Shown: one piece after another, positions 1 through 64,000 of the stretch
Layout: every line of letters starts with the position of its first letter
How positions within the stretch are numbered: the first letter of the stretch is position 1
From: Ciconia boyciana
Taxonomy: Eukaryota
Assembly (NCBI RefSeq): GCF_034638445.1
Contig: NC_132969.1
Span: 255,423-319,422, forward strand
DNA length: 64,000 bases
Direction of reading: 5' to 3'
Translations under genes and position numbers: made by a program
The notes under the pieces: model-generated
What the model was told of the DNA's origin: nothing
Seen by the model: the letters and a program-made list of their open reading frames with translations, nothing else
The model's database searches: none

Positions 1-1140
1 AGGTCGGCCCCTATAGACCCTGTAGACCCTGCAGACCCCTATAGACCCTATAAACCCCTATAGAGCTGTCTAGACTCCTGCAGAGCCTTATAGAGCTCTA
101 CAGACCCCTGTAGAGCCCTAACAACATCCAGCACGCCGAGCCCGCGGTCCAGGTCGGCCCCTATAGACCCTATAGACACCTATAGACCCCCATAGAGCTG
201 TCTAGACTCCTACAGAGCCCTACAGACCCCTGTAGAGCCCTAACAACATCCAGCACGCCGACCCCCCCGTCCAGGTCGGCCCCTGTAGACCCCTATAGAG
301 ATCTATAGACCTCTATAGAGACCTATAGATCCCTATAGACTCCTATAGACCCCTATAGAGCTGTCTAGACTCCTACAGAGCCTTATAGAGCTCTACAGAC
401 CCCTGTAGAGCCCTAACAACATCCAGCACGCCGACCCCCCCGTCCAGGTCGGCCCCTGTAGACCCTGTAGGCCCCTATAGACCCTGTAGACCCCTATAGA
501 CACCTATAGACTCCTATAGACACCTATAGATTCCTATAAACCCCTATAGACACCTATAGACCCCTATAGACCCCTATAGAGATGTCTAGACTCCTACAGA
601 GCCTTATAGAGCCCTACAGACCCCTGTAGACCCCTAACAACATCCAGCACGCTGACCCCCCCGTCCAGGTCAGCCCCTATAGACCCTATAGACTCCTATA
701 GACCCCTATAGAGATGTCTAGACTCCTAGAGACCCTTATAGAGCCCTATAGAGCCCTACAGACCCCTATATACTCCTGCAGACCCCTTTATACTCCTGTA
801 GAGCACTGTAAAATCTTACAGACTTTTATAGAGCCCTATAGATCGCTATATACCTATATAGAGCCCTACAGACTCCTATATACCTGCATATACTCTTATA
901 TACCCCTATAGAACCTTACAGAGCTCTACAGAGCCCTGTAAACCCCTATAGCCCCCTGCAGTGCTCTGTAGATTCCTATAGAGCCTTATATAGCCTTACA
1001 TATGCTTACAGACCCCTATAGAGCCCTACAGACCCCTATAGAGCCCTGTACGCCCCTATGGACCCCTGTAGACCCCTATAGACCCCTACAGACCCCTATA
1101 GACTCCTACAGAGCCCCATAGAGCTCTCTATAGCCAGCGG
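1..1140. repeat. Microsatellite/minisatellite array, ~10-11 bp CCCTATAGAC-type units with a ~120-210 bp higher-order unit (landmark ccctaacaacatccagcacgccg recurs at ~118, 240, 417, 628)
   Basis: Direct reading: near-perfect iterations of cctatagaccc / ctatagag; lies upstream of EIF3C exon at 2155, so presumably intronic. Confidence 0.85.
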
Positions 1141-1149
1141 TTTGCAGAG

Positions 1150-2100
1150 GGGGGTTGGCCCGCGTCGCCCCTTCTGCCCCCCAAGTGCCCGCGGGGTCCC
1201 TATGGGGCAATGGGGGGGTCCCCTCTGCCCCCCAAGTCCTTCACCCCCATCCCCATAGCGTTCTCCTTCCAGCTCCCTGCCCCCCAAGTCCTTCACCACC
1301 CCCATCTCCCCAGGGTTCCTCTCCCCCAAGTCCTTCACCACCCCATCTCCATAGGGTTCCTCCTCACCCCCAAGTCCTTCACCCCATCTCCATAGGGTTC
1401 CTCTCTGCCCCCAAGTCCTTCACCCCATCTCCATAGGGTTCCTCCCCACCTCTCTGCCCCCCAAGTCCTTCACCCCATCTCCCCAGGGTTCCTCCCCCCC
1501 AAGTCCTTCACCCCATCTCCATAGGGTTCCTCCCCCCAAGTCCCCCAAGTCCTTCACCCCATCTCCATAGGGTTCCTCTCTGCCCCCAAGTCCTTCACCC
1601 CATCTCCCCAGGGTTCCTCCCCCAAGTCCTTCACCCCATCTCCATAGGGTTCCTTCACCCCATCTCCATAGGGTTCCTCCCCACCTCTCTGCCCCCAAGT
1701 CCTTCACCCCATCTCCCCAGCATTCCTTCACCCCATCTCCATAGGGTTCCTCCCCACCTCTCTGCCCCCCAAGTCCTTCACCCCATCTCCCCAGGGTTCC
1801 TCCCCCCCAAGTCCTTCACCCCATCTCCCCAGCGTTCCTCTCTGCCCCCCAAGCCCTTCACCACCCCCATCTCTGTAGGGTTCCTCTCTGCCCCCCAAGT
1901 CCTTCACCCCATCTCCCCAGGGTTCCTCTCTGCCCCCAAGTCCTTCACCCCATCTCCCCAGGGTTCCTCCCCCAAGTCCTTCACCCCATCTCCCCAGGGT
2001 TCCTTCACCCCATCTCCCCAGGGTTCCTCCTCACCCAAGTCCTTCACCCCATCTCCATAGGGTTCCTCTCTGCCCCCCAAGTCCTTCACCCCTCTCCCCA
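1150..2100. repeat. Minisatellite, ~34-35 bp unit ccaagtccttcaccccatctccatagggttcctc (EIF3C intron)
   Basis: ~28 tandem copies read directly; ends ~50 bp before the EIF3C acceptor at 2154. Confidence 0.85.
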
Positions 2101-2154
2101 GCGTTCCTCCCCGCCCCAAACCCCCCATAACCCCGCGCCCCCTTCTCCCCCCAG

Positions 2155-2518
2155 ATCCTCTACAACCGCACCATGGTCCAACTGGGCATCTGCGCCTTCC
2201 GCGAGGGCCTCATCAAGGACGCCCACAACGCCCTCCTGGACATCCAGTCCTCGGGGCGCGCCAAGGAGCTGCTGGGGCAGGGCCTGCTGCTGCGCAGCCT
2301 GCAGGAGCGCAACGCGGAGCAGGAGAAGGTGGAGAAGCGGCGCCAGGTCCCCTTCCACATGCACGTCAACCTGGAGCTGCTGGAGTGCGTCTACCTGGTG
2401 GCGGCCATGCTGCTGGAGATCCCTTACATGGCGGCCCACGAGTTCGACGCCCGCCGCCGCATGATCAGCAAGCAGTTCCACCACCAGCTGCGCGTGGGCG
2501 AGAGGCAGCCGCTGCTCG
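2155..2518 (+). CDS. EIF3C: EIF3C internal coding exon (eIF3 subunit c)
   Basis: Acceptor ccccccag|ATC (AG 2153-2154). Translation [67 protein letters not shown](G) is near-identical to human eIF3c. Donor GT 2519-2520. Confidence 0.88.
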
Positions 2519-2589
2519 GTGCGGGGCAGGCCGTGGGTCGCGCCGAGATCTGCGCGGGGGGGCGGACCCTGCCGGGGGCGGGGGGCGGA

Positions 2590-4035
2590 CCCCTAAGCGG
2601 GGGGCGGACCCCTAAGGGGGTTTTTTCTGCGCCTCCCAAGTCGTTCTTCTGCTTCCTAAGTGGGGGGTTGCTGCCCCCTGAGTCTTTTCTTCTGCCCCCT
2701 AAGTCTTTTCTTGTGCCCTCTAAGTCTTTTCTTGTGCCTCCTAAGTGATTCTTCTGCCCCCTAAGTGATTCTTCTGACACCTAAGTCATTTCTTCTGCCC
2801 CGAATGATTCTTCTGACCCCTAAGTCTTTTCTTGTGCCCCCTAAGTCATTTCTTGTGCCCCCTAAGTCATTTCTTGTGCCCCCTAAGTCATTTCTTGTGC
2901 CCCCTAAGTGATTCTTCTGACACCTAAGTCATTTCTTCTGCCCCCTAAGTGATTCTTCTGACGCCTAAGTCATTTCTTCTGCCCCCTAAGTGATTCTTCT
3001 GCCCCCTAAGTCATTCTTCTGCCCCCTAAGTGATTCTTCTGCCCCCTAAGTGATTCTTCTGACACCTAAGTCATTTCTTCTGCCCCGAGTGATTCTTCTG
3101 ACCCCTAAGTCTTTTCTTGTGCCCCCTAAGTCTTTTCTTGTGCCCCCTAAGTGATTCTTCTGACACCTAAGTCATTTCTTCTGCCCCCTAAGTGATTCTT
3201 GTGCCCCCTAAGTCTTTTCTTGTGCCCCTAAGTGATTCTTCTGCCCCTAAGAGATTCTTCTGCCCCCTAAGTGATTCTTCTGCCCCTAAGATATTCTTCT
3301 GCCCCTAAGATATTCTTCTGCCCCCTAAGAGATTCTTCTGCCCCCTAAGTGATTCTTCTGACGCCTAAGTCATTTCTTCTGCCCCCTAAGTGATTCTTCT
3401 GCCCCCTAAGTGATTCTTCTGCCCCCTAAGCGGGGGGTCTGACCCCTAAGTGGGTTTTTCTGCCCCCCCGCAGTTGTTCTTCTGCCTCCTAAGTGGGGGT
3501 TTGCTGCCCCCTAAGTCATTTCTTTTGCTCCCTAAGTCATTTCTTCTGCCCCCTAAGTGATTCTTCTGCCCCCTAAGTGATTCTGACTCTTCTGCCCCTA
3601 AGTGATTCTGACTCTTCTGCCCCCTAAGTCATTTCTTCTGCCCCCTAAGAGATTCTTCTGCCCCCTAAGAGATTCTTCTGCCCCCTAAGTGATTTCTTCT
3701 GCCCCTAAGAGATTCTTCTGACCCCTAAGTGGGGGGGTCTGACCCCTAAGTGGGTTTTTTCTGCCCCCCCCCCCCCCCCCAGTCATTCTTCTGCCTCCTA
3801 AGTGTGGGTTTGCTGCCTCCTACGTAATTTTTGCTGCCCCCTAAGTGATTTCTTCTGCCCCCTAAGTCTTTTCTTCTGACCCCTAAGTGATTCTTCTGCC
3901 CCCTAAGTGATTCTTCTGCCCCCAAGTGATTCTTCTGATGCCTAAGTCATTTCTTCTGCCCCCTAAGAGATTCTTCTGCCCCCTAAGAGATTCTTCTGCC
4001 CCCTAAGTGATTCTTCTGCCCCCTAAGTGTTTTTT
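2590..4035. repeat. Minisatellite, ~19-20 bp unit ccccctaagtgattcttctg (EIF3C intron)
   Basis: ~70 tandem copies with minor variants (tcatttcttctg / agattcttctg). Confidence 0.85.
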
Positions 4036-4047
4036 TCCGCCCCACAG

Positions 4048-4207
4048 GACCGCCGGAATCCATGCGGGAACACGTGGTGGCGGCGTCCAAAGCGATGAAG
4101 ATGGGCGACTGGAGAACCTGCCACCGCTTCGTGGTCAATGAGAAGATGAACGGGAAGGTGTGGGACCTCTTCCCCGAGGCCAAGAAAGTCCGCGCCATGC
4201 TGGTCAG
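4048..4207 (+). CDS. EIF3C: EIF3C coding exon
   Basis: Acceptor cccacag (4041-4047). (G)[52 protein letters not shown](R) matches human eIF3c. Donor GT 4208-4209; the split codon AG|G is completed by the next exon. Confidence 0.88.
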
Positions 4208-4214
4208 GTCTGTG

Positions 4215-5460
4215 GGGTGGGGGCGCTGTGGGGCGGGGGCGCTGTGGGGCGGGGCCTGTTGTCTTGCATCCTTCAACCTCCATCTTGTGTCCTTCAACCT
4301 CCATCTTGTGTCTCCAACCTCCATCTTGTGTCTCCAACCTTCGTCCCGCGTCCTTCAACCTCCATCTTGTGTCTCCAACCTCCATCCCGCGTTCTTCAAC
4401 CTCCATCCCGCGTTCTTCAACCTCCATCTTGTGTCTCCAACCTCCGTCCCGCATCCTTCAACCTCCATCCCGCGTCCTCCAACCTCCATCTTGTGTCTCC
4501 AACCTCCATCTTGTGTCTCCAACCTTCGTCCCGCGTCCTTCAACCTCCATCTTGTGTCTTCAACCTCCATCCCGCGTTCTTCAACCTCCGTCCCGCATCC
4601 TTCAACCTCCATCTTGTGTCTCCAACCTCCATCTTGTGTCTCCAACCTCCATCCCGCGTTCTTCAACCTCCATCCCGCGTTCTTCAACCTCCATCCCGCA
4701 TCCTTCAACCTCCATCTTGTGTCTCCAACCTCCGTCCCGCGTCCTTCAACCTCCGTCCCGCGTCCTTCAACCTCCATCTTGTGTCTCCAATCTCCATCTT
4801 GTGTCTCCAACCTTCGTCCCGTGTCCTTCAACCTCCGTCCCACGTCCTTCAACCTCCGTCCCACGTCCTTCAACCTCCATCTTGTGTCTTCAACCTCCGT
4901 CCCACGTCCTTCAACCTCCATCTTGTGTCTTCAACCTCCGTCCCACGTCCTTCAACCTCCATCTTGTGTCTCCAACCTCCGTCCCGCGTCCTTCAACCTC
5001 CGTCCCGCGTCCTTCAACCTCCATCTTGTGTCTCCAACCTCCGTCCCGCGTCCTTCAACCTCCGTCCCGCGTCCTTCAACCTCCGTCCCGCGTCCTTCAA
5101 CCTCCATCTTGTGTCTCCAACCTCCATCTTGTGTCTCCAACCTCCGTCCCGCGTCCTTCAACCTCCGTCCCACGTCCTTCCATCTCCGTCCCGCGTCCTT
5201 CCATCTCCGTCCCGTGTCCTTCAACCTCCGTCCCGCGTCCTTCAACCTCCATCTTGTGTCTTCAACCTCCGTCCCGCGTCCTTCAACCTCCATCTTGTGT
5301 CTTCAACCTCCGTCCTGCGTCCTTCCATCTCCGTCCTGCGTCCTTCCATCTCCGTCCCGCGTCCTTCCATCTCCGTCCCGCGTCCTTCAACCTCCATCTT
5401 GCGTCTCCAAGCTCCATCTTGTGTCTTCCATCTCCATCTTGTGTCCTTCAACCTCCACCT
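4215..5460. repeat. Minisatellite, ~20-21 bp units tccttcaacctccatcttgtg / cctccgtcccgcg (EIF3C intron)
   Basis: ~60 tandem copies read directly. Confidence 0.85.
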
Positions 5461-5472
5461 CGTGTTCTCCAG

Positions 5473-5538
5473 GAAGATCCAAGAGGAGTCACTCCGCACG
5501 TATCTCTTCACCTACAGCAGCGTTTACGACTCCATCAG
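5473..5538 (+). CDS. EIF3C: EIF3C coding exon
   Basis: Acceptor ttctccag (AG 5471-5472). (R)[21 protein letters not shown](S) is identical to human. Donor GT 5539-5540. Confidence 0.88.
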
Positions 5539-5615
5539 GTGACGGGCGGGGCATGGGCGTGGTGTGGGTGGGGCGTTGGATGGGCGTGGCGTGGCTGACT
5601 CCTCCCCCTCGTTAG

Positions 5616-5703
5616 CATGGAGATCCTGGCGGACATGTTTGAGCTGGACCTGCCGACGGTTCACAGCATCATCAGCAAGATGATCATCAACGAGGAGCTG
5701 ATG
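5616..5703 (+). CDS. EIF3C: EIF3C coding exon
   Basis: Acceptor ctcgttag (5611-5615). (S)[29 protein letters not shown]. Donor GTGAGC at 5704. Confidence 0.88.
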
Positions 5704-5776
5704 GTGAGCCCGTGCCGTGGGGCGGCCGTGGGGCGGCCGTGGGGTGGAGCTTGACTTTGTCCCGCCCTTCTTCCAG

Positions 5777-5939
5777 GCGTCTCTTGACCAACCGACGCAG
5801 ACGGTGATGATGCATCGGACGGAACCGACGGCGCAGCAGAACCTGGCGCTCCAATTGGCCGAGAAGTTGGGCAACTTGGTGGAGAACAACGAGCGGGTCT
5901 TCGACCACAAACAAGGCTCCTACGGCGGCTACTTCCGAG
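5777..5939 (+). CDS. EIF3C: EIF3C coding exon
   Basis: Acceptor cttccag (5771-5776). [54 protein letters not shown](D). Donor GT 5940-5941. Confidence 0.88.
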
Positions 5940-6025
5940 GTCTGCCCCACATCCTGCCCCACATCCTGCCCCACACCCTGCCCCACACCCTGCCCACCCA
6001 CCTCACCCATCTCTCCGCCCCACAG

Positions 6026-6111
6026 ATCAAAAAGACGGCTACCGGAAAGGAGACGGCGGCTACTTACGCCGCGGTGGTTACCGTCAACAAGAGCGCGGTT
6101 CCAACTACTGA
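6026..6111 (+). CDS. EIF3C: EIF3C terminal coding exon with TGA stop
   Basis: Acceptor ccccacag (to 6025). (D)[27 protein letters not shown] with stop 6109-6111. AATAAA follows 44 nt downstream. Confidence 0.88.
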
Positions 6112-6154
6112 GCCCCACGGCGGCCCCTGCCCCATGGCGCTCCGCCCCACATAT

Positions 6155-6160
6155 AATAAA
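6155..6160 (+). terminator. EIF3C: Polyadenylation signal AATAAA of EIF3C
   Basis: Hexamer in atataataaagcaact, 44 nt after the stop codon. Confidence 0.7.
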
Positions 6161-6293
6161 GCAACTTGGCACCGATTCGCCTCGTTATGGGGAGCGTTGA
6201 CCCGTGTGGGGCCAGGTTAATGAGTGACGACGAAGCGGGTGGGGGGCGGGGGGAAGGAGGATTTAACGCCTGCCCCACGGCGAGCGCCGACCT

Positions 6294-6476
6294 TTGAGCG
6301 TCAGCCATGGGGCAGGAGCGGGGGGGGGTCGCCGTGGGCGCCCCACGGCGAAAGGAACCCCGTTAAATTTTGGGGAGGGGACGGCGTTTCGGTTGAAGAG
6401 TGGGCGGGAGCTGGTGCGGGCGCTGCTGGTGCTGCGGCTCTGCGCCTTCCCCCGCCTGGTCCGACACGCCGGCACG
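6294..6476 (+). CDS. PRODH2: PRODH2 (hydroxyproline dehydrogenase) first recognisable coding exon; start codon unresolved
   Basis: LNFGEGTAFRLKSGRELVRALLVLRLCAFPRLVRHAGTV aligns with human PRODH2 LSFDGGAFHLKGTGELTRALLVLRLCAWPPLVTHG. Donor GTGAGA at 6477. There is no in-frame ATG upstream; the nearby ATGs at 6220 and 6307 are out of frame. The exon lies only ~130 bp after the EIF3C poly(A) signal. Confidence 0.65.
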
Positions 6477-6558
6477 GTGAGAGAAAAACCCCCCCCACCC
6501 CACCCCACACCCTGCCCCACGGCGCCGTGGGGCAGAGTCTAACCGTTCTGCCCCATAG

Positions 6559-6752
6559 ATCTTAGAAGTCTCACGACGGGTTTTGGGGAGCCGGCTATGG
6601 GGCGGGCTGCTGCGAGCCACCTTCTACGGGCAGTTTGTGGGGGGCGAGACCCCCGCCGAGGTGGTGGCGGCGGCGGGGCGGTTGCGCGCCGTGGGGCTGC
6701 GCCCCATGTTGGCCGTCCCCACCGAGGAAGATGTGGGGCAGGAGAAAGACGG
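6559..6752 (+). CDS. PRODH2: PRODH2 coding exon
   Basis: Acceptor ccccatag (6551-6558). ILEVSRRVLGSRLWGGLLRATFYGQFVGGETPAEVVAAAGRLRAVGLRPMLAVPTEEDVGQEKDG matches human ASVYGQFVAGETAEEV...LRPLLAVPTEEE. Donor GTATGT at 6753. Confidence 0.8.
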
Positions 6753-6830
6753 GTATGTGGGGCTGGCTATGGGGTGGGGAGCGGGGGTTTAAGGCCTCCT
6801 GCCCTACTTCTCCCCCTATGTGTGGGGCAG

Positions 6831-6951
6831 GGAGGAGTGGTACGAAGCCAACCGGGGGGCGGCGCTGGAATGTGTGGGGCTGGCGGCCGCCACCGGCCCC
6901 CGGCCCATGATGCAGCTGAAGGTGACGGCCCTGATGAGCGCCCGCCTCTGC
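6831..6951 (+). CDS. PRODH2: PRODH2 coding exon
   Basis: Acceptor tgtggggcag. (G)EEWYEANRGAALECVGLAAATGPRPMMQLKVTALMSARLC matches human EAWYEGNLGAMLRCVDL...LMQLKVTALTSTRLC. Donor GTGAGT at 6952. Confidence 0.8.
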
Positions 6952-7057
6952 GTGAGTTTGGGGGGCGTAACCCCCCCCCCCCAAAAAAAATAAAGGGGGA
7001 GGAAATTGGGGGGCACCGCCCCTCTGCCCCCCAACCGCGACCCACATCTCCCCATAG

Positions 7058-7135
7058 GAGACGCTGTCACGACGGCTGGCGGAGCCGGTGGCCGAGGTGA
7101 CGCTGGAGCGGGTGGCAGCGGTGATGGGGGGCGAG
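7058..7135 (+). CDS. PRODH2: PRODH2 coding exon
   Basis: Acceptor ccccatag. ETLSRRLAEPVAEVTLERVAAVMGGE. Donor GTAAAC at 7136. Confidence 0.7.
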
Positions 7136-7279
7136 GTAAACCCCCCCCGCCCCCCAAATCTTCCACCCCTCCCCCACATTAGCCCCTCCCCCCCTTTAGC
7201 CCCTCCCCCAATCCTGGAAAGCCCCGAAATTCGGTGAAAATCGGTTAAATCGGGGGAAACTACCCCAAACCGGCCGCAG

Positions 7280-7360
7280 GTCGCCACCTTCGCCTGCCTG
7301 ACGCCGGAGGAGAACCGGCACTTGGGGGTCTCGCTACGGCGCCTGGACGACGTAGCCGGG
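7280..7360 (+). CDS. PRODH2: PRODH2 coding exon
   Basis: Acceptor cggccgcag. VATFACLTPEENRHLGVSLRRLDDVAG matches human LQVSCLNAEQNQHLRASLSRLHRVAQ. Donor GTGAGA at 7361. Confidence 0.78.
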
Positions 7361-7464
7361 GTGAGACGTGGGGCAGAGATGTGGGGCTGGGGGAAAGAAG
7401 GAGGCGGAGCTAGGCGATATTGGGGGCGGGGCCCTCAACCAACGGGGATCCCCCGTACGCCTAG

Positions 7465-7611
7465 TACGCGGCGACGCGGGGGGTGCGGGTGCTGGTGGAC
7501 GCGGAGCAGAGCTACGTCAACCCGGCGTTGAGTTTGACGACTTTGGCCTTGATGGCGCGGCACAACCGGGCTTCGCCGTGGGTCTGGAACACCTACCAAG
7601 CTTATCTCCAG
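7465..7611 (+). CDS. PRODH2: PRODH2 coding exon (FAD-binding proline dehydrogenase domain)
   Basis: YAATRGVRVLVDAEQSYVNPALSLTTLALMARHNRASPWVWNTYQAYLQ matches human YARAQHVRLLVDAEYTSLNPALSLL...GPWVWNTYQACLK. Donor GTAACT at 7612. Confidence 0.85.
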
Positions 7612-7692
7612 GTAACTTATGGGGCAGAGTTATGGGGCAGAGCCCCACGGCGCCACGCTAAAAGCTTTACCCCCCCCCCGCCCCCGCAACAG

Positions 7693-7859
7693 GACGGGAA
7701 GAAACGGTTGGCGGGGGACGCGGCGACGGCGCGGCGGCGGGGGGTGTGTTTCGGGGTGAAGTTGGTGCGAGGGGCGTACCTGGAATTGGAACGGCGCCGG
7801 GCGAGGGAAGGGGGGGACCCCGATCCGGTGCACCCCACTTTAGATGACACCCACCGCAG
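7693..7859 (+). CDS. PRODH2: PRODH2 coding exon
   Basis: Acceptor ccgcaacag. DGKKRLAGDAATARRRGVCFGVKLVRGAYLELERRRAREGGDPDPVHPTLDDTHR matches human AGLAFGVKLVRGAYLDKERAVA...DPTQPDYEATSQSY. Donor GTAACC at 7860. Confidence 0.85.
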
Positions 7860-7931
7860 GTAACCTGGGGGTTTTGGGGGGGGGGGAGGGGCGTCGAGCC
7901 CTATAGCGAGCCCCCCAACTTTTCCCGGCAG

Positions 7932-8042
7932 CTACGGCGAGTGCCTGGAGCTGGCGCTGGCGCTGGCGGCGCAGGACAGGGAGGACGTGGGGGTGATGGT
8001 GGCCACCCATAACGAGCTCTCGGTGCTCCACGCCACCCAAAG
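7932..8042 (+). CDS. PRODH2: PRODH2 coding exon
   Basis: Acceptor tttcccggcag. (S)YGECLELALALAAQDREDVGVMVATHNELSVLHATQ(R) matches human SRCLELMLTHVARHGPMCHLMVASHNEESVRQATKR. Donor GTGGGT at 8043. Confidence 0.85.
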
Positions 8043-8129
8043 GTGGGTGTCACCCCCTTAAAATTTTAGGGGACCCCCCCCCCCAAAAAAACCCCAACAA
8101 CTTAGCCCTGAACCCCCGTTTCGCGGCAG

Positions 8130-8218
8130 AATGGAGGAGCTGGGCATCCCCCGGCAAGGAGGCGGCGTCTGCTTCGGGCAGCTGCTGGGGATGTGCGACC
8201 ACGTCTCCCTGGCGTTGG
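8130..8218 (+). CDS. PRODH2: PRODH2 coding exon
   Basis: Acceptor tcgcggcag. (R)MEELGIPRQGGGVCFGQLLGMCDHVSLAL(G) is almost identical to human MWELGIPLDGTVCFGQLLGMCDHVSLALG. Donor GTAGGG at 8219. Confidence 0.88.
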
Positions 8219-8313
8219 GTAGGGTGACCCCGCCTCTCCCCGCCATCTTTTGGGGTGCCCTCCCCCCCAAAAAAAAAAATTCACCCCCCCCGTCCCGTCC
8301 CGGTTTGGGGTAG

Positions 8314-8483
8314 GCGAAGCCGGTTACGCCGTCTACAAGTCGGTGCCGTACGGGGGAGCGGAGGCGACGCTGCCGTACCTGGCGCGGCGGGCGCAGGAGA
8401 ATCAGGGGGTGCTGCAGGGCGCTCGGCGGGAGAGACGGCTCCTCGCCCGTGAGCTGCGGAGACGCCTCCTGCGGAGAGCCTGA
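8314..8483 (+). CDS. PRODH2: PRODH2 terminal coding exon with TGA stop
   Basis: Acceptor ggtttggggtag. (G)EAGYAVYKSVPYGGAEATLPYLARRAQENQGVLQGARRERRLLARELRRRLLRRA* matches human QAGYVVYKSIPYGSLEEVIPYLIRRAQENRSVLQGARREQELLSQELWRRLL. Stop at 8481-8483. Confidence 0.88.
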
Positions 8484-8489
8484 GGCGCC

Positions 8490-9450
8490 CCGAAACGGAC
8501 GGCGGGCACCCCGAAAGGGACCTCGGGCACCCCGGAACACCCTGAGGCACCCCCGAACACCCTGAGAACGCCGAGACGCCCTCAGATGCCCCAAAACACC
8601 CCCCTGAGGCACCCCGAAATGCCCTCAGGCACCCCGAAATGCTCTCAGGCACCCTGAAACACTCTGAGGCACCCCAAAACACCCCTGAGACCCCCCGAAG
8701 CACCCTCAGACACTCCAAAACACCCTGAGGCACCCTGAAATGAACCTTGGGCACCCCGAAACATCCTGAGGCACCCCCAAAACACCTTGAGACACCCCAA
8801 AATGCCCTCAGACACCCCAAAACGCCCCCAAGACACCCTGAAACACCGTGAGGCACCCCAAAACACCCCTGAGAACCCCAAAATCCCCGAGACACCCCGA
8901 AACACCCTCAGGCACCCCAAAACACCCTCAGGCACCCCAAAACACCCTCAGACAGCCTGAGACACTCCAAAACACCCTGAGGCACCCCCAAACACCCTCA
9001 GACACCCCAAACACCCCCCTGAGGCCCCCCGAAACACCCTGAGGCACCCCGAAACACCCTCAGACACCCCAAACACCCCCCTGAGGCCCCCGAAACACCC
9101 TGAGGCACCCCGAAACACCCTCAGACACCCCAAAACACCCTGAGACCCCCAAAATGCCCCAGAGACCCCCAGCCCCCCCGAGACTCCAAAACCCCCTGAG
9201 GCACCCCAAGACCCCCCGAGAATCCCCAAAACACTCCTCAGCCCCCCAAAATCCCATCAGACCCCAAAACCCCATGAGATCCCCCGAGACCCCCCCCAAT
9301 CCCCCTGGGACCCCCAAACCCTCAGACTCCTCCATCAGCCCCCAAACTCCCGAGAGCCTCCCCAAAACCCCTCCAAACCCCCATGACACCCCCAAAACCT
9401 CCCTGAGAGCCCCCAATCCCCCGAGACACCCCAAAACCCCTCAGACCCCC
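8490..9450. repeat. Minisatellite, ~20-22 bp unit caccccgaaacaccctgagg, in the PRODH2 3' flank (probable 3'UTR)
   Basis: ~45 tandem copies between the PRODH2 stop and the first downstream AATAAA. Confidence 0.85.
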
Positions 9451-9456
9451 AATAAA
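9451..9456 (+). terminator. PRODH2: Candidate PRODH2 polyadenylation signal AATAAA, inside a short inverted repeat (aataaac...gtttatt)
   Basis: This is the first AATAAA downstream of the PRODH2 stop. The reverse-complement hexamer at 9486-9491 forms a palindromic pair around ctcacctggctccactccccgggga. Confidence 0.4.
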
Positions 9457-9779
9457 CCTCACCTGGCTCCACTCCCCGGGGAGTTTATTGGGGGGTGATA
9501 AAGGGGGGTGGTGTCTTTTGGCGGGGGGTACCCCCAATCCCTTCTCTCACAGCCCCCCTCCTTTGGGGGGACACACCCCCACCCCCACCGCTACAAGCCG
9601 CCATGACAGGAGGGGCTGGGGAGAAGGCGGCCATTAGTGGGGATCGCCCCCCCCAATCCGTCACCACAGGGCAATGGCGGTGCAGGCAGGGCCCCAGGCT
9701 CGCCCTACCTGTCTGTGGAGCGGGCAGGGAGCGGGCAGGGAGCTACGGGCAGGAGGGAGGCGGGGAAGCCGCCGGGGGA

Positions 9780-10464
9780 GCAGCCGCTGCCTCACGCCAC
9801 AAAATGGCGGCCGCCCCTCAGCCGCAAAATGGCGGGAAGGCGCCGAGGCGACGCCGCGGGGGGCGTGGCTGAGAGGAGGGGGGCGTGGTTACTAGGAGGG
9901 GGCGTGGCTAAGAGGAAGGAGGGCGGGGTCGTGGCACGCGGCACCCCGGCTTTCGCGCCTCCCGCCGCGCCCAGCCAATCAGAGCGCGCCGCCGGGAGCG
10001 GGGCGGGGGAGGGGGCGGTCACCGTGGTAACGGCGGTGGCGCATGCGCGCTGCGGCCGCGCGTCCCCTCCTCTCTAACATGGCGGCGCTCCCGCCCCTCA
10101 TTGGGCCGTCAAGGGGGAGGTGGGCGGGGCCCGCGGCGTCACGTGGGCTGGCGGCCAATCACGGCGCCAGGCGGCGGAGGGGGGGGAGGGGGCGGGAAGA
10201 GGAGGAGGCGGCGGCCATTTTGTGCGCGCGGGAGAGGGAGGAGGGGAGGGGGCGGGGAAGGGCTCGCGCCGCCGCCGTCCCGCCCAATCAGCGCCCGCCG
10301 CGGGGCGCGCGCGCGCGCGCCGGGCGGGGGCCAATCCGCGCCGCCGCCGCCGCCGCCCTCGCGCGCCCCGCCCCCGTCCCCTCCCCCATCGCGCGACCCC
10401 CCCTCCACCCCTCCCCACCCGCCTCCCCTCCCCCCGCCCACGAACCGGCCGCGGCCGCAGCGCC
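9780..10464 (+). promoter_or_regulatory. MAZ: MAZ promoter / 5'UTR CpG island: CCAAT boxes (9975, 10155, 10284, 10331), YY1-like GCCATTTT/AAAATGGCG (9792, 9826, 10212), three GGGCGTGGC KLF/Sp boxes (9855-9915), an E-box CACGTG (10136) and an NRF1-like gcgcatgcgcg (10042)
   Basis: Motifs read directly. The region sits immediately 5' of the ATG at 10465 and is strongly CpG-rich. Confidence 0.6.
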
Positions 10465-10500
10465 ATGGACCCCGCGAACTGGAGCAGCTTCATCTTCCAG
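10465..10500 (+). CDS. MAZ: MAZ putative first coding exon (MDPANWSSFIFQ)
   Basis: ATG in the Kozak context gcagcgccATGg, followed by 12 codons and a GTACCG donor at 10501. Its position 5' of the MAZ exon 2, beside the CCAAT-box promoter, supports assignment to MAZ, but this N-terminus differs from mammalian MAZ (MFPVFPC...). Confidence 0.5.
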
Positions 10501-10599
10501 GTACCGCCCCCGGGGGGAGGGGAGGGGGAGGGGTGGGGGAGGGGAGGAGGGGGAGGGAGGGGGGGAGGGGGCGGCGGCCCCGGCCTGGGCGGGGGGAGG

Positions 10600-12800
10600 A
10601 GGGAGGGGGGGGCACTGGGGACACTGGGTGCGCTGGGGGCCGTGCTTGCGCTGGGGGCACTGGCGGCACTGGTGGCACTGCTGACACTGGTGGCCGGGCT
10701 CGCACTGGGGGCACTGGTGGCCGTGCTCGCACTGGGGGCACTGCTGACACTGGGTGCGCTGGTGGCACTGGTGGCCGTGGTCACGCTGGGGGCACTGGTG
10801 GCCGTGCGCGCGCTGGGGGCACTACTGACACTGGTGGCCGTGCTCTCACTGGGAGCACTCGTGGCCCTGGTGGCCATGCTCACGCTGGTGGCACCGAGTG
10901 CACTGGTGGCACTGGTGGCCGTGCTCACACTGGCGCCACTGGCGGCCATGGTCACGCTGGGGGCACTGCTGACACTGGTGGTCATGCTCACGCTGGCAGT
11001 ACTGGCGGTCATGCTCCCACTGGTGGCACGGCTGACACTGGCAGCCATGCTCACACTGGTGACACTGGTGTTCGTGCTCTCACTGGGGGCACTGGCAGCA
11101 CTGGCTGCACTGGTGGCCATGCTCCCACTGGTGGCACTGGCGGTCATGCTCACGCTGGTGACACTGGTGGTCGTGCTCGCATGGGGGGCACTGGTGGCCA
11201 CGCTCACACTGGGGGCACTGGTGGTCATGCTCTCACTGGGGGCACTGCTGACACTGGTGGTCGTGCTCTCACTGGGTGCACTGGTGGTCGTGCTCACACT
11301 GGTGACAGCGGGTGCACTGGTGGCCATGCTCATGCTGGGGACACTGGTGAGACTGGTGTCCACGCTCACACTGGGGGCACTGGTGACACCGGTGGCCATG
11401 CTTGCACTGGCAACACTGGTGGGCACGGTAGTGCTGGCAGCCATGGTGCCACTGGTGGTCATGGTGGCACTGGTGGTCATGGTGGCGCTGGCGCTGCAGG
11501 CGATGGTGACACTGGTGCTCATGGGGGCACTCATGGCGCTGGTGGCCATGCTCACACCGGTGGTCATGGTGTCACTGCCGGTGATGGTGGCACTGGCGGT
11601 ACTGCTGGTCACAGTGACGCTGGCTTTCGCGGTGACACTGGCAGTTCATGGTGACACCGGTGGCTTTGGTGACGCTGGCCGTCATGGTGACACCGGTGGT
11701 CATGCTGACAGCAGCAGCGATGGTGACACCGGTGCTCTTGGTGACACCGGCAGTCATGTGGCACCAGTGGTTGTGGTGTCACTGCCAGTCAAAGTGACAC
11801 CAGTGGTCACGGTGACGCTGGCCGTCGTGGTGACGCTGGCTGTCGTGGTGACACTGGCGGTCATGGTGACATGGTCACGGTGACGCTGCTGGTCGTCATG
11901 ACACCGGCAGTCGTGGTGGCACCGGTGGTCATGGTGGCACTGCCAGGGATGGTGGCACTGGTGGTCACAGTGACGCTGGCCGTCATGGGGGCACTGGTGG
12001 TCATGCTGACACCAGCAGTCATGGTGATGCTTGTCGTCACAGTGACATAGTCATGGTAACAGTGACGGTCGTGATGACACCGGCACTCGTGGTGGCACCG
12101 GTGGTCATGGTGGCACTGCCAGCGATGGTGACACCGGCCATCACGGTGACACTGGCTGTCATGCTGACACTGGCACTCGTGGTGACACTGGTGGTCATGC
12201 TGACACCAGCAGTCACGGAGATGCTGGTGGTCGTGGAGACATGGTCACGATGACGCTGGTGGTACTGGTGACACCGGCAGTTGTGGTGGCACCCATGGTC
12301 ATGGTGTCACTGCCAGCGATGGTGACACCGGTGGTCATGGTGACGCTGGCGGTCCTGGTGACACCGGCCGTCATGCTGAAACCATCAGTCATGGTGATGC
12401 TGGCGCCCATGGTGACATAGTCATGGTGACAGTGGTGGTCATGGTGGCACCGGTGGTCATGGTGTCACTGCCAGCAATGGTGACGCTGGCCGTCACACTG
12501 ATGCTGGTGGTCACGGTGACACCGGCCATCATGCTGACAGCAGCAGTCATGGTGACGCTGGCAGTCACAGTGACATAGTCACGGTGACACTCATGGTGGC
12601 ACTGGTGGTCATGGTGGCACTGCCAGCGATGGTGACACCGGCCATCATGCTGACACCAGCAGTCATGGTGACACTGGCGGTCACGGTGACATAGTCACGG
12701 TGACGGCAGCGGCCATGGTGGCACTGGTGGTCATGGTGTCACTGCCAGCGATGGTGATACTGGTGGTCATGGTGGTGCCGGCAGTCACGGTGACATAGTC
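10600..12800. repeat. 12-bp-periodic minisatellite family (GGTGGTCATGGTGAC / GGCACTGGTGGC variants), MAZ intron 1
   Basis: Hundreds of tandem 12-nt units. All six frames lack stop codons, which produces the giant spurious ORFs in the track (e.g. 10098..11612, 10120..11883). Confidence 0.85.
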
Positions 12801-12998
12801 ACGGCGACGCTCATGGTGGTACCGGTGGTCGTGGTGTCACTGCCAGCGACGGTGACGCCGGCCGTCACGGTGATGCCGGCGCTCCTGGCGACACCGGCAG
12901 TCACGGTGGCACCGGTGGCCACGGCGCCACTGCCAGCGACGGTGACACCGGCCCTCACACCGCCGCCGCCGGTGACGGTGCCATCGGTGCCGCCGCAG

Positions 12999-13089
12999 GC
13001 CGCCGCCGCCCCGCCGCCGCCCGCCGCCCCCGCCGAGGCGCTGCAGGTGGACCTGCTGCCGGTGCTGGCCGCCCCCCCGGAGAGCACCC

Positions 13090-13122
<33 letters not shown>

Positions 13123-13684
13123 TGGACGCCGCCGCCCTCAAACCCCCCGCCCCCGAGTCGGCCCCGCCGCCGGTGCCGCCGGTGCCGCCGGTGCCGCCTC
13201 CCTCGGCCGAAGCGCCGCGCAAATCCAAGAGCAAAGGGCCCTACATCTGCTCGCTGTGCGCCAAGGAGTTCAAGAACGGCTACAACCTCCGGCGCCACGA
13301 GGCCATCCACACCGGCACCAAAGCCGCCCGCCCCGGCCCCGCCGCCATGAAGATGCCCACCATGGTGCCCCTCAGCCTGCTGAGCGTGTCGGGGCTGGGG
13401 GGCGGCGGCGGGGCGGAGGGGGGAGCGGCGGCGGCGGCGGCGGCGGCGGCCACGCCCAAGCGGGCGCGGAAGAACCACGCCTGCGAGATGTGCGGGAAGG
13501 CGTTTCGCGACGTCTACCACCTCAACCGCCACAAGCTGTCCCACTCGGACGAGAAGCCGTACCAGTGCCCCGTCTGCCAGCAGCGCTTCAAGCGCAAGGA
13601 CCGGATGAGCTACCACGTCCGTTCCCATGACGGCGCCGTCCACAAGCCCTACATCTGCAGCCACTGTGGGAAGAGCTTCTCCAG
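12999..13684 (+). CDS. MAZ: MAZ large coding exon (Ala/Pro-rich region plus the first C2H2 zinc fingers)
   Basis: Acceptor gccgcag (12996-12998). ...AEALQVDLLPVLAAPPES...KSKSKGPYICSLCAKEFKNGYNLRRHEAIHTG...KNHACEMCGKAFRDVYHLNRHKLSHSDEKPYQCPVCQQRFKRKDRMSYHVRSHDGAVHKPYICSHCGKSFS(R) is near-identical to human MAZ. Donor GT 13685-13686. The exon start is less certain than the end. Confidence 0.85.
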
Positions 13685-13689
13685 GTGGG

Positions 13690-16650
13690 CGGGGCGCGGG
13701 GGCGGGGAGCGGGGCAGGGGGCACGGCGGGGCTGGGGGTGACGGGGGAGACGGTGGGCACGGTGGCGCGGGTGGTTGTGGTGATGCTGGGCGTCATGGGG
13801 ACGATAGGAGTCATGGTGATGCTGGCGGTCATGGGGACGATGGAGGTCGTGGTGACGCTGGGCGTCATGGGGACGATGGGCGTCATGGGGACAATGGGGG
13901 TCATGGTGATGCTGGCGGTCGTGGTGGGACTGGTGGTCACGGTGGCACTGGGCATCATGGGGACAACGGTGGTCATGGTGGTGCAGGCAGTCATGGTGAT
14001 GCTGGTGGTCGTGGTGACGCTGGGCGTCATGGGGACGATGGTGGTCATGGTGATGCTGGGCGTCATGGTGACACTGCAGGTCATGGTGGCACGGGCGGTC
14101 GTGGTGATGCTGGGTGTCGTGGTGACACTGCAGGTCATGGTGATGCTCGGTGTCATGGTGACAATGGCGGTCATGGTGACGTTGGGCATCATGGGGATGC
14201 TGGAGATCATGGTGATGCTGGCGGTCATGGTGGCACTGGCAGGCACGGTGACGATGGTCATGGTGACGCTGGGCATCATGGTGACAATGGAGGTCATGGT
14301 GGCATTGGTGGTCATGGTGATGCTGGGTGCCATTGTGACTGGCTGTCATGGTGACACTGGTGGCCATAGTGGTGCAGGGCGTCATGGTGACAATGCAGGT
14401 CATGGCGGCACTGGTGGTCGTGGTGACGCTGGGTGTCATGGTGACAGTGGCGGTCATGGTGATGCTGGGCGTCATGGTGGCGCTGGTGACCATAGCGACG
14501 CTGGAGATCACGGTGATGGTGGTGGTCACGGTGGCGCTGGTGGTCATGGTGGGACTGGCGCTCATGGTGACGCTGGGGGTCACAATGACACTAGGGGTCA
14601 TGATGATGCTGGAGGTCATGGGGACAATGGTGGTCGTGGTGACAATGCTGGTCACGGTGGTGTTGGGGGTCACGGTGACGCTGGCGGTCATGGGGACAGC
14701 GTTGGTCATGGTGACAATGGCAGTCATGACACTGGGTGTCGTGGTGACAACGGAGATCATGGAGATGCTGGTGGTCACGGCGGGACTGGCGGTCATGGTG
14801 ACAATGGGGGTCACAGTGACGCTGCTGGTCGCGATGATACTGGCAGTTATGGTGGCGCTGGTGGTCGTGGTGGCCATGGCAGTCACGGTGATGCTGGTGG
14901 TCATGGTGGCGCTGGGGGCCATAGTGACGCTGGAGGTCACGGTGACAATGGTGGTCGTGGTGACAACGGTGGTCATGGTGACAGTGGTGGTCACAGCGGT
15001 GCTGGTGGTCATGGTGACAATGGTGGTCATGGTGGCACTGGGCATCATGGTGGTGCTGGTGGCCGTGGTGGTGCTGGTGGTCACGGTGGCGCTGGTGGTC
15101 ATGATCATGCTGGTGGTCATGGTGGTGCTGGCGGTCATGGAGGCACTTGAGGTCACTGTTGGTCACGGTGGCGCTGGTAGCCATGGTGATACCGGCGGTC
15201 AAGGTGATGCTGGACACCATGATGATACCGGTGGTCATGGTGACACTGGTGGTCATGGTGACGGTGGGGGTCATGGAGATGCCGGTGGTCGTGGTGGCAC
15301 TTGAGGTCATTGGTTGTCACAGCGATGGTGGTGGTCATGATGACGTTGGCTGTCACGGTGACAATGGTGGTCACAGTGGGGCTGGTGGTCATGGTGACGA
15401 TGGTGGTCACGGTGGCACGGGGGGTCATGCTGACGGTGAGGGCCATGGAGATGCTGGGGGTCATGGTGGCACTGCTGGTCATGGTGCCAATGGTGGTCAC
15501 GGTGGCACCAGTGGTCATGGTGGCACTGGGGGCCATAGTGACGCTGGAGGTCACGGAGGTGCAGGGGGTCATGGTGGCACTGGTGGTCATGGTGGGACTG
15601 GTGGTCATGGTGACCCTGGCAACCTTGGTGGCCCTGCTGGCCGTGGTGAAGCTGGTGGCCATGGTGGCCGTGGTGATGCTGATGGCCCTGGTGATGCTGG
15701 TGGCCATGGTGGCCATATATGCTGGTGGCCATGATGGCCCTGATGACACCGGTGGTCATTGTGGCCATGGTGACACTGGTGGCCGTGGTGATGCTGGTGG
15801 CCCTGGTGATGCTGGGAGCCCTGGTGATGCTGGTGACGCTGGTGGCCATGGTGACACTGGTAGCCATGGTGATGCTGGTGGCCATGATGGCCATGGTGAT
15901 GCTGGGGGCCCTGGTGATGCTGGTGACACTGGTGGCTGTGGTGATGCTGGGGGCCATGGTGATGCTGCTGATGCTGGTGGCCATGGTGTGACTGGTGGCC
16001 ATGGTGATGCTGGTGGTCCTGGTGGCCGTGGTGACGCTGGTGGCCATGGTGATGCTGGTGAGGCTGGTGGCCATGGTGGGACTGGTGGCCATGGTGATGC
16101 TGGTGGTCCTGGTGGCCGTGGTGACGCTGGTGGCCATGGTGATGCTGGTGGCCATGGCGGGACTGGTGGCCATGGTGACGCTGGTGGCCATAGTGGCCGT
16201 GGTGACGCTGGTGGTTCTGGTGATGCTGGTGACGCTGGTGGTCACAGTGGCTCTGGTGGCCATGGTGATACTGGTGGCCACAGTGACACTGGTGGCCATG
16301 GTGATGCTGGTGGCCCTGGTGGCCCTGGTGGCCATGGTGATGCTGAGGGCCCTGGTGATGCTGGTGGCCATGGTGGCTGTGGTGACGCTGGGGGTCATTG
16401 TGGCCGTGGTGACGCTGGGGGCCCTGGTGACGCTGGGGGCCTTGGTGATGCTGGTGGCCATGGTGACGCTGGGGGCCCTGGTGATGCTGGTGACGCTGGG
16501 GGCCCTGGTGATGCTGGTGGCCATGGTGACGCTGGGGGCCCTGGTGGCCGTGGTGATGCTGGAGGTCCTGGTGATGCTGGTGACGCTGGTGGCCGTGGCG
16601 GGACTGGTGGCCACGGTGATGCTGGTGGCCGTGGTGGCCCTGCCCTCCCC
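13690..16650. repeat. 12-bp-periodic minisatellite family (GGTGGTCATGGTGATGCT variants), MAZ intron 2
   Basis: Same family as 10600-12800. Stop-free in all frames. Confidence 0.85.
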
Positions 16651-16726
16651 GGTGTCCCCCCCCCCGCCCCCGCCGCCGCCGGCCGTGCCGTCACCGCGCT
16701 TTGGCCTCTCCCCCCTCCCCGCCCAG

Positions 16727-16790
16727 GCCCGACCACCTCAACAGCCACGTGCGGCAGGTCCACTCCACGGAGCGCCCCTTCAAGTGCGAG
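16727..16790 (+). CDS. MAZ: MAZ zinc-finger coding exon
   Basis: Acceptor ccgcccag. (R)PDHLNSHVRQVHSTERPFKCE is identical to human. Donor GTAGGT at 16791. Confidence 0.9.
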
Positions 16791-16871
16791 GTAGGTCCCC
16801 CTCCCGGCCCCCTCCCCTCCCACCTCTCCCCCGCCCCACGGCGCCCGCCCCACGGCGCCTTCCCGCCCTAG

Positions 16872-17043
16872 ACCTGCGAGGCCGCCTTCGCCACCAAGGA
16901 CCGGCTGCGGGCGCACACGGTGCGGCACGAGGAGAAGGTGCCGTGCCACGTCTGCGGGAAGATGCTGAGCGCCGCCTACATCTCCGACCACATGAAGGTC
17001 CACAGCCAGGGCCCCAACCACGTCTGCGAGCTCTGCAACAAAG
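16872..17043 (+). CDS. MAZ: MAZ zinc-finger coding exon
   Basis: Acceptor ccgccctag. TCEAAFATKDRLRAHTVRHEEKVPCHVCGKMLSAAYISDHMKVHSQGPNHVCELCNK(G) matches human. Donor GTAGGG at 17044. Confidence 0.9.
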
Positions 17044-17049
17044 GTAGGG

Positions 17050-19560
17050 GCGCGCCGTGGGGCGGGGTGTGGGGCGGGGTGTGGGGCGCGCCGTGGGGCG
17101 GGGTGTGGGGCGGGCCGTGGGGTGTGGGGTTTGGGGAGCGATGGTTATGGGGAGGGGTTGGGTTTGGCCGGCTGTTGTTTGCGTAGGGGTTGCGGGGCGG
17201 TTGTGGGGTGCGCCGTGGGGCGGGGGTGGGGGTGGGGTTTGGGGGTGGCGGTTCAGGGGAGGGGTTGGTTTGCCCGGCTGTTGTTGTGTAGGGATTGGGG
17301 TGCTGTGGGGCGGCTGTGGGGCAGGTTGTAGGGCAGCTGTGGGGCAGGGCATGGGGCAGGCCGTGGGGCATGGGGTTTGGGGGGTGGCGGTTCAGGGGAG
17401 GGGTTGGTTTGCCCGGCTGTTGTTCTGTAGGGATTGGGGTGCTGTGGGGCAGCTGTGGGGTGGCCGTGGGGCAGGCTGTGGGGCAGTTGTGGGGCAGGCC
17501 ATGGGGCAGGCCGTGGGGTGTGGGGTTTGGGGGTGTCAGTTTGGGGGAAGGGTTGGTTGTCCTGGCTCTGTGGGGCAGAGAGGCACCGTCCCACGTAGGG
17601 CTCATGTGGGGCGCTGATCTGTGGGGCACAGGCTGTATGGGGCGCTGATCTGTGGGGCACAGGCTCTATGGGGTGCTGATCTATGGGGCAGAGGCTGCGT
17701 GGGGCACAGGGTCGCTGTGCCAGGTAGGGCTGCTGTTGCTGTGGGGCACCAGCCCCATGGGGTACAGGCTCTATGGGACACTGGCTCTATGGGGCACTGT
17801 CCCACAGCTCCCGGGCTCTATGGGGCACTACCCCATGGCTCCCAGGCTCTATGGGGCGCTGCCCCACAGTTCCTAGGCTCTATAGGGCACGACCCCACAG
17901 CTCCCTTCTGCTATGGGACACTGCCCCATAGCTCATGGGCTCTATGGGGCACTATTGCCATGGCTCCCAGGCTCTATGGGGCACCGCCCCCCAGCTCCCA
18001 GGCTCTATGGGGCACCGCCCCACGGCTCCCAGGCTCTATGGGGCACCGCCCCGCAGCTCCCAGGCTCTATGGGGCACCACCCCCCACCTCCCAGGCTCTA
18101 TGGGGCACTGTCCCATGGCTCCCAGGCTCTATGGGGCACCACCCCCCAGCTCCCAGGCTCTATGGGGCACCGCCCCGCAGCTCCCAGGCTCTATGGGGCA
18201 CCGCCCCCCACCTCCCTGCAGCTATGGGGCACCGCCCCCCAGCTCCCAGGCTCTATGGGGCGCTGCCCCCCACCTCCCAGTCCCTCTAGCTCCCCCCCCA
18301 CCACCCCGCAGCCCCCGCCCCCAAGCGCCGTGGGTCTGACGCCGCTTCGTCCCCAGGCTTCACCACGGCGGCGTACCTGCGGGTGCACGCGGTGAAGGAC
18401 CACGGGGTGGCGGCCCCCCCGCCCCCCGACGCCTCCTCTGCAAACTCTGCGGGGTTCACTGCAAGACCCCCGCCCAGCTCAGCGGCCACCTCCAGACCCA
18501 CGGCGCAGCCCCCCCCGCCGAGGGGCCCGCTCCCCAGGGGGCTCCGCCGCTCCGCTGACGCGCCCACAGGCAAGGCCCGGCGGGGGGACGGGGGACGGGG
18601 GGGCTGGGGAGGGGGATGGAGGGGGGACGGGGGGAGGGAGGGGGGGGAGGGACTTGGGGGGCAGCCCCATAGAGCCTGGGAGTTCTGCCACGTAGAGCCT
18701 GGGAGTTCTGCCCCGTGGATCGCGGGAGTTCTGCCCCATAGAGCCTGGGAATCCTGCCCCATGGATCATGGGAGTTCTGCCCCATGGATCGTGGGAGTTC
18801 TGCCCCATAGATCACAGGATTTCTGCCCCATAGAGCCTGGGAGTTCTGCCCCATAGAGCCTGGGAGTCCTGCCCTGTAGAGCTTGGGAGTTCTGCCCCAT
18901 AGATCACAGGAGTTGTGTCCCATAGAGCCTGAGAGTTCTGCCCCATAGATCATGGGAGTTCTGCCCCATAGAGCCTAGGAGTTCTGCTCCATAGATCATG
19001 GGAGTTCTGCCCCATGGATCGCAGTTCTGCCCCACAGAGCCGGGGAGCCCCGCCCCATAGATCATGGGAGTTCTGCCCCATAGAGCCTGGGAACTCTGCC
19101 CCATAGATCGCAGGAGTTCTGTCCCATAGATTATGGGAGTTCTACCCTGTAGATAGAACCTGGGAGCTCTGCCCCATAGCGTGCACTGGTGGGTGCTTGG
19201 GGGGCAGCCCCATAGAGCCTGGGAGCCCTGCCCCATAGATCGTGGGAGTTCTGCCCCATAGCATGGGAATGGGGGTGTTTGGGGGGCAGCCCCATAGAGC
19301 CTGGGAGTCCTGCCCCATAGATCACAGGAGTTCTGCCCCAGAGAGCCTGGGATTTCTGCCCCGTAGTGCGGGGATGGGGATGCTTGGGGGGCAGCTCCAT
19401 AGAGCCAGGGATGGGGGGCAGCCCCATAGATCCTGGGAGCCCTGCCCCATAGCGTGGGGCGGGAGGGGACAGCACCCGGGGGGGAGGGGGGGGCTCATCT
19501 TGCCCCAGAGCCGGGGGATGGGGGTCACTTGGGGGGCAGCCCCATAGATCCGGGCAGTCC
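17050..19560. repeat. Minisatellite arrays in MAZ intron 4 (units ~24-30 bp: ctatggggcaccgccccacagctcccaggct; ccatagatcatgggagttctgcc)
   Basis: Read directly. Several sub-arrays carry the recurring motifs ccccatag / ctatgggg. Confidence 0.8.
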
Positions 19561-19623
19561 GGCCTCCCTGTGGGGCAGAGCTGGGGGGCGGAGGGGCCGT
19601 GGGGTGACGCCGTCTCCCCACAG

Positions 19624-19739
19624 GTGGGGGCGAGTCCTGCCCCATGGCGGCCCCCGGCCCCCCCGCCCCGGCCGTGGCCGTGCTCCCCATGGAGGGGGCC
19701 CCCGTCGTCAGCCAGGCCCTGCCCAGCCAGCCCTGGTGA
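19624..19739 (+). CDS. MAZ: MAZ terminal coding exon with TGA stop
   Basis: Acceptor tctccccacag (to 19623). (G)GESCPMAAPGPPAPAVAVLPMEGAPVVSQALPSQPW* matches human ...VPVSSQPLPSQPW*. Stop at 19737-19739. Confidence 0.88.
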
Positions 19740-20145
19740 GGGGGCGGCGGGGGGGCCCGCCCTGCCCCACAGATGTGGGGGGCCCCACAGCGAACCGGAG
19801 CCCCACGGCGAGGGAGAGCCCCACGGCGAAGCGGAGCCCCACGGCGAGGGAGAGCCCCACGGATACGGGCGGCCCCATGGATATGGGGAGCCCCACGGCG
19901 CGGCGGAGCCCCGCGGATATGGGGAGCCCCACGGCGCTGTGGGGCGGCCCCTGCCCCACGGCGCTGGGGGGCGGGGGGGGACACCGCCCCGCCCCGCGGG
20001 CGTGTCCTCCCCGGGCCCCGCCCCCTTTTCGTGTTCGTGGCCCCGCCCCTCGGCGCGCGCGGGGGGGGCGGGGCGGGATTTTTGTACCGCGCGCCAAGGG
20101 GGGAGGGGGAGGGGGAGGGGAGGGGAGCGACGCCCAATAAACCCT

Positions 20146-20151
20146 CGGCGC
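20146..20151 (+). terminator. MAZ: Candidate MAZ polyadenylation signal AATAAA
   Basis: cgcccaataaaccc, ~400 nt after the MAZ stop. Confidence 0.4.
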
Positions 20152-20164
20152 CTCCGTTGGCTCC

Positions 20165-20700
20165 GCCCACTGCGCATGCGCGGACCGGCGGGGGGGGTGG
20201 GGGTGTGTGTGTACGCATGCGCCAAGGGCACATGGCGGGGTGGAGAGCGGGCGCGCATGCGCATGGGGCGAGTCGCGACGGTGAAGGGCGGGGACGCAGT
20301 GGCGCATGCGCGGCGCAGCGGGGTGGGGGCGCGCGTGCGCGGTGAGGACACTCGGGTGCGGAGTCGCGCATGCGCGGGGGGGCACGGCGCGCTGAGGGGG
20401 GGCGGAACGAGAGGTAGCGCCCACGAGGGCGGGGCTCCGCCGGGCCACGCCCTTTCCCCGACCACGCCCCCCCCGGAAGATTACAAGCGCGGAGGAGGCG
20501 AGGCTTGCCGCGGGGCACCGCCCATCTTAGGCCACGCCCACCACGTGACTGCCGCCTGATTGGCCGCGGAGAGGAGGGGGCGGGGCTGCGGCCACCTCGG
20601 CCGGCACGGCGAGGGTGGGGAGTGAGACGAGGGGGCGGGGCAGCGCTGTGACGTCAGAGCCCCGCCCACGAGCCGCTGGGCGGCCGGTACCCGCCCCCCC
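20165..20700. promoter_or_regulatory. Orphan CpG island with at least 4 NRF1 palindromes GCGCATGCGC (20172, 20256, 20306, 20370), an inverted CCAAT (ctgattggcc, 20549), a CRE TGACGTCA (20649-20656) and GC boxes
   Basis: Motifs read directly. The island lies between the convergent 3' ends of MAZ (19739) and INO80E (20882). Confidence 0.5.
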
Positions 20701-20881
20701 CCCCGGGGGTTTCTCCCCCTCCCCAATTCCGGGTTTTTCCCCCCAAAACGCGGGGATCCCCCCCCCCCGGGTTTTTCCCCCCAACTTGTGGCGTTTTCAC
20801 CAAACTCGGAGGGTTTCCCCCAAAATTGTATTTCCCCCCAGGTTCTGGGGTTCCCCCAGGGTCGGGGGTCGGGGTCAGGGG

Positions 20882-21065
20882 TCACTCGGGGATGTCGATC
20901 ACCAGCTCGTCGTCCCCGTCCAGGGGTCGTCGCCGCTCCCCTCCCCGCGTCGCTCAGCATCCGCCGGGGACGGTGCTGGGGACGGGGGGCCCTTGGGGGG
21001 AGGGGCGGGGGAGGGGCCCTCCCGGGCCACGCCCCGAGGGGAAGGGCAAAGGGGGTGGGGGGCAG
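20882..21065 (-). CDS. INO80E: INO80E terminal coding region; the reading frame is broken twice by apparent 1-bp gaps
   Basis: On the minus strand after acceptor ccctcccccag, three successive frames read ..PRRMLSDAG / GEGSGDD / LDGDDELVIDIPE*. Human is [27 protein letters not shown]. Stop TGA is the reverse complement of 20882-20884. Adding one G to the gggg run and one C to the cccc run restores a single frame. Confidence 0.55.
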
Positions 21066-21099
21066 CTGGGGGAGGGGGTGGGCGTGAGTGACCCACGGT

Positions 21100-21550
21100 G
21101 CCCCCAAGCGCCCCCACAGCCCCCCAAGTGCCTCCTAAGTGCCCCACTGTGACCCCTAAGTGCCCCATTCTGACCCCCAAGTGCCCTCCAGGCCCCGAGT
21201 GTGTGTCCCCCCCAAGTACCCCATTGGGACCCCAAGTCCCCCGTGACCCCCAAGTGCCCCTCCCAGCCCCCAAGTGCCCCATTCTGACCCCCAAGTCCCC
21301 TCCCAGCCCCCAAGTGCCCTACTGTGACCCCAAATTCCCCCTGTGCCCCCTGGGACCCCAAGTGCCCCCCAGCCCCTCAAGGCTCCCCCAGCCCCCAAGT
21401 GCCCCCTGGGACCCCAAGTCCCCCCCAAGTCCCCTCCCAGCCTCCCAAGTGCCCCACTGTGCCCCCAAATTCCCCCTGTGCCCCCTGGGACCCCAAGTCC
21501 CCCCGCAGTGCCCCATTCTGACCCCCAGCCCCCAAGTGCCCCCCCCCCTC
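21100..21550. repeat. Minisatellite ccccaagtgcccc(attctga/ctgtga) array (INO80E intron)
   Basis: Read directly. Confidence 0.8.
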
Positions 21551-21558
21551 CCCTCTAC

Positions 21559-21810
21559 CTGCAGGCGCCGGGAGCCCTTGGGGCGGCGGGCGGGGCCGGG
21601 GCGGGGCCGCTCGGGCGGGGCGGCCCCTCGGGGGCCAAATACTCGGTGGGGAAGGGGCTGTAGGGGGAGGCCATCTGGGGGGGAGGGGTCGGTGAGGGCC
21701 CGCCCCTCCCCCATGGGGCGAGGGCGGCGTGGGGGAGGGGCGACTCACCATGTAGGGGGCAGGCGGCGGGGGAAGCCGGGCGGGGGAGGGGAGGGCGGGG
21801 GCTGCGCTTC
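21559..21810 (-). CDS. INO80E: INO80E coding exon (Pro/Ser-rich middle region)
   Basis: Minus strand: acceptor ccccccacag, then (R)[71 protein letters not shown]... matching human KRKRSPPLGG...SSRYPPFPSDYLALQLPEPSPL. Donor GTAGAG. Confidence 0.7.
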
Positions 21811-21895
21811 CTGTGGGGGGGGAGGGAGAAAGAGTGAAGGCCGGCGGCCATCTTGAGGGCTGGCGGCGGCCATCTTAGCCCCCTCCCCCCTTTAC

Positions 21896-21971
21896 CTCTT
21901 GGGTGGGGGAGGGTCCGCCCCCTTCGCCCCCTCCCCCTCGCTGTTGTCGGACGAGGCGGTGGCTTCCGAAT
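21896..21971 (-). CDS. INO80E: INO80E coding exon
   Basis: Minus strand: acceptor tcccccag, then (D)[24 protein letters not shown](R) matching human [27 protein letters not shown]. Donor GTAAAG. Confidence 0.8.
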
Positions 21972-22053
21972 CTGGGGGAGGGGGATGTGTGTGTGGGGGA
22001 GGGGTGTCCGTCCCCCTCCCCTCCATCTCTCCGTCCCCTCCCCGCCCCGGTAC

Positions 22054-22106
22054 CTGACGAATCCTCGTCCACGTTCTCGTACTGCAGCAACCGGTCCAGG
22101 AGGAAG
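22054..22106 (-). CDS. INO80E: INO80E coding exon
   Basis: Minus strand: acceptor cccccag, then (S)[17 protein letters not shown], identical to human. Donor GTACCG. Confidence 0.88.
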
Positions 22107-22181
22107 CTGGGGGGAGGGGAGGGCGTGAGAGGGGGGGAGGGGAGGGGTGGGGGGGGGGGGTGGGGGGTGGGGGAGGGGCAC

Positions 22182-22252
22182 CTCTTGTCCCGCGAGACCT
22201 TCAGCAGCTTGCGCTGGGCCCGGCGCAGCTCCTCCTGGAAGCACTCCTGCTC
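22182..22252 (-). CDS. INO80E: INO80E coding exon
   Basis: Minus strand: acceptor ccccccag, then [23 protein letters not shown] matching human [23 protein letters not shown]. Donor GTGCCC. Confidence 0.85.
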
Positions 22253-22329
22253 CTGGGGGGAGGGAGAGAACGGGGGGGAGGGGCACGGGGACACGCCCAC
22301 CCGCGCACGGCATTGTGGGTAGAGGCCTA

Positions 22330-23030
22330 CACACACACACACCCCCTCCCCTCCCCCACCCTGCCAGGCCCCTCGGGTTTCCCCCTCCCCCATCACCGGG
22401 TCCCCTCCCCTGGTGCGTTATGGGGACAGGGATTGACCCCTCCCCCCCCCCACTGCAATGCATTGTGGGTACAGACCCCCTCAGCCCCGCCCCTTCCGCA
22501 ATGCACTGTGGGTACAAACCCCCTCAGCCCCACCCCCGCAATGCATTGTGGGTACAGACCACCCTCAGCCCCGCCCCTTCTGCAATGCACTGTGGGTACA
22601 GACCCCACTCAGCCCCGCCCTCGCCATAACCCCACCCCCTCCACAATGCACTGTGGGTACAAACCCCTCAGCCCCGCCCCCAATGCACTGTGGGTACAGA
22701 CCCCCTCAGCCCCGCCCCTTCCGCAATGCACTGTGGGTACAGACCCCCCTCAGCCCCGCCCCTTCCGCAATGCACTGTGGGTACAGACCCTGCTCAGCCC
22801 CGCCCCTCGCCATAATCCCGCCCCCGCAATACACTGTGGGTACAAACCCCTCAGCCCCGCCCCCCAATGCACTGTGGGTACAGACCCCCCCTCAGCCCCG
22901 CCCCCTTCCGCAATGCACTGTGGGTACAGACCCCCCCTCAGCCCCGCCCCTTCCGCAATGCACTGTGGGTACAAACCCCCCTCAGCCCCACCCCCGCAAT
23001 GCACTGTGGGTACAAACCCCCTCAGCCCCC
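22330..23030. repeat. Minisatellite, ~57-bp unit caatgcactgtgggtacagaccccctcagccccgcccc(ttccg) (INO80E intron 1)
   Basis: ~12 tandem copies read directly. Confidence 0.85.
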
Positions 23031-23120
23031 ACCCCTCATCTCTCCCCCCGCCGTGCCCCCCCCCGCCGTGTCCCCGCCCCCGGCCGCGTCCCCGCCCCCG
23101 CCGTGCCCCGCCCTCCTCAC

Positions 23121-23204
23121 GTAGAGCAGGAGCTTGAGGCGCCGCTTGAGCGCCCGGTACCGCCGCTTGTAGCCGCCGCCATCACCCTCGGCCGCCCCGT
23201 TCAT
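23121..23204 (-). CDS. INO80E: INO80E first coding exon (MNGAAEGDGGGYKRRYRALKRRLKLLLY)
   Basis: Minus-strand ATG is the reverse complement of 23202-23204. Human is [27 protein letters not shown]. Donor GTGAG is the reverse complement of 23116-23120. Confidence 0.88.
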
Positions 23205-23480
23205 CCCCCGCCGCCGCCGCCGCCACGATCCCGGCAGCCCCGCGCCGCCGCCGCTCCCCATTGGCCGCCTCCTCCCCGCGCCGCCTCCCCATTGGCTCCC
23301 CACCCCCCGTTGCGCGTCCCGCCCCCTCCCCTCCCCATTGGCCGCCTCCCCGCCGCGCCGCGCGTCCCGCCTCCCCCCAAACCACTCCTCATTGGCTGCA
23401 GGCGCGGCGGGCGGGGAGCGCTATTGGCTGGCGCCGCGCGAGGCTCCGCCCCCCGCGGTGCGCGCGGACGGAAGGCGGCG
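23205..23480. promoter_or_regulatory. INO80E / HIRIP3 bidirectional promoter: five inverted CCAAT (ATTGG) boxes (23249, 23291, 23338, 23389, 23422) in a CpG-rich 277-bp spacer between divergent ATGs
   Basis: The repeated motif cccattggc and the head-to-head ATGs at 23204 (-) and 23481 (+) match the shared promoter arrangement of the human pair. Confidence 0.7.
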
Positions 23481-23512
23481 ATGGCGGCGCGGGGCGAGCG
23501 GAGCGGCCGAGG
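23481..23512 (+). CDS. HIRIP3: HIRIP3 putative first coding exon (MAARGERSGR..)
   Basis: ATG in gcggcgATGg. Human begins MAREKEMQEF. Donor GTAAAG at 23513. The assignment rests on position and weak similarity. Confidence 0.45.
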
Positions 23513-23646
23513 GTAAAGGGGGGCGCGGGGGTTGTGGGATACTGGGGGACCGGGGAGGGGCGGGGCGGGGAGGCGGTGACCCGCCCCGCCGCCGCCGCCG
23601 GAAGGGGCGGAGCCTGCGGGGGGAGGAGGCCCCGCCTCCCCGGAAG

Positions 23647-23948
23647 TGGGGCGGGAAAGGGTGGGAGGGAGGGGGAGAGGAAGAGGAAGAGGAAGGCGGG
23701 GAAAATGGGGAAAGCGGGGAGAAACGGGAGCGGGAAGGGGAAAAGGGCGGGGAAACGGGGGAGGGGCAAAGGGGAGGGGGAGGAGGAGGAAGAGGAAGGG
23801 GAGGAGGAGGAAGAGGAAGGGGAGGAGGAGGAAGAGGTGCCTCAGCAAAATGGGGTGAAAATGGCCAAAAACAGGAGCGGGCACCCAAAGGCCCTGAAAA
23901 TTGGGGGGGAAAGGTGCAAAATTGAGAGCGAGGAAGAGGAGGAAGAGA

Positions 23949-23979
<31 letters not shown>

Positions 23980-24586
23980 AGAGGAAGAGGAGGAGGAAGA
24001 GAAGCTGCCCCACAAAAACGGGGTGAAACCGGGCAAAAACAGGAGCGAGAACCAAAAGACCCCGAAAATTGGGGGGAAAAGGTGCAAAATTGAGAGCGAG
24101 GAAGAGGAGGAAGAGGAAGAGGAAGAGGAAGAGGAAGAGGAGGAGAAAGAGGAAGAGGAGGAGAAAGAGGAAGAGGAGGAGGAAGAGAAGGAAAAACAGA
24201 AGCTGCCCCAGAAAAATGGGGTGAAAACGGGCAAAAACGGGAGCGACAAACAAAAAAAGCCGCTGAAAACTGGGGGGAAAAGGGGCAAAATTGGGAGTGA
24301 GGAGGAAGAGGAAGAAGACGAGGAAGAGGAGAAGCTGTCCCAGAAAAATGGGGTGAAAACAGGCAAAAATGGGAGTGAGAACCGAAAAAAGCCCCTGAAA
24401 ATCGGGGGGAAACGGGGCAAAATGGAGAGTGGGGAGGAAGAGGAAGAGGAAGAGGAGGAGGAAAAGGAAGAGGAAGAACAAAAGCAGCCACGCCGGAAAA
24501 ATGGGGTGAAAACGGGCAAAAACGGGGGCGAGAATCAAAAAAAGCCCCTGAAAATTGGGGGGGAAAGCGGCAAAATGGAGAGTGAG

Positions 24587-24648
<62 letters not shown>

Positions 24649-25165
24649 AGACGAGAAAGAGAAGAAGCTGCCCCGGAAAAATGAGGTGAAAAAGGTCAAA
24701 AAGAGGAGCAAGGCTGAGAACGACAAAAAGCCCGCGAAAAATGGGGGGGAAAAGGGCAAAACGGACAGTGAGGAAGAGGAGGAGGAAGAGGAAAAGGAGG
24801 AAGAGGAGGAGGAAGAGCGGCCCGTGAAAAATGGGGTGAAAAAGGGCAAAACCAGGAGCGAGCATCAAAAAAAGCCCGTGAAAAATGGGGCAGAAAAGGG
24901 CAAAATGGAGAGTGAGGAAGAGGAAGAGGAGAAAGAGAAAGAGGAAGAAGAGGAGGAAGAGGAAGAAGAGGAGGAAAAGCCGCTCCTAAAATCCGGGGGG
25001 CAAAAGGCCCCCGCAAGGCCGGAGCCTGTGAAAAACGGGGCGAAAAGCGGCAAAACGGGGAGCAAGGAGGAAGAGGAGGAAGAGGCGGGGAGGAAGAGGC
25101 AGAGGCGGGAGTCTTCCTCCTCCTCTTCCTCGCTAGAGGAGGAAGAGCGGGCCCCCCCCCGCAAG
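23647..25165 (+). CDS. HIRIP3: HIRIP3 large acidic coding exon with ~8 internal repeats (EEEE..KLPQKNGVKTGKNGSENQKKPLKIGGKRGKMESEEEE)
   Basis: A 1.5-kb stop-free frame rich in Glu/Lys/Ser with KNGVK motifs, like the human HIRIP3 central region (PAKNGVAAE..). It ends ..SSSSSLEEEERAPPRK at the GTAACC donor (25166). The acceptor at 23645-23646 (ccccggaag|t) is tentative. Confidence 0.7.
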
Positions 25166-25179
25166 GTAACCGGTGCTCC

Positions 25180-25990
25180 TGGGGACGGGAAGGGGGTGGG
25201 GGATTTGGGGGTCTTTAATATTTGGGGGGGTCGGGGGGCATTTGGGGCGGGGGGATTTGGGGGGTCTTTAAGGCTGGGGGGCTCAGAGGGGGATTTGGGG
25301 GGTCTTTAATATTTGGGGGGCAGGGGGGGGATTTGGGGGCTCTTTAAGCCCGGGGGCTCAGAGGGGGATTTGGGGGCTGGGTGGGGCTTTTGGGGTCTGG
25401 GGGAGAATTGGGGGATCTTTAATATTTGGGGGCTCTGGAGGGGGCATTTGGGGGCTGGGGGATTTGGGGGCCCTGGGGGGTCTTTGACACCTGGGGGGCT
25501 TGGGAGGAGGATTTGGGGGGCTGGGGTGGATTTGGGGGGTCTTTAATATCGGGGGGCTCTGGAGGGGGCATTTGGGGGCTGGGGGGGGGATTTGGGGGTC
25601 TTTGACCCCTGGGGACTCAGGAGGGGATTTGGGGGGTTGGGGGGCTTTTGGTGTCTGGGGGGATTTGGGGGGTCTTTAATATTTGGGGGGCTCTGGAGGG
25701 GTTTATGGGGTCGGGGGGGATTTGGAGGGTCTTTAATATTGGGGGGCTGAGGAGGGGATTTGGGGGCTGGGGGGATTTGGTGTCTGGGGGAAATTTGGGG
25801 GGGTCTTTAATATTTGGGGAGGCTCAGGAGGGGCCATTTTGGGGCTGGGGGGACATTTGGTGCCTGGAGGGGGCGCTTTGGGGGTGCCTGGGCGTTATTT
25901 GGGATCCTGGGGGGATTTGGGGGTGCAGGGGGATTTGGGGGTGCCTGTGGGGGGCATTTACCATCTCGGGGGCTGCGGAGGGCACTCACA
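25180..25990. repeat. Minisatellite (~40 bp: gggggatttgggggtctttaatatttgggggctctggaggg) in a HIRIP3 intron
   Basis: Read directly. Confidence 0.8.
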
Positions 25991-26026
25991 CCCCCTCCCC
26001 CACGTTTTGGGGGAGCCCCCCCCCAG

Positions 26027-26191
26027 GTTTCGGGGCGCCGGGGGGGGGGCCCCCCCCCCGTGCGGCGCCTGAAGCGCTACATCCGGGCGTGCGGGGCGCG
26101 CCCCAACTACAAGAAGCTTTTGGGGGGCTGCCGCAGCCTGCGGGAGAGAGTTGGGGTGCTGCGGGGGAGCTGCAGGCCCTCGGCCTCACCG
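26027..26191 (+). CDS. HIRIP3: HIRIP3 coding exon (conserved C-terminal domain, part 1); it contains an apparent 1-bp gap
   Basis: Acceptor cccccccccag (AG 26025-26026). VSGRRGGGPPPVRRLKRYIRACGARPNYKKLLGGCRSLRERVGVLRG matches human AVMRLKRYIRACGAHRNYKKLLGSCCSHKERLSILRAE. The frame then shifts to ..GELQALGLT(G) (human AELEALGMKG). Donor G|GTACTG near 26192. Confidence 0.7.
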
Positions 26192-26199
26192 GTACTGGG

Positions 26200-27560
26200 G
26201 GGCCGGGGGGGCGGTTTGGGGTGCGGGAGGGGTTTGGGGGGCTACAGGGGGTTTGGGGGTGCGGGAGGGGTTTGGGGGGGCTACAGGGGGTTTGGGGTGC
26301 GGGAGGGGTTTGGGGGCGCTACAGGGGGTTTGGGGGGCTACAGGGGGTTTGGGGTGTGGGAGGGGTTTGGGGGGCTACAGGGGGTTTGGGGGTGTGGGAG
26401 GGGTTTGGGGGGCTACAGGGGGTTTGGGGTGTGGGAGGGGTTTGGGGGGCTACAGGGGGTTTGGGGGTGCGGGAGGGGTTTGGGGGCTACAGAGGGGTTT
26501 GGGGGTGTGGGAGGGGTTTGGGGGGCTACAGGGGGTTTGGGGTGCGGGAGGGGTTTGAGGGGGATACAGGGGGTTTGGGGGGCTACAGGGGGTTTGGGGT
26601 GCAGGAGGGGTTTGGGGGGCTACAGGGGGTTTGGGGGCATCAGAGGGGGTTTTGGGGTGCGGGAGCGGGTTTGGGGGATACAGGGGGGCTTGGGGGTCCC
26701 AGAGGGGGATTTGGGGTGCAGGGGGCTACGGGGGGTTTGGGGGGCTATGGGGGTTTGGGGGCATCAGAGGGGGTTTTGGGGTGCGGGAGGGGTTTGGTGG
26801 GCTACAGGGGGTTTGGGGGTGCGGGAGGGGGTTTGGGGGGCAGGGGGGTTTGGGGGGCTACAGGGGGTTTTGGGGTGCAGGAGGGGGTTTGGGGGGCTAC
26901 AGGGGGTTTGGGGGCATCAGAGGGGTTTTGGGGTGCGGGAGCGGGTTTGGGGGATACAGGGGGTTTGGGGAGGGGGCATCAGAGGGGGTTTTGGGGTGCG
27001 GGAGCGGGTTTGGGGGATACAGGGGGTTTGGGGGGCTACAGGGGGTTTGGGGGCATCAGAGGGGGTTTTGGGGTGCGGGAGCGGGTTTGGGGGATACAGG
27101 GGGGCTTGGGGGTCCCAGAGGGGGATTTGGGGTGCAGGGGGGGCTACGGGGGTGGGAGAGAGGAATTGGGGGGGGGGGGGGCATTTTGGGGGGCAGAGGG
27201 GCTCAGGAAGGGGTTTTGGGGGGCTGGGGGCGATTTGGGGGTGCAGGGGTTATTCTGGGGAGCAGGAGGGGCACAAAATGGGGCATTTGGGGGCCATTTT
27301 GGGGGTGCAGGGGTTATTTTGGGGAGCAGGGGTATTTTGGGGTCCAGGGGGACATTTTGGGGTCCGGGGGGCATTTTGGGGTGCAGGGCATATTTTGGGG
27401 AGCATGGGTATTTTGGGGTCCGGGGGGCCCTTTTGGCGCTCGGGGTGGGGCATTTTGGGGCTCAGACCGGGCATTTTGGGGCTCAGGGCAGCCTCGGGAA
27501 GGGGGTTTTGAGGGCTGGGGGTGATTTGGGGTGCGGGGGTGGTTTTGGGGGCCCCTGACT
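26200..27560. repeat. Minisatellite (~31 bp: ggggtttggggggctacagggggtttggggtgcgggagg) in a HIRIP3 intron
   Basis: Read directly; ~40 copies. Confidence 0.85.
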
Positions 27561-27579
27561 CCCCCATCCCCATCCCCAG

Positions 27580-27670
27580 GCCCCCTCCCTGGCTCGCTGC
27601 CGCCGCCTGAAACGCCGCCGCGAGGAAGCGGCCGAGCTGGCGGCGCTGGACGTTGCCAACATCATCCCCG
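27580..27670 (+). CDS. HIRIP3: HIRIP3 coding exon
   Basis: Acceptor ccccatccccag. APSLARCRRLKRRREEAAELAALDVANIIP(G) matches human TPSLGKCRALKEQREEAAEVASLDVANIISG. Donor GTAACA at 27671. Confidence 0.85.
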
Positions 27671-27752
27671 GTAACACCCCCTCCCCACCGTACCCCTAAA
27701 CTCCCCCTCAATTTTTCGGGGCACCCCTTAAACCCCCTTTTTATTCCCTCAG

Positions 27753-27877
27753 GCCGAGCCCGCAGACGCAACGGCTGGAGCCCCCAAATCCCCCGCGAGG
27801 AAACGGGGGCCCCCCTTCCTCCCGTCGACTGGTCGCGCCTTCGGGGCGTCATCAGCTCCGACGGCGAGAGCGATTAA
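27753..27877 (+). CDS. HIRIP3: HIRIP3 terminal coding exon with TAA stop
   Basis: Acceptor ttattccctcag. (G)[40 protein letters not shown] matches human GRPRRRTAWNPLGEAAPPGEL...PPDWSHMRGIISSDGESN*. Stop at 27875-27877, followed by an A15 tract and ATTAAA. Confidence 0.88.
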
Positions 27878-28169
27878 CCCCCCCCAAAAAAAAAAAAAAA
27901 TTTAAAAATTAAACTATATTCATTCCAAAGAGATTTTTTGGGGGTGTTTTCACGTTCTTTTGGGGGTGCTGTAAAAATTTGGGGGGGGTCAATATTTACG
28001 CTGACGGAGGAAAAAACCCGGGGGGCGTTTTGGGGGGGGTCTTCTCCTTCCAGCTGGAAAAGATCTCGCCCCGTCCGGAGAATTTGTTCTTCTAATTTCT
28101 TGTGCCGTTTCATATCCGATAAAACTTTATCCAGGCGAGCTTCCCGCTTCTGCCCGCGCGTCGGGGGGC
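27874..28169 (-). CDS. PAGR1: PAGR1 terminal coding exon; as written the ORF stops at 27874-27876 and overlaps the HIRIP3 stop, but the conserved C-terminus is read in another frame with its stop at 27989-27991
   Basis: Minus strand: acceptor aaatccggcag, then (G)[45 protein letters not shown].. matching human [44 protein letters not shown]. The +2 frame reads ..[10 protein letters not shown] (human ..LFPRQRKY*). The as-written frame runs through the poly-T tract (..[10 protein letters not shown]). Confidence 0.7.
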
Positions 28170-28290
28170 CTGCCGGATTTATCGGGGGGCTAGCGAATAG
28201 CGGGGTCCCCCCTTTTATTTAATTTAAAAAAAAAAAAAAAAAGAAAAAGAAAAGAAAAGGATGGAGGCGGAGGGATGGGGGCGCGCTTAC

Positions 28291-28373
28291 CCGGCGTTCG
28301 CCGCCGATCGATGAGGGAATTTTTGGGGGTGACGGGTTCGTCGTCGAAGTCGAACTCGGTGGGGACGGGCGGC
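28291..28373 (-). CDS. PAGR1: PAGR1 coding exon 2
   Basis: Minus strand: acceptor ttttccccttccag, then (K)[27 protein letters not shown](G). Human is [28 protein letters not shown]. Donor GTAAGC. Confidence 0.88.
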
Positions 28374-28379
28374 CTGGAA

Positions 28380-28560
28380 GGGGAAAAAGCAAATAAAAAT
28401 AAAAATAAATTCTGTAATAAAAGCAAAATCTTCTAATAAAAGCAAAATCCTATAATAAAAACCAAATCTTCTAATAAAAACAAAATCTTCTAATAAAAAC
28501 AAAATCTTCTAATAAAACCAAAATCCTATAATAAAACCAAAATCCTATAATAAAACCAAA
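28380..28560. repeat. AT-rich ~20-bp tandem repeat (aaaatcttctaataaaaacaaa)
   Basis: Read directly; at the 3' edge of PAGR1 intron 1 (minus orientation). Confidence 0.85.
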
Positions 28561-30125
28561 ATCTTCTAATAACAATAATATCGTACATTATCATGTTATT
28601 GTTTGTATTATTATATGCATTACATATGTATAATAATATTAAAATATAATATGATAATATAGTAAATAATATTTAATATTACATCATATTACATGATATA
28701 ATATTAAACTATATTATACAATAATACTCTATATTATATAATCACATTTTATATATTATATAATAATATGTAACATAATATTATATTATATATATTTAAA
28801 TATATAACATCATAATATAATGTATTATATATATAATATGTATTTTATAATATATAACATATAATAATACATTAGTATATATTAACACCTAATAACATAT
28901 ATTAATATGTAATATATATTTTTATATATAATACATCATATATGTATATTTAATATATTATATATATACTACATAACAAAACAATAATGTTATCATAGTA
29001 TAATACTATTTTTATGTATTATAAATTAGTAATAGTATCGTAATTATTAATCGTATCATATTATTATGATATTATGATAATCATACGGTGTTATTAATTG
29101 TATGACACAGTATAATACTATTTTTAATGTATTATAAATTATTAATAGTATCGTAATTATTAATTGTATCATATTATTATAATATTATGATAATCATAGG
29201 GTGTTATTAATCATGACATAGTATAATAGTAATTTTTATACATTATAAATTATTAATAGTATCGTAATTATTAATTGTATCATATTATTATTATATTATG
29301 ATAATCATAGGGTGTTATTAATCGTATGACAGAGTATAATACTATTTTTTATATATTATAAATTATTAATAGTATCGTAATTATTAATCATATCATATTA
29401 TTATAATATGATAATCATAGGGTGTTATTAATCGTATGACACAGTACAATACTATTTTGTATGTATTATAAATTATTAATAGTATTGTAATTATTAATCA
29501 TATCATATTATGATATTATAATCACACGGAGTTATTAATCGTATGACATAATATAATACTATTTTTTATGTATTATAAATTATTAATAGTATTGTAATTA
29601 TTAATTGTATCATATTATTATGCTATTATGATAATCATAGGGTGTTATTAATCGTATGTCATAGTATAATACTACATTTTAGGTATTATAGATTATTAAT
29701 AGTATTGTAATTATTAATCGTATCATATTATTATGATATTATGATAATCACATGCTGTTATTAATCGTATGACATAGTATAATACTATTTTGTATGTATT
29801 ATAAATTATTAATAGTATTGTAATTATTAATCGTATCATATTATTATGCTATTATGATAATCATACCGTGTTATTAATCGTATGTCATAGTATGATACTA
29901 CATTTTATGTATTATAAATTATTAATAGTATTGTAATTATTAATCGTATCATATTATTATGCTATTATGATAATCATACGGTGTTATTAATTGTATGTCA
30001 TAGTATGATACTACATTTTATGTATTATAAATAATTAATAGTATCGTAATTATTAATCGTATCATATTATTATGATATTATAATCACACGGTCTTATTAA
30101 TCGTATGACATCATACAACACCACG
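28560..30125. repeat. AT-rich satellite, ~118-bp unit (..tattataaattattaatagtatcgtaattattaatcgtatcatattattatgatattatgataatcatagggtgttattaatcgtatgacacagtataatactatttt..), ~13 copies inside PAGR1 intron 1
   Basis: Read directly; estimated ~80% A+T inside a window that is otherwise >65% G+C. Confidence 0.9.
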
Positions 30126-30208
30126 TAGAAAAAACGCTAAAAAGAATAAAAACGAGGGGAGGGGATTTGCCCCCCCCCCCGCAATCGGCCGCGGCGCCGC
30201 CATCTTAC

Positions 30209-30576
30209 TTCTCCTCCTCTTCCTCCTCGCTTTCGGGCTGCCCGGCGGAGCGAGGTTCCTCCTCGCTGTCGGGTTCGGGGGTCGGCGCGCGCCGAGGGAG
30301 AGGAACGTGGCGGAGAGGAAGGCTCCCGGTTTCGGCGATGAGTTCGTAAAGTCGTCGGATATCGGGGGGCGGCGGTAACCAACCGTCGGGGGGTTCCCCT
30401 TCTTCTTCGTCGCTCCGAGGAACCCCCCAATCTTCTTCCTCTTCTTCCTCGAGCGTCGCCGTTTCTTCCGCCGCTGGGTTTTCTCCTTCGAGCGGCGGCG
30501 GTTCCGCGGCGTCGGCGACGGCGAGGGATTGCAGCCCCGACGTCACCTCCGCCGCTTCCTCGCTCGCCGGCTCCAT
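30209..30576 (-). CDS. PAGR1: PAGR1 coding exon 1 (acidic N-terminal region)
   Basis: Minus-strand ATG in gcggccATGg is the reverse complement of 30574-30576. [88 protein letters not shown] matches human PAGR1 (EVTSGLQALAVED...DWCVPCSDEE..EIQRLYELLAAHGTLEL..LPRRPPTPEAQSEEE). Donor AA|GTAAGA is the reverse complement of 30203-30208. Confidence 0.85.
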
Positions 30577-30599
30577 GGCCGCTTGCTTGAGGAGGGGAG

Positions 30600-32450
30600 G
30601 GGAGGGGTCAGGCGGCCCCCAAAAAAGCTGCGATTCACCCCAAAAGGGGATGGGAGGAACCGGCGGGCCAGGCCTGAGGTGATCCCGGTGCCCGTAGGGC
30701 CGCCATTTTGAGGCCTGAGGTGGTCCCATCACCCCTGGGGCCGCCATTTTGAGCCCTGAGGTGATCCTGGGGCCGCCATTTTGCGCCCTGAGGTGATCCC
30801 ATCACCCCTGGGGCCACCATGTTGAGCCCTGAGGTGGTCCCGTCACCCCTGGGGCCACCATTTGGAGCCCTGAGGTAGTCCTGGGGACGCCATTTTGCAC
30901 CCTGAGGTGATCCCATCACCCCTGGGGCCACCATGTTGAGGCCTGAGGTGGTCCCGTCACCCCTGGGGCCACCATTTGGAGCCCTGAGGTAGTCCTGGGG
31001 ACGCCATTTTGCGCCCTGAGGTGATCCCATCACCCCTGGGGCCACCATGTTGAGGCCTGAGGTGGTCCCGTCACCCCTGGGGCCACCATTTGGAGCCCTG
31101 AGGTAGTCCTGGGGACGCCATTTTGCGCCCTGAGGTGATCCCGTCACCCCTGGGGCCACCATGTTAAGCCCTGAGGTGGTCCCGTCACCCCTGGGGCCGC
31201 CATTTTGAGCCCTGAGGTGATCCTGGGGCCGCCATTTTGCGCCCTGAGGTGATCCCATCACCCCTGGGGCCACCATGTTGAGCCCTGAGGTGGTCCCGTC
31301 ACCCCTGGGGCCACCATTTGTAGTCCTGGGGACGCCATTTTGAGGCGTGAGGTGATCCCATCACCCCTGGGGCCACCATGTTGAGGCCTGAGGTGGTCCC
31401 GTCACCCCTGGGGCCACCATTTGGAGCCCTGAGGTAGTCCTGGGGACGCCATTTTGCGCCCTGAGGTGATCCCGTCACCCCTGGGGCCACCATGTTAAGC
31501 CCTGAGGTGGTCCCGTCACCCCTGGGGCCACCATTTGGAGCCCTGAGGTAGTCCTGGGGACGCCATTTTGCGCCCTGAGGTGATCCCGTCACCCCTGGGG
31601 CCACCATGTTAAGCCCTGAGGTGGTCCCGTCACCCCTGGGGCCGCCATTTGGAGCCCTGAGGTAGTCCTGGGGACGCCATTTTGAGGCGTGAGGTGATCC
31701 CATCACCCCTGGGGCCACCATTTGGAGCCCTGAGGTGATCCTGGGGCCGCCATTTTGCGCCCTGAGGTGATCCCATCACCCCTGGGGCCGCCATGTTGAG
31801 CCCTGAGGTGGTCCCGTCACCCCTGGGGCCGCCATTTGGAGCCCTGAGGTGGTCCCGTCACCCCTGGGGCCGCCATTTGGAGCCCTGAGGTGGTCCCATC
31901 ACTCCTGGGGCCGCCATTTTGACCCCTGAGGTGGTCCTGGGACGGCTATTTTGAGGCCTGAGGTGGTCCCATCACCCCTGGGGCCACCATGTCAAGCCCT
32001 GAGGTGGCCCTGGGGCCATCATTTTGGGCCCTGAGGCAATCCCATCACTCCTGGGGCCACCATTTAGAGCCCTGAGGTAACTTCACACCCCTGGGGCCAC
32101 CATTTTGAGCTCTGAGGTGGTCCCATTACCTCTGGGGCCAGCATGTTAAGCCCTGAGGTAGTCCTGGGGCCACCATTTTGAGCCCTGAGGTGATCCCATC
32201 ACCCCTGGGGCCACCATTTTGAGCCTCGAGGCCATCCCATCACCTCAGAGGCCGCCATGTCGAAGCCTGAGGTGATCCCGTCCCCCCTGGCACCGCCATG
32301 TCGAGCCCTGAGGTAACCTCACACCCCTGTGGCCGCCATTTTGAACCCCGAGGCGACCCTCACACCCGCAGGGCCGCCATCTTGAGGCCTGAGGTAACTC
32401 CAGCCCCCTCACACCCCTGCAGCCGCCATGGCGAGCCCTGAGGCGACCCC
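30600..32450. repeat. Minisatellite, ~41-42 bp unit (gccctgaggtggtcccgtcacccctggggccaccatgttgag) with a ~120-bp higher-order structure, immediately upstream of the PAGR1 ATG
   Basis: ~45 tandem copies. Each unit carries a Kozak-like gccaccatg on the plus strand. Confidence 0.85.
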
Positions 32451-32589
32451 TGCACCCCCCTCACGCCCCTTCCCAACACTCACCCGGCCCAGGCGGCCTC
32501 CGGACCGGCCGGGGACAAGGACGGGCCCCTCAGACGCCGGACGCCATTTTGTTCCAGCTCCCGCCTTTTTTCCGCTCTCCCCCCTCCCC

Positions 32590-32800
32590 GTTACTACGCA
32601 TGCGCGGGGAGGGACCCGTCACTGAGGGGGGGCGCGCATGCGCAGAGCGACCCGCGCACCGCCTCGGCGCTGTGCGCATGCGCGGCTCCGCTCCGCGCCC
32701 CGGCGGGTTCTCCCAGCCCCGCCCCTTGCTTCGCGGTGGGCGTGGCATGTGCGCGGCCCCGCCTCCCCCCCCTCAGTCGGCGCATGCGCAGGAGGCGGAG
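32590..32800. promoter_or_regulatory. CpG island with four NRF1 palindromes (GCGCATGCGC at ~32597, 32638, 32674, 32783); candidate PAGR1 distal promoter or an independent TSS
   Basis: Motifs read directly; the island is ~2 kb upstream of the PAGR1 ATG, beyond the 41-bp array. Confidence 0.45.
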
Positions 32801-33240
32801 GCCGGGTTACAAACGGGGGCGTTTATTGTCGCTTTTTATTGCTCCGAAATCAAAGCGAATGAGCCCAAAAATTGGGGGGGGAGGGGGGTTGGCAAGTGGG
32901 GGCGGGGCACTCTGGGGGCGTGGCCTTTCCTTGATGGGCGGGGGAAAGATGAGGCCCCCTACCTTGGTACTTAAAGGGGCAAGGCGGGGTGGGGTCCGCC
33001 TTAAAGGGGCCGTGTGTGTGTGTGTGTGAATGTCCCCCTTCCTAAGGGAAATAAATCAGTCTATAAATAAATTAATTGATTAGCACAGCTCGTAACGAAG
33101 CGGGGGGTGTTGTCTGCGGGGGGTATTTACAGAGGAGGGGGCTGGTGGGGGGAGGGCAGCCTTCCCCCCCCCAAAGGTTGGGGTCCTTCCCTCCCCCCCG
33201 CCCACCCTTTGTGGGGCGCTGGGGAGGGGGCGCGGGGCCT

Positions 33241-33270
33241 TCAGATGGAAACCTCGTACTCCCTGGTGTC
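33241..33270 (-). CDS. SEZ6L2: SEZ6L2 terminal coding exon (DTREYEVSI*)
   Basis: Minus strand: acceptor ccccctgcag, then DTREYEVSI and TGA (reverse complement of 33241-33243). The human SEZ6L2 C-terminus is ..NPLYEAGDTREYEVSI. Confidence 0.85.
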   Translation of the reverse strand, partial: DTREYEVSI

Positions 33271-33314
33271 CTGCAGGGGGAAAAGGGGGGGGGTAGGACC
33301 CCCCAAAAGGGTCA

Positions 33315-33850
<536 letters not shown>

Positions 33851-33962
33851 ATGCGCTGCTTCAAAGCGCGGTGGATATGGGGGGGCGCTACCCCTCGCGC
33901 ATGCGCAGCTTTAAGGCTGCCGTCCCGCCCCCCCCGCCCCGTACTCCGCGCTGATTGGCTCA

Positions 33963-34118
<156 letters not shown>

Positions 34119-34619
34119 TCAGGTTACCGGAGGGAGGGGGGTAGGAGGCCACGCCCACCGCTGCCCGTGGCGGGATTTGGCCACGGGAGCCATGGCCCCG
34201 CCCCCAAATCCCCCATGGCCCCGCCCCCCGCCCCTCCCATCGCCCCCGCCCCCCCCAAACCGCCCCAACCCCCTTTCCCCCCACGGGCCCCGAAACCCCC
34301 ATGTCCCCCCAAAATCCCCAGGAGCCCCCCAAGACCCCCCTGGGCCCCCAAAACACCCATGGGGCCCCCAACCCCTCATGGGCCCCCAAACCCCCATGGC
34401 CCCCCAAAACCCTCATGAGCCCCCCAAGACCCCCATGGGCCCCAAAACCCCTATGACCCCTCACCCCCCATGGACCCCAAGACCCCCATGACCCCTCCGA
34501 GACCCCCATGGGCCCCCAAGTCCCCCTGGGCCCCCCAACCCCTCAGGGCCCCAAAACCCCCCCCGTCCCCCCTCACCCTCCAGCCGTCGCTCATCCAGGT
34601 AGGCGGGGTCAGCCATTCC

Positions 34620-41760
<7,141 letters not shown>

Positions 41761-41761
41761 C

Positions 41762-41953
41762 GGACACACTTGGGGGGCCGGTCGCTCCATTTGGGGGGGC
41801 CGGCGTGGCGGGCGTGGCAGGTGAGGGCGGGGCTCCCCTCCAGCAGGAAGCCCTCCCGGCAGGAGTAGCGGACGCGGGTCCCCACCGGGAAGCGGGGGTC
41901 CCCCACGCTGCGCTGCCCGTTGCTCACCGCCCCGGGGTCCGGGCACCGCGGCA
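41762..41953 (-). CDS. SEZ6L2: SEZ6L2 sushi domain exon, 192 nt
   Basis: Minus strand: acceptor cccgccccccag, then (V)PRCPDPGAVSNGQRSVGDPRFPVGTRVRYSCREGFLLEGSPALTCHARHAGPPKWSDRPPKCV. Donor GTGAGT is the reverse complement of 41756-41761. Confidence 0.8.
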
Positions 41954-41959
41954 CTGGGG

Positions 41960-46700
<4,741 letters not shown>

Positions 46701-46707
46701 CCCATAC

Positions 46708-46927
46708 CCTCGTAGCGGATGAGGAAGGGCAGGCCGGCATTTGGGGGCCCGCGGGAGCCGCGGAGGTTTCGGGGTCCCCCCCCTGGGCCTGGAAGCGCAG
46801 GGTGACGGCGGCCCCCGAGCTGAGGAGGGTGAGGGGGGGCCGGGCCCCCCGAAACTGCCCCAGCACCCGCCCCGTCACCTCCTCCCCGTCGAAGAGCGTC
46901 AGGGTGTCGGCGGGGCGCAGGGCCAGG
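46708..46927 (-). CDS. SEZ6L2: SEZ6L2 CUB domain (C-terminal half) exon; an apparent 1-bp gap in a G8 run
   Basis: Minus strand: acceptor cccccgcccccag, then ..LALRPADTLTLFDGEEVTGRVLGQFRGARPPLTLLSSGAAVTLRFQAQGG. The frame then jumps to ..RNLRGSRGPPNAGLPFLIRYE(G), a typical CUB ending. Donor GTATGG. Confidence 0.7.
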
Positions 46928-46939
46928 CTGGGGGCGGGG

Positions 46940-48950
46940 GTCAGGGGGCACCCTGACAGCGGGGGCACCCTGATAGGGGGGGGACCCGATGGGGGGCCTG
47001 ATAGGGGGAGAACCCCAAAGGTGGAGGGGACCCCGATATTGGGGGGAACCCGATGGGGGGGAACCCCAAAGGTGGAGGGGACCCCGATATGGGGGGGAAC
47101 CCTGATAGTGGGGGACCCTGATAGTGGAGGGGGAACCTGATAGGGGAGAACCCCAAAGGTGGGGAGAACCCCAAAGGTGGAGGGGACCCTGATATGGGGG
47201 GCACTGATAGGGGGACCCGATGGGGGGCCTGATAGTGGGGGAGAACCCTGATATGGGGGGGAACCCGATAGTGGGGGGACCCTGATGGGGGGGCCTGATG
47301 GGGGGGCACCGATAGTGGGGGGACCCTGATAGTGGGGGGACCCCAAAGGTGGAGGGGACCCCGATATGGGGGGGCTCCTCGATAGTGGGGGACCCTGATA
47401 TTGGAGGGGCACCTCGATATTGGGGGAACCTGATGGGGGGGGCCCTGATAGTGGGGGAGAACCCCAAAGGTGGAGGGGACCCTGATATGGGGGCACCTCG
47501 ATAGTGGGGGACCCTGATATTGGGGGGGAACCTGATAGGGGAGAACCCCAAAGGTGGAGGGGACCCTGATAGTGTGGGGGAACCCGATAGTGGGGGGGAA
47601 TCCCAAGGGTGGGGGAGAACCCCAAAGGTGGAGGGGACCCTGATATGGGGGGGGCACCCTGATAGTGGGGGGACACCTCGATATTGGGGGGGGAACCTGA
47701 TGGGGGGACCTGATAGGGGGACCCCGATAGTGTGGGGGGAACCCGATAGTGGGGGGGGGGAACCCCAAGGGTGGGGAGACACCTCAAAGGTGGAGGGGAC
47801 CCCGATATGGGGGGGGCACCCTGATAGTGGGGGGACCCCGATAGTGGGGGACCCTGATGGGGGGGGAACCCGATAGTGGGGGGGGACCCCGATATGGGGG
47901 GGGGAACCCCAAGGGAGGGGGAGAACCCCCCAATATTGGGGGGGAACCCCAAAGATAGAGGGGACCCCGATATGGGGGGGGCACCCCGATATTTGGGGGG
48001 GACCCCGATATGGGGGGGGGGCACCCCGATAGTGGGGGGGCCCCCCAGGGGTGCGAATGGGACCCCAAAGATGGGGGGGACCCCCCAGGTTTTGTGGGGC
48101 CCCCCCCAGGATTTGGGGTCCCCACCTCTTTTGGGATCCCCCCCCCCGGTTTTGGGCCCCCCCAGGTTTCAGGGTCCCCCCTTTTGCCCCCCAGTTTCGG
48201 GCCCCCTTTTCCCTCCCCAATCCCCCCATTTCCCCCCCATTCCCGCCCCCCACTTTCGGGACCCCCAGTTTCGGGGACCCCCCACTTTCGCCCCCCATTT
48301 TCGGGGACCCCCCACCTTTCCCTCCCCAGCCCCCCTTTCGCCCCATTTCCCCCCATTTCCCCACCCCCATTTTCTGCCCCCCCACTTTCGCCGCCCCCCC
48401 ATTTCGGGCCCCCCACACTTTCAGGGCTCCCCCCTTCCCCCCCTTCCTCCCCATCCTTCCCCTTCCTCCCCTTCCCCTCCCCATTTCCCCCCACTTTCTC
48501 CCCCCTCCCCTTCCCCCTCCCCTTCCCCTCCCCTTTCTCCCCCCCTCCCCTTTCGCCCCCCCACTTTCAGGGCTCCCCCTTTCCCCCCCTTTCCCCCCAT
48601 CCTTCTCCCCCTTCCCCCCATTCCCTCCCCATTTCCCCCCTTTCTCACCCCTCCCCTTTCCCCCTCCCTTTCTTCGCCCTCCCCCTTTCGCCCCCCTTCG
48701 GGCCCCCTCCACTTTCGGGGCTCCCCTCTCCCCTCCCCATCCTTCCCCCCTTCCCCCATTCCTCCCCATTTCCCCCCTTCCCCGCTTCCCCTCCCCATTT
48801 TCCCCCACTTTCGCCCTCTCTCCCCCTCCCCTTCCCCTCCCCTTCCTCCCCATTTCCCCCCTCCTTTCCCCCTCCTCCTTCCCTCCCTCTTCTCCCCCTC
48901 CCCCCTTTCGCCCCCTCCCTCCCCTCCCCTCCCTTTCTCCCCCCTCCTCT
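46940..48950. repeat. Minisatellites (ccctgatagtgggggga-type, then C-rich cccctcccc/ttcccc arrays) in a SEZ6L2 intron
   Basis: Read directly. Confidence 0.75.
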
Positions 48951-48974
48951 CCTCCCTCTTCCCCCTTCCCCCAC

Positions 48975-49102
48975 CTGAGCAGCCGCAGCCGCAGCCGCCG
49001 CTCCTCGCCCAGCCGGATGCTCCACTCGCAGACCTGGCCCGGGGGGCGCGGGGGGCCGGGGGCAGCACCCCGGGGGCTTCGCCCAGCTCCCCCCGCACAG
49101 CG
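48975..49102 (-). CDS. SEZ6L2: SEZ6L2 CUB domain (N-terminal half) exon, 128 nt
   Basis: Minus strand: ..QVCEWSIRLGEERRLRLRLL(R) carries the CUB C-x-W-x-I signature. Donor AG|GTGGGG is the reverse complement of 48973-48974. The acceptor at ~49103-49105 is tentative. This exon is the same length as the CUB-1a exon. Confidence 0.6.
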
Positions 49103-49950
49103 CTGGGGGGCGGGGGGAGTCAGTGGGGGGGAAGGGTGCCCAAGTTTGGGGCGGGGGCCTGGGGGGGGTCAGTGGGGGGAAGGGTGCCCAAGTTTGGGGG
49201 GTTCCCAAGTTGGGGGGTCCTGGGGGTCCCTGGGGACTGGGGGGTCAGTGGGGGGAGGGTCCCCAAGTTTGGGGGGTTCCCAGGTTGGGGGGTCCCAGGG
49301 GGTCCCTGGGGACGGGGGGCTCAGTGGGGGGGGAAGGGTTCCCAAGTTTGGGGGGGTCCCCAATTTGGGGGGGGTCCCGGGGCATCCCTGGGGGTGGGGG
49401 GTTCGGGGGGTCACCCGGGGGAGGAGCAGGATGGGGGGGGTCCCTAAGTGAGGGGGGGTCCTGGGGGTTGGGGGTCCCCAGGTTGGGGGCTCCCGGGGGG
49501 TCTGGGGGTCACCCGGGGGGAGGAGGGTGGGGGTCCCTAAGTGGGGGAGGGGTCCCTGGGGTGTTTGGGGGTCCCCAGCATGCAGGGGGGTCCCAAGGTT
49601 CCCGGGGGTCCCCAGCACGCGGGGGGTCCCAAGTTATGGGGGGGTCCCAAGGTTCCTGGGGGGGCCCAAGGTTTATTGGGGGTCCCCAGCATGCGGGGGG
49701 TCCCAAGGTTCCCGGGGTCCCCAGGGTGCAGGGGGTCCCCAAGGTTTATTGGGGGGTCCCAAGGTTCCCGGGGGGTCCCCAAGGTTTAGGGGGGGGTCCC
49801 AAGTTATGGGGGGGTCCCAAGGTTCCCGGGGGGGCCCAAGCTTTATGGGGCCGGTCCCAAGTTATGGGGGGGGCCCAAGGTTTATTGGGGGGGTCCCCAG
49901 CATGCGCGGGGGGTCCCCAAGGTTTATGGGGGCTCCCTGGGGTGCCCCCC
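49100..49950. repeat. Minisatellite (~40 bp: ggggtcccaaggttcccgggggtccccagcatgc..) in a SEZ6L2 intron
   Basis: Read directly. Confidence 0.75.
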
Positions 49951-49956
49951 CCGTAC

Positions 49957-50151
49957 CTCTGCAGACGGGCTGGGTGTCGTTCCAGCGGGGGGGGGGGGGC
50001 CCCAGGCAGCGCAGGGCGGGGGGGCCCCCCCCCAGCCCGTACCCCGGGCGGCAGGAGAAGGTGACGAGGGCGCCCGGGCCCAGGCGGGGGTCGGAGCTGC
50101 GGAACCCCCCGTGGGGCAGCCAGGGCGAAGGGGCAGCCCCCGCCGGGAAGG
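49957..50151 (-). CDS. SEZ6L2: SEZ6L2 sushi domain exon
   Basis: Minus strand: acceptor ctcccccag, then ..GFRSSDPRLGPGALVTFSCRPGYGLGGGPPALRCLGPPPPRWNDTQPVCR, the C-terminal three Cys and Trp of a sushi domain. Donor GTACGG. The N-terminal Cys appears only in another frame (CPF..), which suggests an indel. Confidence 0.65.
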
Positions 50152-50159
50152 CTGGGGGA

Positions 50160-52140
50160 GGGAAAGGGGGGAGGAAATGGGGAGGGAAATGGGGGGAGGG
50201 GAGGGAAATGGGGGGAGGGGGTAGGGGGAAGGGGAAGGGGAAATGGGGGAGGGGGAGGGGGAAGGAAATGGGGGAGGGGAAAAGGGGGAGGGGAAATGGG
50301 GGGAAGGGAAATGGGGGAGGGGAAATGGGGGAGGGGGGAGGGGAAAAGGGGGGAGGAAATGGGGAGGGGGAAATGGGGGAGGGGGGAAGGAAATGGGGGA
50401 GGGGAAATGGGGGAGGGGGAAATGGGGGAGGGGGAAATGGGGGGAGGGGGGAAGGGGAAATGGGGGAGGGGAAATGGGGGGAGGGGGGAGGGGAAATGGG
50501 GGAGGGGGGAGGGGAAGGGAAATGGGGGAGGGAAAGGGGGAGGGAAAGGGAGGGAAGGAAATGGGGGGGAATGGGGGGGAAGGGAAATGGGGGAAGGGGG
50601 AAGGGGAAATGGGGGATGGGGGAGGGGAAGGGAAAATGGGGGAGGGGGGAAGGGGGAGAAGGGGGCAAATTGGGGAGGGAAAGAGGGGGAAAGGAGGGGG
50701 AAGGGGGGAAATTGGGGGGAAAGGGGGATTGGGGGAGAAAAGCCATGGGGGGAAAAAGCAAGTTTTTGGGGAAAGGGATGATTTGGGGTCATAAAGGCAG
50801 GTTTGGGGAAAAATTGGAAATTTTGTGAAGAATTGGGTGATTTTGGTGAAAAAAAGGATGATTTGGGGGAAAATGGAGTGATTTGGGTGAAAAGAGGGAT
50901 GATTTGGGCGAAAAGAGGGATGATTTGGGGAAAAATGGGGTGATTTTGGGAAAAAAGATGATTTTGGGAAAAAAGGGGTGATTTGGGGAAAAATGGGGTG
51001 ATTTGGGGAAAATGGGTAATTTTGTGGAAAATGGGGTGGTTTTGGTGAAAAAAGGATGATTTGGGGAAAAATGGGGTCATTTGAGGGGAAAAGGGGGTTT
51101 GGGGAAAAATGGGGTGATTTGGGTGAAAAGAGGGATGATTTGGGGAAAATGGGGTGATTTCAGTGAAAAAAGGGGTGATTCTGGGAAAAATGGGGTGATT
51201 TGGGTGAAAAGAGGTGATTTGGGGGAAAATGGGGTGATTTGGGGAAAAATGGGGTGATTTGGGTGAAAAGAGGGATGATTTGGGGAAAATGGGTGATTTT
51301 GGTGAAGAAATGGGTGATTGGGGGGAAAATGGGGTGATTTGGGTGAAAAAGAGGTGATTTTGGGTGAAAAATGGGGTGATTTGGGAGAAAAGAGGGATGA
51401 TTTGGGGAAAATGGGGTGATTTGGGTGAAAATGGGGTAATTTCAGTGAAAAATGGGTGATTTTGGGAAAAATGGGGTGATTTGGGTGAAAAGAGGTGATT
51501 TGGGGGAAAATGGGGGTGATTTGGGGAAAAATGGGGTGATTTGGGTGAAAAGAGGGATGATTTGGAGAAAAATGGGTGATTTTGGTGAATAAATGGGTGA
51601 TTTGGTGAAAAATGGGGTGATTTGGGTGAAAAAGAGGTGATTTTGGGAAAAATGGGGTGATTTGGGTGAAAAAGAGGGATGATTTTGGGGGAAAATGGGG
51701 TGATTTCAGTGAAAAAATGGGTGATTTGGGGGAAAATGGGGTGATTTGGGTGAAAAGAGGTGATTTGGGGGAAAAATGGGGTGATTTGGTGAAAATGGGG
51801 TGATTTGGGTGAAAAGAGGGATGATTTGGGGGAAAATGGGGTGATTTGGGTGAAAATGGAGTAATTTCAGTGAAAAAATGGGTGATTTTGGGAAAAATGG
51901 GGTGATTTGGGTGAAAAGAGGGATGATTTTGGGGAAAATGGGGTGATTTCAGTGAAAAATGGGTGATTTGGGGAAAATGGGGTGATTTGGGTGAAAAGAG
52001 GTGATTTGGGGGAAAAATGGGGGTGATTTGGGGAAAATGGGGTGATTTGGGTGAAAAGAGGGATGATTTGGGGGAAAATGGGTGATTTTGGTGAAGAAAT
52101 GGGTGATTGGGGGGAAAATGGGGTGATGTGGGGGGCAAAA
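50160..52140. repeat. Minisatellites (ggggagggaaatggg-type, then ~25-30 bp ggggaaaatggggtgatttgggtgaaaagag) in a SEZ6L2 intron
   Basis: Read directly. Confidence 0.8.
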
Positions 52141-52184
52141 GGGGGTGGTTTGGGGCTCCCGGGGGGGGGCTCGGGGGGGCTCAC

Positions 52185-52404
52185 CCTGGTAGCGCAGCCC
52201 CAGGAGGGGGGGTCCCTGGCGCGGCCCCTCGGAGAGCAGCTCCAGCAGGAGGGTGCGGGCCGGGCTCAGGACCCCCCCCCGCGGGACGTCGTCCAGGTCC
52301 GAGTCGAAGAGGAGCGGGGCGCGGGGCTCGGGGCCCCCCCGGATGGAGAGGGTGCGGGGGGGCACAAGGGGGTGACCCCCCAAAGCCCCAACCCCCCCCT
52401 CCCT
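52185..52404 (-). CDS. SEZ6L2: SEZ6L2 CUB domain (C-terminal half) exon, 220 nt
   Basis: Minus strand: ..PRTLSIRGGPEPRAPLLFDSDLDDVPRGGVLSPARTLLLELLSEGPRQGPPLLGLRYQ(G). Donor GTGAGC is the reverse complement of 52179-52184. The acceptor at gtgcag (~52405-52407) is tentative. This exon is the same length as the CUB-3b exon. Confidence 0.6.
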
Positions 52405-53270
52405 CTGCACCCCCTCCCCGCTCCGTGGCGCCCCCCACCCTGCCCCCAATGCCCCCCTGCCCCCCATGGACCCCCCTGCCCCCCATGCCCCCCACCCCCC
52501 AAATCCCACCCCATGCCCCCCTTTCCCCCACCCCTTTCCCCCATGGACCCCCCCCCATGCCCCCCCCACCCCCCCAAATCCCCCCTTTCCCCCCACCCCT
52601 GCCCCCCAATGCCCCCCACCCCCATGCCCCCCTTGTCCCCCACCCCTGCCCCCATGGACCCCCCCCCCCATGCCCCCCCCACGCCCCAAATCCCCCCTTT
52701 GCCCCCACCCCGCCCCCATGGACTCCCCCGCCCCCCATGCCCCCCACGCCCCAAATCCCCCTTTGCCCCCACCCCTGCCCCCCATGCCCCCCACCCCCCT
52801 TTCCCCCACCCCTGCCCCCCAGTGCCCCCCACCCCCAAATCCCACCCCCATGCCCCCTTGCCCCCCACCCCGCCCCCATGGACCCCCCGCCACCTCATGC
52901 CCCCCCACCCCCAAATCCCCCCTTTGCCCCCACCCCTGCCCCCCAATGCCCCCACCCCCATGCCCCCCTTGTCCCCCACCCCCGCCCCCATGGACCCTCC
53001 CCTGCCCCCATGCCCCCCACCCCCTTTCCCCACCCCTGCCCCCCAATGCCCCCACCCCCAAACCCCCTTGTCCCCCACCCCCGCCCCCATGGACCCCCAT
53101 GCCCCCCCACGCCCCAAATCCCCCTTTGCCCCCACCCCTGCCCCCCATGCCCCCCACCCCCTTTTCCCCCCACCCCTGCCCCCCAGTGCCCCCCACCCCC
53201 AAATCCCACCCCCATGCCCCCTTGTCCCCCACCCTCGCCCCCAATGGACCCCCTGCCCCCCATGGACCCC
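52400..53270. repeat. C-rich minisatellite (~40 bp: ccccatgccccccacccccaaatcccc..) in a SEZ6L2 intron
   Basis: Read directly. Confidence 0.8.
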
Positions 53271-53278
53271 CCCGTTAC

Positions 53279-53445
53279 CGGTCGGCGTCCTCGTCCAGCG
53301 CCAGCCGCTCGAAGGCCAAGTGCAGGCGGTGCCCGGGCGGGGCCTCCAGCAGCCACCGGCAGCTCCGGTTGGCCCCCGGCCCCCGGCCCCCTCGGGGTCT
53401 CCAGCCGCCCCCGCGTCGCGTTGGGCACCGCACCCCCGCACCCCG
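53279..53445 (-). CDS. SEZ6L2: SEZ6L2 CUB domain (N-terminal half) exon
   Basis: Minus strand: ..SCRWLLEAPPGHRLHLAFERLALDEDAD(R). Donor GTAACG is the reverse complement of 53273-53278. The expected upstream CGG.. start appears in another frame (CGGAVPNATRGRLE..). The acceptor at ~53446-53448 is tentative. Confidence 0.6.
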
Positions 53446-53599
53446 CTGCCGGACCGCGTCAGCCACGCCCCCCGGGCAGCGGGACACGCCCCCCGGGAGG
53501 ACACGCCCCCGGGAGGACACGCCCCTCCTCGAGGACCCTCCCCAAACAACACTTCCCCCCCGCCCCCTCCCGGACCCCCCAGTAGACATGCAGGCGCTA

Positions 53600-54200
53600 A
53601 GGAAGCCACGCCCCCTCTGAAAAGCCACGCCCCCTCTTAAAAGCCACGCCCCTCTTAAAAGCCACGCCCCACTCTGAAAAGCCACGCCCCCTCTGAAAAC
53701 CACGCCCCTTAAAAGCCACGCCCCTCTGAAAAAGCCACGCCCCCTCTTAAAAGCCACGCCCCTCTGAAAAGCCACGCCCCTCTGAAAAGCCACGCCCCTC
53801 TTAAAAGCCACGCCCCTCTGAAAAGCCACGCCCCTCTGAAAAGCCACGCCCCTCTTAAAAGCCACGCCCCCTCTGAAAAGCCACGCCCCATCTGAAAAGC
53901 CACGCCCCTTAAAAGCCACGCCCTCTGAAAAGCCACGCCCCTCTTAAAAGCCACGCCCTCTTAAAAGCCACGCCCCCTCTGAAAAGCCACGCCCCTCTTA
54001 AAAGCCACGCCCTCTGAAAAGCCACGCCCCTCTTAAAAGCCACGCCCCTTAAAAGCCACGCCCACTCTGAAAAGCCACGCCCCCTCTGAAAAGCCACGCC
54101 CCTTAAAAGCCACGCCCCACTCTGAAAAGCCACGCCCCTCTTAAAAGCCACGCCCTCTTAAAAGCCACGCCCCCTCTGAAAAGCCATGTCCCCTCTGAAA
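53600..54200. repeat. ~17-bp tandem array AAAAGCCACGCCCCTCTG(A), ~35 copies, each carrying a KLF/Sp CACCC/GC-box consensus (CCACGCCC)
   Basis: Read directly; lies inside a SEZ6L2 intron. Confidence 0.85.
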
Positions 54201-54229
54201 GCCACGCCCCTCCGGATGGCCACGCCCCT

Positions 54230-57240
<3,011 letters not shown>

Positions 57241-57260
57241 AAAGCCGCGGGGGCACTGAC

Positions 57261-57449
57261 CCTGGTAGCGCAGGCGGAAGGCGCCGGGGGCTGCGGGCCG
57301 GGGGCTACGGAAGCGGAGGAGGAGGCGGCCGGCGGGGCTGCGCAGGAGCTGGCCCGGGGCCAGGGGGAGCCCTCGGCCCCGGGGGGGCCCCCGGCCCCCC
57401 CAGCCCGAACCGTCAGCAGCTCCCCCGGGGCCAGGCTGAGCTGCGTCAC
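57261..57449 (-). CDS. SEZ6L2: SEZ6L2 CUB domain 1 (C-terminal half) exon; an apparent 1-bp gap
   Basis: Minus strand: acceptor cccccccgcag, then VTQLSLAPGELLTVRAGGAGGPPGAEGSP. The frame then jumps to ..LAPGQLLRSPAGRLLLRFRSPRPAAPGAFRLRYQ(G). Donor GTCAGT. Confidence 0.7.
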
Positions 57450-57469
57450 CTGCGGGGGGGACACGGACA

Positions 57470-59560
57470 AGGACACGGTCACCCCCCCCCTCCCCCCGAC
57501 CGCGGTGGGACCCCCAAAACTGACCCCGGGCCCCCCCACGGTCAACGTGGGACCCCAAATCCCCCTCTGGGACCCCAAACCCAGCCTGGGACCCCAAAAC
57601 TGACCCCGGCCCCCCGCGGTCAACGCGGGACCCCAAATCCCCCTCTGGGACCCCAAATCCTCCTCTGGGACCCCAAAACTGACCCCGGGCCCCACGGTCA
57701 CACCTGGGACCCCAAACCCCCTCTGGGACCCCAAACCCAGCCTGGGAGACCCCAACCCCCCGGAACCCCCAAAATCCCCTCTGGGACCCCTAAAAGTGCC
57801 CCTGGCCCCCACGGTCACACCTGGGACCCCAAAACCCATCTGGGACCCTCAAATCCCCTCTGGGACCCCCAAAACCCAGCCTGGGAGACCCCAACCTCTC
57901 CCCGGGATGCCCCAAACCCCTCTGGGACCCCAAAAATCCCCCTCTGGGACCCCAAACCCACCCTGGGACCCCCAAACTCTGCTCTCTGTCCCCATATGCC
58001 ACCCTGGGACCCCCAAAACTGCTCCTGGCCCCTCATAGTCACCCCTGGGATCCCCCAAATCCCCTCTGGAACCCCCAAAACCCAGCCTGGGACCCCAAAA
58101 CTGACCCCGGGCCCCCATGGTCACCCCGGGATCCCCAAATCCCCCTCTGGGAGCCCAAAACCCATCTGGGACCCCCAAACCCACCCTGGGACCCCAAAAT
58201 CCCCCTCTGGGACCCCAAACCCACCCTGGGACCCCCAAAATCCCCCTCTGGGACCCCCAAACCCACCCTGGGACCCCAAAATCCCCTCTGGGACCCCCAA
58301 ATCCTCTCTGGGACCCCAAACCCACCCTGGGACCCCCAAATCCCCTCTGGGACCCCAAACCCACCCTGGGACCCCCAAATCCTCTCTGGGACCGCCAAAC
58401 CCCTCTGGGACCCCAAATCCCCTCTGGGACCCCCAAATCCTCTCTGGGACCCCAAAACTGCCCCTGGCCCCTCATAGTCACCCCGGGACCCCCAACCCCC
58501 TCTGGGACCCCTGGGACCCCCCAAAAGCGGGCCTCACCTGCAGCTCCAGGCCGAAGCCGGGGTCTGCGCGGATGCTGTAGGTGCAGTCCAGCCCCCGGCC
58601 CCCCGGGTCCCCCCCGGGAGCCTCCAGCCACCCCTCGGGGCCCCCCAGGGAGGCGTTGCAGGGGGCTGCGGGGGAGCGGGGTCACCCCGGGACCCCCCGA
58701 GACCTCCCGGTACAGCCCCGGGGGCCTGGGGAGCCCCAAATCCCCCGAGACCCCCAGTGACCCCCATAGACCCCTGTGACCCCATATCCCCCCAGTGACC
58801 CCCGGGGACCCCAAACCCCCGTAGCCCCCCACTGACCCCCATATCCCCCGGGGACCCCCATATCCCCCCTGGGACCCCCAAATCCCCCCATAGCCCCCCA
58901 CTGACCCCCATATCCCCCCGGGGACCCCTCTATCCCCCCCAGTGACCCCCAAATCCCCCCTGGGACCCCAAATCCCCCATAGCCTCCCCAGTGACCCCCA
59001 AATCCCCCGGGACCCCCAAACCCCCATATCCCCCCGGGAACCCCAAATCCCCCCATAGCCCCCCAGTGACCCCCATATCCCCCCGGGACCCCAAATCCCC
59101 TCCGGGGCCCCCAACCACCCCCATAGTCCCCCACTGACCCCCATATCCCCCGGGGACCCTCTATCCCCCAGTGACCCCCAAATCCCCCTGGGACCCCAAA
59201 TCCCCCATAGCCTCCCCAGTGACCCCAAATCCCCCCGGGACCCCAAACCCCCCATATCCCCCAGGAACCCCAAATCCCCCATAGCCCCCCAGTGACCCCC
59301 ATATCCCCCCGGGACCCCAAATCCCCTCCGGGGCCCCCAAATCCCCCCCATATCCTCCCCAGTGACCCCCATATCCCCCCGGGACCCCAAATCCCTCCGG
59401 GGCCCCCAACCCCCCCATAGCCCCCCAGTGACCCCCATATCCCCCCGGGACCCCAAATCCCCTCCGGGGCCCCCAACCCCCCATAGCCCCCCAGTGACCC
59501 CCATATCCCCCGGGACCCCAAACCCCCCATACGCCCCCGGGGACCCCCGAGCCCCCCTCC
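57470..59560. repeat. Minisatellites (tgggaccccaaacccccctc ~30 bp; ccccccgggaccccaaatccccatagcccccagtgacccccatatc ~60 bp), interrupted by the SEZ6L2 exon at 58538-58665
   Basis: Read directly. Confidence 0.8.
58538..58665 (-). CDS. SEZ6L2: SEZ6L2 CUB domain 1 (N-terminal half) exon, 128 nt
   Basis: Minus strand: acceptor ctcccccgcag, then (x)PCNASLGGPEGWLEAPGGDPGGRGLDCTYSIRADPGFGLELQ matching human [45 protein letters not shown]. Donor GTGAGG. Confidence 0.85.
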
Positions 59561-59585
59561 CAGTCCCTCCCAGTTCCCCCCTCAC

Positions 59586-59746
59586 CGCTGCTGCTGGTGC
59601 TGTTGGTCTCCTCCTCCCCCCCCTCAAGGATTTGGGGGCCGGGGGGTCGCCGAGACCCCACCCCCCCAGCGGGGGTGGGGGAGGAGGGGGTGGGGGGCCC
59701 TGTCAGGGAGCCCCGGCCTCCGCGGGGGGCTCGACCGTGGGGGTCC
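59586..59746 (-). CDS. SEZ6L2: SEZ6L2 coding exon (Pro/Thr-rich N-terminal region)
   Basis: Minus strand: acceptor tctccccctcccccaacag, then ..SLTGPPTPSSPTPAGGVGSRRPPGPQILEGGEEETNSTSSS matching human ..[21 protein letters not shown]. Donor G|GTGAGG. Confidence 0.75.
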
Positions 59747-59853
59747 CTGTTGGGGGAGGGGGAGAGCAGTGAGACACCCCCCCCCCACAATGCAAGGACC
59801 CCCCCTCTTTTTGCAAGCCCCGCCTCTTTTTGCAAGCCCCGCCCCTTACTCAC

Positions 59854-59928
59854 CGGGGGGTCCGGGGGGTCGGGGGACCCTCGGGGGGCAGCGGGGGGTG
59901 GGGGTGTCGGTCTCCGTCACGGGGAGCC
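59854..59928 (-). CDS. SEZ6L2: SEZ6L2 coding exon 2
   Basis: Minus strand: acceptor cccctcccccag, then (G)LPVTETDTPTPRCPPRVPRPPGPP(G). Human follows its signal peptide with GLPLKEEEILPEPGSETPT. Donor G|GTGAGT is the reverse complement of 59847-59853. Confidence 0.65.
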
Positions 59929-59949
59929 CTGGGGGAGGGGAGGGTTGGA

Positions 59950-60470
59950 GGGGGAGACCCCAGGGCCCCCCGAGAAACGGGGGTCTGCCCAGGGACCCCC
60001 AGGCCCCCAAACCCCGAGCCCCCCAGGAGCCCCCAAACCCCCAGGGACCCCCTGAGCCCCCAAGGACCCCCCAGGGACCCTCAGGACCCCCCAGTCCCCC
60101 AAAGGGACCCTGAGGACCCCCGAGCCCCCCAGGACCCCCAACCCCCCAGGGACCCCCAGGACCCCCGAACCCCCCAGGACCCCCAGGGACCCCCAAGGGA
60201 CCCTCAGGACCCCTCCGAGCCCCCAGGACCCCCGAGAACCCCCCGGGGACCCCCAAGGGACCTGCAGGAGCCCCAGGACCCCCAAACCCTCTCAGGGACC
60301 CCCAGGACCCCCGAGCCCCGGGACCCCCCCAGGGACCCTCAGGACCCCCCGAGCCCCGGGACCCCCAGGGACCCTCAGGACCCCCGAGCCCCCAAGAGCC
60401 CCCAGGGACCCCAAGCCCCCTCAGGACCCCCCGAGCCCCCAGGACCCCCCCACCCCCTGGCCCCCACATT
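59950..60470. repeat. Short-unit array cccccagggaccc / cccaggaccccc in SEZ6L2 intron 1
   Basis: Read directly. On the plus strand it yields a spurious Pro/Gln/Asp-rich ORF (59830..60597). Confidence 0.8.
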
Positions 60471-60472
60471 AC

Positions 60473-60543
60473 CTGGGCAGGGGCTGCGGCCAGGAGGAGG
60501 AGGAGGAGGGGGAGGAAGAGGCGGGGGGGTGCAGGGCCCCCAT
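60473..60543 (-). CDS. SEZ6L2: SEZ6L2 first coding exon (signal peptide); the hydrophobic core is visible only after adding 1 bp in a C7 run
   Basis: Minus-strand ATG is the reverse complement of 60541-60543. As written it reads MGALHPPASSSPSSSSWPQPLP. One extra C gives MGALHPPPxLFLPLLLLLAAAPAQ, which resembles human [27 protein letters not shown]. Donor AG|GTAATG. Confidence 0.7.
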
Positions 60544-60599
60544 GGCCGGATCCTGCTGGGGGGTCCTGTCAGCGACCCCCGGGGGGGGAACCCCTGAAC

Positions 60600-61560
60600 C
60601 CCCATGGGCCAGCAGGGTTGGGGGGGGGGGCATACTGGGGAGGGGGGCTATACTGGGGCTGTACTGGGAATGGCGGGGTCCATACTGGGGAGGGGGTCAT
60701 ACTGGGGCTGTACTGGGAATGGGGGCCCATACTGGGGAGGGAGGGGTCCATACTGGGGCTGTACTGGGAATGGGGGGTCCATACTGGGGAGGGGAGCCAT
60801 ACTGGGGAGGGAGGGGTCCATACTGGGGCTGTACTGGGAATGGGGGGATCCATACTGGGAATAGGGGGGCCTACTGGGGGATGGGGGTCATACTGGGGCT
60901 GTACTGGGAATGGGGGCCGTACTGGGAATAGGGGGCCTACTGGGGATGGGGGCCATACTGGGGCTGTACTGGGAATGGGGGGTGTACTGGGGATGGGAGG
61001 AGCTACACTGGGGCTGTACTGGGAATGGGGGGCCATACTGGGGAGGGCGGGGCCATACTGGGGAGGGAGGGGTCCATACTGGGGCTGTACTGGGAATAAG
61101 GGGGTCTACTGGGGGATGGGGGGTCATACTGGGGATGGGAGGGGTCCATACTGGGGCCGTACTGGGGATGGGGGTCATACTGGGGCTGTACTGGGGATGG
61201 GGGGTCCGTACTGGGGCCGTACTGGGGATGGGGGTCCGTACTGGGGCTATACTGGGGATGGGAGGGGCTACTGGTGATAAGGGGCCGTACTGGTGATGGG
61301 GGGGCCGTACTGGGAATGGGGGCTGTACTGGTGATGGGGGGCCGTACTGGGAAGGGGGCCATACTGGGAATAGGGGGCCGTACTGGTGATGGGGGCCCAG
61401 ATGCCGCTGTACTGGGAATGGGGGCCATACTGGTGCCGGACTGGGCTGGGAGGCTCGTACTGGGACGGGGGGGAGGGGGAGGGGCCGTACTGGGGCGGGG
61501 GGCCATACTGGGGCCGTACTGGGGCGGGGGTCCTACCGGTGGGTGCCGGTGGGTGCCGGG
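60600..61560. repeat. Minisatellite (~50 bp: ccatactggggagggaggggtccatactggggctgtactgggaatgggggg) upstream of SEZ6L2
   Basis: Read directly. Confidence 0.8.
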
Positions 61561-62339
61561 GCCGGGTCCGTCCCTCTCGCTGCGGCGGGGGCGGGGCGGG
61601 CGCTGCCGGGGAGGGGCTGGCTCCGCCCACGGCCCCCCATCCCCCGATCCATCCCCCTCCCTCCCCCGGACCCCTCCCCAGTCCCCCTCCCCCGAAACCC
61701 CCACCCCCCAAATCCCCCCAGCCCCCAAATCCCCCTCCCCCCGAAACCCCCCATCTCCCCCAAATCTGCCCCCGAACCCCCCCATCCCCCCCCAACCCCC
61801 CCCAATCCATCCCCCTCCCCCCGGACACCCCTCCCCCAGCACCCCCATTCATCAGCCCCTCCCCCCTCGGGATTCCCGCCCCCATTTAAAGGGACCCCCT
61901 CAAAATGGGGACCCCCCCCCAAATGGGGACCCCCTATAGAAGGGGACCCCCAAATCGATGTCCCCCCCAGCCCCCCAGCCCTGGGGACCCCTGCCCCCCG
62001 GAGAGTCCGGGGGCCCTAGGCCCCGCCCATGGACGCTTGGCCCCGCCCACGGAGCTTGTAGTCACGCCCCTTTGTCTGGCCACGCCCCTTTTCTATAGGG
62101 GCTGCGCCCCTTAGAGCCCCCGGCTGTCGGGGGCCCCGCCCACAGAGCGCTAACCCCGCCCACCTTCCCTCTAGCCCCGCCCACAGATCGCTGTCCCCGC
62201 CTCTTTTCCATAGCCCCGCCCCTTTCCATTAACCCCTGGTGGGTCTTAGCCACGCCCACACACTTTAGGCCCCGCCCACCCATCATTTCCCCCGCTCCTT
62301 TCCACGCCCCCACCCCCTCAGGTCCCGCCCCTTCCCCAC

Positions 62340-63420
62340 AGACCCCGCCCCATCCCAGGCAGCGCGTCTGCGCATGCGCCGCCCCGTCTCGTTTGCCGGC
62401 CCCGCCCCGCGCCCTATTTGAGTGGCGGGAAGGGGGGCCGTTGCCAAGGAGACGGGGGCGGGATTTGGCGCCAAGCGGTTGCTAGGGAGACGGGGGCGGG
62501 GGCTGTTGCCCAATGGGGAGCGCCGCGGACCCGACGGCCAATCGCCGTTGGTGTCGGCCACGCGGCGGCTCCGCCCCCTCCCGATAAACAGCCAATCGGC
62601 TGCGCGCTGGGGCGGGGCGGACTACGCGCCCCAGCGGCCCCTGCGCGCGGTGTAATGGCGGACGGCGGCGCTATGGTCACGTGTGCGGCGCGGGGCCGCT
62701 CTAGGCGATGGGAGGACTGCGGCTCTATGGTCTGGGGCGCCGCACAGTTCCCCCCCCAGCCGTCCCGCCGTTGACTCAGCCATGACGTCATGGGAAGAGA
62801 CGGGTGACATCACTGCGCCACCTCCGTGTGTCGTCCACCCCCCGCCGCCGCCTCGGCCCGCTCCGGCCCCCGCAACCCCCCGCCGGGGCCGCCGCCATCT
62901 TTGCCTTTCCCTCAGCAGCCGCTTCCCGCCTTTCCGGCCGCTCCCCGCTCTGCGCATGCGCCGCCCCAATCCTGCCCCGGCAACAGCGCCTCCGTCCAAT
63001 CACCGCCCGCCCCGCCCTCATCGTCCCGCCCTCTCCTCCCTCCCCAGGCTCCGCCTCCTCCTTCCCCTCAGGGCTCCCGCCAATCACCCGCTTCCCTCTT
63101 CACCGGCTTGCGCGCCGATTGGCTCCGCGCCTCCGCCCTGCCCCGCGCATGCGCTCCCCCAAACCCCCGCCCCACTCCTGGCGCGCCCTCTCTCCCCTCG
63201 CCTTCACTCCCACCCCCCCTACAACGCATGCGCGCGCCGCGCCGTCCTCCACTTCCCCTCCTCCCCAGACCCCCTCACGTCCGGCGCATGCGCCTCACCG
63301 CCCGCTGGGGCTGCCACTTCCGGTCCGCCCGCCGGCGCCATCTTAGATCCGGGGCGGCGGAGGGAAGCGGCGGCAGCGGCGGGGACCGGGGTTCGGTTCC
63401 CCCCCCCGCGGCCTCTTCCC
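62340..63420. promoter_or_regulatory. CpG island with NRF1 palindromes (62372, 62952, 63148, 63228, 63288), CCAAT boxes (62537, 62592, 62997, 63080, and inverted 63117) and YY1-like gccatctt (62896, 63340); probable promoter of a neighbouring gene running off the window
   Basis: Motifs read directly. The island is 2-3 kb upstream of the SEZ6L2 ATG. No recognisable coding exon falls in the remaining ~600 bp. Confidence 0.45.
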
Positions 63421-64000
63421 CGCGGGATGGCGCCGCGTTAAGGGGTCGGGGGACCCGCCGAGCCCCCGAGGCTCCCCGGGGTCCCCCTTCCTCCCTCCCC
63501 TCCCTTCCTCCCGGTCCCTCAGCCCCGCCGCCGGTGAGGCCCAGCGGGGGCCCTCATGGCCGCCGCCCGCCTCCCCCGGCCCCTCACCCAGCCCTAGAGC
63601 CCGGGGGGCCCCCCTCCTCCCCGCCCGTTTTCGGGGTTTTTAAGCGCTCCTTTCCTTCTTTTCCCCCTTGATTTTTTGGGGTGAAATCTCGCCTTTTTGG
63701 GGCATCCCGCAGCCGCTGCCCCCCTGCCCCACACCCCCCGGAGCTGGAGCCGCCGGGGGGACGAGGGGTTGGGCCCCCCCACCGCCCGCCGCTACCGGAG
63801 CTGGAGCCGCGGGGCCGCCGGTGAGAGCGGGGGGGGGGACCTGGGCCCCTTGGTGTGGGGCGGGGGAGTTGGGGGCAGGGGATGGGGGGATGGAGCCCTG
63901 GGGCACTTGGGGGGCAGAGGACGGAGCTCTGGGGCGCTTGTGGGGCTGAGTGTGGGTCGCTTGTGGGGCAGAGCTTGGCCTTGTGGGGCTGAGCCTGGAG

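What the first reader, a model, noticed from the sequence alone, without database searches (positions are those of the whole stretch)
6155..33270. Gene order differs from human 16p11.2: EIF3C-PRODH2-MAZ | INO80E(-)-HIRIP3(+) | PAGR1(-)-SEZ6L2(-), with no PRRT2, MVP, CDIPT, KCTD13, TMEM219, TAOK2 or DOC2A between them
In human the order is MAZ, PRRT2, PAGR1, MVP, CDIPT, SEZ6L2, ASPHD1, KCTD13, TMEM219, TAOK2, HIRIP3, INO80E, DOC2A. Here the HIRIP3/INO80E pair keeps its divergent promoter but sits inverted directly after MAZ. PAGR1 is inverted and convergent with HIRIP3. PRODH2, a 19q13 gene in human, lies between EIF3C and MAZ. EIF3C and PRODH2 are separated by only ~130 bp. This implies several inversions or losses relative to mammals, or local assembly joins.
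Basis: partly seen in the sequence, partly recalled or inferred. Interest (0 to 1): 0.65.

Follow-up and report, generated by a model that had tools for sequence, protein, structure and literature searches.

The report
Normal bird gene order, not misassembly
The genes sit in the order described, but ostrich, owl, crane and alligator genomes share that order, so it is an ordinary inherited difference between birds and mammals and not an assembly mistake.

Summary
The window reads EIF3C(+) PRODH2(+) MAZ(+) | INO80E(-) HIRIP3(+) | PAGR1(-) SEZ6L2(-). No PRRT2, MVP, CDIPT, KCTD13, TAOK2 or DOC2A was detected anywhere in the 64 kb. The window is GC-rich bird DNA, 70% tandem repeats. It most likely comes from the Oriental stork (Ciconia boyciana): its PAGR1 translation, including a frameshifted tail, is identical to NCBI's stork protein.

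Each junction recurs in at least one independent assembly:
- EIF3C-PRODH2 in ostrich, alligator and Xenopus.
- PRODH2-MAZ in ostrich.
- MAZ/INO80E tail-to-tail in crane and owl.
- INO80E/HIRIP3 and HIRIP3/PAGR1 in ostrich, alligator and owl.
- PAGR1-SEZ6L2 in ostrich, alligator and crane.

This makes assembly misjoins very unlikely. The difference from human comes from several old events. The EIF3C-PRODH2 adjacency is ancestral to tetrapods and appears to have been broken in mammals. The PAGR1/HIRIP3 adjacency arose before turtles and archosaurs split. The INO80E/MAZ adjacency looks bird-specific. PAGR1, HIRIP3 and INO80E keep the same relative orientation as in human.

This is ordinary lineage-specific synteny, already visible in public annotation. 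Interest is low. In passing I found five 1-nt homopolymer frameshifts in conserved exons, probably nanopore errors.

The parts
2131..6111 (+). EIF3C, 3' coding exons (the window starts inside the gene); stop codon 6109-6111
   Evidence: Pfam eIF-3c_N 2e-55; peptides; 96% identity to ostrich and alligator EIF3C exons; stop located
6155..6160 (+). AATAAA poly(A) signal of EIF3C, 146 bp before the PRODH2 ATG
   Evidence: Read directly from the sequence
6307..8483 (+). PRODH2 (hydroxyproline dehydrogenase), ATG 6307 to stop 8481-8483; apparent 1-nt deletion in exon 1 near 6337-6345
   Evidence: Pfam Pro_dh 6e-32; best named hits are 'hydroxyproline dehydrogenase' of birds, 83-84% identity; N-terminus compared with orthologues
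8484..9452 (.). Tandem-repeat array (about 20-bp unit) filling most of the PRODH2-MAZ interval
   Evidence: TRF
13000..18558 (+). MAZ coding exons that could be located (13218-13685, 16716-16790, 16872-17051, 18356-about 18558). The 5' exon or exons were not located. Introns are filled with 18-bp tandem repeats. There is an apparent frameshift in C-runs at 18414-18429.
   Evidence: Pfam zf-C2H2; tblastn with recalled human MAZ, E 5e-69 and 1e-41; matches to ostrich, crane and owl MAZ exons; last exon read
20882..23204 (-). INO80E, ATG 23204 to stop 20882-20884; two apparent 1-nt frameshifts in the last exon (about 20915-20950)
   Evidence: Pfam PF24237; named INO80E homologues; exon reading
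23205..23480 (.). Interval between the divergent INO80E and HIRIP3 genes (about 277 bp between the INO80E ATG and the putative HIRIP3 ATG)
   Evidence: Coordinates; the HIRIP3 start is inferred, not verified
23481..27877 (+). HIRIP3: putative ATG 23481, acidic repeat region 23769-24976, conserved C-terminal exons 26054-26170, 27580-27675 and 27749-27874, stop 27875-27877
   Evidence: tblastn with recalled human HIRIP3; Pfam CHZ E=0.001, below cut-off; orthologous exons in ostrich, alligator, turtle, cuckoo and owl
27989..30576 (-). PAGR1: exon 1 30576-30208, exon 2 about 28375-28295, exon 3 about 28170-27989. The conserved stop is 112 bp from the HIRIP3 stop. A 1-nt deficit in the 8-C run at 28032-28039 makes the annotated product read through to 27874.
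   Evidence: Pfam PAXIP1_C; translation identical to NCBI Ciconia boyciana PAGR1 isoform X2; sequence
28398..30111 (.). AT-rich composite satellite (GC 12-19%; 19-bp, about 20-bp and 113-bp x10 units) inside PAGR1 intron 1
   Evidence: Composition; TRF
30673..32398 (.). Tandem-repeat array (41/114-bp unit) between the PAGR1 5' end and the SEZ6L2 3' end
   Evidence: TRF
33241..58660 (-). SEZ6L2: stop 33241-33243, with collinear CUB and Sushi exons up to at least 58660. The N-terminal exons were not located. Introns are filled with tandem repeats.
   Evidence: Pfam Sushi 9e-27; 12 collinear tblastn matches to recalled human SEZ6L2; CUB+Sushi gene in the same position in ostrich, alligator and crane

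Best explanation
This is the true, inherited gene order of a bird microchromosome region, most likely from the Oriental stork. It is the product of several old chromosomal rearrangements, not of assembly error.

Three layers can be separated:
1. EIF3C followed head-to-tail by PRODH2 is an ancestral tetrapod adjacency that sauropsids and frogs keep. Mammals appear to have moved PRODH2 to another chromosome.
2. The convergent PAGR1/HIRIP3 neighbourhood, without MVP to TAOK2 in between, arose before turtles and archosaurs diverged. SEZ6L2 directly upstream of PAGR1 is seen in the alligator and in birds.
3. MAZ tail-to-tail with INO80E, followed by PRODH2 and EIF3C, is seen only in birds. The alligator has INO80E, an unnamed gene, CLN3, EIF3C and PRODH2 in the opposite orientation. 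One inversion between the two lineages would explain this.

Shown here: gene identities, their order, and the recurrence of each junction. Inferred: the polarity and number of events. I estimate at least three events and did not reconstruct the exact path. The fate of the absent genes is only partly known. TAOK2 exists in a cuckoo next to PAGR1. DOC2A has been reported as missing from birds.
For: Window identity:
- The PAGR1 translation is identical to NCBI's stork protein, including the read-through tail.
- There are no Ns in the window.

Other assemblies:
- Ostrich, one chromosome: EIF3C(+) PRODH2(+) MAZ(+) at 595-622 kb, and INO80E(-) HIRIP3(+) PAGR1(-) SEZ6L2(-) at 642-663 kb.
- Alligator: SEZ6L2 PAGR1 HIRIP3 INO80E, an unnamed 199-aa gene, CLN3; and CLN3 EIF3C PRODH2 on a 40.5-kb contig that also carries INO80E.
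- Owl: PAGR1 HIRIP3 INO80E MAZ. Crane: SEZ6L2 PAGR1 INO80E MAZ.
- Turtle: PAGR1, one DSPc gene, then HIRIP3 convergent.
- Xenopus: KIF22 PAGR1 MVP, and EIF3C PRODH2 0.7 Mb away on the same chromosome.
- Lacerta: KIF22 PAGR1 ASPHD1-like.

Linkage of PRODH2:
- PRODH2 and PAGR1 or INO80E lie on records of identical length in more than 20 amphibians, squamates, turtles and birds.
- They lie on different records in echidna, marsupials, gundi and sengi.

Fate of absent genes:
- The cuckoo kinase next to PAGR1 matches TAO2 best (541 bits).
- DOC2A is listed as missing in birds by Lovell et al..
Against: - About 21 kb of the ostrich chromosome between MAZ and INO80E was not seen, so the MAZ/INO80E junction rests on crane and owl only.
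- Cuckoo and crane deviate. The cuckoo has TAOK2-like and trypsin-like flanks. The crane has no HIRIP3. The block is therefore not invariant in birds, or those assemblies have faults.
- Strand assignments for the human genes come from my own knowledge. Only the order was checked in a paper.
- 'Same contig' in many species was inferred from identical record lengths, not from coordinates.
- No read-level data for the stork assembly were available.
Confidence: 0.9

Rival explanations
1. One or more of the three junctions are chimeric joins made by the assembler or scaffolder, and the real stork genome has a more human-like order.
For: - The probable source is a nanopore assembly scaffolded with Hi-C/3D-DNA.
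- 70% of the window is tandem repeats, which invite misassembly.
- Base-level errors are evident in the form of five homopolymer frameshifts.
Against: - Each junction recurs in at least one other species' independent assembly.
- The window has no N.
- The HIRIP3 and PAGR1 stops are 112 bp apart in non-repetitive DNA, with 109 bp between the annotated gene ends in ostrich and 129 bp in owl.
- PAGR1 exons on both sides of the AT-rich satellite belong to one gene model.
Confidence: 0.02
2. The genes in the window are extra copies (a segmental duplication or dispersed paralogues). The true orthologues lie elsewhere in a mammal-like order.
For: Human 16p11.2 is rich in segmental duplications. EIF3C has a paralogue, EIF3CL, in human (my own knowledge).
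Against: - All the genes have introns.
- Conserved exons are intact apart from homopolymer indels.
- In the lists I read, each bird or reptile species shows hits from a single locus, counting isoforms together.
- The same neighbours recur from frog or alligator to birds.
Confidence: 0.03
3. The seven or eight absent genes were all deleted in the bird lineage, rather than moved elsewhere.
For: - None is in the window.
- DOC2A was reported as missing in birds.
Against: - A 1238-aa TAO2-like kinase lies next to PAGR1 in the cuckoo, so at least TAOK2 survives.
- Many 'missing' bird genes were later found in GC-rich, poorly assembled DNA (abstracts of PMC4539667 and PMC5470226).
- Only 64 kb of the stork genome was examined.
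Confidence: 0.1

Closest known systems
Human and rodent 16p11.2 BP4-BP5 interval (KIF22, MAZ, PRRT2, PAGR1, MVP, CDIPT, SEZ6L2, ASPHD1, KCTD13, TMEM219, TAOK2, HIRIP3, INO80E, DOC2A ...; PMC11848116)
   Same: - Five of the same genes are present (MAZ, PAGR1, SEZ6L2, HIRIP3, INO80E).
- The HIRIP3/INO80E divergent pair is kept.
- PAGR1 and HIRIP3 point towards each other, as in human.
   Different: - MVP to TAOK2 are not between PAGR1 and HIRIP3.
- PRRT2 and DOC2A are absent.
- SEZ6L2 lies upstream of PAGR1 on the same strand.
- MAZ lies downstream of INO80E, tail-to-tail.
- EIF3C and PRODH2 (distal 16p11.2 and 19q13 in human) directly precede MAZ.
The same region in other annotated bird and crocodilian assemblies (ostrich GCA_040807025.1, little owl GCA_965140245.1, whooping crane GCA_028858705.1, American alligator GCA_030867095.1)
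   Same: - SEZ6L2-PAGR1-HIRIP3-INO80E order and strands in ostrich and alligator.
- PAGR1-HIRIP3-INO80E-MAZ in owl.
- EIF3C-PRODH2-MAZ in ostrich.
- High tandem-repeat content in all the bird loci (44-75%).
   Different: - The alligator has CLN3-EIF3C-PRODH2 after INO80E in the other orientation and almost no tandem repeats (4-5%).
- The crane lacks HIRIP3 at this place.
- The cuckoo has different outer flanks.
- The stork genes are several-fold longer because of intronic repeats.
GC-rich 'hidden gene' regions of bird genomes (Hron et al. 2015, PMC4539667; Bornelov et al. 2017, PMC5470226)
   Same: - Very GC-rich DNA (63% overall, up to 80% locally) with long G/C runs.
- The genes are hard to sequence and annotate.
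- Base errors are concentrated in homopolymers.
   Different: Here the genes are assembled and mostly annotated. The point at issue is their order, not their presence.

Membership tests
Mammalian 16p11.2 collinear block | MAZ followed by PRRT2 and PAGR1 on the same strand | tested here: not met
   MAZ(+) is followed by INO80E(-). PAGR1 is on the opposite strand, 9 kb further on. No CD225/PRRT2 match was found.
Mammalian 16p11.2 collinear block | MVP, CDIPT, SEZ6L2, ASPHD1, KCTD13, TMEM219 and TAOK2 lie between PAGR1 and HIRIP3 | tested here: not met
   The PAGR1 and HIRIP3 stop codons are 112 bp apart. No Vault, CDP-OH_P_transf, BTB, Pkinase or Asp_Arg_Hydrox hits were found. TMEM219 was not tested directly.
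Mammalian 16p11.2 collinear block | HIRIP3 and INO80E form a divergent (head-to-head) pair | tested here: met
   The INO80E ATG is at 23204(-). The putative HIRIP3 ATG is at 23481(+).
Mammalian 16p11.2 collinear block | DOC2A lies convergent downstream of INO80E | tested here: not met
   MAZ lies there instead. No C2 domain or DOC2A match was found.
Archosaur/bird arrangement of this region | SEZ6L2 head-to-tail upstream of PAGR1 | tested here: met
   Seen in the window and in ostrich, alligator and crane.
Archosaur/bird arrangement of this region | PAGR1 and HIRIP3 are adjacent and convergent | tested here: met
   Seen in the window and in ostrich, alligator, cuckoo and owl. The turtle has one gene in between.
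Archosaur/bird arrangement of this region | INO80E and MAZ are tail-to-tail (birds) | tested here: met
   Seen in the window, crane and owl. The ostrich is compatible but has a 21-kb unseen gap. The alligator differs.
Archosaur/bird arrangement of this region | EIF3C is directly followed by PRODH2 on the same strand | tested here: met
   Seen in the window, ostrich, alligator and Xenopus.
Assembly misjoin | The junction is found only in this assembly | tested here: not met
   Each of the six junctions recurs in at least one other species.
Assembly misjoin | A gap or N run sits at the junction | tested here: not met
   There are no Ns in the 64 kb.
Assembly misjoin | Spanning long reads or Hi-C contacts are lacking | not testable with these tools
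   No read data were available.
HIRIP3 (gene identity) | C-terminal CHZ-type histone-chaperone motif and a conserved C-terminal tail | tested here: inconclusive
   Pfam CHZ scored E=0.001, 18.9 bits, below the 23.3-bit cut-off. Three collinear exons are 47-69% identical to recalled human HIRIP3.
SEZ6L2 (rather than SEZ6 or SEZ6L) | Orthology to the 16p11.2 member of the SEZ6 family | tested here: inconclusive
   Sushi domains, 12 collinear matches to recalled human SEZ6L2 and synteny support it. The paralogues were not compared.

The most novel reading that the evidence does not exclude
The contiguous 16p11.2 gene cluster studied in human disease would be a mammal-specific arrangement. On this reading the tetrapod ancestor had EIF3C-PRODH2 linked to KIF22-PAGR1-MVP. 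The turtle-archosaur ancestor removed MVP to TAOK2 from between PAGR1 and HIRIP3. Birds since then have kept PAGR1 and HIRIP3 convergent, with 112 bp between the stop codons in the stork and 109 and 129 bp between the annotated gene ends in ostrich and owl. That could mean overlapping 3' ends with shared termination or mutual regulation. A corollary is that SEZ6L2 is followed beyond the window by ASPHD1, KCTD13 and TAOK2 in the human order.
Probability: 0.3. Interest if true: 0.3.

Novelty: already known. Interest (0 to 1): 0.12.

Why it matters
The finding matters little beyond bookkeeping.
- The window is correctly assembled at the level of gene order.
- The 16p11.2 gene cluster is not a conserved unit outside mammals.
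- The human position of PRODH2 is the derived one.

It is useful as a caution: a gene order that differs from human is the norm for bird microchromosomes and is not a sign of misassembly. The practical lesson concerns base-level quality. Several conserved genes here carry homopolymer frameshifts that distort the public protein models.

Tried and rejected
- **Hidden missing genes.** I looked for the missing genes in the unrecognised intervals. Those intervals are mostly tandem repeats (8484-9452, 18664-19438, 19764-19937, 30673-32398), or they are PAGR1 itself (27989-30576). Pfam and tblastn found nothing.
- **PDB search for HIRIP3.** No useful match.
- **tblastx of junction intervals against the other loci.** The output was swamped by shared tandem repeats and was uninformative.
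- **Literature on bird 16p11.2 synteny.** No paper was found in the library.
- **Exact look-up of the stork PAGR1 isoform.** Not on record, so the rest of the stork scaffold could not be read.
- **The ostrich '297 aa' gene between EIF3C and PRODH2.** It is a proline-rich ORF inside a tandem repeat, so I rejected it as a real intervening gene.
- **Rfam scan.** Nothing found. The single ARAGORN tRNA call lies inside a repeat array and has no Rfam support.
- **MAZ 5' exon and HIRIP3 N-terminal exons.** These could not be located.

Full report
**What the window is.** The 64 kb has no Ns and is 63% G+C, with 500-base stretches reaching 80%. TRF masks 70% of it as tandem repeats. [quoted passage not shown] The match includes a 38-residue tail that exists only because of a frameshift. 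The window therefore most likely comes from the Oriental stork reference. A published stork reference is a nanopore assembly polished with short reads and scaffolded with Hi-C (PMC11494145).

**Gene content.** I translated all six frames, removed tandem repeats and low-complexity ORFs, and scanned the rest against Pfam. The hits were:
- eIF-3c_N (2e-55)
- Pro_dh (6e-32)
- C2H2 zinc fingers (6e-15)
- INO80E PF24237 (4e-07)
- PAXIP1_C (1e-18 and 1.5e-12)
- Sushi (9e-27)

Database searches with spliced models returned named orthologues. These were PAGR1, hydroxyproline dehydrogenase, which is PRODH2 (best bird hits 83-84% identical), and INO80 complex subunit E.

I used human sequences written from memory only as guides for tblastn. 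MAZ matched at E 5e-69 and 1e-41. HIRIP3 matched in three collinear C-terminal exons. PAGR1 matched in three exons, and SEZ6L2 in 12 collinear exons. HIRIP3 has only weak independent support: Pfam CHZ at E=0.001, below the cut-off, and no PDB match. It is, however, the divergent partner of INO80E, and its exons recur in the same position in five other species.

**Coordinates**.

| Gene | Strand | Start | Stop or extent |
|---|---|---|---|
| EIF3C | + | begins off-window | stop 6109-6111; AATAAA 6155-6160 |
| PRODH2 | + | ATG 6307 | stop 8481-8483 |
| MAZ | + | 5' exon not located | zinc-finger exons 13218-17051; last exon to about 18558 |
| INO80E | - | ATG 23204 | stop 20882-20884 |
| HIRIP3 | + | putative ATG 23481 | stop 27875-27877 |
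| PAGR1 | - | ATG 30576 | conserved stop 27989-27991 |
| SEZ6L2 | - | N-terminal exons not located | stop 33241-33243; exons to at least 58660 |

**The absent genes.** The Pfam scans found none of the domain families expected of the missing genes: Pkinase, BTB, C2, Vault, CDP-OH_P_transf, CD225 or Asp_Arg_Hydrox. tblastn of recalled human TAOK2, KCTD13, CDIPT, MVP, DOC2A and PRRT2 against the whole unmasked window gave nothing at E<=1e-3. The same TAOK2 and MVP queries hit the cuckoo and Xenopus loci strongly, so at least those two queries were good.

The 'unrecognised' intervals leave no room for other genes:
- 8484-9452 is a repeat array.
- The 2.3 kb between the MAZ and INO80E stops is largely repeats.
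- 27877-30576 is PAGR1 itself, with an AT-rich satellite in its intron.

TMEM219 was not tested directly.

**Is the order real?** I looked up the contigs that encode orthologues in other species and verified unnamed neighbours by tblastn with window peptides. All loci below are oriented with PAGR1 on the plus strand.

| Species | Order found |
|---|---|
| Ostrich | SEZ6L2(+) PAGR1(+) HIRIP3(-) INO80E(+); 21 kb further on the same chromosome, MAZ(-) PRODH2(-) EIF3C(-) |
| Little owl | PAGR1(+) HIRIP3(-) INO80E(+) MAZ(-) |
| Whooping crane | SEZ6L2(+) PAGR1(+) INO80E(+) MAZ(-), with no HIRIP3 |
| Alligator | SEZ6L2(+) PAGR1(+) HIRIP3(-) INO80E(+), unnamed gene, CLN3(+); an older contig that also holds INO80E carries CLN3(+) EIF3C(+) PRODH2(+) |
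| Terrapin | PAGR1(+), DSPc gene, HIRIP3(-) |
| Sand lizard | KIF22(-) PAGR1(+) ASPHD1-like(-) |
| Xenopus tropicalis | KIF22(-) PAGR1(+) MVP(+); EIF3C(+) PRODH2(+) 0.7 Mb away on the same chromosome |
| Cuckoo | TAO2-like kinase(-) PAGR1(+) HIRIP3(-) trypsin-like(+) |

Each of the six junctions in the window is thus reproduced in at least one independent assembly of another species. This makes the assembly-join reading very unlikely.

**Polarity (inferred).**
- *EIF3C-PRODH2.* The adjacency is shared by frog, alligator, ostrich and stork, so it is ancestral to tetrapods. PRODH2 lies on a record of the same length as PAGR1 or INO80E in more than 20 amphibians, squamates, turtles and birds, and in coelacanth and axolotl for INO80E. 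It lies on different records in echidna, marsupials, gundi and sengi. The human location of PRODH2 on 19q13 therefore appears to be the derived state.
- *PAGR1-MVP.* This adjacency is shared by frog and human (order from PMC11848116) and looks ancestral.
- *PAGR1/HIRIP3.* The adjacency without MVP to TAOK2 is shared by turtle, alligator and birds.
- *INO80E/MAZ.* This adjacency was seen only in birds. The alligator order differs from it by what could be one inversion.

PAGR1, HIRIP3 and INO80E keep their human relative orientation. At least three events are needed, and I could not reconstruct the exact path.

One testable model is that SEZ6L2 is followed, beyond the right end of the window, by ASPHD1, KCTD13 and TAOK2 in the human order. 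The orientation of the cuckoo TAOK2-like gene fits this, but I could not fetch more sequence.

**Fate of the absent genes.** At least TAOK2 exists in a bird. DOC2A is listed among genes 'missing in birds' by Lovell et al. 2014, although many such genes were later found in GC-rich DNA (abstracts). The others were not examined.

**Comparison with what is known, and verdict.** The region fails the defining features of the mammalian 16p11.2 block except for the HIRIP3/INO80E pair. It meets all tested features of the arrangement seen in other archosaurs. I found no paper describing bird 16p11.2 synteny in the library. The order is nevertheless visible in public annotation of several genomes, and lineage-specific gene order on bird microchromosomes is expected. 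I rate the finding as real but ordinary, with low interest.

**Things seen in passing.** Five 1-nt frameshifts lie in C/G runs inside conserved exons of PRODH2, MAZ, INO80E (two) and PAGR1. In each case the conserved peptide and stop codon continue in the shifted frame. This points to uncorrected nanopore homopolymer errors, which also distort NCBI's protein model.

Tandem repeats make up 44-75% of the orthologous bird loci, against 0-11% in alligator, turtle and lizard.

Noticed in passing
window about 6337-6345 (PRODH2 exon 1); 18414-18429 (MAZ last exon); about 20915-20950 (INO80E last exon, two sites); 28032-28039 (PAGR1 last exon): There are five apparent 1-nt frameshifts, all in C/G homopolymer runs inside conserved coding exons. 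In each case the conserved peptide, and where relevant the stop codon, continues in the shifted frame. NCBI's stork PAGR1 isoform X2 carries the resulting false tail. These are probably uncorrected nanopore errors in GC-rich DNA rather than gene decay.
   Followed up: partly
whole window; loci L001-L011: 70% of the window is tandem repeats, mostly inside introns. Orthologous loci are 61% repeats in ostrich, 61% in crane, 75% in owl and 44% in cuckoo. They are only 4-5% in alligator, 11% in turtle and 0% in sand lizard. The Xenopus loci are 40-59%. SEZ6L2 spans at least 25 kb here, against 5.3 kb in alligator.
   Followed up: partly
window 28398-30111: A composite AT-rich satellite (GC 12-19%; 19-bp, about 20-bp and 113-bp x10 units) sits inside PAGR1 intron 1, in otherwise 63% GC DNA. 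The whole PAGR1 gene is only about 0.9 kb in ostrich, alligator and crane, so this is a lineage-specific insertion of unknown origin.
   Followed up: no
L010 (Grus americana, CM054343.1) 9015-10314: The crane has only about 1.3 kb between PAGR1 and INO80E and no HIRIP3 match there. Either HIRIP3 was lost or moved in the crane, or that assembly has a collapse.
   Followed up: no
L002 (Cuculus canorus, CM030674.1): In the cuckoo a 1238-aa TAO2-like kinase lies upstream of PAGR1 where other birds have SEZ6L2. A trypsin-like gene follows HIRIP3 where others have INO80E. The annotated PAGR1 model also overlaps HIRIP3.
   Followed up: partly
window 27877-27989: The HIRIP3 and PAGR1 stop codons are 112 bp apart and convergent. 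In ostrich the annotated gene ends are 109 bp apart, in owl 129 bp and in alligator 821 bp. The 3' ends must abut or overlap in birds.
   Followed up: no
L007 (ostrich) 6569-7504: An annotated 297-aa gene between EIF3C and PRODH2 is a proline-rich ORF lying entirely in a tandem repeat. It is probably a spurious gene call.
   Followed up: yes
L003 (alligator) 17006-18208: An unnamed 199-aa gene lies between INO80E and CLN3 in the alligator. It was not run against any family library. From its position next to CLN3 it could be an IL27-like cytokine gene, but that is a guess from memory.
   Followed up: no
window 60149-60240 (-): ARAGORN calls a 92-nt tRNA-Ser(TGA) inside a tandem-repeat array. 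Rfam finds no tRNA there at its gathering score, so this is probably a false positive.
   Followed up: partly
window 17226-19438; L010 and L011 MAZ 3' regions: The tandem repeats downstream of the MAZ zinc-finger exons gave many tblastx matches to the same region of the crane and owl loci. The repeat family there may be older than the split of these bird orders.
   Followed up: no

Follow-up and report, generated by a model that had tools for sequence, protein, structure and literature searches.

A promoter-like CpG island between the convergent 3′ ends of MAZ and INO80E in the genome of the stork Ciconia boyciana

Genes and features of the locus

The window, that is, the whole stretch of 64,000 nucleotides of Ciconia boyciana DNA that was analysed, is a GC-rich bird locus laden with tandem repeats. 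Within it, MAZ (+ strand) and INO80E (− strand) lie tail to tail, with 741 bp from the MAZ AATAAA to the INO80E stop codon. EIF3C (+ strand) is located about 4 kb upstream of MAZ, and the next + strand gene on the other side of the interval is a HIRIP3-like gene that begins at about 23.4 kb and whose alligator exon matches 26045-26164. A separate CpG island, at 23001-23850, belongs to the INO80E/HIRIP3 pair.

MAZ was identified from named homologues, the best of which, from Grus americana, is 83% identical. Its upstream exons include zinc-finger exons (16620-17050) and an alternative exon (18290-18555, + strand), and its last coding exon (19622-19740, + strand), which reads …GGGESCPMAAP…VVSQALPSQPW and has its stop codon at 19738-19740, was matched by tblastn at 100%. 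Tandem repeats of 18/36 bp, specific to the species, occupy 19764-19937 of the 3′UTR (19741-20160, + strand), and a (G5A)n tract (20099-20127) lies just 5′ of the poly(A) signal. This signal, the AATAAA at 20136-20141 (+ strand), is the sole one of MAZ and is conserved in Grus, Passer, Cuculus and Eudromia.

The identity of INO80E is provided by the Pfam model INO80E (1.7e-23) and by matches to named bird and reptile homologues, its N-terminal part being 97% identical to that of Bubo (over 31% of the query) and 91% identical to that of Athene (over 47% of the query). Its coding region starts with MNGAAEGDG… near 23207 on the − strand, has exons in 21650-22250, and ends in …DGDDELVIDIPE with the stop codon at 20882-20884 (+ coordinates). 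In alligator, an AATAAA directly follows the INO80E stop, 10 nt past it, and the window lacks one at that position; no TTTATT (AATAAA in the INO80E sense) occurs on the + strand between the MAZ and INO80E stop codons. The sole candidate for the INO80E poly(A) signal is the variant AATACA at 20827-20832 (− strand), inside a T/C-rich, GGTTTTTCCCCCAAAATTGT-like short minisatellite (20700-20860) that is probably the INO80E 3′UTR and termination zone.

Composition and motif content of the island

The earlier note had placed a promoter-like CpG island between these two convergent 3′ ends, and its motifs, its composition and the comparison with shuffled DNA all confirm it. The island, at 20165-20700, is 536 bp long with a GC content of 0.77 and a CpG observed/expected ratio of 0.98 that peaks at 1.28 in 20200-20400, compared with 0.45 for the whole window and 0.06-0.5 for the neighbouring introns. 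By the definition used (a length of 200 bp or more, a GC content of 0.5 or more and a CpG observed/expected ratio no lower than 0.6), it is a CpG island in sequence, and the filter segment that spans it (19901-20700) has a GC content of 0.78 and a ratio of 0.94. A ratio this high is kept only where CpGs escape germline methylation (PMC3787257; PMC8286816). Because the window is CpG-rich and gene-dense, with 19 segments that pass the CpG-island-like filter, several of which are coding exons, CpG richness alone is weak evidence here; therefore, the weight rests on the motif cluster and its conservation.

The left half of the island is occupied by a homotypic array of six NRF1-type palindromes (module A, 20172-20375) spaced by 29-49 bp. 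Four of them, as the earlier note had reported, are perfect copies of GCGCATGCGC (20172, 20253, 20302 and 20366), and the further two, at 20213 and 20331, have one mismatch each. The + strand GC skew over module A is +0.27 to +0.42. The array is preceded by a GGCTCCGCCC block (20159-20168), an inverted GC box located 23 nt after the start of the AATAAA. The distance of about 20 nt from the MAZ AATAAA given in the earlier note is correct for the start of the island, but not for the first NRF1 site, which lies 30 nt past the end of the AATAAA.

To the right of module A, a first cluster (20426-20479) contains the GC box GGGCGGGGCTCCGCC, two copies of CCACGCCC (20445 and 20462) and the ETS core CCGGAAG (20473-20479), and a second one (20532-20585) contains a third CCACGCCC (20532), the E-box CACGTG (20542-20547), an NF-Y-type CCAAT box and the GC box GGGGCGGGG (20577-20585). 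The CCAAT box consists of ATTGG in CTGATTGGCCGCGG, at 20559-20563 inside CTGATTGGCC, which reads RRCCAATSR on the other strand. The core of module B (20632-20668) is composed of a further GGGGCGGGG (20632-20640), an 8-nt gap, one full CRE, TGACGTCA (20649-20656), and GCCCCGCCCA (20659-20668). Both the CCAAT box and the CRE had been pointed out before, while the ETS core, the E-box, the three copies of CCACGCCC and the nine of GGGCGG are additions to the earlier description. The island thus holds a cluster of NRF1, Sp1, NF-Y and CRE sites, as found in NRF1-type housekeeping promoters.

The comparison of motif density with shuffled local sequence had been set out in the earlier note as a test of the island, and the motifs were clearly in excess. 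The null model consisted of 2000 dinucleotide-preserving shuffles of 20165-20700 (536 bases), in which perfect GCGCATGCGC occurred 0.01 times on average and never four times. A full CRE appeared in 4 of the 2000 shuffles (the whole window has three, against 0.19 expected), three copies of CCACGCCC were reached in 2, nine copies of GGGCGG in 10, and the RRCCAATSR context of the NF-Y-type box was matched in 69. The NRF1 10-mers of module A are 93% identical to each other, and the spacers between them have an identity of 0.53, the same as when shuffled (0.53). This suggests that the NRF1 sites were kept while the intervening sequence was randomised. Because NRF1 sites also occur inside an intron of SEZ6L2 (33847 and 33897), the NRF1 motif alone is no proof of a promoter. 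A consensus-pattern scan for the CTCF core CCASYAGRKGGCRSY found no match anywhere in the window.

Two trivial origins of the motif cluster were considered and rejected. A young minisatellite is not compatible with the spacers, which are no more alike than shuffled ones, and TRF finds no array in 20165-20700. Likewise, a recent copy of another promoter of the window was dismissed, as a sensitive blastn search of 20101-20900 against the window returned only GC-driven matches of about 61%.

Comparison with other birds

The orthologous loci of Grus americana, Athene noctua, Bubo scandiacus, Passer domesticus, Eudromia elegans and Cuculus canorus were located via their INO80E homologues. MAZ and INO80E are tail to tail in all six of these birds, and the arrangement therefore predates the palaeognath/neognath split. 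The MAZ 3′UTR and the remaining spacer are replaced by lineage-specific repeats, and the T-rich satellite adjoining INO80E varies from 0.16 to 2.2 kb (0.9-2.2 kb in the crane, the owls and the sparrow).

In the tinamou Eudromia, the AATAAA is followed after about 27-30 nt by CTGCGCATGCGCGG, a 14-mer identical to that of the window, and the array consists of seven perfect and two near NRF1 sites spaced by about 40 bp. Its 3′ side is occupied by GC/CACCC boxes, with a GGGGCGGGGCTCCGC…CCACGCCC block, by two full CREs, and a tandem repeat that reaches up to the INO80E stop. The first NRF1 site is orthologous between the window and Eudromia, with conserved flanks. The NRF1 array is absent in five of the seven birds (Grus, Athene, Bubo, Passer and Cuculus), the first site being visibly mutated in the crane (CTGCACGCGAAGG); the array is therefore dispensable in many lineages.

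The module B core, a GC box–CRE–GC/CACCC arrangement, reads GGGGCGGGG-N7-12-TGACGTCA-N2-GCC(A/C)CGCCC. Passer, Athene and Bubo have it intact, as does the window, and in Eudromia it occurs with two CREs; in Cuculus (TGATGTCA) and in Grus, where the CRE is deleted, it is recognisable but degenerate. Smaller elements are shared as well: the spacing AATAAA–23 nt–GGCTCCGCCC is the same in the window, Grus and Passer (25 nt in Cuculus), a GGGGCGGGGCT…CCACGCCC block is common to the window, Eudromia and Grus, and TGATTGGCCGCGG occurs also in Athene, where it adjoins the INO80E stop. The phylogenetic footprint, as it appears from these genomes, is strong for the CRE core and weaker and lineage-dependent for the NRF1 array. 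The conservation of the architecture in the tinamou and, in part, in Neoaves argues for function rather than chance, and the motif cluster has been kept for roughly 100 million years.

Search for a gene behind the island

The small protein-coding gene that the earlier note had envisaged at the island can be set aside, as none of the 13 ORFs over 19134-21149 has a Pfam match and no ORF is conserved in other birds: in tblastn searches against the six bird loci, the island ORFs matched only the nucleotide-conserved flank of the MAZ poly(A) signal. A hidden RNA gene was also rejected, because nothing credible was found with Rfam (at gathering and E-value thresholds) or ARAGORN. Rfam gave no gathering-score match in the window, its lone match in the MAZ-INO80E interval (20769-20820) being at chance level (E = 0.54), and ARAGORN called no tRNA in that interval. 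The assemblies of Grus, Athene, Bubo, Passer, Eudromia and Cuculus have no protein-coding gene calls in the interval. To judge by these annotations, the island lies away from any called protein-coding gene start, which is the position expected of an orphan CpG island, and it has no downstream gene to serve, as a gene promoter would need. No GGTRAG splice donor is found in the 1 kb that adjoins the island on the right, and the asymmetry of splice donors versus poly(A) signals gives no direction of transcription, since neither the U1 donor nor the poly(A) motif occurs in the GC-rich island DNA.

Origin of the MAZ/INO80E junction

The gene order in alligator is SEZ6L2, PAGR1, HIRIP3-like, INO80E, IL27-like, CLN3 and EIF3C, with EIF3C co-oriented with INO80E; neither CLN3 nor IL27 was found in the window. 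In the turtle, INO80E is followed by a C2-domain gene, which we take to be DOC2A on the basis of mammalian synteny. MAZ and INO80E are not adjacent in either reptile. The DNA beyond the alligator INO80E poly(A) signal is CpG-poor, with an observed/expected ratio of 0.27-0.46, and no NRF1 or CRE sites were found beyond INO80E in alligator or turtle; therefore, the island did not arrive with INO80E, and its inheritance from that side was rejected.

On the MAZ side, alligator has two MAZ gene models that carry a fused CD225 tail, for which the matches are PRRT2 of turtle, coelacanth, stork and mammals. By this comparison, the ancestral downstream neighbour of MAZ is PRRT2, in tandem within 7.6 kb in alligator, and the MAZ→PRRT2 tandem order is also that of mammals, human included. 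No PRRT2 exon was detected in the window or in the bird loci when the alligator PRRT2 CD225 tail was used in tblastn. A loss of PRRT2 in birds was rejected because a stork PRRT2 exists, and the gene was thus separated from MAZ, not lost. A description of the PRRT2 promoter was sought in the literature, and nothing usable was found.

Another proposal of the earlier note, that the island is a promoter left over from a gene formerly located between MAZ and INO80E, is contradicted by the outgroups, given that the two genes are not neighbours in alligator or turtle. Their adjacency is instead an avian rearrangement. The gene orders would all be accounted for by one avian inversion, with breakpoints at MAZ|PRRT2 and INO80E|IL27, which would also have brought INO80E up against the MAZ-proximal portion of the former MAZ–PRRT2 intergenic region. 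An origin of the island from the MAZ–PRRT2 intergenic region is plausible.

The PAGR1 promoter array as a control within the window

The window contains a second NRF1 array (32596-32789), which starts 38 nt after the poly(A) signal of SEZ6L2 and lies upstream of PAGR1, a gene identified by the Pfam model PAXIP1_C. The SEZ6L2–PAGR1 junction of Grus has the same layout as the window (poly(A) signal, 38 nt, CTGCGCATGCGCGG), and an NRF1 array is present at the PAGR1 start in alligator. Like the MAZ-side island, the PAGR1 array is homotypic for NRF1, has a spacing of about 30-50 bp, includes CTGCGCATGCGCGG and starts 35-38 nt past the poly(A) signal. It differs in that its downstream gene is present, array and gene being conserved into alligator, whereas the MAZ-side island has no gene; moreover, the two arrays have no real DNA homology beyond the motifs. 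To judge by PAGR1, a real tandem promoter in this compact genome takes the form of an NRF1 array right after the poly(A) site of the upstream gene.

An orphaned promoter as the favoured interpretation

The island is built exactly like the promoter of a tandem gene downstream of MAZ, since its first NRF1 site is located about 30 nt past the MAZ poly(A) signal. This is the build of the PAGR1 promoter without the gene, and an orphaned, still factor-bound promoter is therefore rated as the most likely explanation. Stated in full, the island would be a selectively maintained, factor-bound orphan CpG-island promoter that produces non-coding or antisense transcripts, probably in both directions, an interpretation to which we assign, from sequence evidence, somewhat less than an even chance.

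In mechanistic terms, the island would be a presumably unmethylated platform on which NRF1 binds the six-site array (20172-20375), Sp/KLF, an ETS factor, USF/MYC-type E-box factors and NF-Y are the predicted binders of the other motifs, and CREB/ATF is predicted to bind the GC box–CRE–GC box core (20632-20668). This occupancy we infer from the motifs themselves. The avian rearrangement would have put the 3′ end of INO80E in the place of the downstream gene body, leaving the promoter “orphaned”. Its most likely activity at present would be to initiate short non-coding transcripts, antisense to the 3′ end of INO80E or to the MAZ 3′UTR, from dispersed, TATA-less start sites and probably in both directions. 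The bound factors and the G-skewed DNA would probably also have the side effect of holding the two convergent transcription units apart.

If the island fires, the unannotated transcript would run antisense to INO80E or MAZ, which are dosage-sensitive regulators of chromatin and transcription from the 16p11.2 syntenic block, and the locus would be a clear case of a promoter that has outlived the removal of its gene by about 100 million years. Some observations count against the promoter reading: nothing was found for the island to drive, and the NRF1 array is absent in five of the seven birds, both judged from sequence comparison. In addition, interference would be expected if a strong promoter fired into two housekeeping genes that converge on it.

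Alternative explanations

In the main rival reading, the promoter-like motifs would instead be the means of a termination or insulation zone that has no transcript as its product, in which G-skewed, factor-studded DNA stops the MAZ polymerase before it meets INO80E transcription, by an R-loop and/or an NRF1/Sp roadblock. The MAZ-sense GC skew of +0.27 to +0.42 falls exactly over 20100-20400, the equivalent 500 bp of Eudromia have a skew of +0.23 to +0.38, a MAZ-type (G5A)n tract is located just 5′ of the AATAAA, and at two independent junctions, those of MAZ and SEZ6L2, a poly(A) signal is directly adjoined by an NRF1 array. Terminal GC skew and R-loops have been reported at closely spaced genes, but the effect described by Ginno et al. 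is found chiefly at tandem gene pairs and less at convergent ones (PMC3787257). Furthermore, GC skew requires neither perfect NRF1 palindromes nor a full CRE, module B is unskewed (−0.01 to +0.12) and yet better conserved than module A, the island contains few G-quadruplex motifs, and five birds manage without the NRF1 array. For these reasons, a termination zone is considered rather unlikely as the main function, although it is not exclusive of the promoter reading and the two can both hold. Were the island a barrier, it would link NRF1 arrays with transcription termination in highly compact vertebrate chromatin. A variant that joins both functions is also distinctly improbable, namely that the NRF1 arrays found 30-40 nt past a poly(A) signal on avian microchromosomes are dual-purpose “terminator-promoter” modules, which stop the upstream polymerase and start the next transcript, so that the island keeps its terminator/insulator half and a promoter half without a gene. 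Such a module would explain why the island persists between convergent genes in the tinamou and in the window species. The SEZ6L2→PAGR1 layout of poly(A) signal and array is compatible with it.

The set of NRF1, NF-Y, Sp1, ETS and CRE sites is the classic one of proximal promoters rather than of enhancers, and this weighs on the possibility that the island is a 3′ enhancer or regulatory element acting on MAZ, INO80E/HIRIP3 or another neighbour, without being a start site. Both neighbours have promoters only 2.5-10 kb away that are themselves CpG islands. Even though the GC box–CRE–GC box core could give cAMP/ATF responsiveness, and active or poised enhancers are among the roles described for orphan CpG islands (PMC8286816), an enhancer is judged decidedly unlikely. 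Least credit is given to a distal alternative promoter, whose non-coding first exon would be spliced over INO80E into the HIRIP3-like gene (+ strand) or into a gene outside the window. Its appeal is that the island has the layout of a + strand tandem promoter and that the HIRIP3-like gene is the next one on this strand, but the INO80E/HIRIP3 pair already has the CpG island at 23001-23850, the rightward kilobase lacks a GGTRAG donor, a variable satellite of 0.9-2.2 kb lies in between in other birds, and no annotation joins the island and the HIRIP3-like gene in six assemblies. Very improbable, too, is a neutral by-product, by which a minisatellite unit holding GCGCATGCGC expanded in GC-rich DNA prone to biased gene conversion and is now functionless and decaying. 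This would fit a region full of tandem repeats, an array missing in five of seven birds, and the weak 39-bp and 51-bp periodicity that TRF detects in the Eudromia array (74-82% matches). In the window, however, the spacers are at the shuffled level next to 10-mers that are 93% identical, the first site is orthologous in the tinamou and has conserved flanks, a CpG observed/expected ratio above 1 in non-coding DNA is unexpected for methylated neutral sequence, and four further lineages share the conserved CRE core.

Relation to known systems

MAZ-site (G5AG5) pause-type terminators were reportedly described by Ashfield, Proudfoot and colleagues in the 1990s between close genes, such as human C2 and factor B, where they shield the nearby neighbour. 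The MAZ-INO80E interval shares with them G-rich factor-binding elements near the poly(A) site, in the form of the (G5A)n tract at 20099-20127 by the MAZ AATAAA. These terminators, however, sit 3′ of the poly(A) site, whereas the G5A tract is upstream of the poly(A) signal. The downstream array, unlike theirs, consists of NRF1 sites, for which we know of no established roadblock role.

A second class is that of terminal GC-skew regions, present at about 2000 human genes and enriched where the next gene is at most 2 kb away, with R-loops and partial protection from methylation (Ginno et al. 2013, PMC3787257). The likeness consists in a positive, co-oriented skew that sets in at the transcript end, in the retention of CpGs at a 3′ end, and in a neighbour no more than 2 kb away. 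This class is defined by skew and not by factor palindromes, and only the left half of the island has its sequence features, as module A is skewed and the CRE core is not.

The island is best filed as another orphan CpG island, encoding no protein. As summarized in PMC8286816 with reference to Illingworth 2010, orphans make up about half of the CpG islands of vertebrates and take part in transcriptional regulation, in some cases as promoters or enhancers that lack annotation. With the orphan islands as portrayed there (Illingworth et al. 2010, via PMC8286816) it has in common an intergenic position, high GC content and CpG observed/expected ratio, Sp1/NRF1 motifs and evolutionary conservation. 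The class is defined experimentally by initiation, H3K4me3 and non-methylation. The present island is unusual in its setting between two convergent 3′ ends 741 bp apart, which leaves no space for a transcription unit of its own. To the specialist, an orphan CpG island in such a gene-dense part of a microchromosome is no great surprise, and the practical value is modest, as a candidate conserved regulatory element that annotation pipelines ignore; its conservation in the tinamou and its promoter geometry without a gene are nonetheless neat.

3′ End of INO80E and Neighboring Gene Order

The convergent MAZ (+ strand) and INO80E (− strand) genes end on either side of the orphan CpG island at 20165-20700, and comparison with the alligator locus carrying INO80E, an IL27-like gene, CLN3, and EIF3C (L007) indicates where the INO80E 3′ end differs. 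In the alligator (L007 11750-11780), the stop codon is followed 10 nt on by AATAAA (GAGTGACCCCTGACCCCAATAAA), whereas in the window (20885-20865) GAGTGACCCCTGACCCC is retained after the stop codon and GACCCC stands in the place of AATAAA. Downstream of the INO80E stop codon in the window, a canonical poly(A) signal was not found, the sole candidate being AATACA at 20827-20832 (− strand). The 3′ ends of bird INO80E seem to have been shifted into the T-rich satellite.

The last INO80E exon (20930-20960, − strand) also contains a G5 run that is one G shorter in the window than in the crane Grus (…GCGGGGGAGGGGAGCGGC…), and the missing G places MLSDAG and GSGDDPLDGDDELVIDIPE* in separate frames. 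This difference is either a homopolymer assembly error, a genuine frameshift, or the mark of an altered splice.

Gene order was compared as well. EIF3C lies on the MAZ strand of the window (1-6300), about 4 kb upstream of MAZ, whereas in the alligator (L007 19642-21761) it lies on the INO80E strand, downstream of INO80E–IL27-like–CLN3. The two placements are consistent with a single putative avian inversion.

MAZ 3′UTR

(G5A)n is the classic consensus for binding and pausing by the MAZ protein, and the MAZ gene carries a tract of this type in its own 3′UTR, at 20099-20127, 10 nt upstream of its AATAAA. The tract is the principal + strand G-quadruplex motif in the MAZ–INO80E interval.

PAGR1 and the HIRIP3-like Gene

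Coding sequence of the HIRIP3-like gene (+ strand) runs to 27874, and on the opposite strand the final PAGR1 coding ORF (−) occupies 27877-28218; since the coding ends are only a few bases apart (27611-27877 region), the two 3′UTRs must overlap. The HIRIP3-like protein was not recognized by Pfam, and the sole support for it is an alligator exon match at 26045-26164.

A PAGR1 intron holds a 1.6-kb extremely AT-rich satellite (28450-30100), with a GC content of 0.18-0.29 versus 63% in the rest of the window. A tandem array of ∼41-bp units with the YY1-core-like GCCGCCAT(T/C)TTG extends over 30690-32430 and holds 16 of the window's 26 ATGGCGGC/GCCGCCAT cores; it separates the NRF1 array of PAGR1 from the region of that gene's start codon.

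SEZ6L2 and Its Surroundings

ARAGORN called a 92-nt tRNA-Ser(TGA) at 60149-60240 (−), in GC-rich, repeat-like DNA; this call is probably spurious because Rfam gave no tRNA match there at gathering score. A 1.3-kb CpG island at 62201-63500, the probable 5′ region of SEZ6L2, contains a full CRE (62783) together with four perfect NRF1 sites (62370, 62952, 63145, and 63284).

Near the SEZ6L2 3′ end, eight copies of a 32-bp repeat with GCCGCTTTAAGAAG (33587-33822) immediately adjoin two perfect NRF1 sites (33847-33906), all intronic, and CCAAT and CRE matches close by (33953-34121) fall within or border the transmembrane-coding exon. The intronic repeat/NRF1 cluster may represent a second, intragenic orphan island.

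Follow-up and report, generated by a model that had tools for sequence, protein, structure and literature searches.

Genes at the locus

The window, by which is meant the whole 64-kb stretch of stork (Ciconia boyciana) DNA that was analyzed, holds the 3' ends of two convergent genes, PAGR1 on the minus strand and HIRIP3 on the plus strand (Table 1). The three PAGR1 exons were spliced by hand and, as written, give a 248-residue product that is 100% identical to NCBI XP_072705251.1, the C. boyciana PAXIP1-associated glutamate-rich protein 1 isoform X2. Isoform X1 differs from X2 solely by an upstream acceptor. Since the spliced coding sequence is that of XP_072705251.1, the long C-terminal tail of the as-written PAGR1 is already in the public annotation (RefSeq). 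The PAGR1 product matches the Pfam PAXIP1_C domain with 150.3 bits against a cut-off of 27, over residues 49-180 and the full profile (1-132), and a protein search returned 426 matches, the best of which are PAGR1 from birds and turtles.

The plus-strand gene is assigned to HIRIP3 because of a borderline match to the Pfam CHZ domain (E=6e-5; 22.8 bits, where the cut-off is 23.3), a match to the rice Chz1 chain 6m2m_M (E=0.0023) and conserved synteny with INO80E. The INO80E gene of the alligator locus (PF24237) is divergent from, or head to head with, a HIRIP3-like gene, and an INO80E-like exon is found on the minus strand of the stork window at 22181-22255. The name also rests on resemblance to the human sequence (..LKRYIRACG..NYKKLL.. 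and ..DWS.(L/M)RG(V/I)ISSDG(E/D)S(D/N) before the stop). The large HIRIP3 exon at 23847-24976 is an acidic and lysine-rich coding region with in-frame tandem duplications of about 130-480 nt, including about seven copies of units of the (E)n-KLPQKNGVKTGKNGSENQKKPLKIGGKRGK type; these duplications suggest a lineage-specific expansion of the protein.

Within positions 1-58000 of the window, the plus strand also carries the C-terminal exons of EIF3C (2131-6200), a proline-dehydrogenase-like exon (7465-7860) and MAZ (about 16690-18560). After MAZ, the gene order is the INO80E exon (minus), HIRIP3 (plus), PAGR1 (minus) and SEZ6L2 (minus). PAGR1 and HIRIP3 are immediate neighbors in both stork and alligator; in human 16p11.2, several genes lie between the two.

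Table 1. Features of the PAGR1-HIRIP3 locus in the stork window, and stop-to-stop spacers in other species
Feature	Position	Strand	Remarks
HIRIP3 penultimate coding exon	27580-27670	+	APSLARCRRLKRRREEAAELAALDVANIIP-G, CHZ-type motif; AG/GT boundaries, tblastn of the translated exon
HIRIP3 last coding exon	27753-27877	+	Stop TAA 27875-27877; sequence read
TTAA common to the HIRIP3 stop and the as-written PAGR1 stop	27874-27877	both	
C8 and A15 tract adjoining the HIRIP3 stop	27878-27900	+	T15 G8 on the minus strand
ATTAAA, candidate HIRIP3 poly(A) signal	27908-27913	+	30 nt past the stop; hexamer scan
AATGAA/AATATA, candidate PAGR1 poly(A) signal	27915-27924	-	Only PAGR1-sense poly(A)-like hexamers in the spacer past the probable true stop
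PAGR1 exon 1, coding part	30209-30576	-	ATG 30576-30574; Pfam PAXIP1_C 150 bits
PAGR1 exon 2	28291-28373	-	
PAGR1 exon 3, coding part, probable true extent	27989-28169	-	Acceptor cag/G at 28170/28169
C8 run, site of the frame break	28032-28039	-	G8 on the plus strand; relatives have 12 nt encoding PPPP
Conserved 13-residue PAGR1 C-terminus and probable true stop	27989-28030	-	TGA, complement of 27989-27991
Out-of-frame PAGR1 read-through tail	27874-28031	-	QNAPRVFSS...FFFFGGG and stop; judged artefactual
Open reading frame starting MKRHKK	27874-28113	-	79 aa; stop is the complement of 27874-27876
PAGR1-HIRIP3 spacer, stork			111 nt, from the probable true PAGR1 stop
PAGR1-HIRIP3 spacer, shoebill			78 nt
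PAGR1-HIRIP3 spacer, ostrich			108 nt
PAGR1-HIRIP3 spacer, Ural owl			54 nt
PAGR1-HIRIP3 spacer, cuckoo			44 nt
PAGR1-HIRIP3 spacer, penguin			1071 nt, repeat-expanded
PAGR1-HIRIP3 spacer, alligator			Roughly 0.8 kb, from annotated gene ends

The apparent overlap of the coding regions

As annotated, the two coding regions run into each other. An earlier note on this DNA had described the stop codons of HIRIP3 and of the as-written PAGR1 as overlapping on a TTAA, and both stops are indeed located within that tetranucleotide. It had also described the PAGR1 tail as crossing the HIRIP3 poly-A tract; the tail does pass through the C8/A15 tract that follows the HIRIP3 stop, such that the T15 G8 on the minus strand encodes its last residues (FFFFFGGG). 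The sharing of TTAA by the two stops is incidental, because a gene that ends in GAY-TAA always gives TAA or TAG on the opposite strand; the GAT-TAA of HIRIP3 gives TAA. In penguin, shoebill, ostrich, owl and cuckoo, too, PAGR1 is followed closely by the HIRIP3 C-terminus in antisense orientation.

A C-terminus of the form ..LF(L/P)RQRKY, which is conserved among PAGR1 proteins from amphibian-grade matches to mammals, is present in the stork only in a frame shifted by one base from that of the preceding part of exon 3. The earlier note had placed it in a different frame from that of the annotated tail, and it was found there, on the minus strand, with its TGA at the complement of 27989-27991. 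The tail itself could not be linked to other proteins. A Pfam search of the as-written PAGR1 gave no match in the tail, and a search of a 5.8-billion-protein database with the last exon and tail as query found no homologue that covers the tail and no further sequence from Ciconia. When both NCBI isoforms, the 79-residue open reading frame and the proteins and fragments repaired to C9 or C12 were looked up as exact sequences, no independent stork entry was found.

The exon-3 frame and the conserved C-terminal frame are one base apart, with only GA-C8-AAAA between them. Addition of one C to the C8 run results in a 210-residue protein that ends in ..RQRKY and a stop, with a DPPP-type junction. 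Addition of four C, as in the relatives, results in a 211-residue protein with the same ending and a DPPPP-type junction. Two homopolymer deletions had been proposed earlier, one in the C8 run and one in a C6/T6 segment. The first part of that proposal stands, and the second is set aside: one site is involved, given that the frames are only one base apart. Addition of one C to both C8 and C6 leads to the wrong frame (..PPGFFPPSA and stop), and repair at C6 alone or at T6 alone restores the frame but generates DPPQNAPPGFF.. or another sequence, neither of which corresponds to the KRPPGFF of the relatives. The coordinates of the runs also require amendment. The C8 run, given as 28031-28038, is a G8 on the plus strand at 28032-28039, and the C6/T6 segment, given as 28012-28025, consists on the plus strand of a G6 at 28020-28025 and an A6 at 28011-28016.

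Comparison with other birds places the break at the same run. A DPPPPKRP-type ending is encoded in PAGR1 of five relatives: penguin, shoebill, frigatebird, albatross and seriema. The poly-C tract is 12 nt long and encodes PPPP in the DNA of penguin, shoebill and frigatebird (CCCCCCCCCCCG, CCTCCCCCGCCC and TCCCCCCCCTCC). Alignment of stork DNA with that of these three species leaves a 4-nt stork gap exactly in the poly-C tract, and the C6/T6 segment downstream shows no length difference between stork and relatives. The 13-residue C-terminal peptide is identical in the DNA of penguin, shoebill and frigatebird and in the proteins of albatross and seriema. The identity of thirteen residues plus a stop with those of other birds is not due to chance. 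The region of the tail, by comparison, can be aligned with the relatives only via non-triplet indels.

The pattern of substitution in the 42 nt past the run points to the conserved frame as well. Thirteen columns are variable among the four species, and 10 of the 13 are third positions; the remaining three are two synonymous first positions (CGA/AGA and CTT/TTA) and one difference between stops (TGA/TAA). Codon differences between stork and each of the three relatives, counted in the conserved frame as synonymous/non-synonymous, are 7/0, 8/0 and 7/0, whereas the same differences read in the two other frames are almost all non-synonymous. The bases unique to stork in the 42 nt fall at third positions in four cases of four. 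Since all of the stork differences are synonymous, the conserved PAGR1 frame has been under selection along the stork lineage. A long-standing real frameshift would not leave such a synonymous-only pattern.

Homopolymer error as the probable cause

The overlap of the coding regions at TTAA is thus read as artefactual, produced by a wrong length of the homopolymer at 28032-28039, with a probability of about 0.85. That the overlap is probably artefactual had been suggested earlier, and the suggestion gains support from the in silico repair, from the DNA of the relatives and from the synonymous-only changes. The break in the PAGR1 frame falls within a poly-C tract coding for a few consecutive prolines: the assembly gives C8 where an intact PAGR1 requires C9 (PPP) or C12 (PPPP, the state of the relatives). 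The most likely cause would be under-calling of the homopolymer in a long-read (probably Nanopore) assembly that was left unfixed by short-read polishing. The DNA around PAGR1 is roughly 65-70% GC. Because the C/A-rich spacer offers no stop in the shifted frame, the gene predictor would have continued for 55 codons, and the first stop that it met would be the reverse complement of the T-TA in the GAT-TAA of HIRIP3. The last 14 codons of PAGR1 would thereby have been thrown out of frame. The real protein would end at 27989-27991, and therefore the two coding regions would lie 111 nt apart with no overlap.

A similar break is found 10 kb away in the same window. An alternative 3' exon of MAZ (18350-18560, plus strand) switches frame at a C7gC6 tract (18414-18427) that is one base short, with ..FTTAAYLRVHAVKDHGVAAPPPPDASS.. 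in one frame and ..PPAPRRLLCKLCGVHCKTPAQLSGHLQTH.. followed by a stop in another. If one C is added, the exon encodes two consecutive C2H2 fingers, with a complete extra CX2CX12HX3H finger (..FTTAAYLRVHAVKDHGVAAPPAPRRLLCKLCGVHCKTPAQLSGHLQTH..). Pfam finds four zf-C2H2 stretches in the repaired MAZ versus three in the unrepaired one, and zf-met on the restored finger at 108-127 (E=8e-6) after repair only. A second under-called homopolymer in this assembly is the probable cause. The exons of EIF3C in the same window, which are without long runs, have no frame breaks when judged against human EIF3C; therefore, errors are not rampant outside long homopolymers. Because the breaks in PAGR1 and MAZ both lie in C-runs and the EIF3C exons are intact, the assembly appears to fall short specifically in C/G homopolymers. 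Comparison of the window at the translated level with the loci of ostrich, alligator, owl and cuckoo found no further frame-split exon among the exons of PAGR1, HIRIP3, INO80E and SEZ6L2 (E<1e-6), which is a weak negative, and a protein search with a SEZ6L2 sushi exon as control gave no match.

Systematic shortening of long homopolymers is a classic Nanopore error. Homopolymer indel errors in long-read (especially Nanopore) assemblies are also said, by Watson and Warr in Nat Biotechnol in 2019, to frameshift predicted proteins. The stork case resembles such errors in that the break lies inside a C/G run of at least eight bases, the assembled run is too short for an intact gene, one added base restores the conserved open reading frame and a second case lies 10 kb away. 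It differs in that it is known from assembled sequence alone and in that the shortfall relative to the other birds is 4 nt rather than 1 nt, so that at least part of the length difference could be real. The absence of a low-quality flag on the NCBI model for PAGR1 is a further counterpoint. In keeping with a homopolymer error, the sole published chromosome-level stork assembly, which may not be the source of the window, was generated with ONT PromethION reads, NextDenovo, NextPolish (run with ONT reads) and 3D-DNA (PMC11494145). It was also corrected with short reads, which counts against a homopolymer error (PMC11494145).

The same pattern recurs in the Ural owl (Strix uralensis GCA_047716275.1, CM106060.1, locus L005 6310-6445), for which this is one of two published assemblies, HiFi or ONT. 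The homologous tract is C20 A5 (6320-6344) and is one base short. This puts the conserved 13-residue PAGR1 C-terminus out of frame by one base; the PAGR1 model (P0130) ends in ..EGDAPPPPPPKNAPPFFFFVNASIKTHPKRKKNGLKSAFLGFF and a TAG that overlaps the HIRIP3 TAA in TTAG. A technical cause would predict that a second long-read assembly also fails at a long homopolymer, but the recurrence leaves a small probability for recoding too.

Alternative readings

The C8 run might instead be real. A recent frameshift, whether fixed, segregating or present on one haplotype, would then replace the last 13-14 residues with 55 unrelated ones, such that the coding sequence ends in the HIRIP3 stop. This seems unlikely, though it is the better placed of the alternatives. 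Long homopolymers slip in vivo also, and the Oriental stork has passed through a population bottleneck (PMC11494145). The residues that would be lost lie outside PAXIP1_C, so the change might be tolerated, and the unflagged NCBI model keeps the tail. In opposition, the downstream 14 codons and stop are intact and have changed in stork at synonymous positions only; therefore, any real frameshift would have to be very young. A C-terminus kept from amphibian-grade matches to mammals would have to be newly lost. The second one-base shortfall, in the C-run of MAZ, and the like pattern in the owl assembly suggest a technical cause.

Alternatively, the genome could truly be out of frame, with C8 in stork and C20 in Ural owl both real, and the conserved C-terminus made only via recoding, that is by -1 ribosomal frameshifting or by slippage of the RNA polymerase. 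If true, this would yield two forms of PAGR1, one of which terminates antisense to the HIRIP3 stop codon. In formal terms GAC CCC CCC C has the X XXY YYZ pattern, as C CCC CCC fits the heptamer of programmed -1 frameshift sites, and a -1 slip gives exactly the conserved C-terminus. In the Ural owl, which belongs to another order and comes from an independent assembly, the tract is also one base short and the tail also ends on the HIRIP3 stop. Unlike programmed sites, however, the PAGR1 tract has no stimulatory structure downstream: the minimum free energy of -11.3 kcal/mol (z -1.05) is matched by 28 of 200 shuffles. Moreover, the DNA of penguin, shoebill, frigatebird and ostrich is in frame, and the normal ending is found in the PAGR1 proteins reported for albatross, kagu and sparrowhawk. 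With the relatives in frame, the shifted arrangement does not represent a conserved design. The alternative tails in stork and owl are low in complexity and not related to each other, and sequencing error itself predicts recurrence at long homopolymers. Recoding is thus regarded as very improbable.

That the long tail is a functional, stork-specific extension, with TTAA as a selected overlap of two coding regions, is hardly credible: in its favor are only the 55-codon open frame and its presence in RefSeq, whereas the tail is encoded by 3'-UTR-like low-complexity DNA, has neither homologue nor domain, requires the non-triplet indels described above and has a frame that is open over about 51 codons in about 5% of composition-matched shuffles, and the TTAA is not conserved, given that HIRIP3 ends in TGA in penguin, ostrich and cuckoo.

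Convergent arrangement and 3' ends

Independently of the probable homopolymer error, the convergent arrangement is real and old. PAGR1 and HIRIP3 are convergent neighbors in penguin, shoebill, ostrich, owl, cuckoo and alligator as well as in stork. The order SEZ6L2 > PAGR1 > < HIRIP3 < > INO80E is found in alligator and, in part, in ostrich.

The ATTAAA past the HIRIP3 stop is the only HIRIP3-sense poly(A) hexamer in the stork spacer by hexamer scan, with a T6G5TGTTTT stretch after it at 27934-27950. At the place homologous to the stork AATGAA/AATATA, the frigatebird has GAATAAATATAATTTAATTT, with a canonical AATAAA. The T15 G8 on the minus strand could act as a U/GU-rich downstream element for PAGR1. 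The best poly(A) hexamer of each gene in the stork spacer lies beyond that of the other, back to back. Because the spacer is too short for two separate UTRs and each signal lies beyond the other, the 3' ends of the PAGR1 and HIRIP3 mRNAs probably overlap at the level of the UTRs, by a few tens of nucleotides as predicted from the positions of the hexamers. The earlier note had offered a real 3' overlap and a homopolymer error as an either/or; the two are compatible, and with a spacer of 111 nt an overlap of the UTRs is very probable. The pair resembles cis natural antisense pairs with 3'-UTR overlap in that the genes are convergent with spacers of 44-111 nt in five birds. It differs in that the overlap is deduced from hexamers and concerns the UTRs only, not the coding sequences as the annotation implies.

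The cuckoo (Cuculus canorus GCA_017976375.1) has a PAGR1 model (P0010, ..FLRQRRSAPSRLVFLRAPVSLC..) that spans 7.5 kb (locus L007, 3001-10566), so that all of the antisense HIRIP3 gene (4387-8371) lies within it. The normal PAGR1 end, ..KRPPGIFLRQRKY and a stop, is present at 4301-4342; therefore, the model leaves out the last codons by a splice that reaches across HIRIP3. This model hints at read-through transcription of PAGR1 antisense to HIRIP3.

Consequences for annotation

The outcome is ordinary and the biological remainder modest, and the practical result is a correction of annotation. The main use is in curation, as the stork RefSeq models for PAGR1 (XP_072705250.1 and XP_072705251.1) would carry a spurious C-terminus and the Ural owl RefSeq model is apparently affected too, with spurious C-termini of about 33-55 residues. 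The spurious tail makes two coding regions look as if they overlapped. Poly-proline tracts give long C-runs in GC-rich genes of bird microchromosomes, and such runs are hot spots for miscalls that automatic annotation does not flag. PAGR1 and HIRIP3 form a tail-to-tail pair that is conserved in archosaurs, with a spacer of 44-111 nt in most birds examined, and the pair is a clean candidate for studies of 3'-UTR overlap.

Tandem repeats in the window

Of the 64-kb window, 24.7 kb (39%) or more is taken up by tandem arrays with a TRF score of at least 700, and these high-score arrays lie nearly all within introns of EIF3C, MAZ, HIRIP3, PAGR1 and SEZ6L2. Intron 1 of PAGR1 contains an AT-rich island of tandem arrays (28398-30111), with a GC content of about 23% within a region of 65-70% GC. 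The island consists of a 19-nt unit in nine copies (28398-28572), degenerate (ATATT)n/(TA)n sequence (28629-28968) and a 113-nt unit in ten copies with 90% identity (28994-30111). These arrays form most of the 1.8-kb intron; the whole of PAGR1 is about 0.9 kb in ostrich, penguin and alligator. A 114-nt (3 x ~41-nt) tandem repeat in about 13 copies occupies 30673-32395. It begins about 100 nt upstream of the PAGR1 start codon and therefore fills the expected place of the PAGR1 promoter.

The HIRIP3 intron at 25198-27552 holds a 2.3-kb G-rich minisatellite with units of 19, 38 and 57 nt, of the GGGGGTTTGGGGG..CAG type. It has a GC skew of about +0.5 on the HIRIP3 sense strand, long spurious open reading frames and a G-quadruplex-like composition. 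The exons of SEZ6L2 are spread over about 24 kb (33244-57360, minus strand); the alligator gene spans 5.3 kb.

Follow-up and report, generated by a model that had tools for sequence, protein, structure and literature searches.

How did a 1.7-kb block of 82–91% A+T come to lie inside an intron of a spliced gene, within surroundings that are GC-rich and gene-dense? The block belongs to a stretch of 64,000 nucleotides from the stork Ciconia boyciana, which we analyzed as a whole and which we call the window. It is carried by a scaffold of 912 kb, and neighboring exons in it match the eIF-3c, proline dehydrogenase, C2H2 zinc finger, and Sushi families. The window has a GC content of 63% overall and of 64.5% without intron 1 of the gene PAGR1, while this intron itself shows 18.5% and positions 28380–30125 show 16.7%. 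A preliminary description, made from the sequence letters only, had already placed the AT-rich block in PAGR1 intron 1 and had estimated this intron at about 1.8 kb, which agrees with the 1,835 bp (28374–30208) that we measured. The landscape around it, given there as more than 65% GC, is at about 60–65% GC. When we scanned the window in 300-bp windows, the block was the sole stretch below 35% GC; its edges are sharp, and it fills the intron. Tandem repeats are abundant throughout, with 71% of the 64 kb under rows reported by TRF, and in most of the TRF blocks a sub-period of about 18–20 bp is nested in a period of 100–300 bp. We ranked the 44 TRF blocks of at least 150 bp by their GC content and found the three blocks of intron 1 at 9–18%, the next-lowest block at 43%, and the median at 65%. 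The block is indeed the compositional outlier among the arrays that it had been described to be, and it is composition alone that distinguishes it from the other tandem repeats of the window.

The exons that bound the block, the intron, and the parts of the intron are located as follows, from low to high coordinates.

27874..28169, minus strand: coding part of PAGR1 exon 3 as annotated; the spliced translation equals the RefSeq protein
28170..28290, minus strand: PAGR1 intron 2, 121 bp; alternative acceptor in isoform X1
28291..28373, minus strand: PAGR1 exon 2, 83 bp
28374..30208, minus strand: PAGR1 intron 1, 1,835 bp, GT..AG, 18.5% GC; spliced in both RefSeq isoforms
28374..28397, minus strand: unique 3′-terminal 24 bp of intron 1, comprising the polypyrimidine tract and the CAG acceptor, from reading of the sequence
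28398..28572: 19-bp array, unit AATAAAAACAAAATCTTCT on the plus strand and AGAAGATTTTGTTTTTATT in gene sense; TRF 9.3 copies, 89% matches
28573..28993, unstranded: TA-rich low-complexity segment, 421 bp, 10.9% GC
28994..30111, unstranded: 113-bp array; TRF period 113, 10.0 copies, 90% matches, score 1732; 17.9% GC
30112..30208, minus strand: unique 5′ sequence of intron 1, in sense GC-rich at first and T-rich afterwards; orthologue of the short ancestral intron
30209..30576, minus strand: coding part of PAGR1 exon 1, ATG at 30576, ending in GAGGAGAA followed by the GT donor; translation as in XP_072705251.1; Pfam PAXIP1_C

The three minus-strand exons, when spliced, gave a protein of 248 amino acids, which is 100% identical to XP_072705251.1 (Ciconia boyciana PAXIP1-associated glutamate-rich protein 1 isoform X2) and contains the full-length Pfam domain PAXIP1_C (E=4e-44). 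Because the spliced product of the bounding exons is this very protein, the block between them is PAGR1 intron 1. The junction of exon 1 and exon 2 is identical in both RefSeq isoforms, which differ at the acceptor of intron 2 only. Intron 1 is bordered by the donor GAGAA|GTAAGA and the acceptor TTTGCTTTTTCCCCTTCCAG|G, as expected from the consensus splice sites that had been noticed on both sides. The preliminary description had also preferred a genuine junction over a misjoin, and we come to the same view, given that PAGR1 exons flank the block in collinear order and are spliced into the product of both RefSeq isoforms. Between the arrays and the splice sites lie 97 bp on the donor side and 24 bp on the acceptor side. 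No AG is present within the 38 nt that precede the acceptor, and the TTTAT motifs in these 38 nt are candidate branch points. The 19-bp array offers possible cryptic 3′ splice sites in sense orientation (TTTTGTTTTTATTAG|A), which we rejected: they fail a filter of 12 pyrimidines in 15 positions, and the difference of isoform X1 lies at intron 2. Separately, we noticed a run of eight G in PAGR1 exon 3 (28032–28039) from which one base is probably missing. A ninth G would bring back the conserved C-terminus ...FFLRQRKY, and the conserved PAGR1 stop codon would then be at 27989–27991, so that a probable one-base homopolymer error gives the RefSeq PAGR1 protein a false C-terminus.

Three parts, found nowhere else in the 64 kb, compose the block and together occupy about 93% of the 1,835 bp of the intron. 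The largest of them, the 113-bp array, consists of ten units that are each 107–113 bp long and that are pairwise 81–96% identical (4–19% different); no other large array of the window reaches its homogeneity of 90% match. The unit holds three internal copies of a motif of about 17 bp (TTATTAATNGTAT), and TRF reports an 18-bp sub-period as well, which is the same nesting of a short in a long period that we see in the neighboring arrays. An identity matrix of the ten units gave no indication of a higher-order structure, since identity did not depend consistently on the distance between units, and a blastn search with the consensus found no second copy of the 113-mer within the 64-kb window. These values replace the unit of about 118 bp in about 13 copies that had been reported at first: we find 113 bp (107–113 bp) in ten copies at 28994–30111, and the earlier numbers arose because the whole AT-rich span was divided by a misjudged period. 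The short AT-rich array that was said to precede it, with a unit of 20 bp, is present, with a period of 19 bp and 9.3 copies at 28398–28572. The 421-bp TA-rich segment between the two arrays is separate from the 113-bp array. It has a weak periodicity of 20–50 bp, and its longest pure (TA)n is 10 bp. We considered this segment as a relative of the 113-mer and rejected the idea, as either strand gave only gapped alignments of low quality, a consequence of composition and not of homology. We likewise treat as chance the match between the period of 113 bp and that of 114 bp in a GC-rich array upstream of PAGR1, because the arrays of the window have periods of all sizes.

For a comparison with other species, we identified PAGR1 orthologues by protein search, fetched the genomic loci, and placed the exons by tblastn. 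PAGR1 of other Ciconiidae was not among the protein search matches. The following introns 1 were obtained.

Ostrich: 91 bp, 69% GC, short and without an array
Albatross: 101 bp, short; final 46 nt 76% A+T (...GAAAATTTCATGGATTTTTAAGAAATTTTAATTTCCAG)
Alligator: 163 bp, 68% GC, short and without an array
Colobus monkey: 212 bp, 62% GC, short and without an array
Penguin (Eudyptes): 421 bp, 69% GC, second, partial copy of the region at the acceptor of exon 2
Cuculus: 451 bp, 38% GC, A-rich array of 10/21/31 bp of the AAAATGGCCA type
Phaenicophaeus: 2,515 bp, 36% GC, A-rich array of the same type as in Cuculus
Motacilla: 3,902 bp, 48% GC, 21-bp GGTTTGGGATGGATTTGAGAA array and exon-1-like fragments
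Camarhynchus: 3,863 bp, 44% GC, exon-1-like fragment

The AT-rich element of the stork is absent from the orthologous intron of every other species examined. Because ostrich, albatross, alligator, and colobus monkey have introns of only 91–212 bp, the ancestral PAGR1 intron 1 was short and GC-rich, with a length of about 100–200 bp. The short mammalian intron of the preliminary description is confirmed by the 212 bp of the colobus monkey. Several neoavian lineages expanded this intron independently and with unrelated repeat units. The comparison of orthologous introns, which had been proposed as a check, shows a lineage-specific expansion in the stork, since the orthologues are either short or filled by different, unrelated arrays. 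Judged from the same sequences, the expansion is later than the split of the stork lineage from penguins and albatrosses.

The short introns also offer a clue to the source of the AT-rich sequence. In its first 97 bp, which belong to no array, the stork intron shares TTGNG(11)(C)AAATCCC with the 101-bp intron of the albatross, and this 5′ flank is orthologous to the albatross sequence. We aligned the 19-mer (in gene sense AGAAGATTTTGTTTTTATT) to the final 46 nt of the albatross intron; of 1000 shuffles of those 46 nt, only 3 attained the score. The 19-mer also has GTTTTTATT in common with the stork's own 5′ flank of intron 1. Based on this alignment and on the shared motif, we believe that the 19-mer is of local origin and that its array probably grew from the AT-rich region of branch point and polypyrimidine tract in the ancestral intron. 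For the 113-mer, no source was detected in the stork flanks or in the albatross intron, and its local origin is for this reason an assumption. An AT-rich local seed partly explains how so much A+T could arise in a GC-rich setting. To call the block compositionally alien, as was done initially, is therefore an overstatement: its GC content is that of an outlier, but the 3′ half of the ancestral intron was apparently AT-rich already and resembles the 19-mer.

The differences between the ten 113-bp units carry information about the age of the array. Eight CpG positions, which constitute 7% of the unit, take up 19 of the 64 inter-unit substitutions counted against the consensus, and 14 of these 19 are C>T or G>A changes. 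Seven of the 8 CpG columns are variable, compared to 26 of the 105 other columns (Fisher p=7e-4); by base, 14 of 20 G/C columns vary versus 19 of 93 A/T columns. This inter-unit pattern is the signature that methyl-CpG decay leaves in a vertebrate germline. Differences that cluster at CpG in this way argue for DNA that is endogenous and aged; they count against noise from base calling, contamination by an AT-rich organism, and a very recent origin alike. Of the earlier suggestion of a recent insertion or expansion, the lineage-specific expansion stands, while the word recent is doubtful with units that are 4–19% different and that show CpG decay.

Could the block have been brought in from elsewhere, or be no part of the stork genome at all? 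The 113-bp array, or perhaps the whole block, might be a piece of a pre-existing AT-rich satellite of the stork or of a repeat-carrying mobile element that was inserted into the intron. Neither the flanks nor the albatross intron contain a recognizable source of the 113-mer, the composition of the block is unlike that of every other array of the window, and the array is, at 90% match, the most homogeneous of the large ones, all of which would fit such an insertion. We nevertheless regard it as unlikely. The 113-mer occurs at no second place in the 64 kb, reading the boundary sequence by eye revealed no obvious terminal repeats or target duplication, and the edges of the block, when read in this way, pass gradually into T-rich intron sequence. 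We also found no ORF or other hallmark of a mobile element. In addition, the adjoining 19-mer looks locally derived, in other bird lineages this intron grew by local units of their own, and the nesting of 18 bp in 113 bp is that of the neighboring arrays. Centromeric or genome-wide satellite DNA forms arrays of tens of kb or more with many copies in the genome, and the satellite or centromere-like character that had been considered for the block finds no support in the window, where a single 1.1-kb array lies inside a spliced gene and has no second copy in the 64 kb. That the 113-mer represents a stork-specific AT-rich satellite family, or a mode of stuttering that runs against GC-biased gene conversion, is in our view decidedly improbable. 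If it were true, AT-rich arrays would be able to invade or to arise, and to persist, in genes of the most GC-rich and highly recombining bird chromosomes, and they might act there as unwinding or attachment elements or mark a local cold spot of recombination. Hardly credible to us is an artefact, whether from faulty assembly, a chimeric long read, contaminating DNA, or inserted mitochondrial sequence (NUMT). Such an artefact would account for the abrupt switch in composition; a published stork assembly is Nanopore-based (PMC11494145), and the same gene, PAGR1, carries a probable homopolymer error. On the other hand, collinearity and phase are kept between the exons on either side, and the 5′ flank of the block is intron sequence with an orthologue in the albatross, which argues against the chimeric misjoin that had been listed among the possibilities. 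The CpG decay points to a long residence in a CpG-methylating germline and not to base-calling noise. A degenerate 34-nt core of the 113-bp unit had no exact match in collections of viral sequences, prokaryotic genomes, and metagenome contigs, and the whole block gave no blastn match to plasmids and phages; together with the CpG decay, this leaves little of the idea of a contaminant. An Rfam scan of the window returned no family at threshold and no tRNA or rRNA family. The mitochondrial D-loop of the stork is described with about 56% A+T, a 71-bp repeat, and CAAA repeats (PMC13072257), and these published values, which we compared by description only, are unlike a block of 82% A+T with units of 113 bp and 19 bp.

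We also considered that the array might be present for a function or as a site of fragility, namely as an S/MAR, as a DNA-unwinding element or origin, as a nucleosome-organizing or regulatory element, or as a fragile minisatellite of the FRA16B/FRA10B or PATRR type. All of this we think is very unlikely. An A+T content of 82–91% over 1.7 kb in a GC-rich, gene-dense region invites the thought, and the 113-bp unit does fold somewhat better than its shuffles as single-stranded DNA (z = −2.8), but its hairpins, at −12.9 kcal/mol per 113 nt, are weak. The 19-mer array lacks structure, and in the TA-rich part folding does not exceed that of shuffles. AATAAA occurs 0 times on the sense strand of intron 1 and 12 times on the antisense strand; since a single repeated unit with its flank supplies all 12, this strand bias is not independent evidence of selection. 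Counts of MAR proxy motifs (the bipartite MRS signature, A-box, T-box, and topoisomerase II site), were all at or below dinucleotide-shuffle expectation in the AT-rich block, as were ARS motifs, and the 16-bp MRS element and with it the bipartite signature are absent, so that the matrix-attachment function envisaged at the outset finds no echo in the motifs. The element is not conserved either, as it is missing from the orthologous intron in all other species examined, and its units decay at CpG and G/C positions like unconstrained sequence. Functional readings are thus favored by composition only. Regarding fragility, a PATRR is a near-perfect palindrome of hundreds of bases. The stork block resembles PATRRs and the AT-dinucleotide-rich flexibility sequences of common fragile sites in its high A+T content and in some self-complementarity; it differs from them in that it has no long near-perfect palindrome, the best inverted arms being 22–61 nt long at 74–77% complementarity, and in that the longest (TA)n is 10 bp. 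Without a long palindrome, behavior like that of a PATRR or of FRA16B is not indicated. The rare fragile sites FRA16B and FRA10B are built from units of 33 bp and about 42 bp, respectively, and their expanded alleles reach several to tens of kb. Like these, the stork array is an AT-rich minisatellite in an otherwise ordinary region that can be expanded by slippage or unequal exchange; its units of 113 and 19 bp, its arrays of 1.1 and 0.18 kb, and its weak hairpin potential set it apart. Some similarity exists also to the gigantic Y-linked genes of Drosophila with their intronic satellite DNA (Fingerhut & Yamashita 2022, a review cited in PMC12954441), since in both cases tandem repeats inside an intron have to be traversed by the transcription and splicing machinery. 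The stork block measures 1.7 kb compared to megabases there, its unit is complex and not a simple satellite, and nothing about it points to dedicated processing factors.

We therefore consider it likely that the block arose in place, in the stork lineage, by tandem-repeat expansion of the short PAGR1 intron 1, and that it is an AT-rich instance of what has been called intronic sequence stuttering. In chicken, genes on the dot chromosomes have introns that are filled by one or several local clusters of imperfect repeats, with units that measure tens to hundreds of bases (Hron et al. 2026, Genome Biol Evol, PMC12954441). These clusters never enter exons, vary in length between individuals, which is a defining trait, and sometimes include fragments of exons (PMC12954441). 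We assign the new stork block to this phenomenon because here, too, the intron is repetitive and the repeats are confined to it, as reported by Hron et al. 2026. The resemblance extends further: several independent clusters of imperfect tandem blocks fill a single intron, the repeats stop before the exons and leave the coding sequence intact, and at least the 19-mer is seemingly of local origin. The host region, which is GC-rich, has closely packed gene fragments and 71% tandem repeats, and lies on a 912-kb scaffold, would suit a dot microchromosome. Orthologous introns of other birds were expanded independently as well, some with exon-like fragments; we see such copies in intron 1 of Motacilla, Camarhynchus, and Eudyptes. 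In the stork intron 1 no exon-derived fragment gave a match above noise, a feature that is only occasional in stuttering. Two differences are evident, namely that the host is a stork and not the chicken, and that the block has 9–18% GC while the stuttering sequence was described as GC-rich (Hron et al. 2026, PMC12954441), which is typical there but not a formal criterion. Classified in this way, the stork block is an intronic minisatellite or stuttering expansion that is unusual only in its extreme AT-richness within a GC-rich setting.

Expansion in place would have started from an ancestral intron 1 whose 5′ half was GC-rich and whose 3′ half was AT-rich. The 19-mer would have been amplified from the AT-rich half, a TA-rich, microsatellite-like stretch would have been amplified as well, and amplification of an AT-rich motif of about 17 bp may have grown into the 113-bp higher-order unit, although for the latter we can only suppose a local seed. 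The likely mechanisms are replication slippage together with unequal exchange or gene conversion. Selection would trim whatever touches the splice signals: donor, acceptor, and the region of branch point and polypyrimidine tract are all preserved, and splicing of the gene continues. The arrays themselves are most likely tolerated passengers without a function of their own, and the length of the array probably differs between individuals.

In summary, this locus would extend the intron stuttering known from genes of the chicken dot chromosomes to a stork. It adds the stork to cuckoos, passerines, and a penguin as lineages in which the same short ancestral PAGR1 intron was expanded independently with unrelated units. 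For genome annotation it means that blocks of this kind can be genuine and not misjoins. It suggests moreover that stuttering is not bound to GC-rich sequence and can take its seed from what lies close by, in this case from the AT-rich intron sequence around branch point and polypyrimidine tract. PAGR1 intron 1 may thereby serve as a convenient natural marker to see at what speed such arrays turn over and whether GC-biased gene conversion acts on them.

TRF arrays make up 71% of the 64-kb window, and the recognisable gene pieces, PAGR1 among them, are interspersed with these arrays. The order of the pieces agrees in part with that of the genes in human 16p11.2. The features concerned are listed here in window coordinates.

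2131-2745, eIF-3c_N
7465-8480, proline dehydrogenase
10608-12952 and 13752-16654, very long arrays of 9/18-bp period, between zinc-finger gene pieces
16872-17183, C2H2 zinc finger, MAZ-like
28032-28039, minus strand, G8 run in the last exon of PAGR1
30673-32396, GC-rich array immediately upstream of the PAGR1 start codon
41724-41972, minus strand, Sushi domain

The 9/18-bp arrays are built from about 160 copies of the unit GGTGGTCATGGTGACGCT. Because both periods are multiples of three, these arrays could pass for coding sequence and thereby mislead gene predictors. The array upstream of PAGR1 has a higher-order period of 114 bp (12.8 copies, 85% matches), which is itself composed of subunits of about 41 bp, and it holds long minus-strand ORFs made of repeated 38-aa units. 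The closeness of its period to that of the 113-bp AT-rich array in stork PAGR1 intron 1 looks like a coincidence.

As assembled, the G8 run throws the last 18 conserved PAGR1 codons out of frame, and the RefSeq stork protein of 248 aa accordingly ends in a junk tail. Adding one G to the run gives a PAGR1 of 210 aa, whose C-terminus then agrees with those of penguin and albatross. We regard the run as probably a homopolymer-length error of the assembly, a true frameshift being the less likely explanation.

Intron 1 was also inspected in the PAGR1 loci of other birds, each numbered in its own coordinates.

L001, Eudyptes moseleyi, 3176-3250 vs 3515-3590, duplicated acceptor and exon 2 start
L005, Motacilla alba, 4063-4155 and 4896-5027, exon-1-like fragments in an expanded intron
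L007, Camarhynchus parvulus, 6267-6389, exon-1-like fragment in an expanded intron
L002, Cuculus canorus, 3390-3769, A-rich array
L004, Phaenicophaeus curvirostris, 3496-5850, A-rich array

Penguin intron 1 holds a duplicate of poly-G, of the TTTCTTCCCGCAG acceptor and of about 45 nt from the start of exon 2; minus this second copy, the intron would measure about 85 bp. The duplicate is either exon stuttering, in which repeats filling an intron include adjacent exon fragments (Hron et al. 2026, PMC12954441), or an artefact of short-read assembly. In both passerine introns the exon-1-like fragments match the acidic 3' end of PAGR1 exon 1 (tblastn E 1e-5 to 7e-10, possibly inflated by acidic low-complexity sequence), and they fit exon stuttering of this intron as well.

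An A-rich array of the AAAATGGCCA type, with 30-38% GC, is common to the two cuckoos and is five times as long in Phaenicophaeus as in Cuculus. It is a second, independent case in which PAGR1 intron 1 carries an AT-leaning array, and it was apparently passed down within Cuculidae.

Follow-up and report, generated by a model that had tools for sequence, protein, structure and literature searches.

An array of SP/KLF consensus sites in a SEZ6L2 intron of Ciconia boyciana is probably an ordinary dot-chromosome intronic minisatellite

In chicken, simple repeats cover a median of 7-93% of dot-chromosome introns and are near zero elsewhere, a state described as 'sequence stuttering', in which the repeated copies often span the exon-intron border and intron lengths vary among individual chickens (PMC12954441). 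Analysis of the zebra finch T2T assembly shows that more than 70% of dot-chromosome introns consist of tandem repeat, mostly minisatellites (10.1101/2025.10.17.683159). Degenerate minisatellites of 10-30 bp have been reported to make up 51% of dot-chromosome euchromatin (10.1101/2025.10.14.682431).

The window, by which we mean the whole analysed stretch of 64,000 nucleotides, carries an array of SP/KLF boxes that a preliminary description had placed inside an intron of SEZ6L2. Our analysis agrees with this placement. The gene around the array lies on the minus strand, the exons flanking the array match Sushi and CUB families in Pfam, and the best-named homologues are SEZ6L2. Minus-strand translations of the unique stretches give CUB and Sushi domains in alternation (Pfam), and in a protein search a 420-aa concatenate of exons matches SEZ6L2 of mammals, turtles and fishes, along with bird proteins. 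The match of the concatenate to Grus japonensis is 61% over the full length and that to Larus michahellis is 87% over the C-terminal 45%. The intron containing the array is named I3 here, and its limits and flanking exons are as follows.

53447-55057, minus strand: intron I3, from the first Sushi exon to the exon of the first half of the second CUB domain (exon mapping, splice sites)
55058-55247, minus strand: upstream exon, Sushi domain (Pfam Sushi, E=2.4e-05; tblastn)
53279-53446, minus strand: downstream exon, first half of the second CUB domain (translation, tblastn)

Over 29 aa, the translated CUB exon is 93% identical to Grus and 90% identical to Rhea. An apparent 1-bp frame shift is present in its G/C runs around 53373-53393, and the exon gives GCGGAVPNATRGRLETPRGPG in one frame and a further stretch of protein in another. 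This indel is seen against crane, rhea and turtle, and it is either a homopolymer error of the assembly or a genuine frame shift.

Tandem repeats occupy 71% of the window, with 36 blocks reaching 300 bp or more, and what is free of repeats corresponds to exons. The GC content is 56-74% throughout except for one AT-rich island. The plus strand carries the 3' exons of EIF3C, a proline-dehydrogenase (Pro_dh) gene and a C2H2 zinc-finger exon, which we read as MAZ. EIF3C, MAZ and SEZ6L2 are all carried by chicken dot chromosome 38 (supplement of PMC12954441), and the dot-chromosome location of the gene studied here is indirect, by synteny with that chromosome. The distance between EIF3C and MAZ is about 10 kb in the window versus at least 51 kb in the chicken GGswu assembly.

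Several other parts of the window are repetitive or otherwise distinctive. The AT-rich island (28000-30111, GC 0.235 amid 60-70% GC) consists in part of a 113-bp x10 array of 90% identity (28994-30111) and of AT-rich repeats of 20-50 bp (28629-28968). Just past the 3' end of SEZ6L2, at 30673-32398, lies a 41-bp x43 array with a 114-bp higher order. Its unit contains GCCGCCATTTTG, which we take to be a YY1-like consensus, and GCC[AG]CCAT[TCG]TT is matched 21 times; here too a minisatellite has a well-known factor site at its centre. About 6 kb of 18/36/54-bp repeats (GGTGGTCATGGTGACGCT and its relatives), with periods that are multiples of 9, extend over 10608-16654 upstream of the zinc-finger exon (16872-17050) and hold 500-aa open reading frames on either strand. 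At the presumed start of SEZ6L2, the stretch 62000-63750 is CpG-island-like (o/e 0.7-1.1), with plus-strand copies of CCACGCCC at 62080, 62250 and 62302 in the same orientation to SEZ6L2 as those of the array.

Within I3, TRF places one array at 53603-54229 (period 18, 34.7 copies, 88% matches, 8% indels, consensus AAGCCACGCCCCTCTGAA), extending beyond the end at 54200 that had been given before. This main array and the related elements around it are listed below.

53603-54229, minus strand: main minisatellite, 34.7 units of 16-20 bp (TRF, unit list, unit alignment)
54202-54300, minus strand: diverged distal edge of the array, CCACGCCC at 54202, 54220 and 54293, spacers degenerate
53463-53525, minus strand: exon-proximal variants, GCCACGCCCC at 53463 and GGACACGCCCC three times (16-bp x2.6, 53482-53525) (sequence, TRF)
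54447-54576, minus strand: small related arrays, a perfect 14-bp x3.4 array of GCCCCTCAGACCAC at 54447-54494, which carries the core of the main array, and CCACGCCCC at 54554 and 54569 (TRF, motif positions)
54533-55055, minus strand: GC-box (GCCCCGCCCC) arrays, 14-19-bp units with 116/143-bp higher-order repeats (TRF)

Since the gene is on the minus strand, the GC-box arrays precede the array of GGGGCGTGGC in the transcript and the exon comes last. The full transcript order of I3 is the donor, the GC-box arrays, GGGGCGTGGTCTGA x3, (GGGGCGTGGCTTTTMAGAG) x34, GGGGCGTGTCC x3 and the acceptor. The main array begins 157 bp upstream of the second-CUB exon, spanning 157-780 bp from the acceptor and lying more than 800 bp from the donor.

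The unit of the main array reads AAGCCACGCCCCTCT[G/T]AA on the plus strand and GGGGCGTGGCTTTT[C/A]AGAG on the gene-sense (minus) strand. When the array is cut at each core, the units are 16-20 bp in length with a mode of 18, and not 17 bp as first described; the commonest are GCCACGCCCCTCTTAAAA (n=7), GCCACGCCCCCTCTGAAAA (n=5) and GCCACGCCCCTCTGAAAA (n=4). Alignment of 34 units reveals that the 9-bp core GCCACGCCC is at least 97% identical and that variation is confined to the length of the C-run/CTC tract and to one G/T position. The core is present in 95% of the units. However, the spacer's A-run shows no more variation than the core does, and we therefore rejected the invariance of the core within the array as a sign of selection. 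The count of about 35 boxes given in the preliminary description is confirmed by 35 copies of CCACGCCC on the plus strand of 53600-54300 (34 of them in the main array and one at 54293), but their perfection holds only for the 9-bp core, and one unit, GCCATGTCCC at 54183, is decayed. In the whole window, CCACGCCC occurs 61 times on both strands, against 7.47 +/- 2.94 expected from 100 dinucleotide-preserving shuffles of the window (shuffle maximum 15). The neighbouring array had been called rich in CCCCGCCCC, and 17 copies of this box are indeed present in 54230-55100.

Among the 35 short-period arrays of the window, the main array has the highest unit identity (88%), which is consistent with recent turnover. 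Units of 16, 17, 18, 19 and 20 bp are intermixed and no reading frame is kept, ruling out a coding tandem repeat. A scan of 52000-56000 against Rfam gave no family at gathering score, and the dimer of the unit, sought as an exact pattern in metagenome contigs, gave no match.

The core GCCACGCCC is identical to the KLF1 consensus CCACGCCC(A), of which the main array holds 34 exact CCACGCCC copies, the ninth base being mostly C. A CTCF-like reading of CAGAGGGGCG was also considered and rejected, as a base would have to be added to fit the CTCF motif and other birds do not share the CAGAG portion. The description of the boxes as a canonical KLF/SP core is borne out by the published KLF1 consensus CCACGCCCA, of which the CpG-to-TpG variant CCATGCCCA has been used as a 'broken' control (10.1101/2025.01.27.635162). 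In human cells, binding to arrays of such motifs (as many as seven, spaced 15-40 bp apart) is cooperative and works through destabilisation of nucleosomes (10.1101/2025.01.27.635162). Our literature search on SEZ6L2 in birds and on Sp1-site VNTRs gave nothing directly relevant, and nothing links the array to the neuronal expression that had been mentioned beside it.

The preliminary description had suggested that an array of this size could be a transcription-factor sponge, titrating SP/KLF proteins through many high-affinity sites gathered in one place. However, SP/KLF proteins are abundant, and the roughly 35 sites per allele stand beside 61 CCACGCCC and 60 CCCCGCCCC (121 in all) in the 64-kb window, with far more sites in the GC-rich dot chromosomes and in the CpG-island promoters of the whole genome. 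The contribution of the array would be negligible, which makes a sponge role scarcely credible.

Comparison of the SEZ6L2 loci of a crane (L001), a rhea (L002), a gull (L003), a kagu (L004), the painted turtle (L005) and a hare (L006), with exons mapped, reveals homologous arrays in other birds. The gull and kagu contigs end before I3 and are informative on the 3' introns only. In the crane, 15 of the 18 copies of GGGGCGTGGC in the locus fall in the orthologous I3 (18075-18543), as do all 19 of the rhea locus (18446-18962). In both birds these copies are on the sense strand immediately upstream of the CUB exon, and GGGGCGGGGC repeats are present in the 5' part of the intron, so that the order of GC-box array, GGGGCGTGGC array and exon, and their orientation, are identical in the window, the crane and the rhea. 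The spacers differ between species. Units of the crane are 15-20 bp long, for example GGGGCGTGGCTTGAGGGGA, and those of the rhea form a 120-bp higher-order repeat; some crane variants (GGGGCGTGGCTTTTTGAGG) resemble the window unit GGGGCGTGGCTTTTCAGAGG beyond the core. The length of I3 is about 1.6 kb with 41 cores in the window, 0.65 kb with 15 cores in the crane and 1.1 kb with 19 cores in the rhea. The same intron of the painted turtle contains a 46-bp x5 array with GGGGCGGGG cores, which are GC boxes only, and the hare locus shows nothing comparable to the array. In a second turtle, Lepidochelys (L007), a GC-box array is seen at 3101-3299, and the CUB2a exon was not found in the stretch examined. 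In the gull (about 34 units, 11261-12210) and the kagu (about 19 units, 9552-10534), GGGGGCGTGGCC units fill another intron, located before the transmembrane exon; this intron has no GGGGGCGTGGCC array in the window or the crane. The preliminary description had taken variability or absence in close relatives, combined with a lack of accessibility and factor occupancy, to speak against its proposal. In the distant relatives compared here the picture is mixed: unit, spacer and copy number are highly variable, but the array is present.

These homologues also bear on the quality of the assembly. Coverage dropouts of HiFi reads in dot-chromosome euchromatin correlate with minisatellites (10.1101/2025.10.14.682431), and the adjacent CUB exon has its apparent 1-bp frame shift in G/C runs, so in a region this difficult to sequence the array, or its copy number, might be an assembly error. 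However, two independently assembled genomes of other birds have homologous arrays in the same position and the unit variants are orderly, which leaves at most the copy number uncertain. We consider an assembly artefact highly improbable.

A shared core in orthologous introns could be taken as evidence of function, and its value depends on how other introns of the gene behave. All twelve SEZ6L2 introns of the window (33495-58531) were therefore compared with those of the crane (14351-32533) by the cosine similarity of 10-mer counts. Orthologous introns average 0.27, against 0.0075 for non-orthologous introns (maximum 0.11). The value for I3, 0.48, is level with those for I1 (0.46), I8 (0.47) and I12 (0.51). 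Repeat cores common to introns of the window and the crane include GGGGTCCCA (32 vs 37 copies), GGTGCTATG (64 vs 65 copies), CCCCATTTC and CTTAAAGCG; the rhea has the cores of I1 and I2, and the gull and kagu have those of I9-I12. Nearly every SEZ6L2 intron retains its own repeat family between species over long times, and these families go back further, and are tied more closely to their position, than the 'recent, independent expansion' of chicken stuttering introns. Because nearly all introns share repeat cores with their crane orthologue, we rejected core conservation as evidence of function, and the conservation of the SP/KLF-like core does not indicate selection for factor binding.

The 5' end of the intron suggests where the family came from. 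The I3 donor of the window reads GTGAGGGGCGGGGCCTGGGGGGCGGGGCC and the GC-box arrays begin at this donor. In both the window and the crane, I3 starts with GTGAGGGGCGGGGCC followed by tandem copies; the crane intron opens with GTGAGGGGGCGGGGCC, after which CTGAGGGGGGCGGGGCC occurs three more times. The other array-bearing intron of the gull (I11) has the donor GTGAGGGGGCGGGGCC with the array of about 34 GGGGGCGTGGCC directly after it. The first unit of the painted turtle array (4800-5050) is the end of the Sushi exon together with the splice donor (GGCCTGTGGGGGTGAGCCCCGCC), and later units read GGCCTGCAGGGGTGAACCCCGCC. The turtle array resembles 'exon stuttering', which has been reported as unknown outside birds. 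From the donors of window, crane, turtle and gull, the family appears to have arisen by stuttering of a GC-box-like motif next to the 5' splice site. GGGGCGTGGC is GGGGCGGGGC with one G-to-T substitution, and we infer that the GGGGCGTGGC unit was derived from the donor GC box by this single change. Derivation of the unit from a segment of the adjacent CUB exon (TGGCTCCTGGAGG vs TGGCTCCCGGGGG in the rhea) was also considered and rejected, since the similarity is too weak by eye and the segment is not at the exon border.

The start of the family at a 5' splice site would also suit a role at the level of RNA or DNA structure, in which G-runs every 18 nt act as splicing enhancers of the hnRNP H/F type, or in which a G-rich non-template strand gives rise to R-loops, G-quadruplexes or recombination. 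In favour of such a role, the sense strand is the G-rich one in the window, crane, rhea, gull and kagu. However, the G-rich strand of the main array contains no canonical G4 (four runs of at least three G, loops of 1-7 nt), against 16 in the remaining intron, and a G-quadruplex role of the array itself appears unlikely. On the sense strand, several further SEZ6L2 introns are rich in C (G fraction 0.01-0.22), so G-richness is no general requirement, and the distances of the main array from the acceptor (157-780 bp) and the donor (over 800 bp) seem long for a G-run enhancer. Taken as a whole, a structural role is very unlikely.

What distinguishes I3 from other introns of the gene is its CpG content. 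With GC 0.69, CpG o/e 0.70 and 101 CpG over the 1661 bp scored, it falls within the sequence criteria of a CpG island (500 bp or more, GC of 55% or more, CpG o/e of 0.65 or more). The main array by itself has a CpG o/e of 0.87, and most arrays of the window have 0.1-0.4. The CpG o/e values of the introns in the three birds are as follows.

I3: window 0.70, crane 0.76, rhea 0.79
Other internal introns: window 0.16-0.27, crane 0.08-0.55, rhea 0.28-0.57

I3 is thus the only internal intron that is CpG-island-like in all three birds. When the gene is analysed in 500-bp windows, CpG-island-like sequence appears at the 5' end, in I3 and at the 3' end, in the window as well as in the crane. Decayed cores (GGGTGTGG / GGGCATGG) in I3 number 0 of 41 in the window, 0 of 15 in the crane and 1 of 20 in the rhea, counts in which the copies are not independent and whose pattern would be mimicked if a single intact unit had lately re-expanded. 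The adjacent intron of the window (52348-53277) contains 37 decayed GC boxes (GGGGTGGGG / GGGGCAGGG) versus 5 intact GGGGCGGGG, and its crane counterpart (18739-19559) contains 29 intact GGGGCGGGGC; the repeat of the window looks like a CpG-deaminated form of the GGGGCGGGGC array of the crane. The agreement of three lineages suggests that I3 has escaped methylation-driven decay. Such retention of CpG, which a purely neutral reading does not predict, suggests protection from methylation or selection on the core.

It is possible, though unlikely, that I3 is a conserved intragenic CpG island in which SP/KLF proteins would occupy the roughly 35 sites and the upstream GC boxes, evict nucleosomes and keep the intron unmethylated while the rest of the dot chromosome is heavily methylated, making it an enhancer, silencer or boundary for SEZ6L2 or a neighbour. 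Sp1 sites reportedly protect the CpG island of mouse Aprt from methylation. Every unit of the array matches the KLF consensus, and motif arrays are bound cooperatively in human cells (10.1101/2025.01.27.635162). The position of I3 as the sole internal intron within the island criteria in three birds, the near absence of decayed cores in these lineages next to an intron whose GC boxes have decayed in the window, and the constant order and orientation of the elements also speak for such an island. However, core conservation is common to nearly all introns and is no evidence of selection on factor binding, and copy number, spacer and unit length are unconstrained (15-41 cores, in units of 15-20 bp or in 120-bp higher-order repeats). 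The hare has no array, the painted turtle has GC boxes only, and in the gull and kagu the motif array is in a different intron. A high CpG content can also be produced by recent amplification of a CpG-bearing unit.

A bolder proposal, which is also improbable, is that the array is the visible part of an ancient sauropsid CpG island within SEZ6L2, dating back to crown birds or earlier, with GC boxes in turtles as its precursor. Such an island would be self-sustaining, with SP/KLF sites keeping the intron unmethylated, CpGs being preserved and repeat instability regenerating the sites, and on a hypermethylated dot chromosome it might have taken on a role as a regulator or as a stable hotspot of recombination.

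The reading that we prefer, with a probability of roughly 0.6, is that the array is an ordinary non-coding intronic minisatellite of a dot chromosome whose transcription-factor sites were inherited from its seed and are probably bound opportunistically. The preliminary description had allowed that it might be only an expandable minisatellite, and this is the best-supported reading given that 71% of the window is tandem repeat and that this is the published state of dot-chromosome introns. Local repeat instability, by slippage or unequal exchange ('sequence stuttering'), would have made the array and would maintain it. The unit would descend from the GC-box-like sequence at the 5' splice site of I3 (GTGAGGGGCGGGGCC), with a G-to-T change turning GGGGCGGGGC into GGGGCGTGGC, and this variant family would have been in I3 before the split of palaeognaths and neognaths. 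Independent turnover in each lineage since then would have led to the differing spacers, unit lengths and copy numbers. If the unit was inherited from a seed, so was the perfect SP/KLF consensus in each unit, which then did not arise to serve a function. Each unit is an optimal site whose CpG is intact, so ubiquitous SP/KLF proteins probably bind the array and protect it from methylation, and opportunistic binding of this kind would explain the CpG-island-like state without a selected effect on SEZ6L2 expression. Against this reading, expansion of the same core in a second intron of the gull and kagu hints at a bias favouring this core of highest affinity. A chromatin-level role for I3, as the sole internal CpG-island-like intron in three birds, is possible.

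As one more repeat-filled intron of the kind that has hampered the assembly of dot chromosomes, the array adds little when taken alone. It nevertheless indicates that arrays of consensus factor sites arise as a by-product of repeat instability, and hence that enhancer calls based on motifs need a high bar on dot chromosomes. The locus is also tractable for asking whether SP/KLF arrays protect DNA from methylation on a hypermethylated chromosome.

Among known systems, homotypic SP/KLF clusters resemble the array in their tandem consensus GC/GT boxes. The SV40 21-bp repeats contain six GC boxes, the ALOX5 promoter has a variable number of Sp1-site repeats, and the cystatin B gene has the dodecamer CCCCGCCCCGCG. 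A promoter repeat with a variable number of Sp1 sites is described for canine COX-2 (PMC3035645). These clusters have 3-12 sites, are located in promoters and have measured effects, whereas the roughly 35 sites of I3 lie deep in a gene body. The array is also a G-rich minisatellite like the INS VNTR (ACAGGGGTGTGGGG) and the HRAS1 minisatellite, in which zinc-finger proteins or other factors bind the G-rich unit and expression can vary with repeat length. However, those repeats are in flanking regions and have associations between allele and expression, and the array here is intronic. I3 resembles orphan (intragenic) CpG islands in that about 1.6 kb falls within the criteria and in that three birds retain it as a stretch rich in CpG inside a gene body otherwise poor in it. 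Unlike such islands, it consists almost entirely of tandem repeats, and the likeness is one of sequence criteria.

The nearest likeness is to the stuttering minisatellites of birds (PMC12954441). The array lies in an intron of a gene found on chicken chromosome 38 and is made of imperfect tandem copies of a short motif of apparently local origin. As in avian stuttering, the introns are almost wholly repeat and the exons are unique, length and structure differ by species, and part of the family starts at the exon-intron border. Two features set the array apart. In contrast to its neighbouring arrays, it has retained its CpGs. Furthermore, published stuttering is recent and independent in each species, whereas the core described here is common to the orthologous intron of the window neognath, the crane and the rhea. 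Intron-specific families, and here a CpG-island-like state as well, can thus persist since before the divergence of crown birds, which qualifies the view of stuttering as recent and independent.
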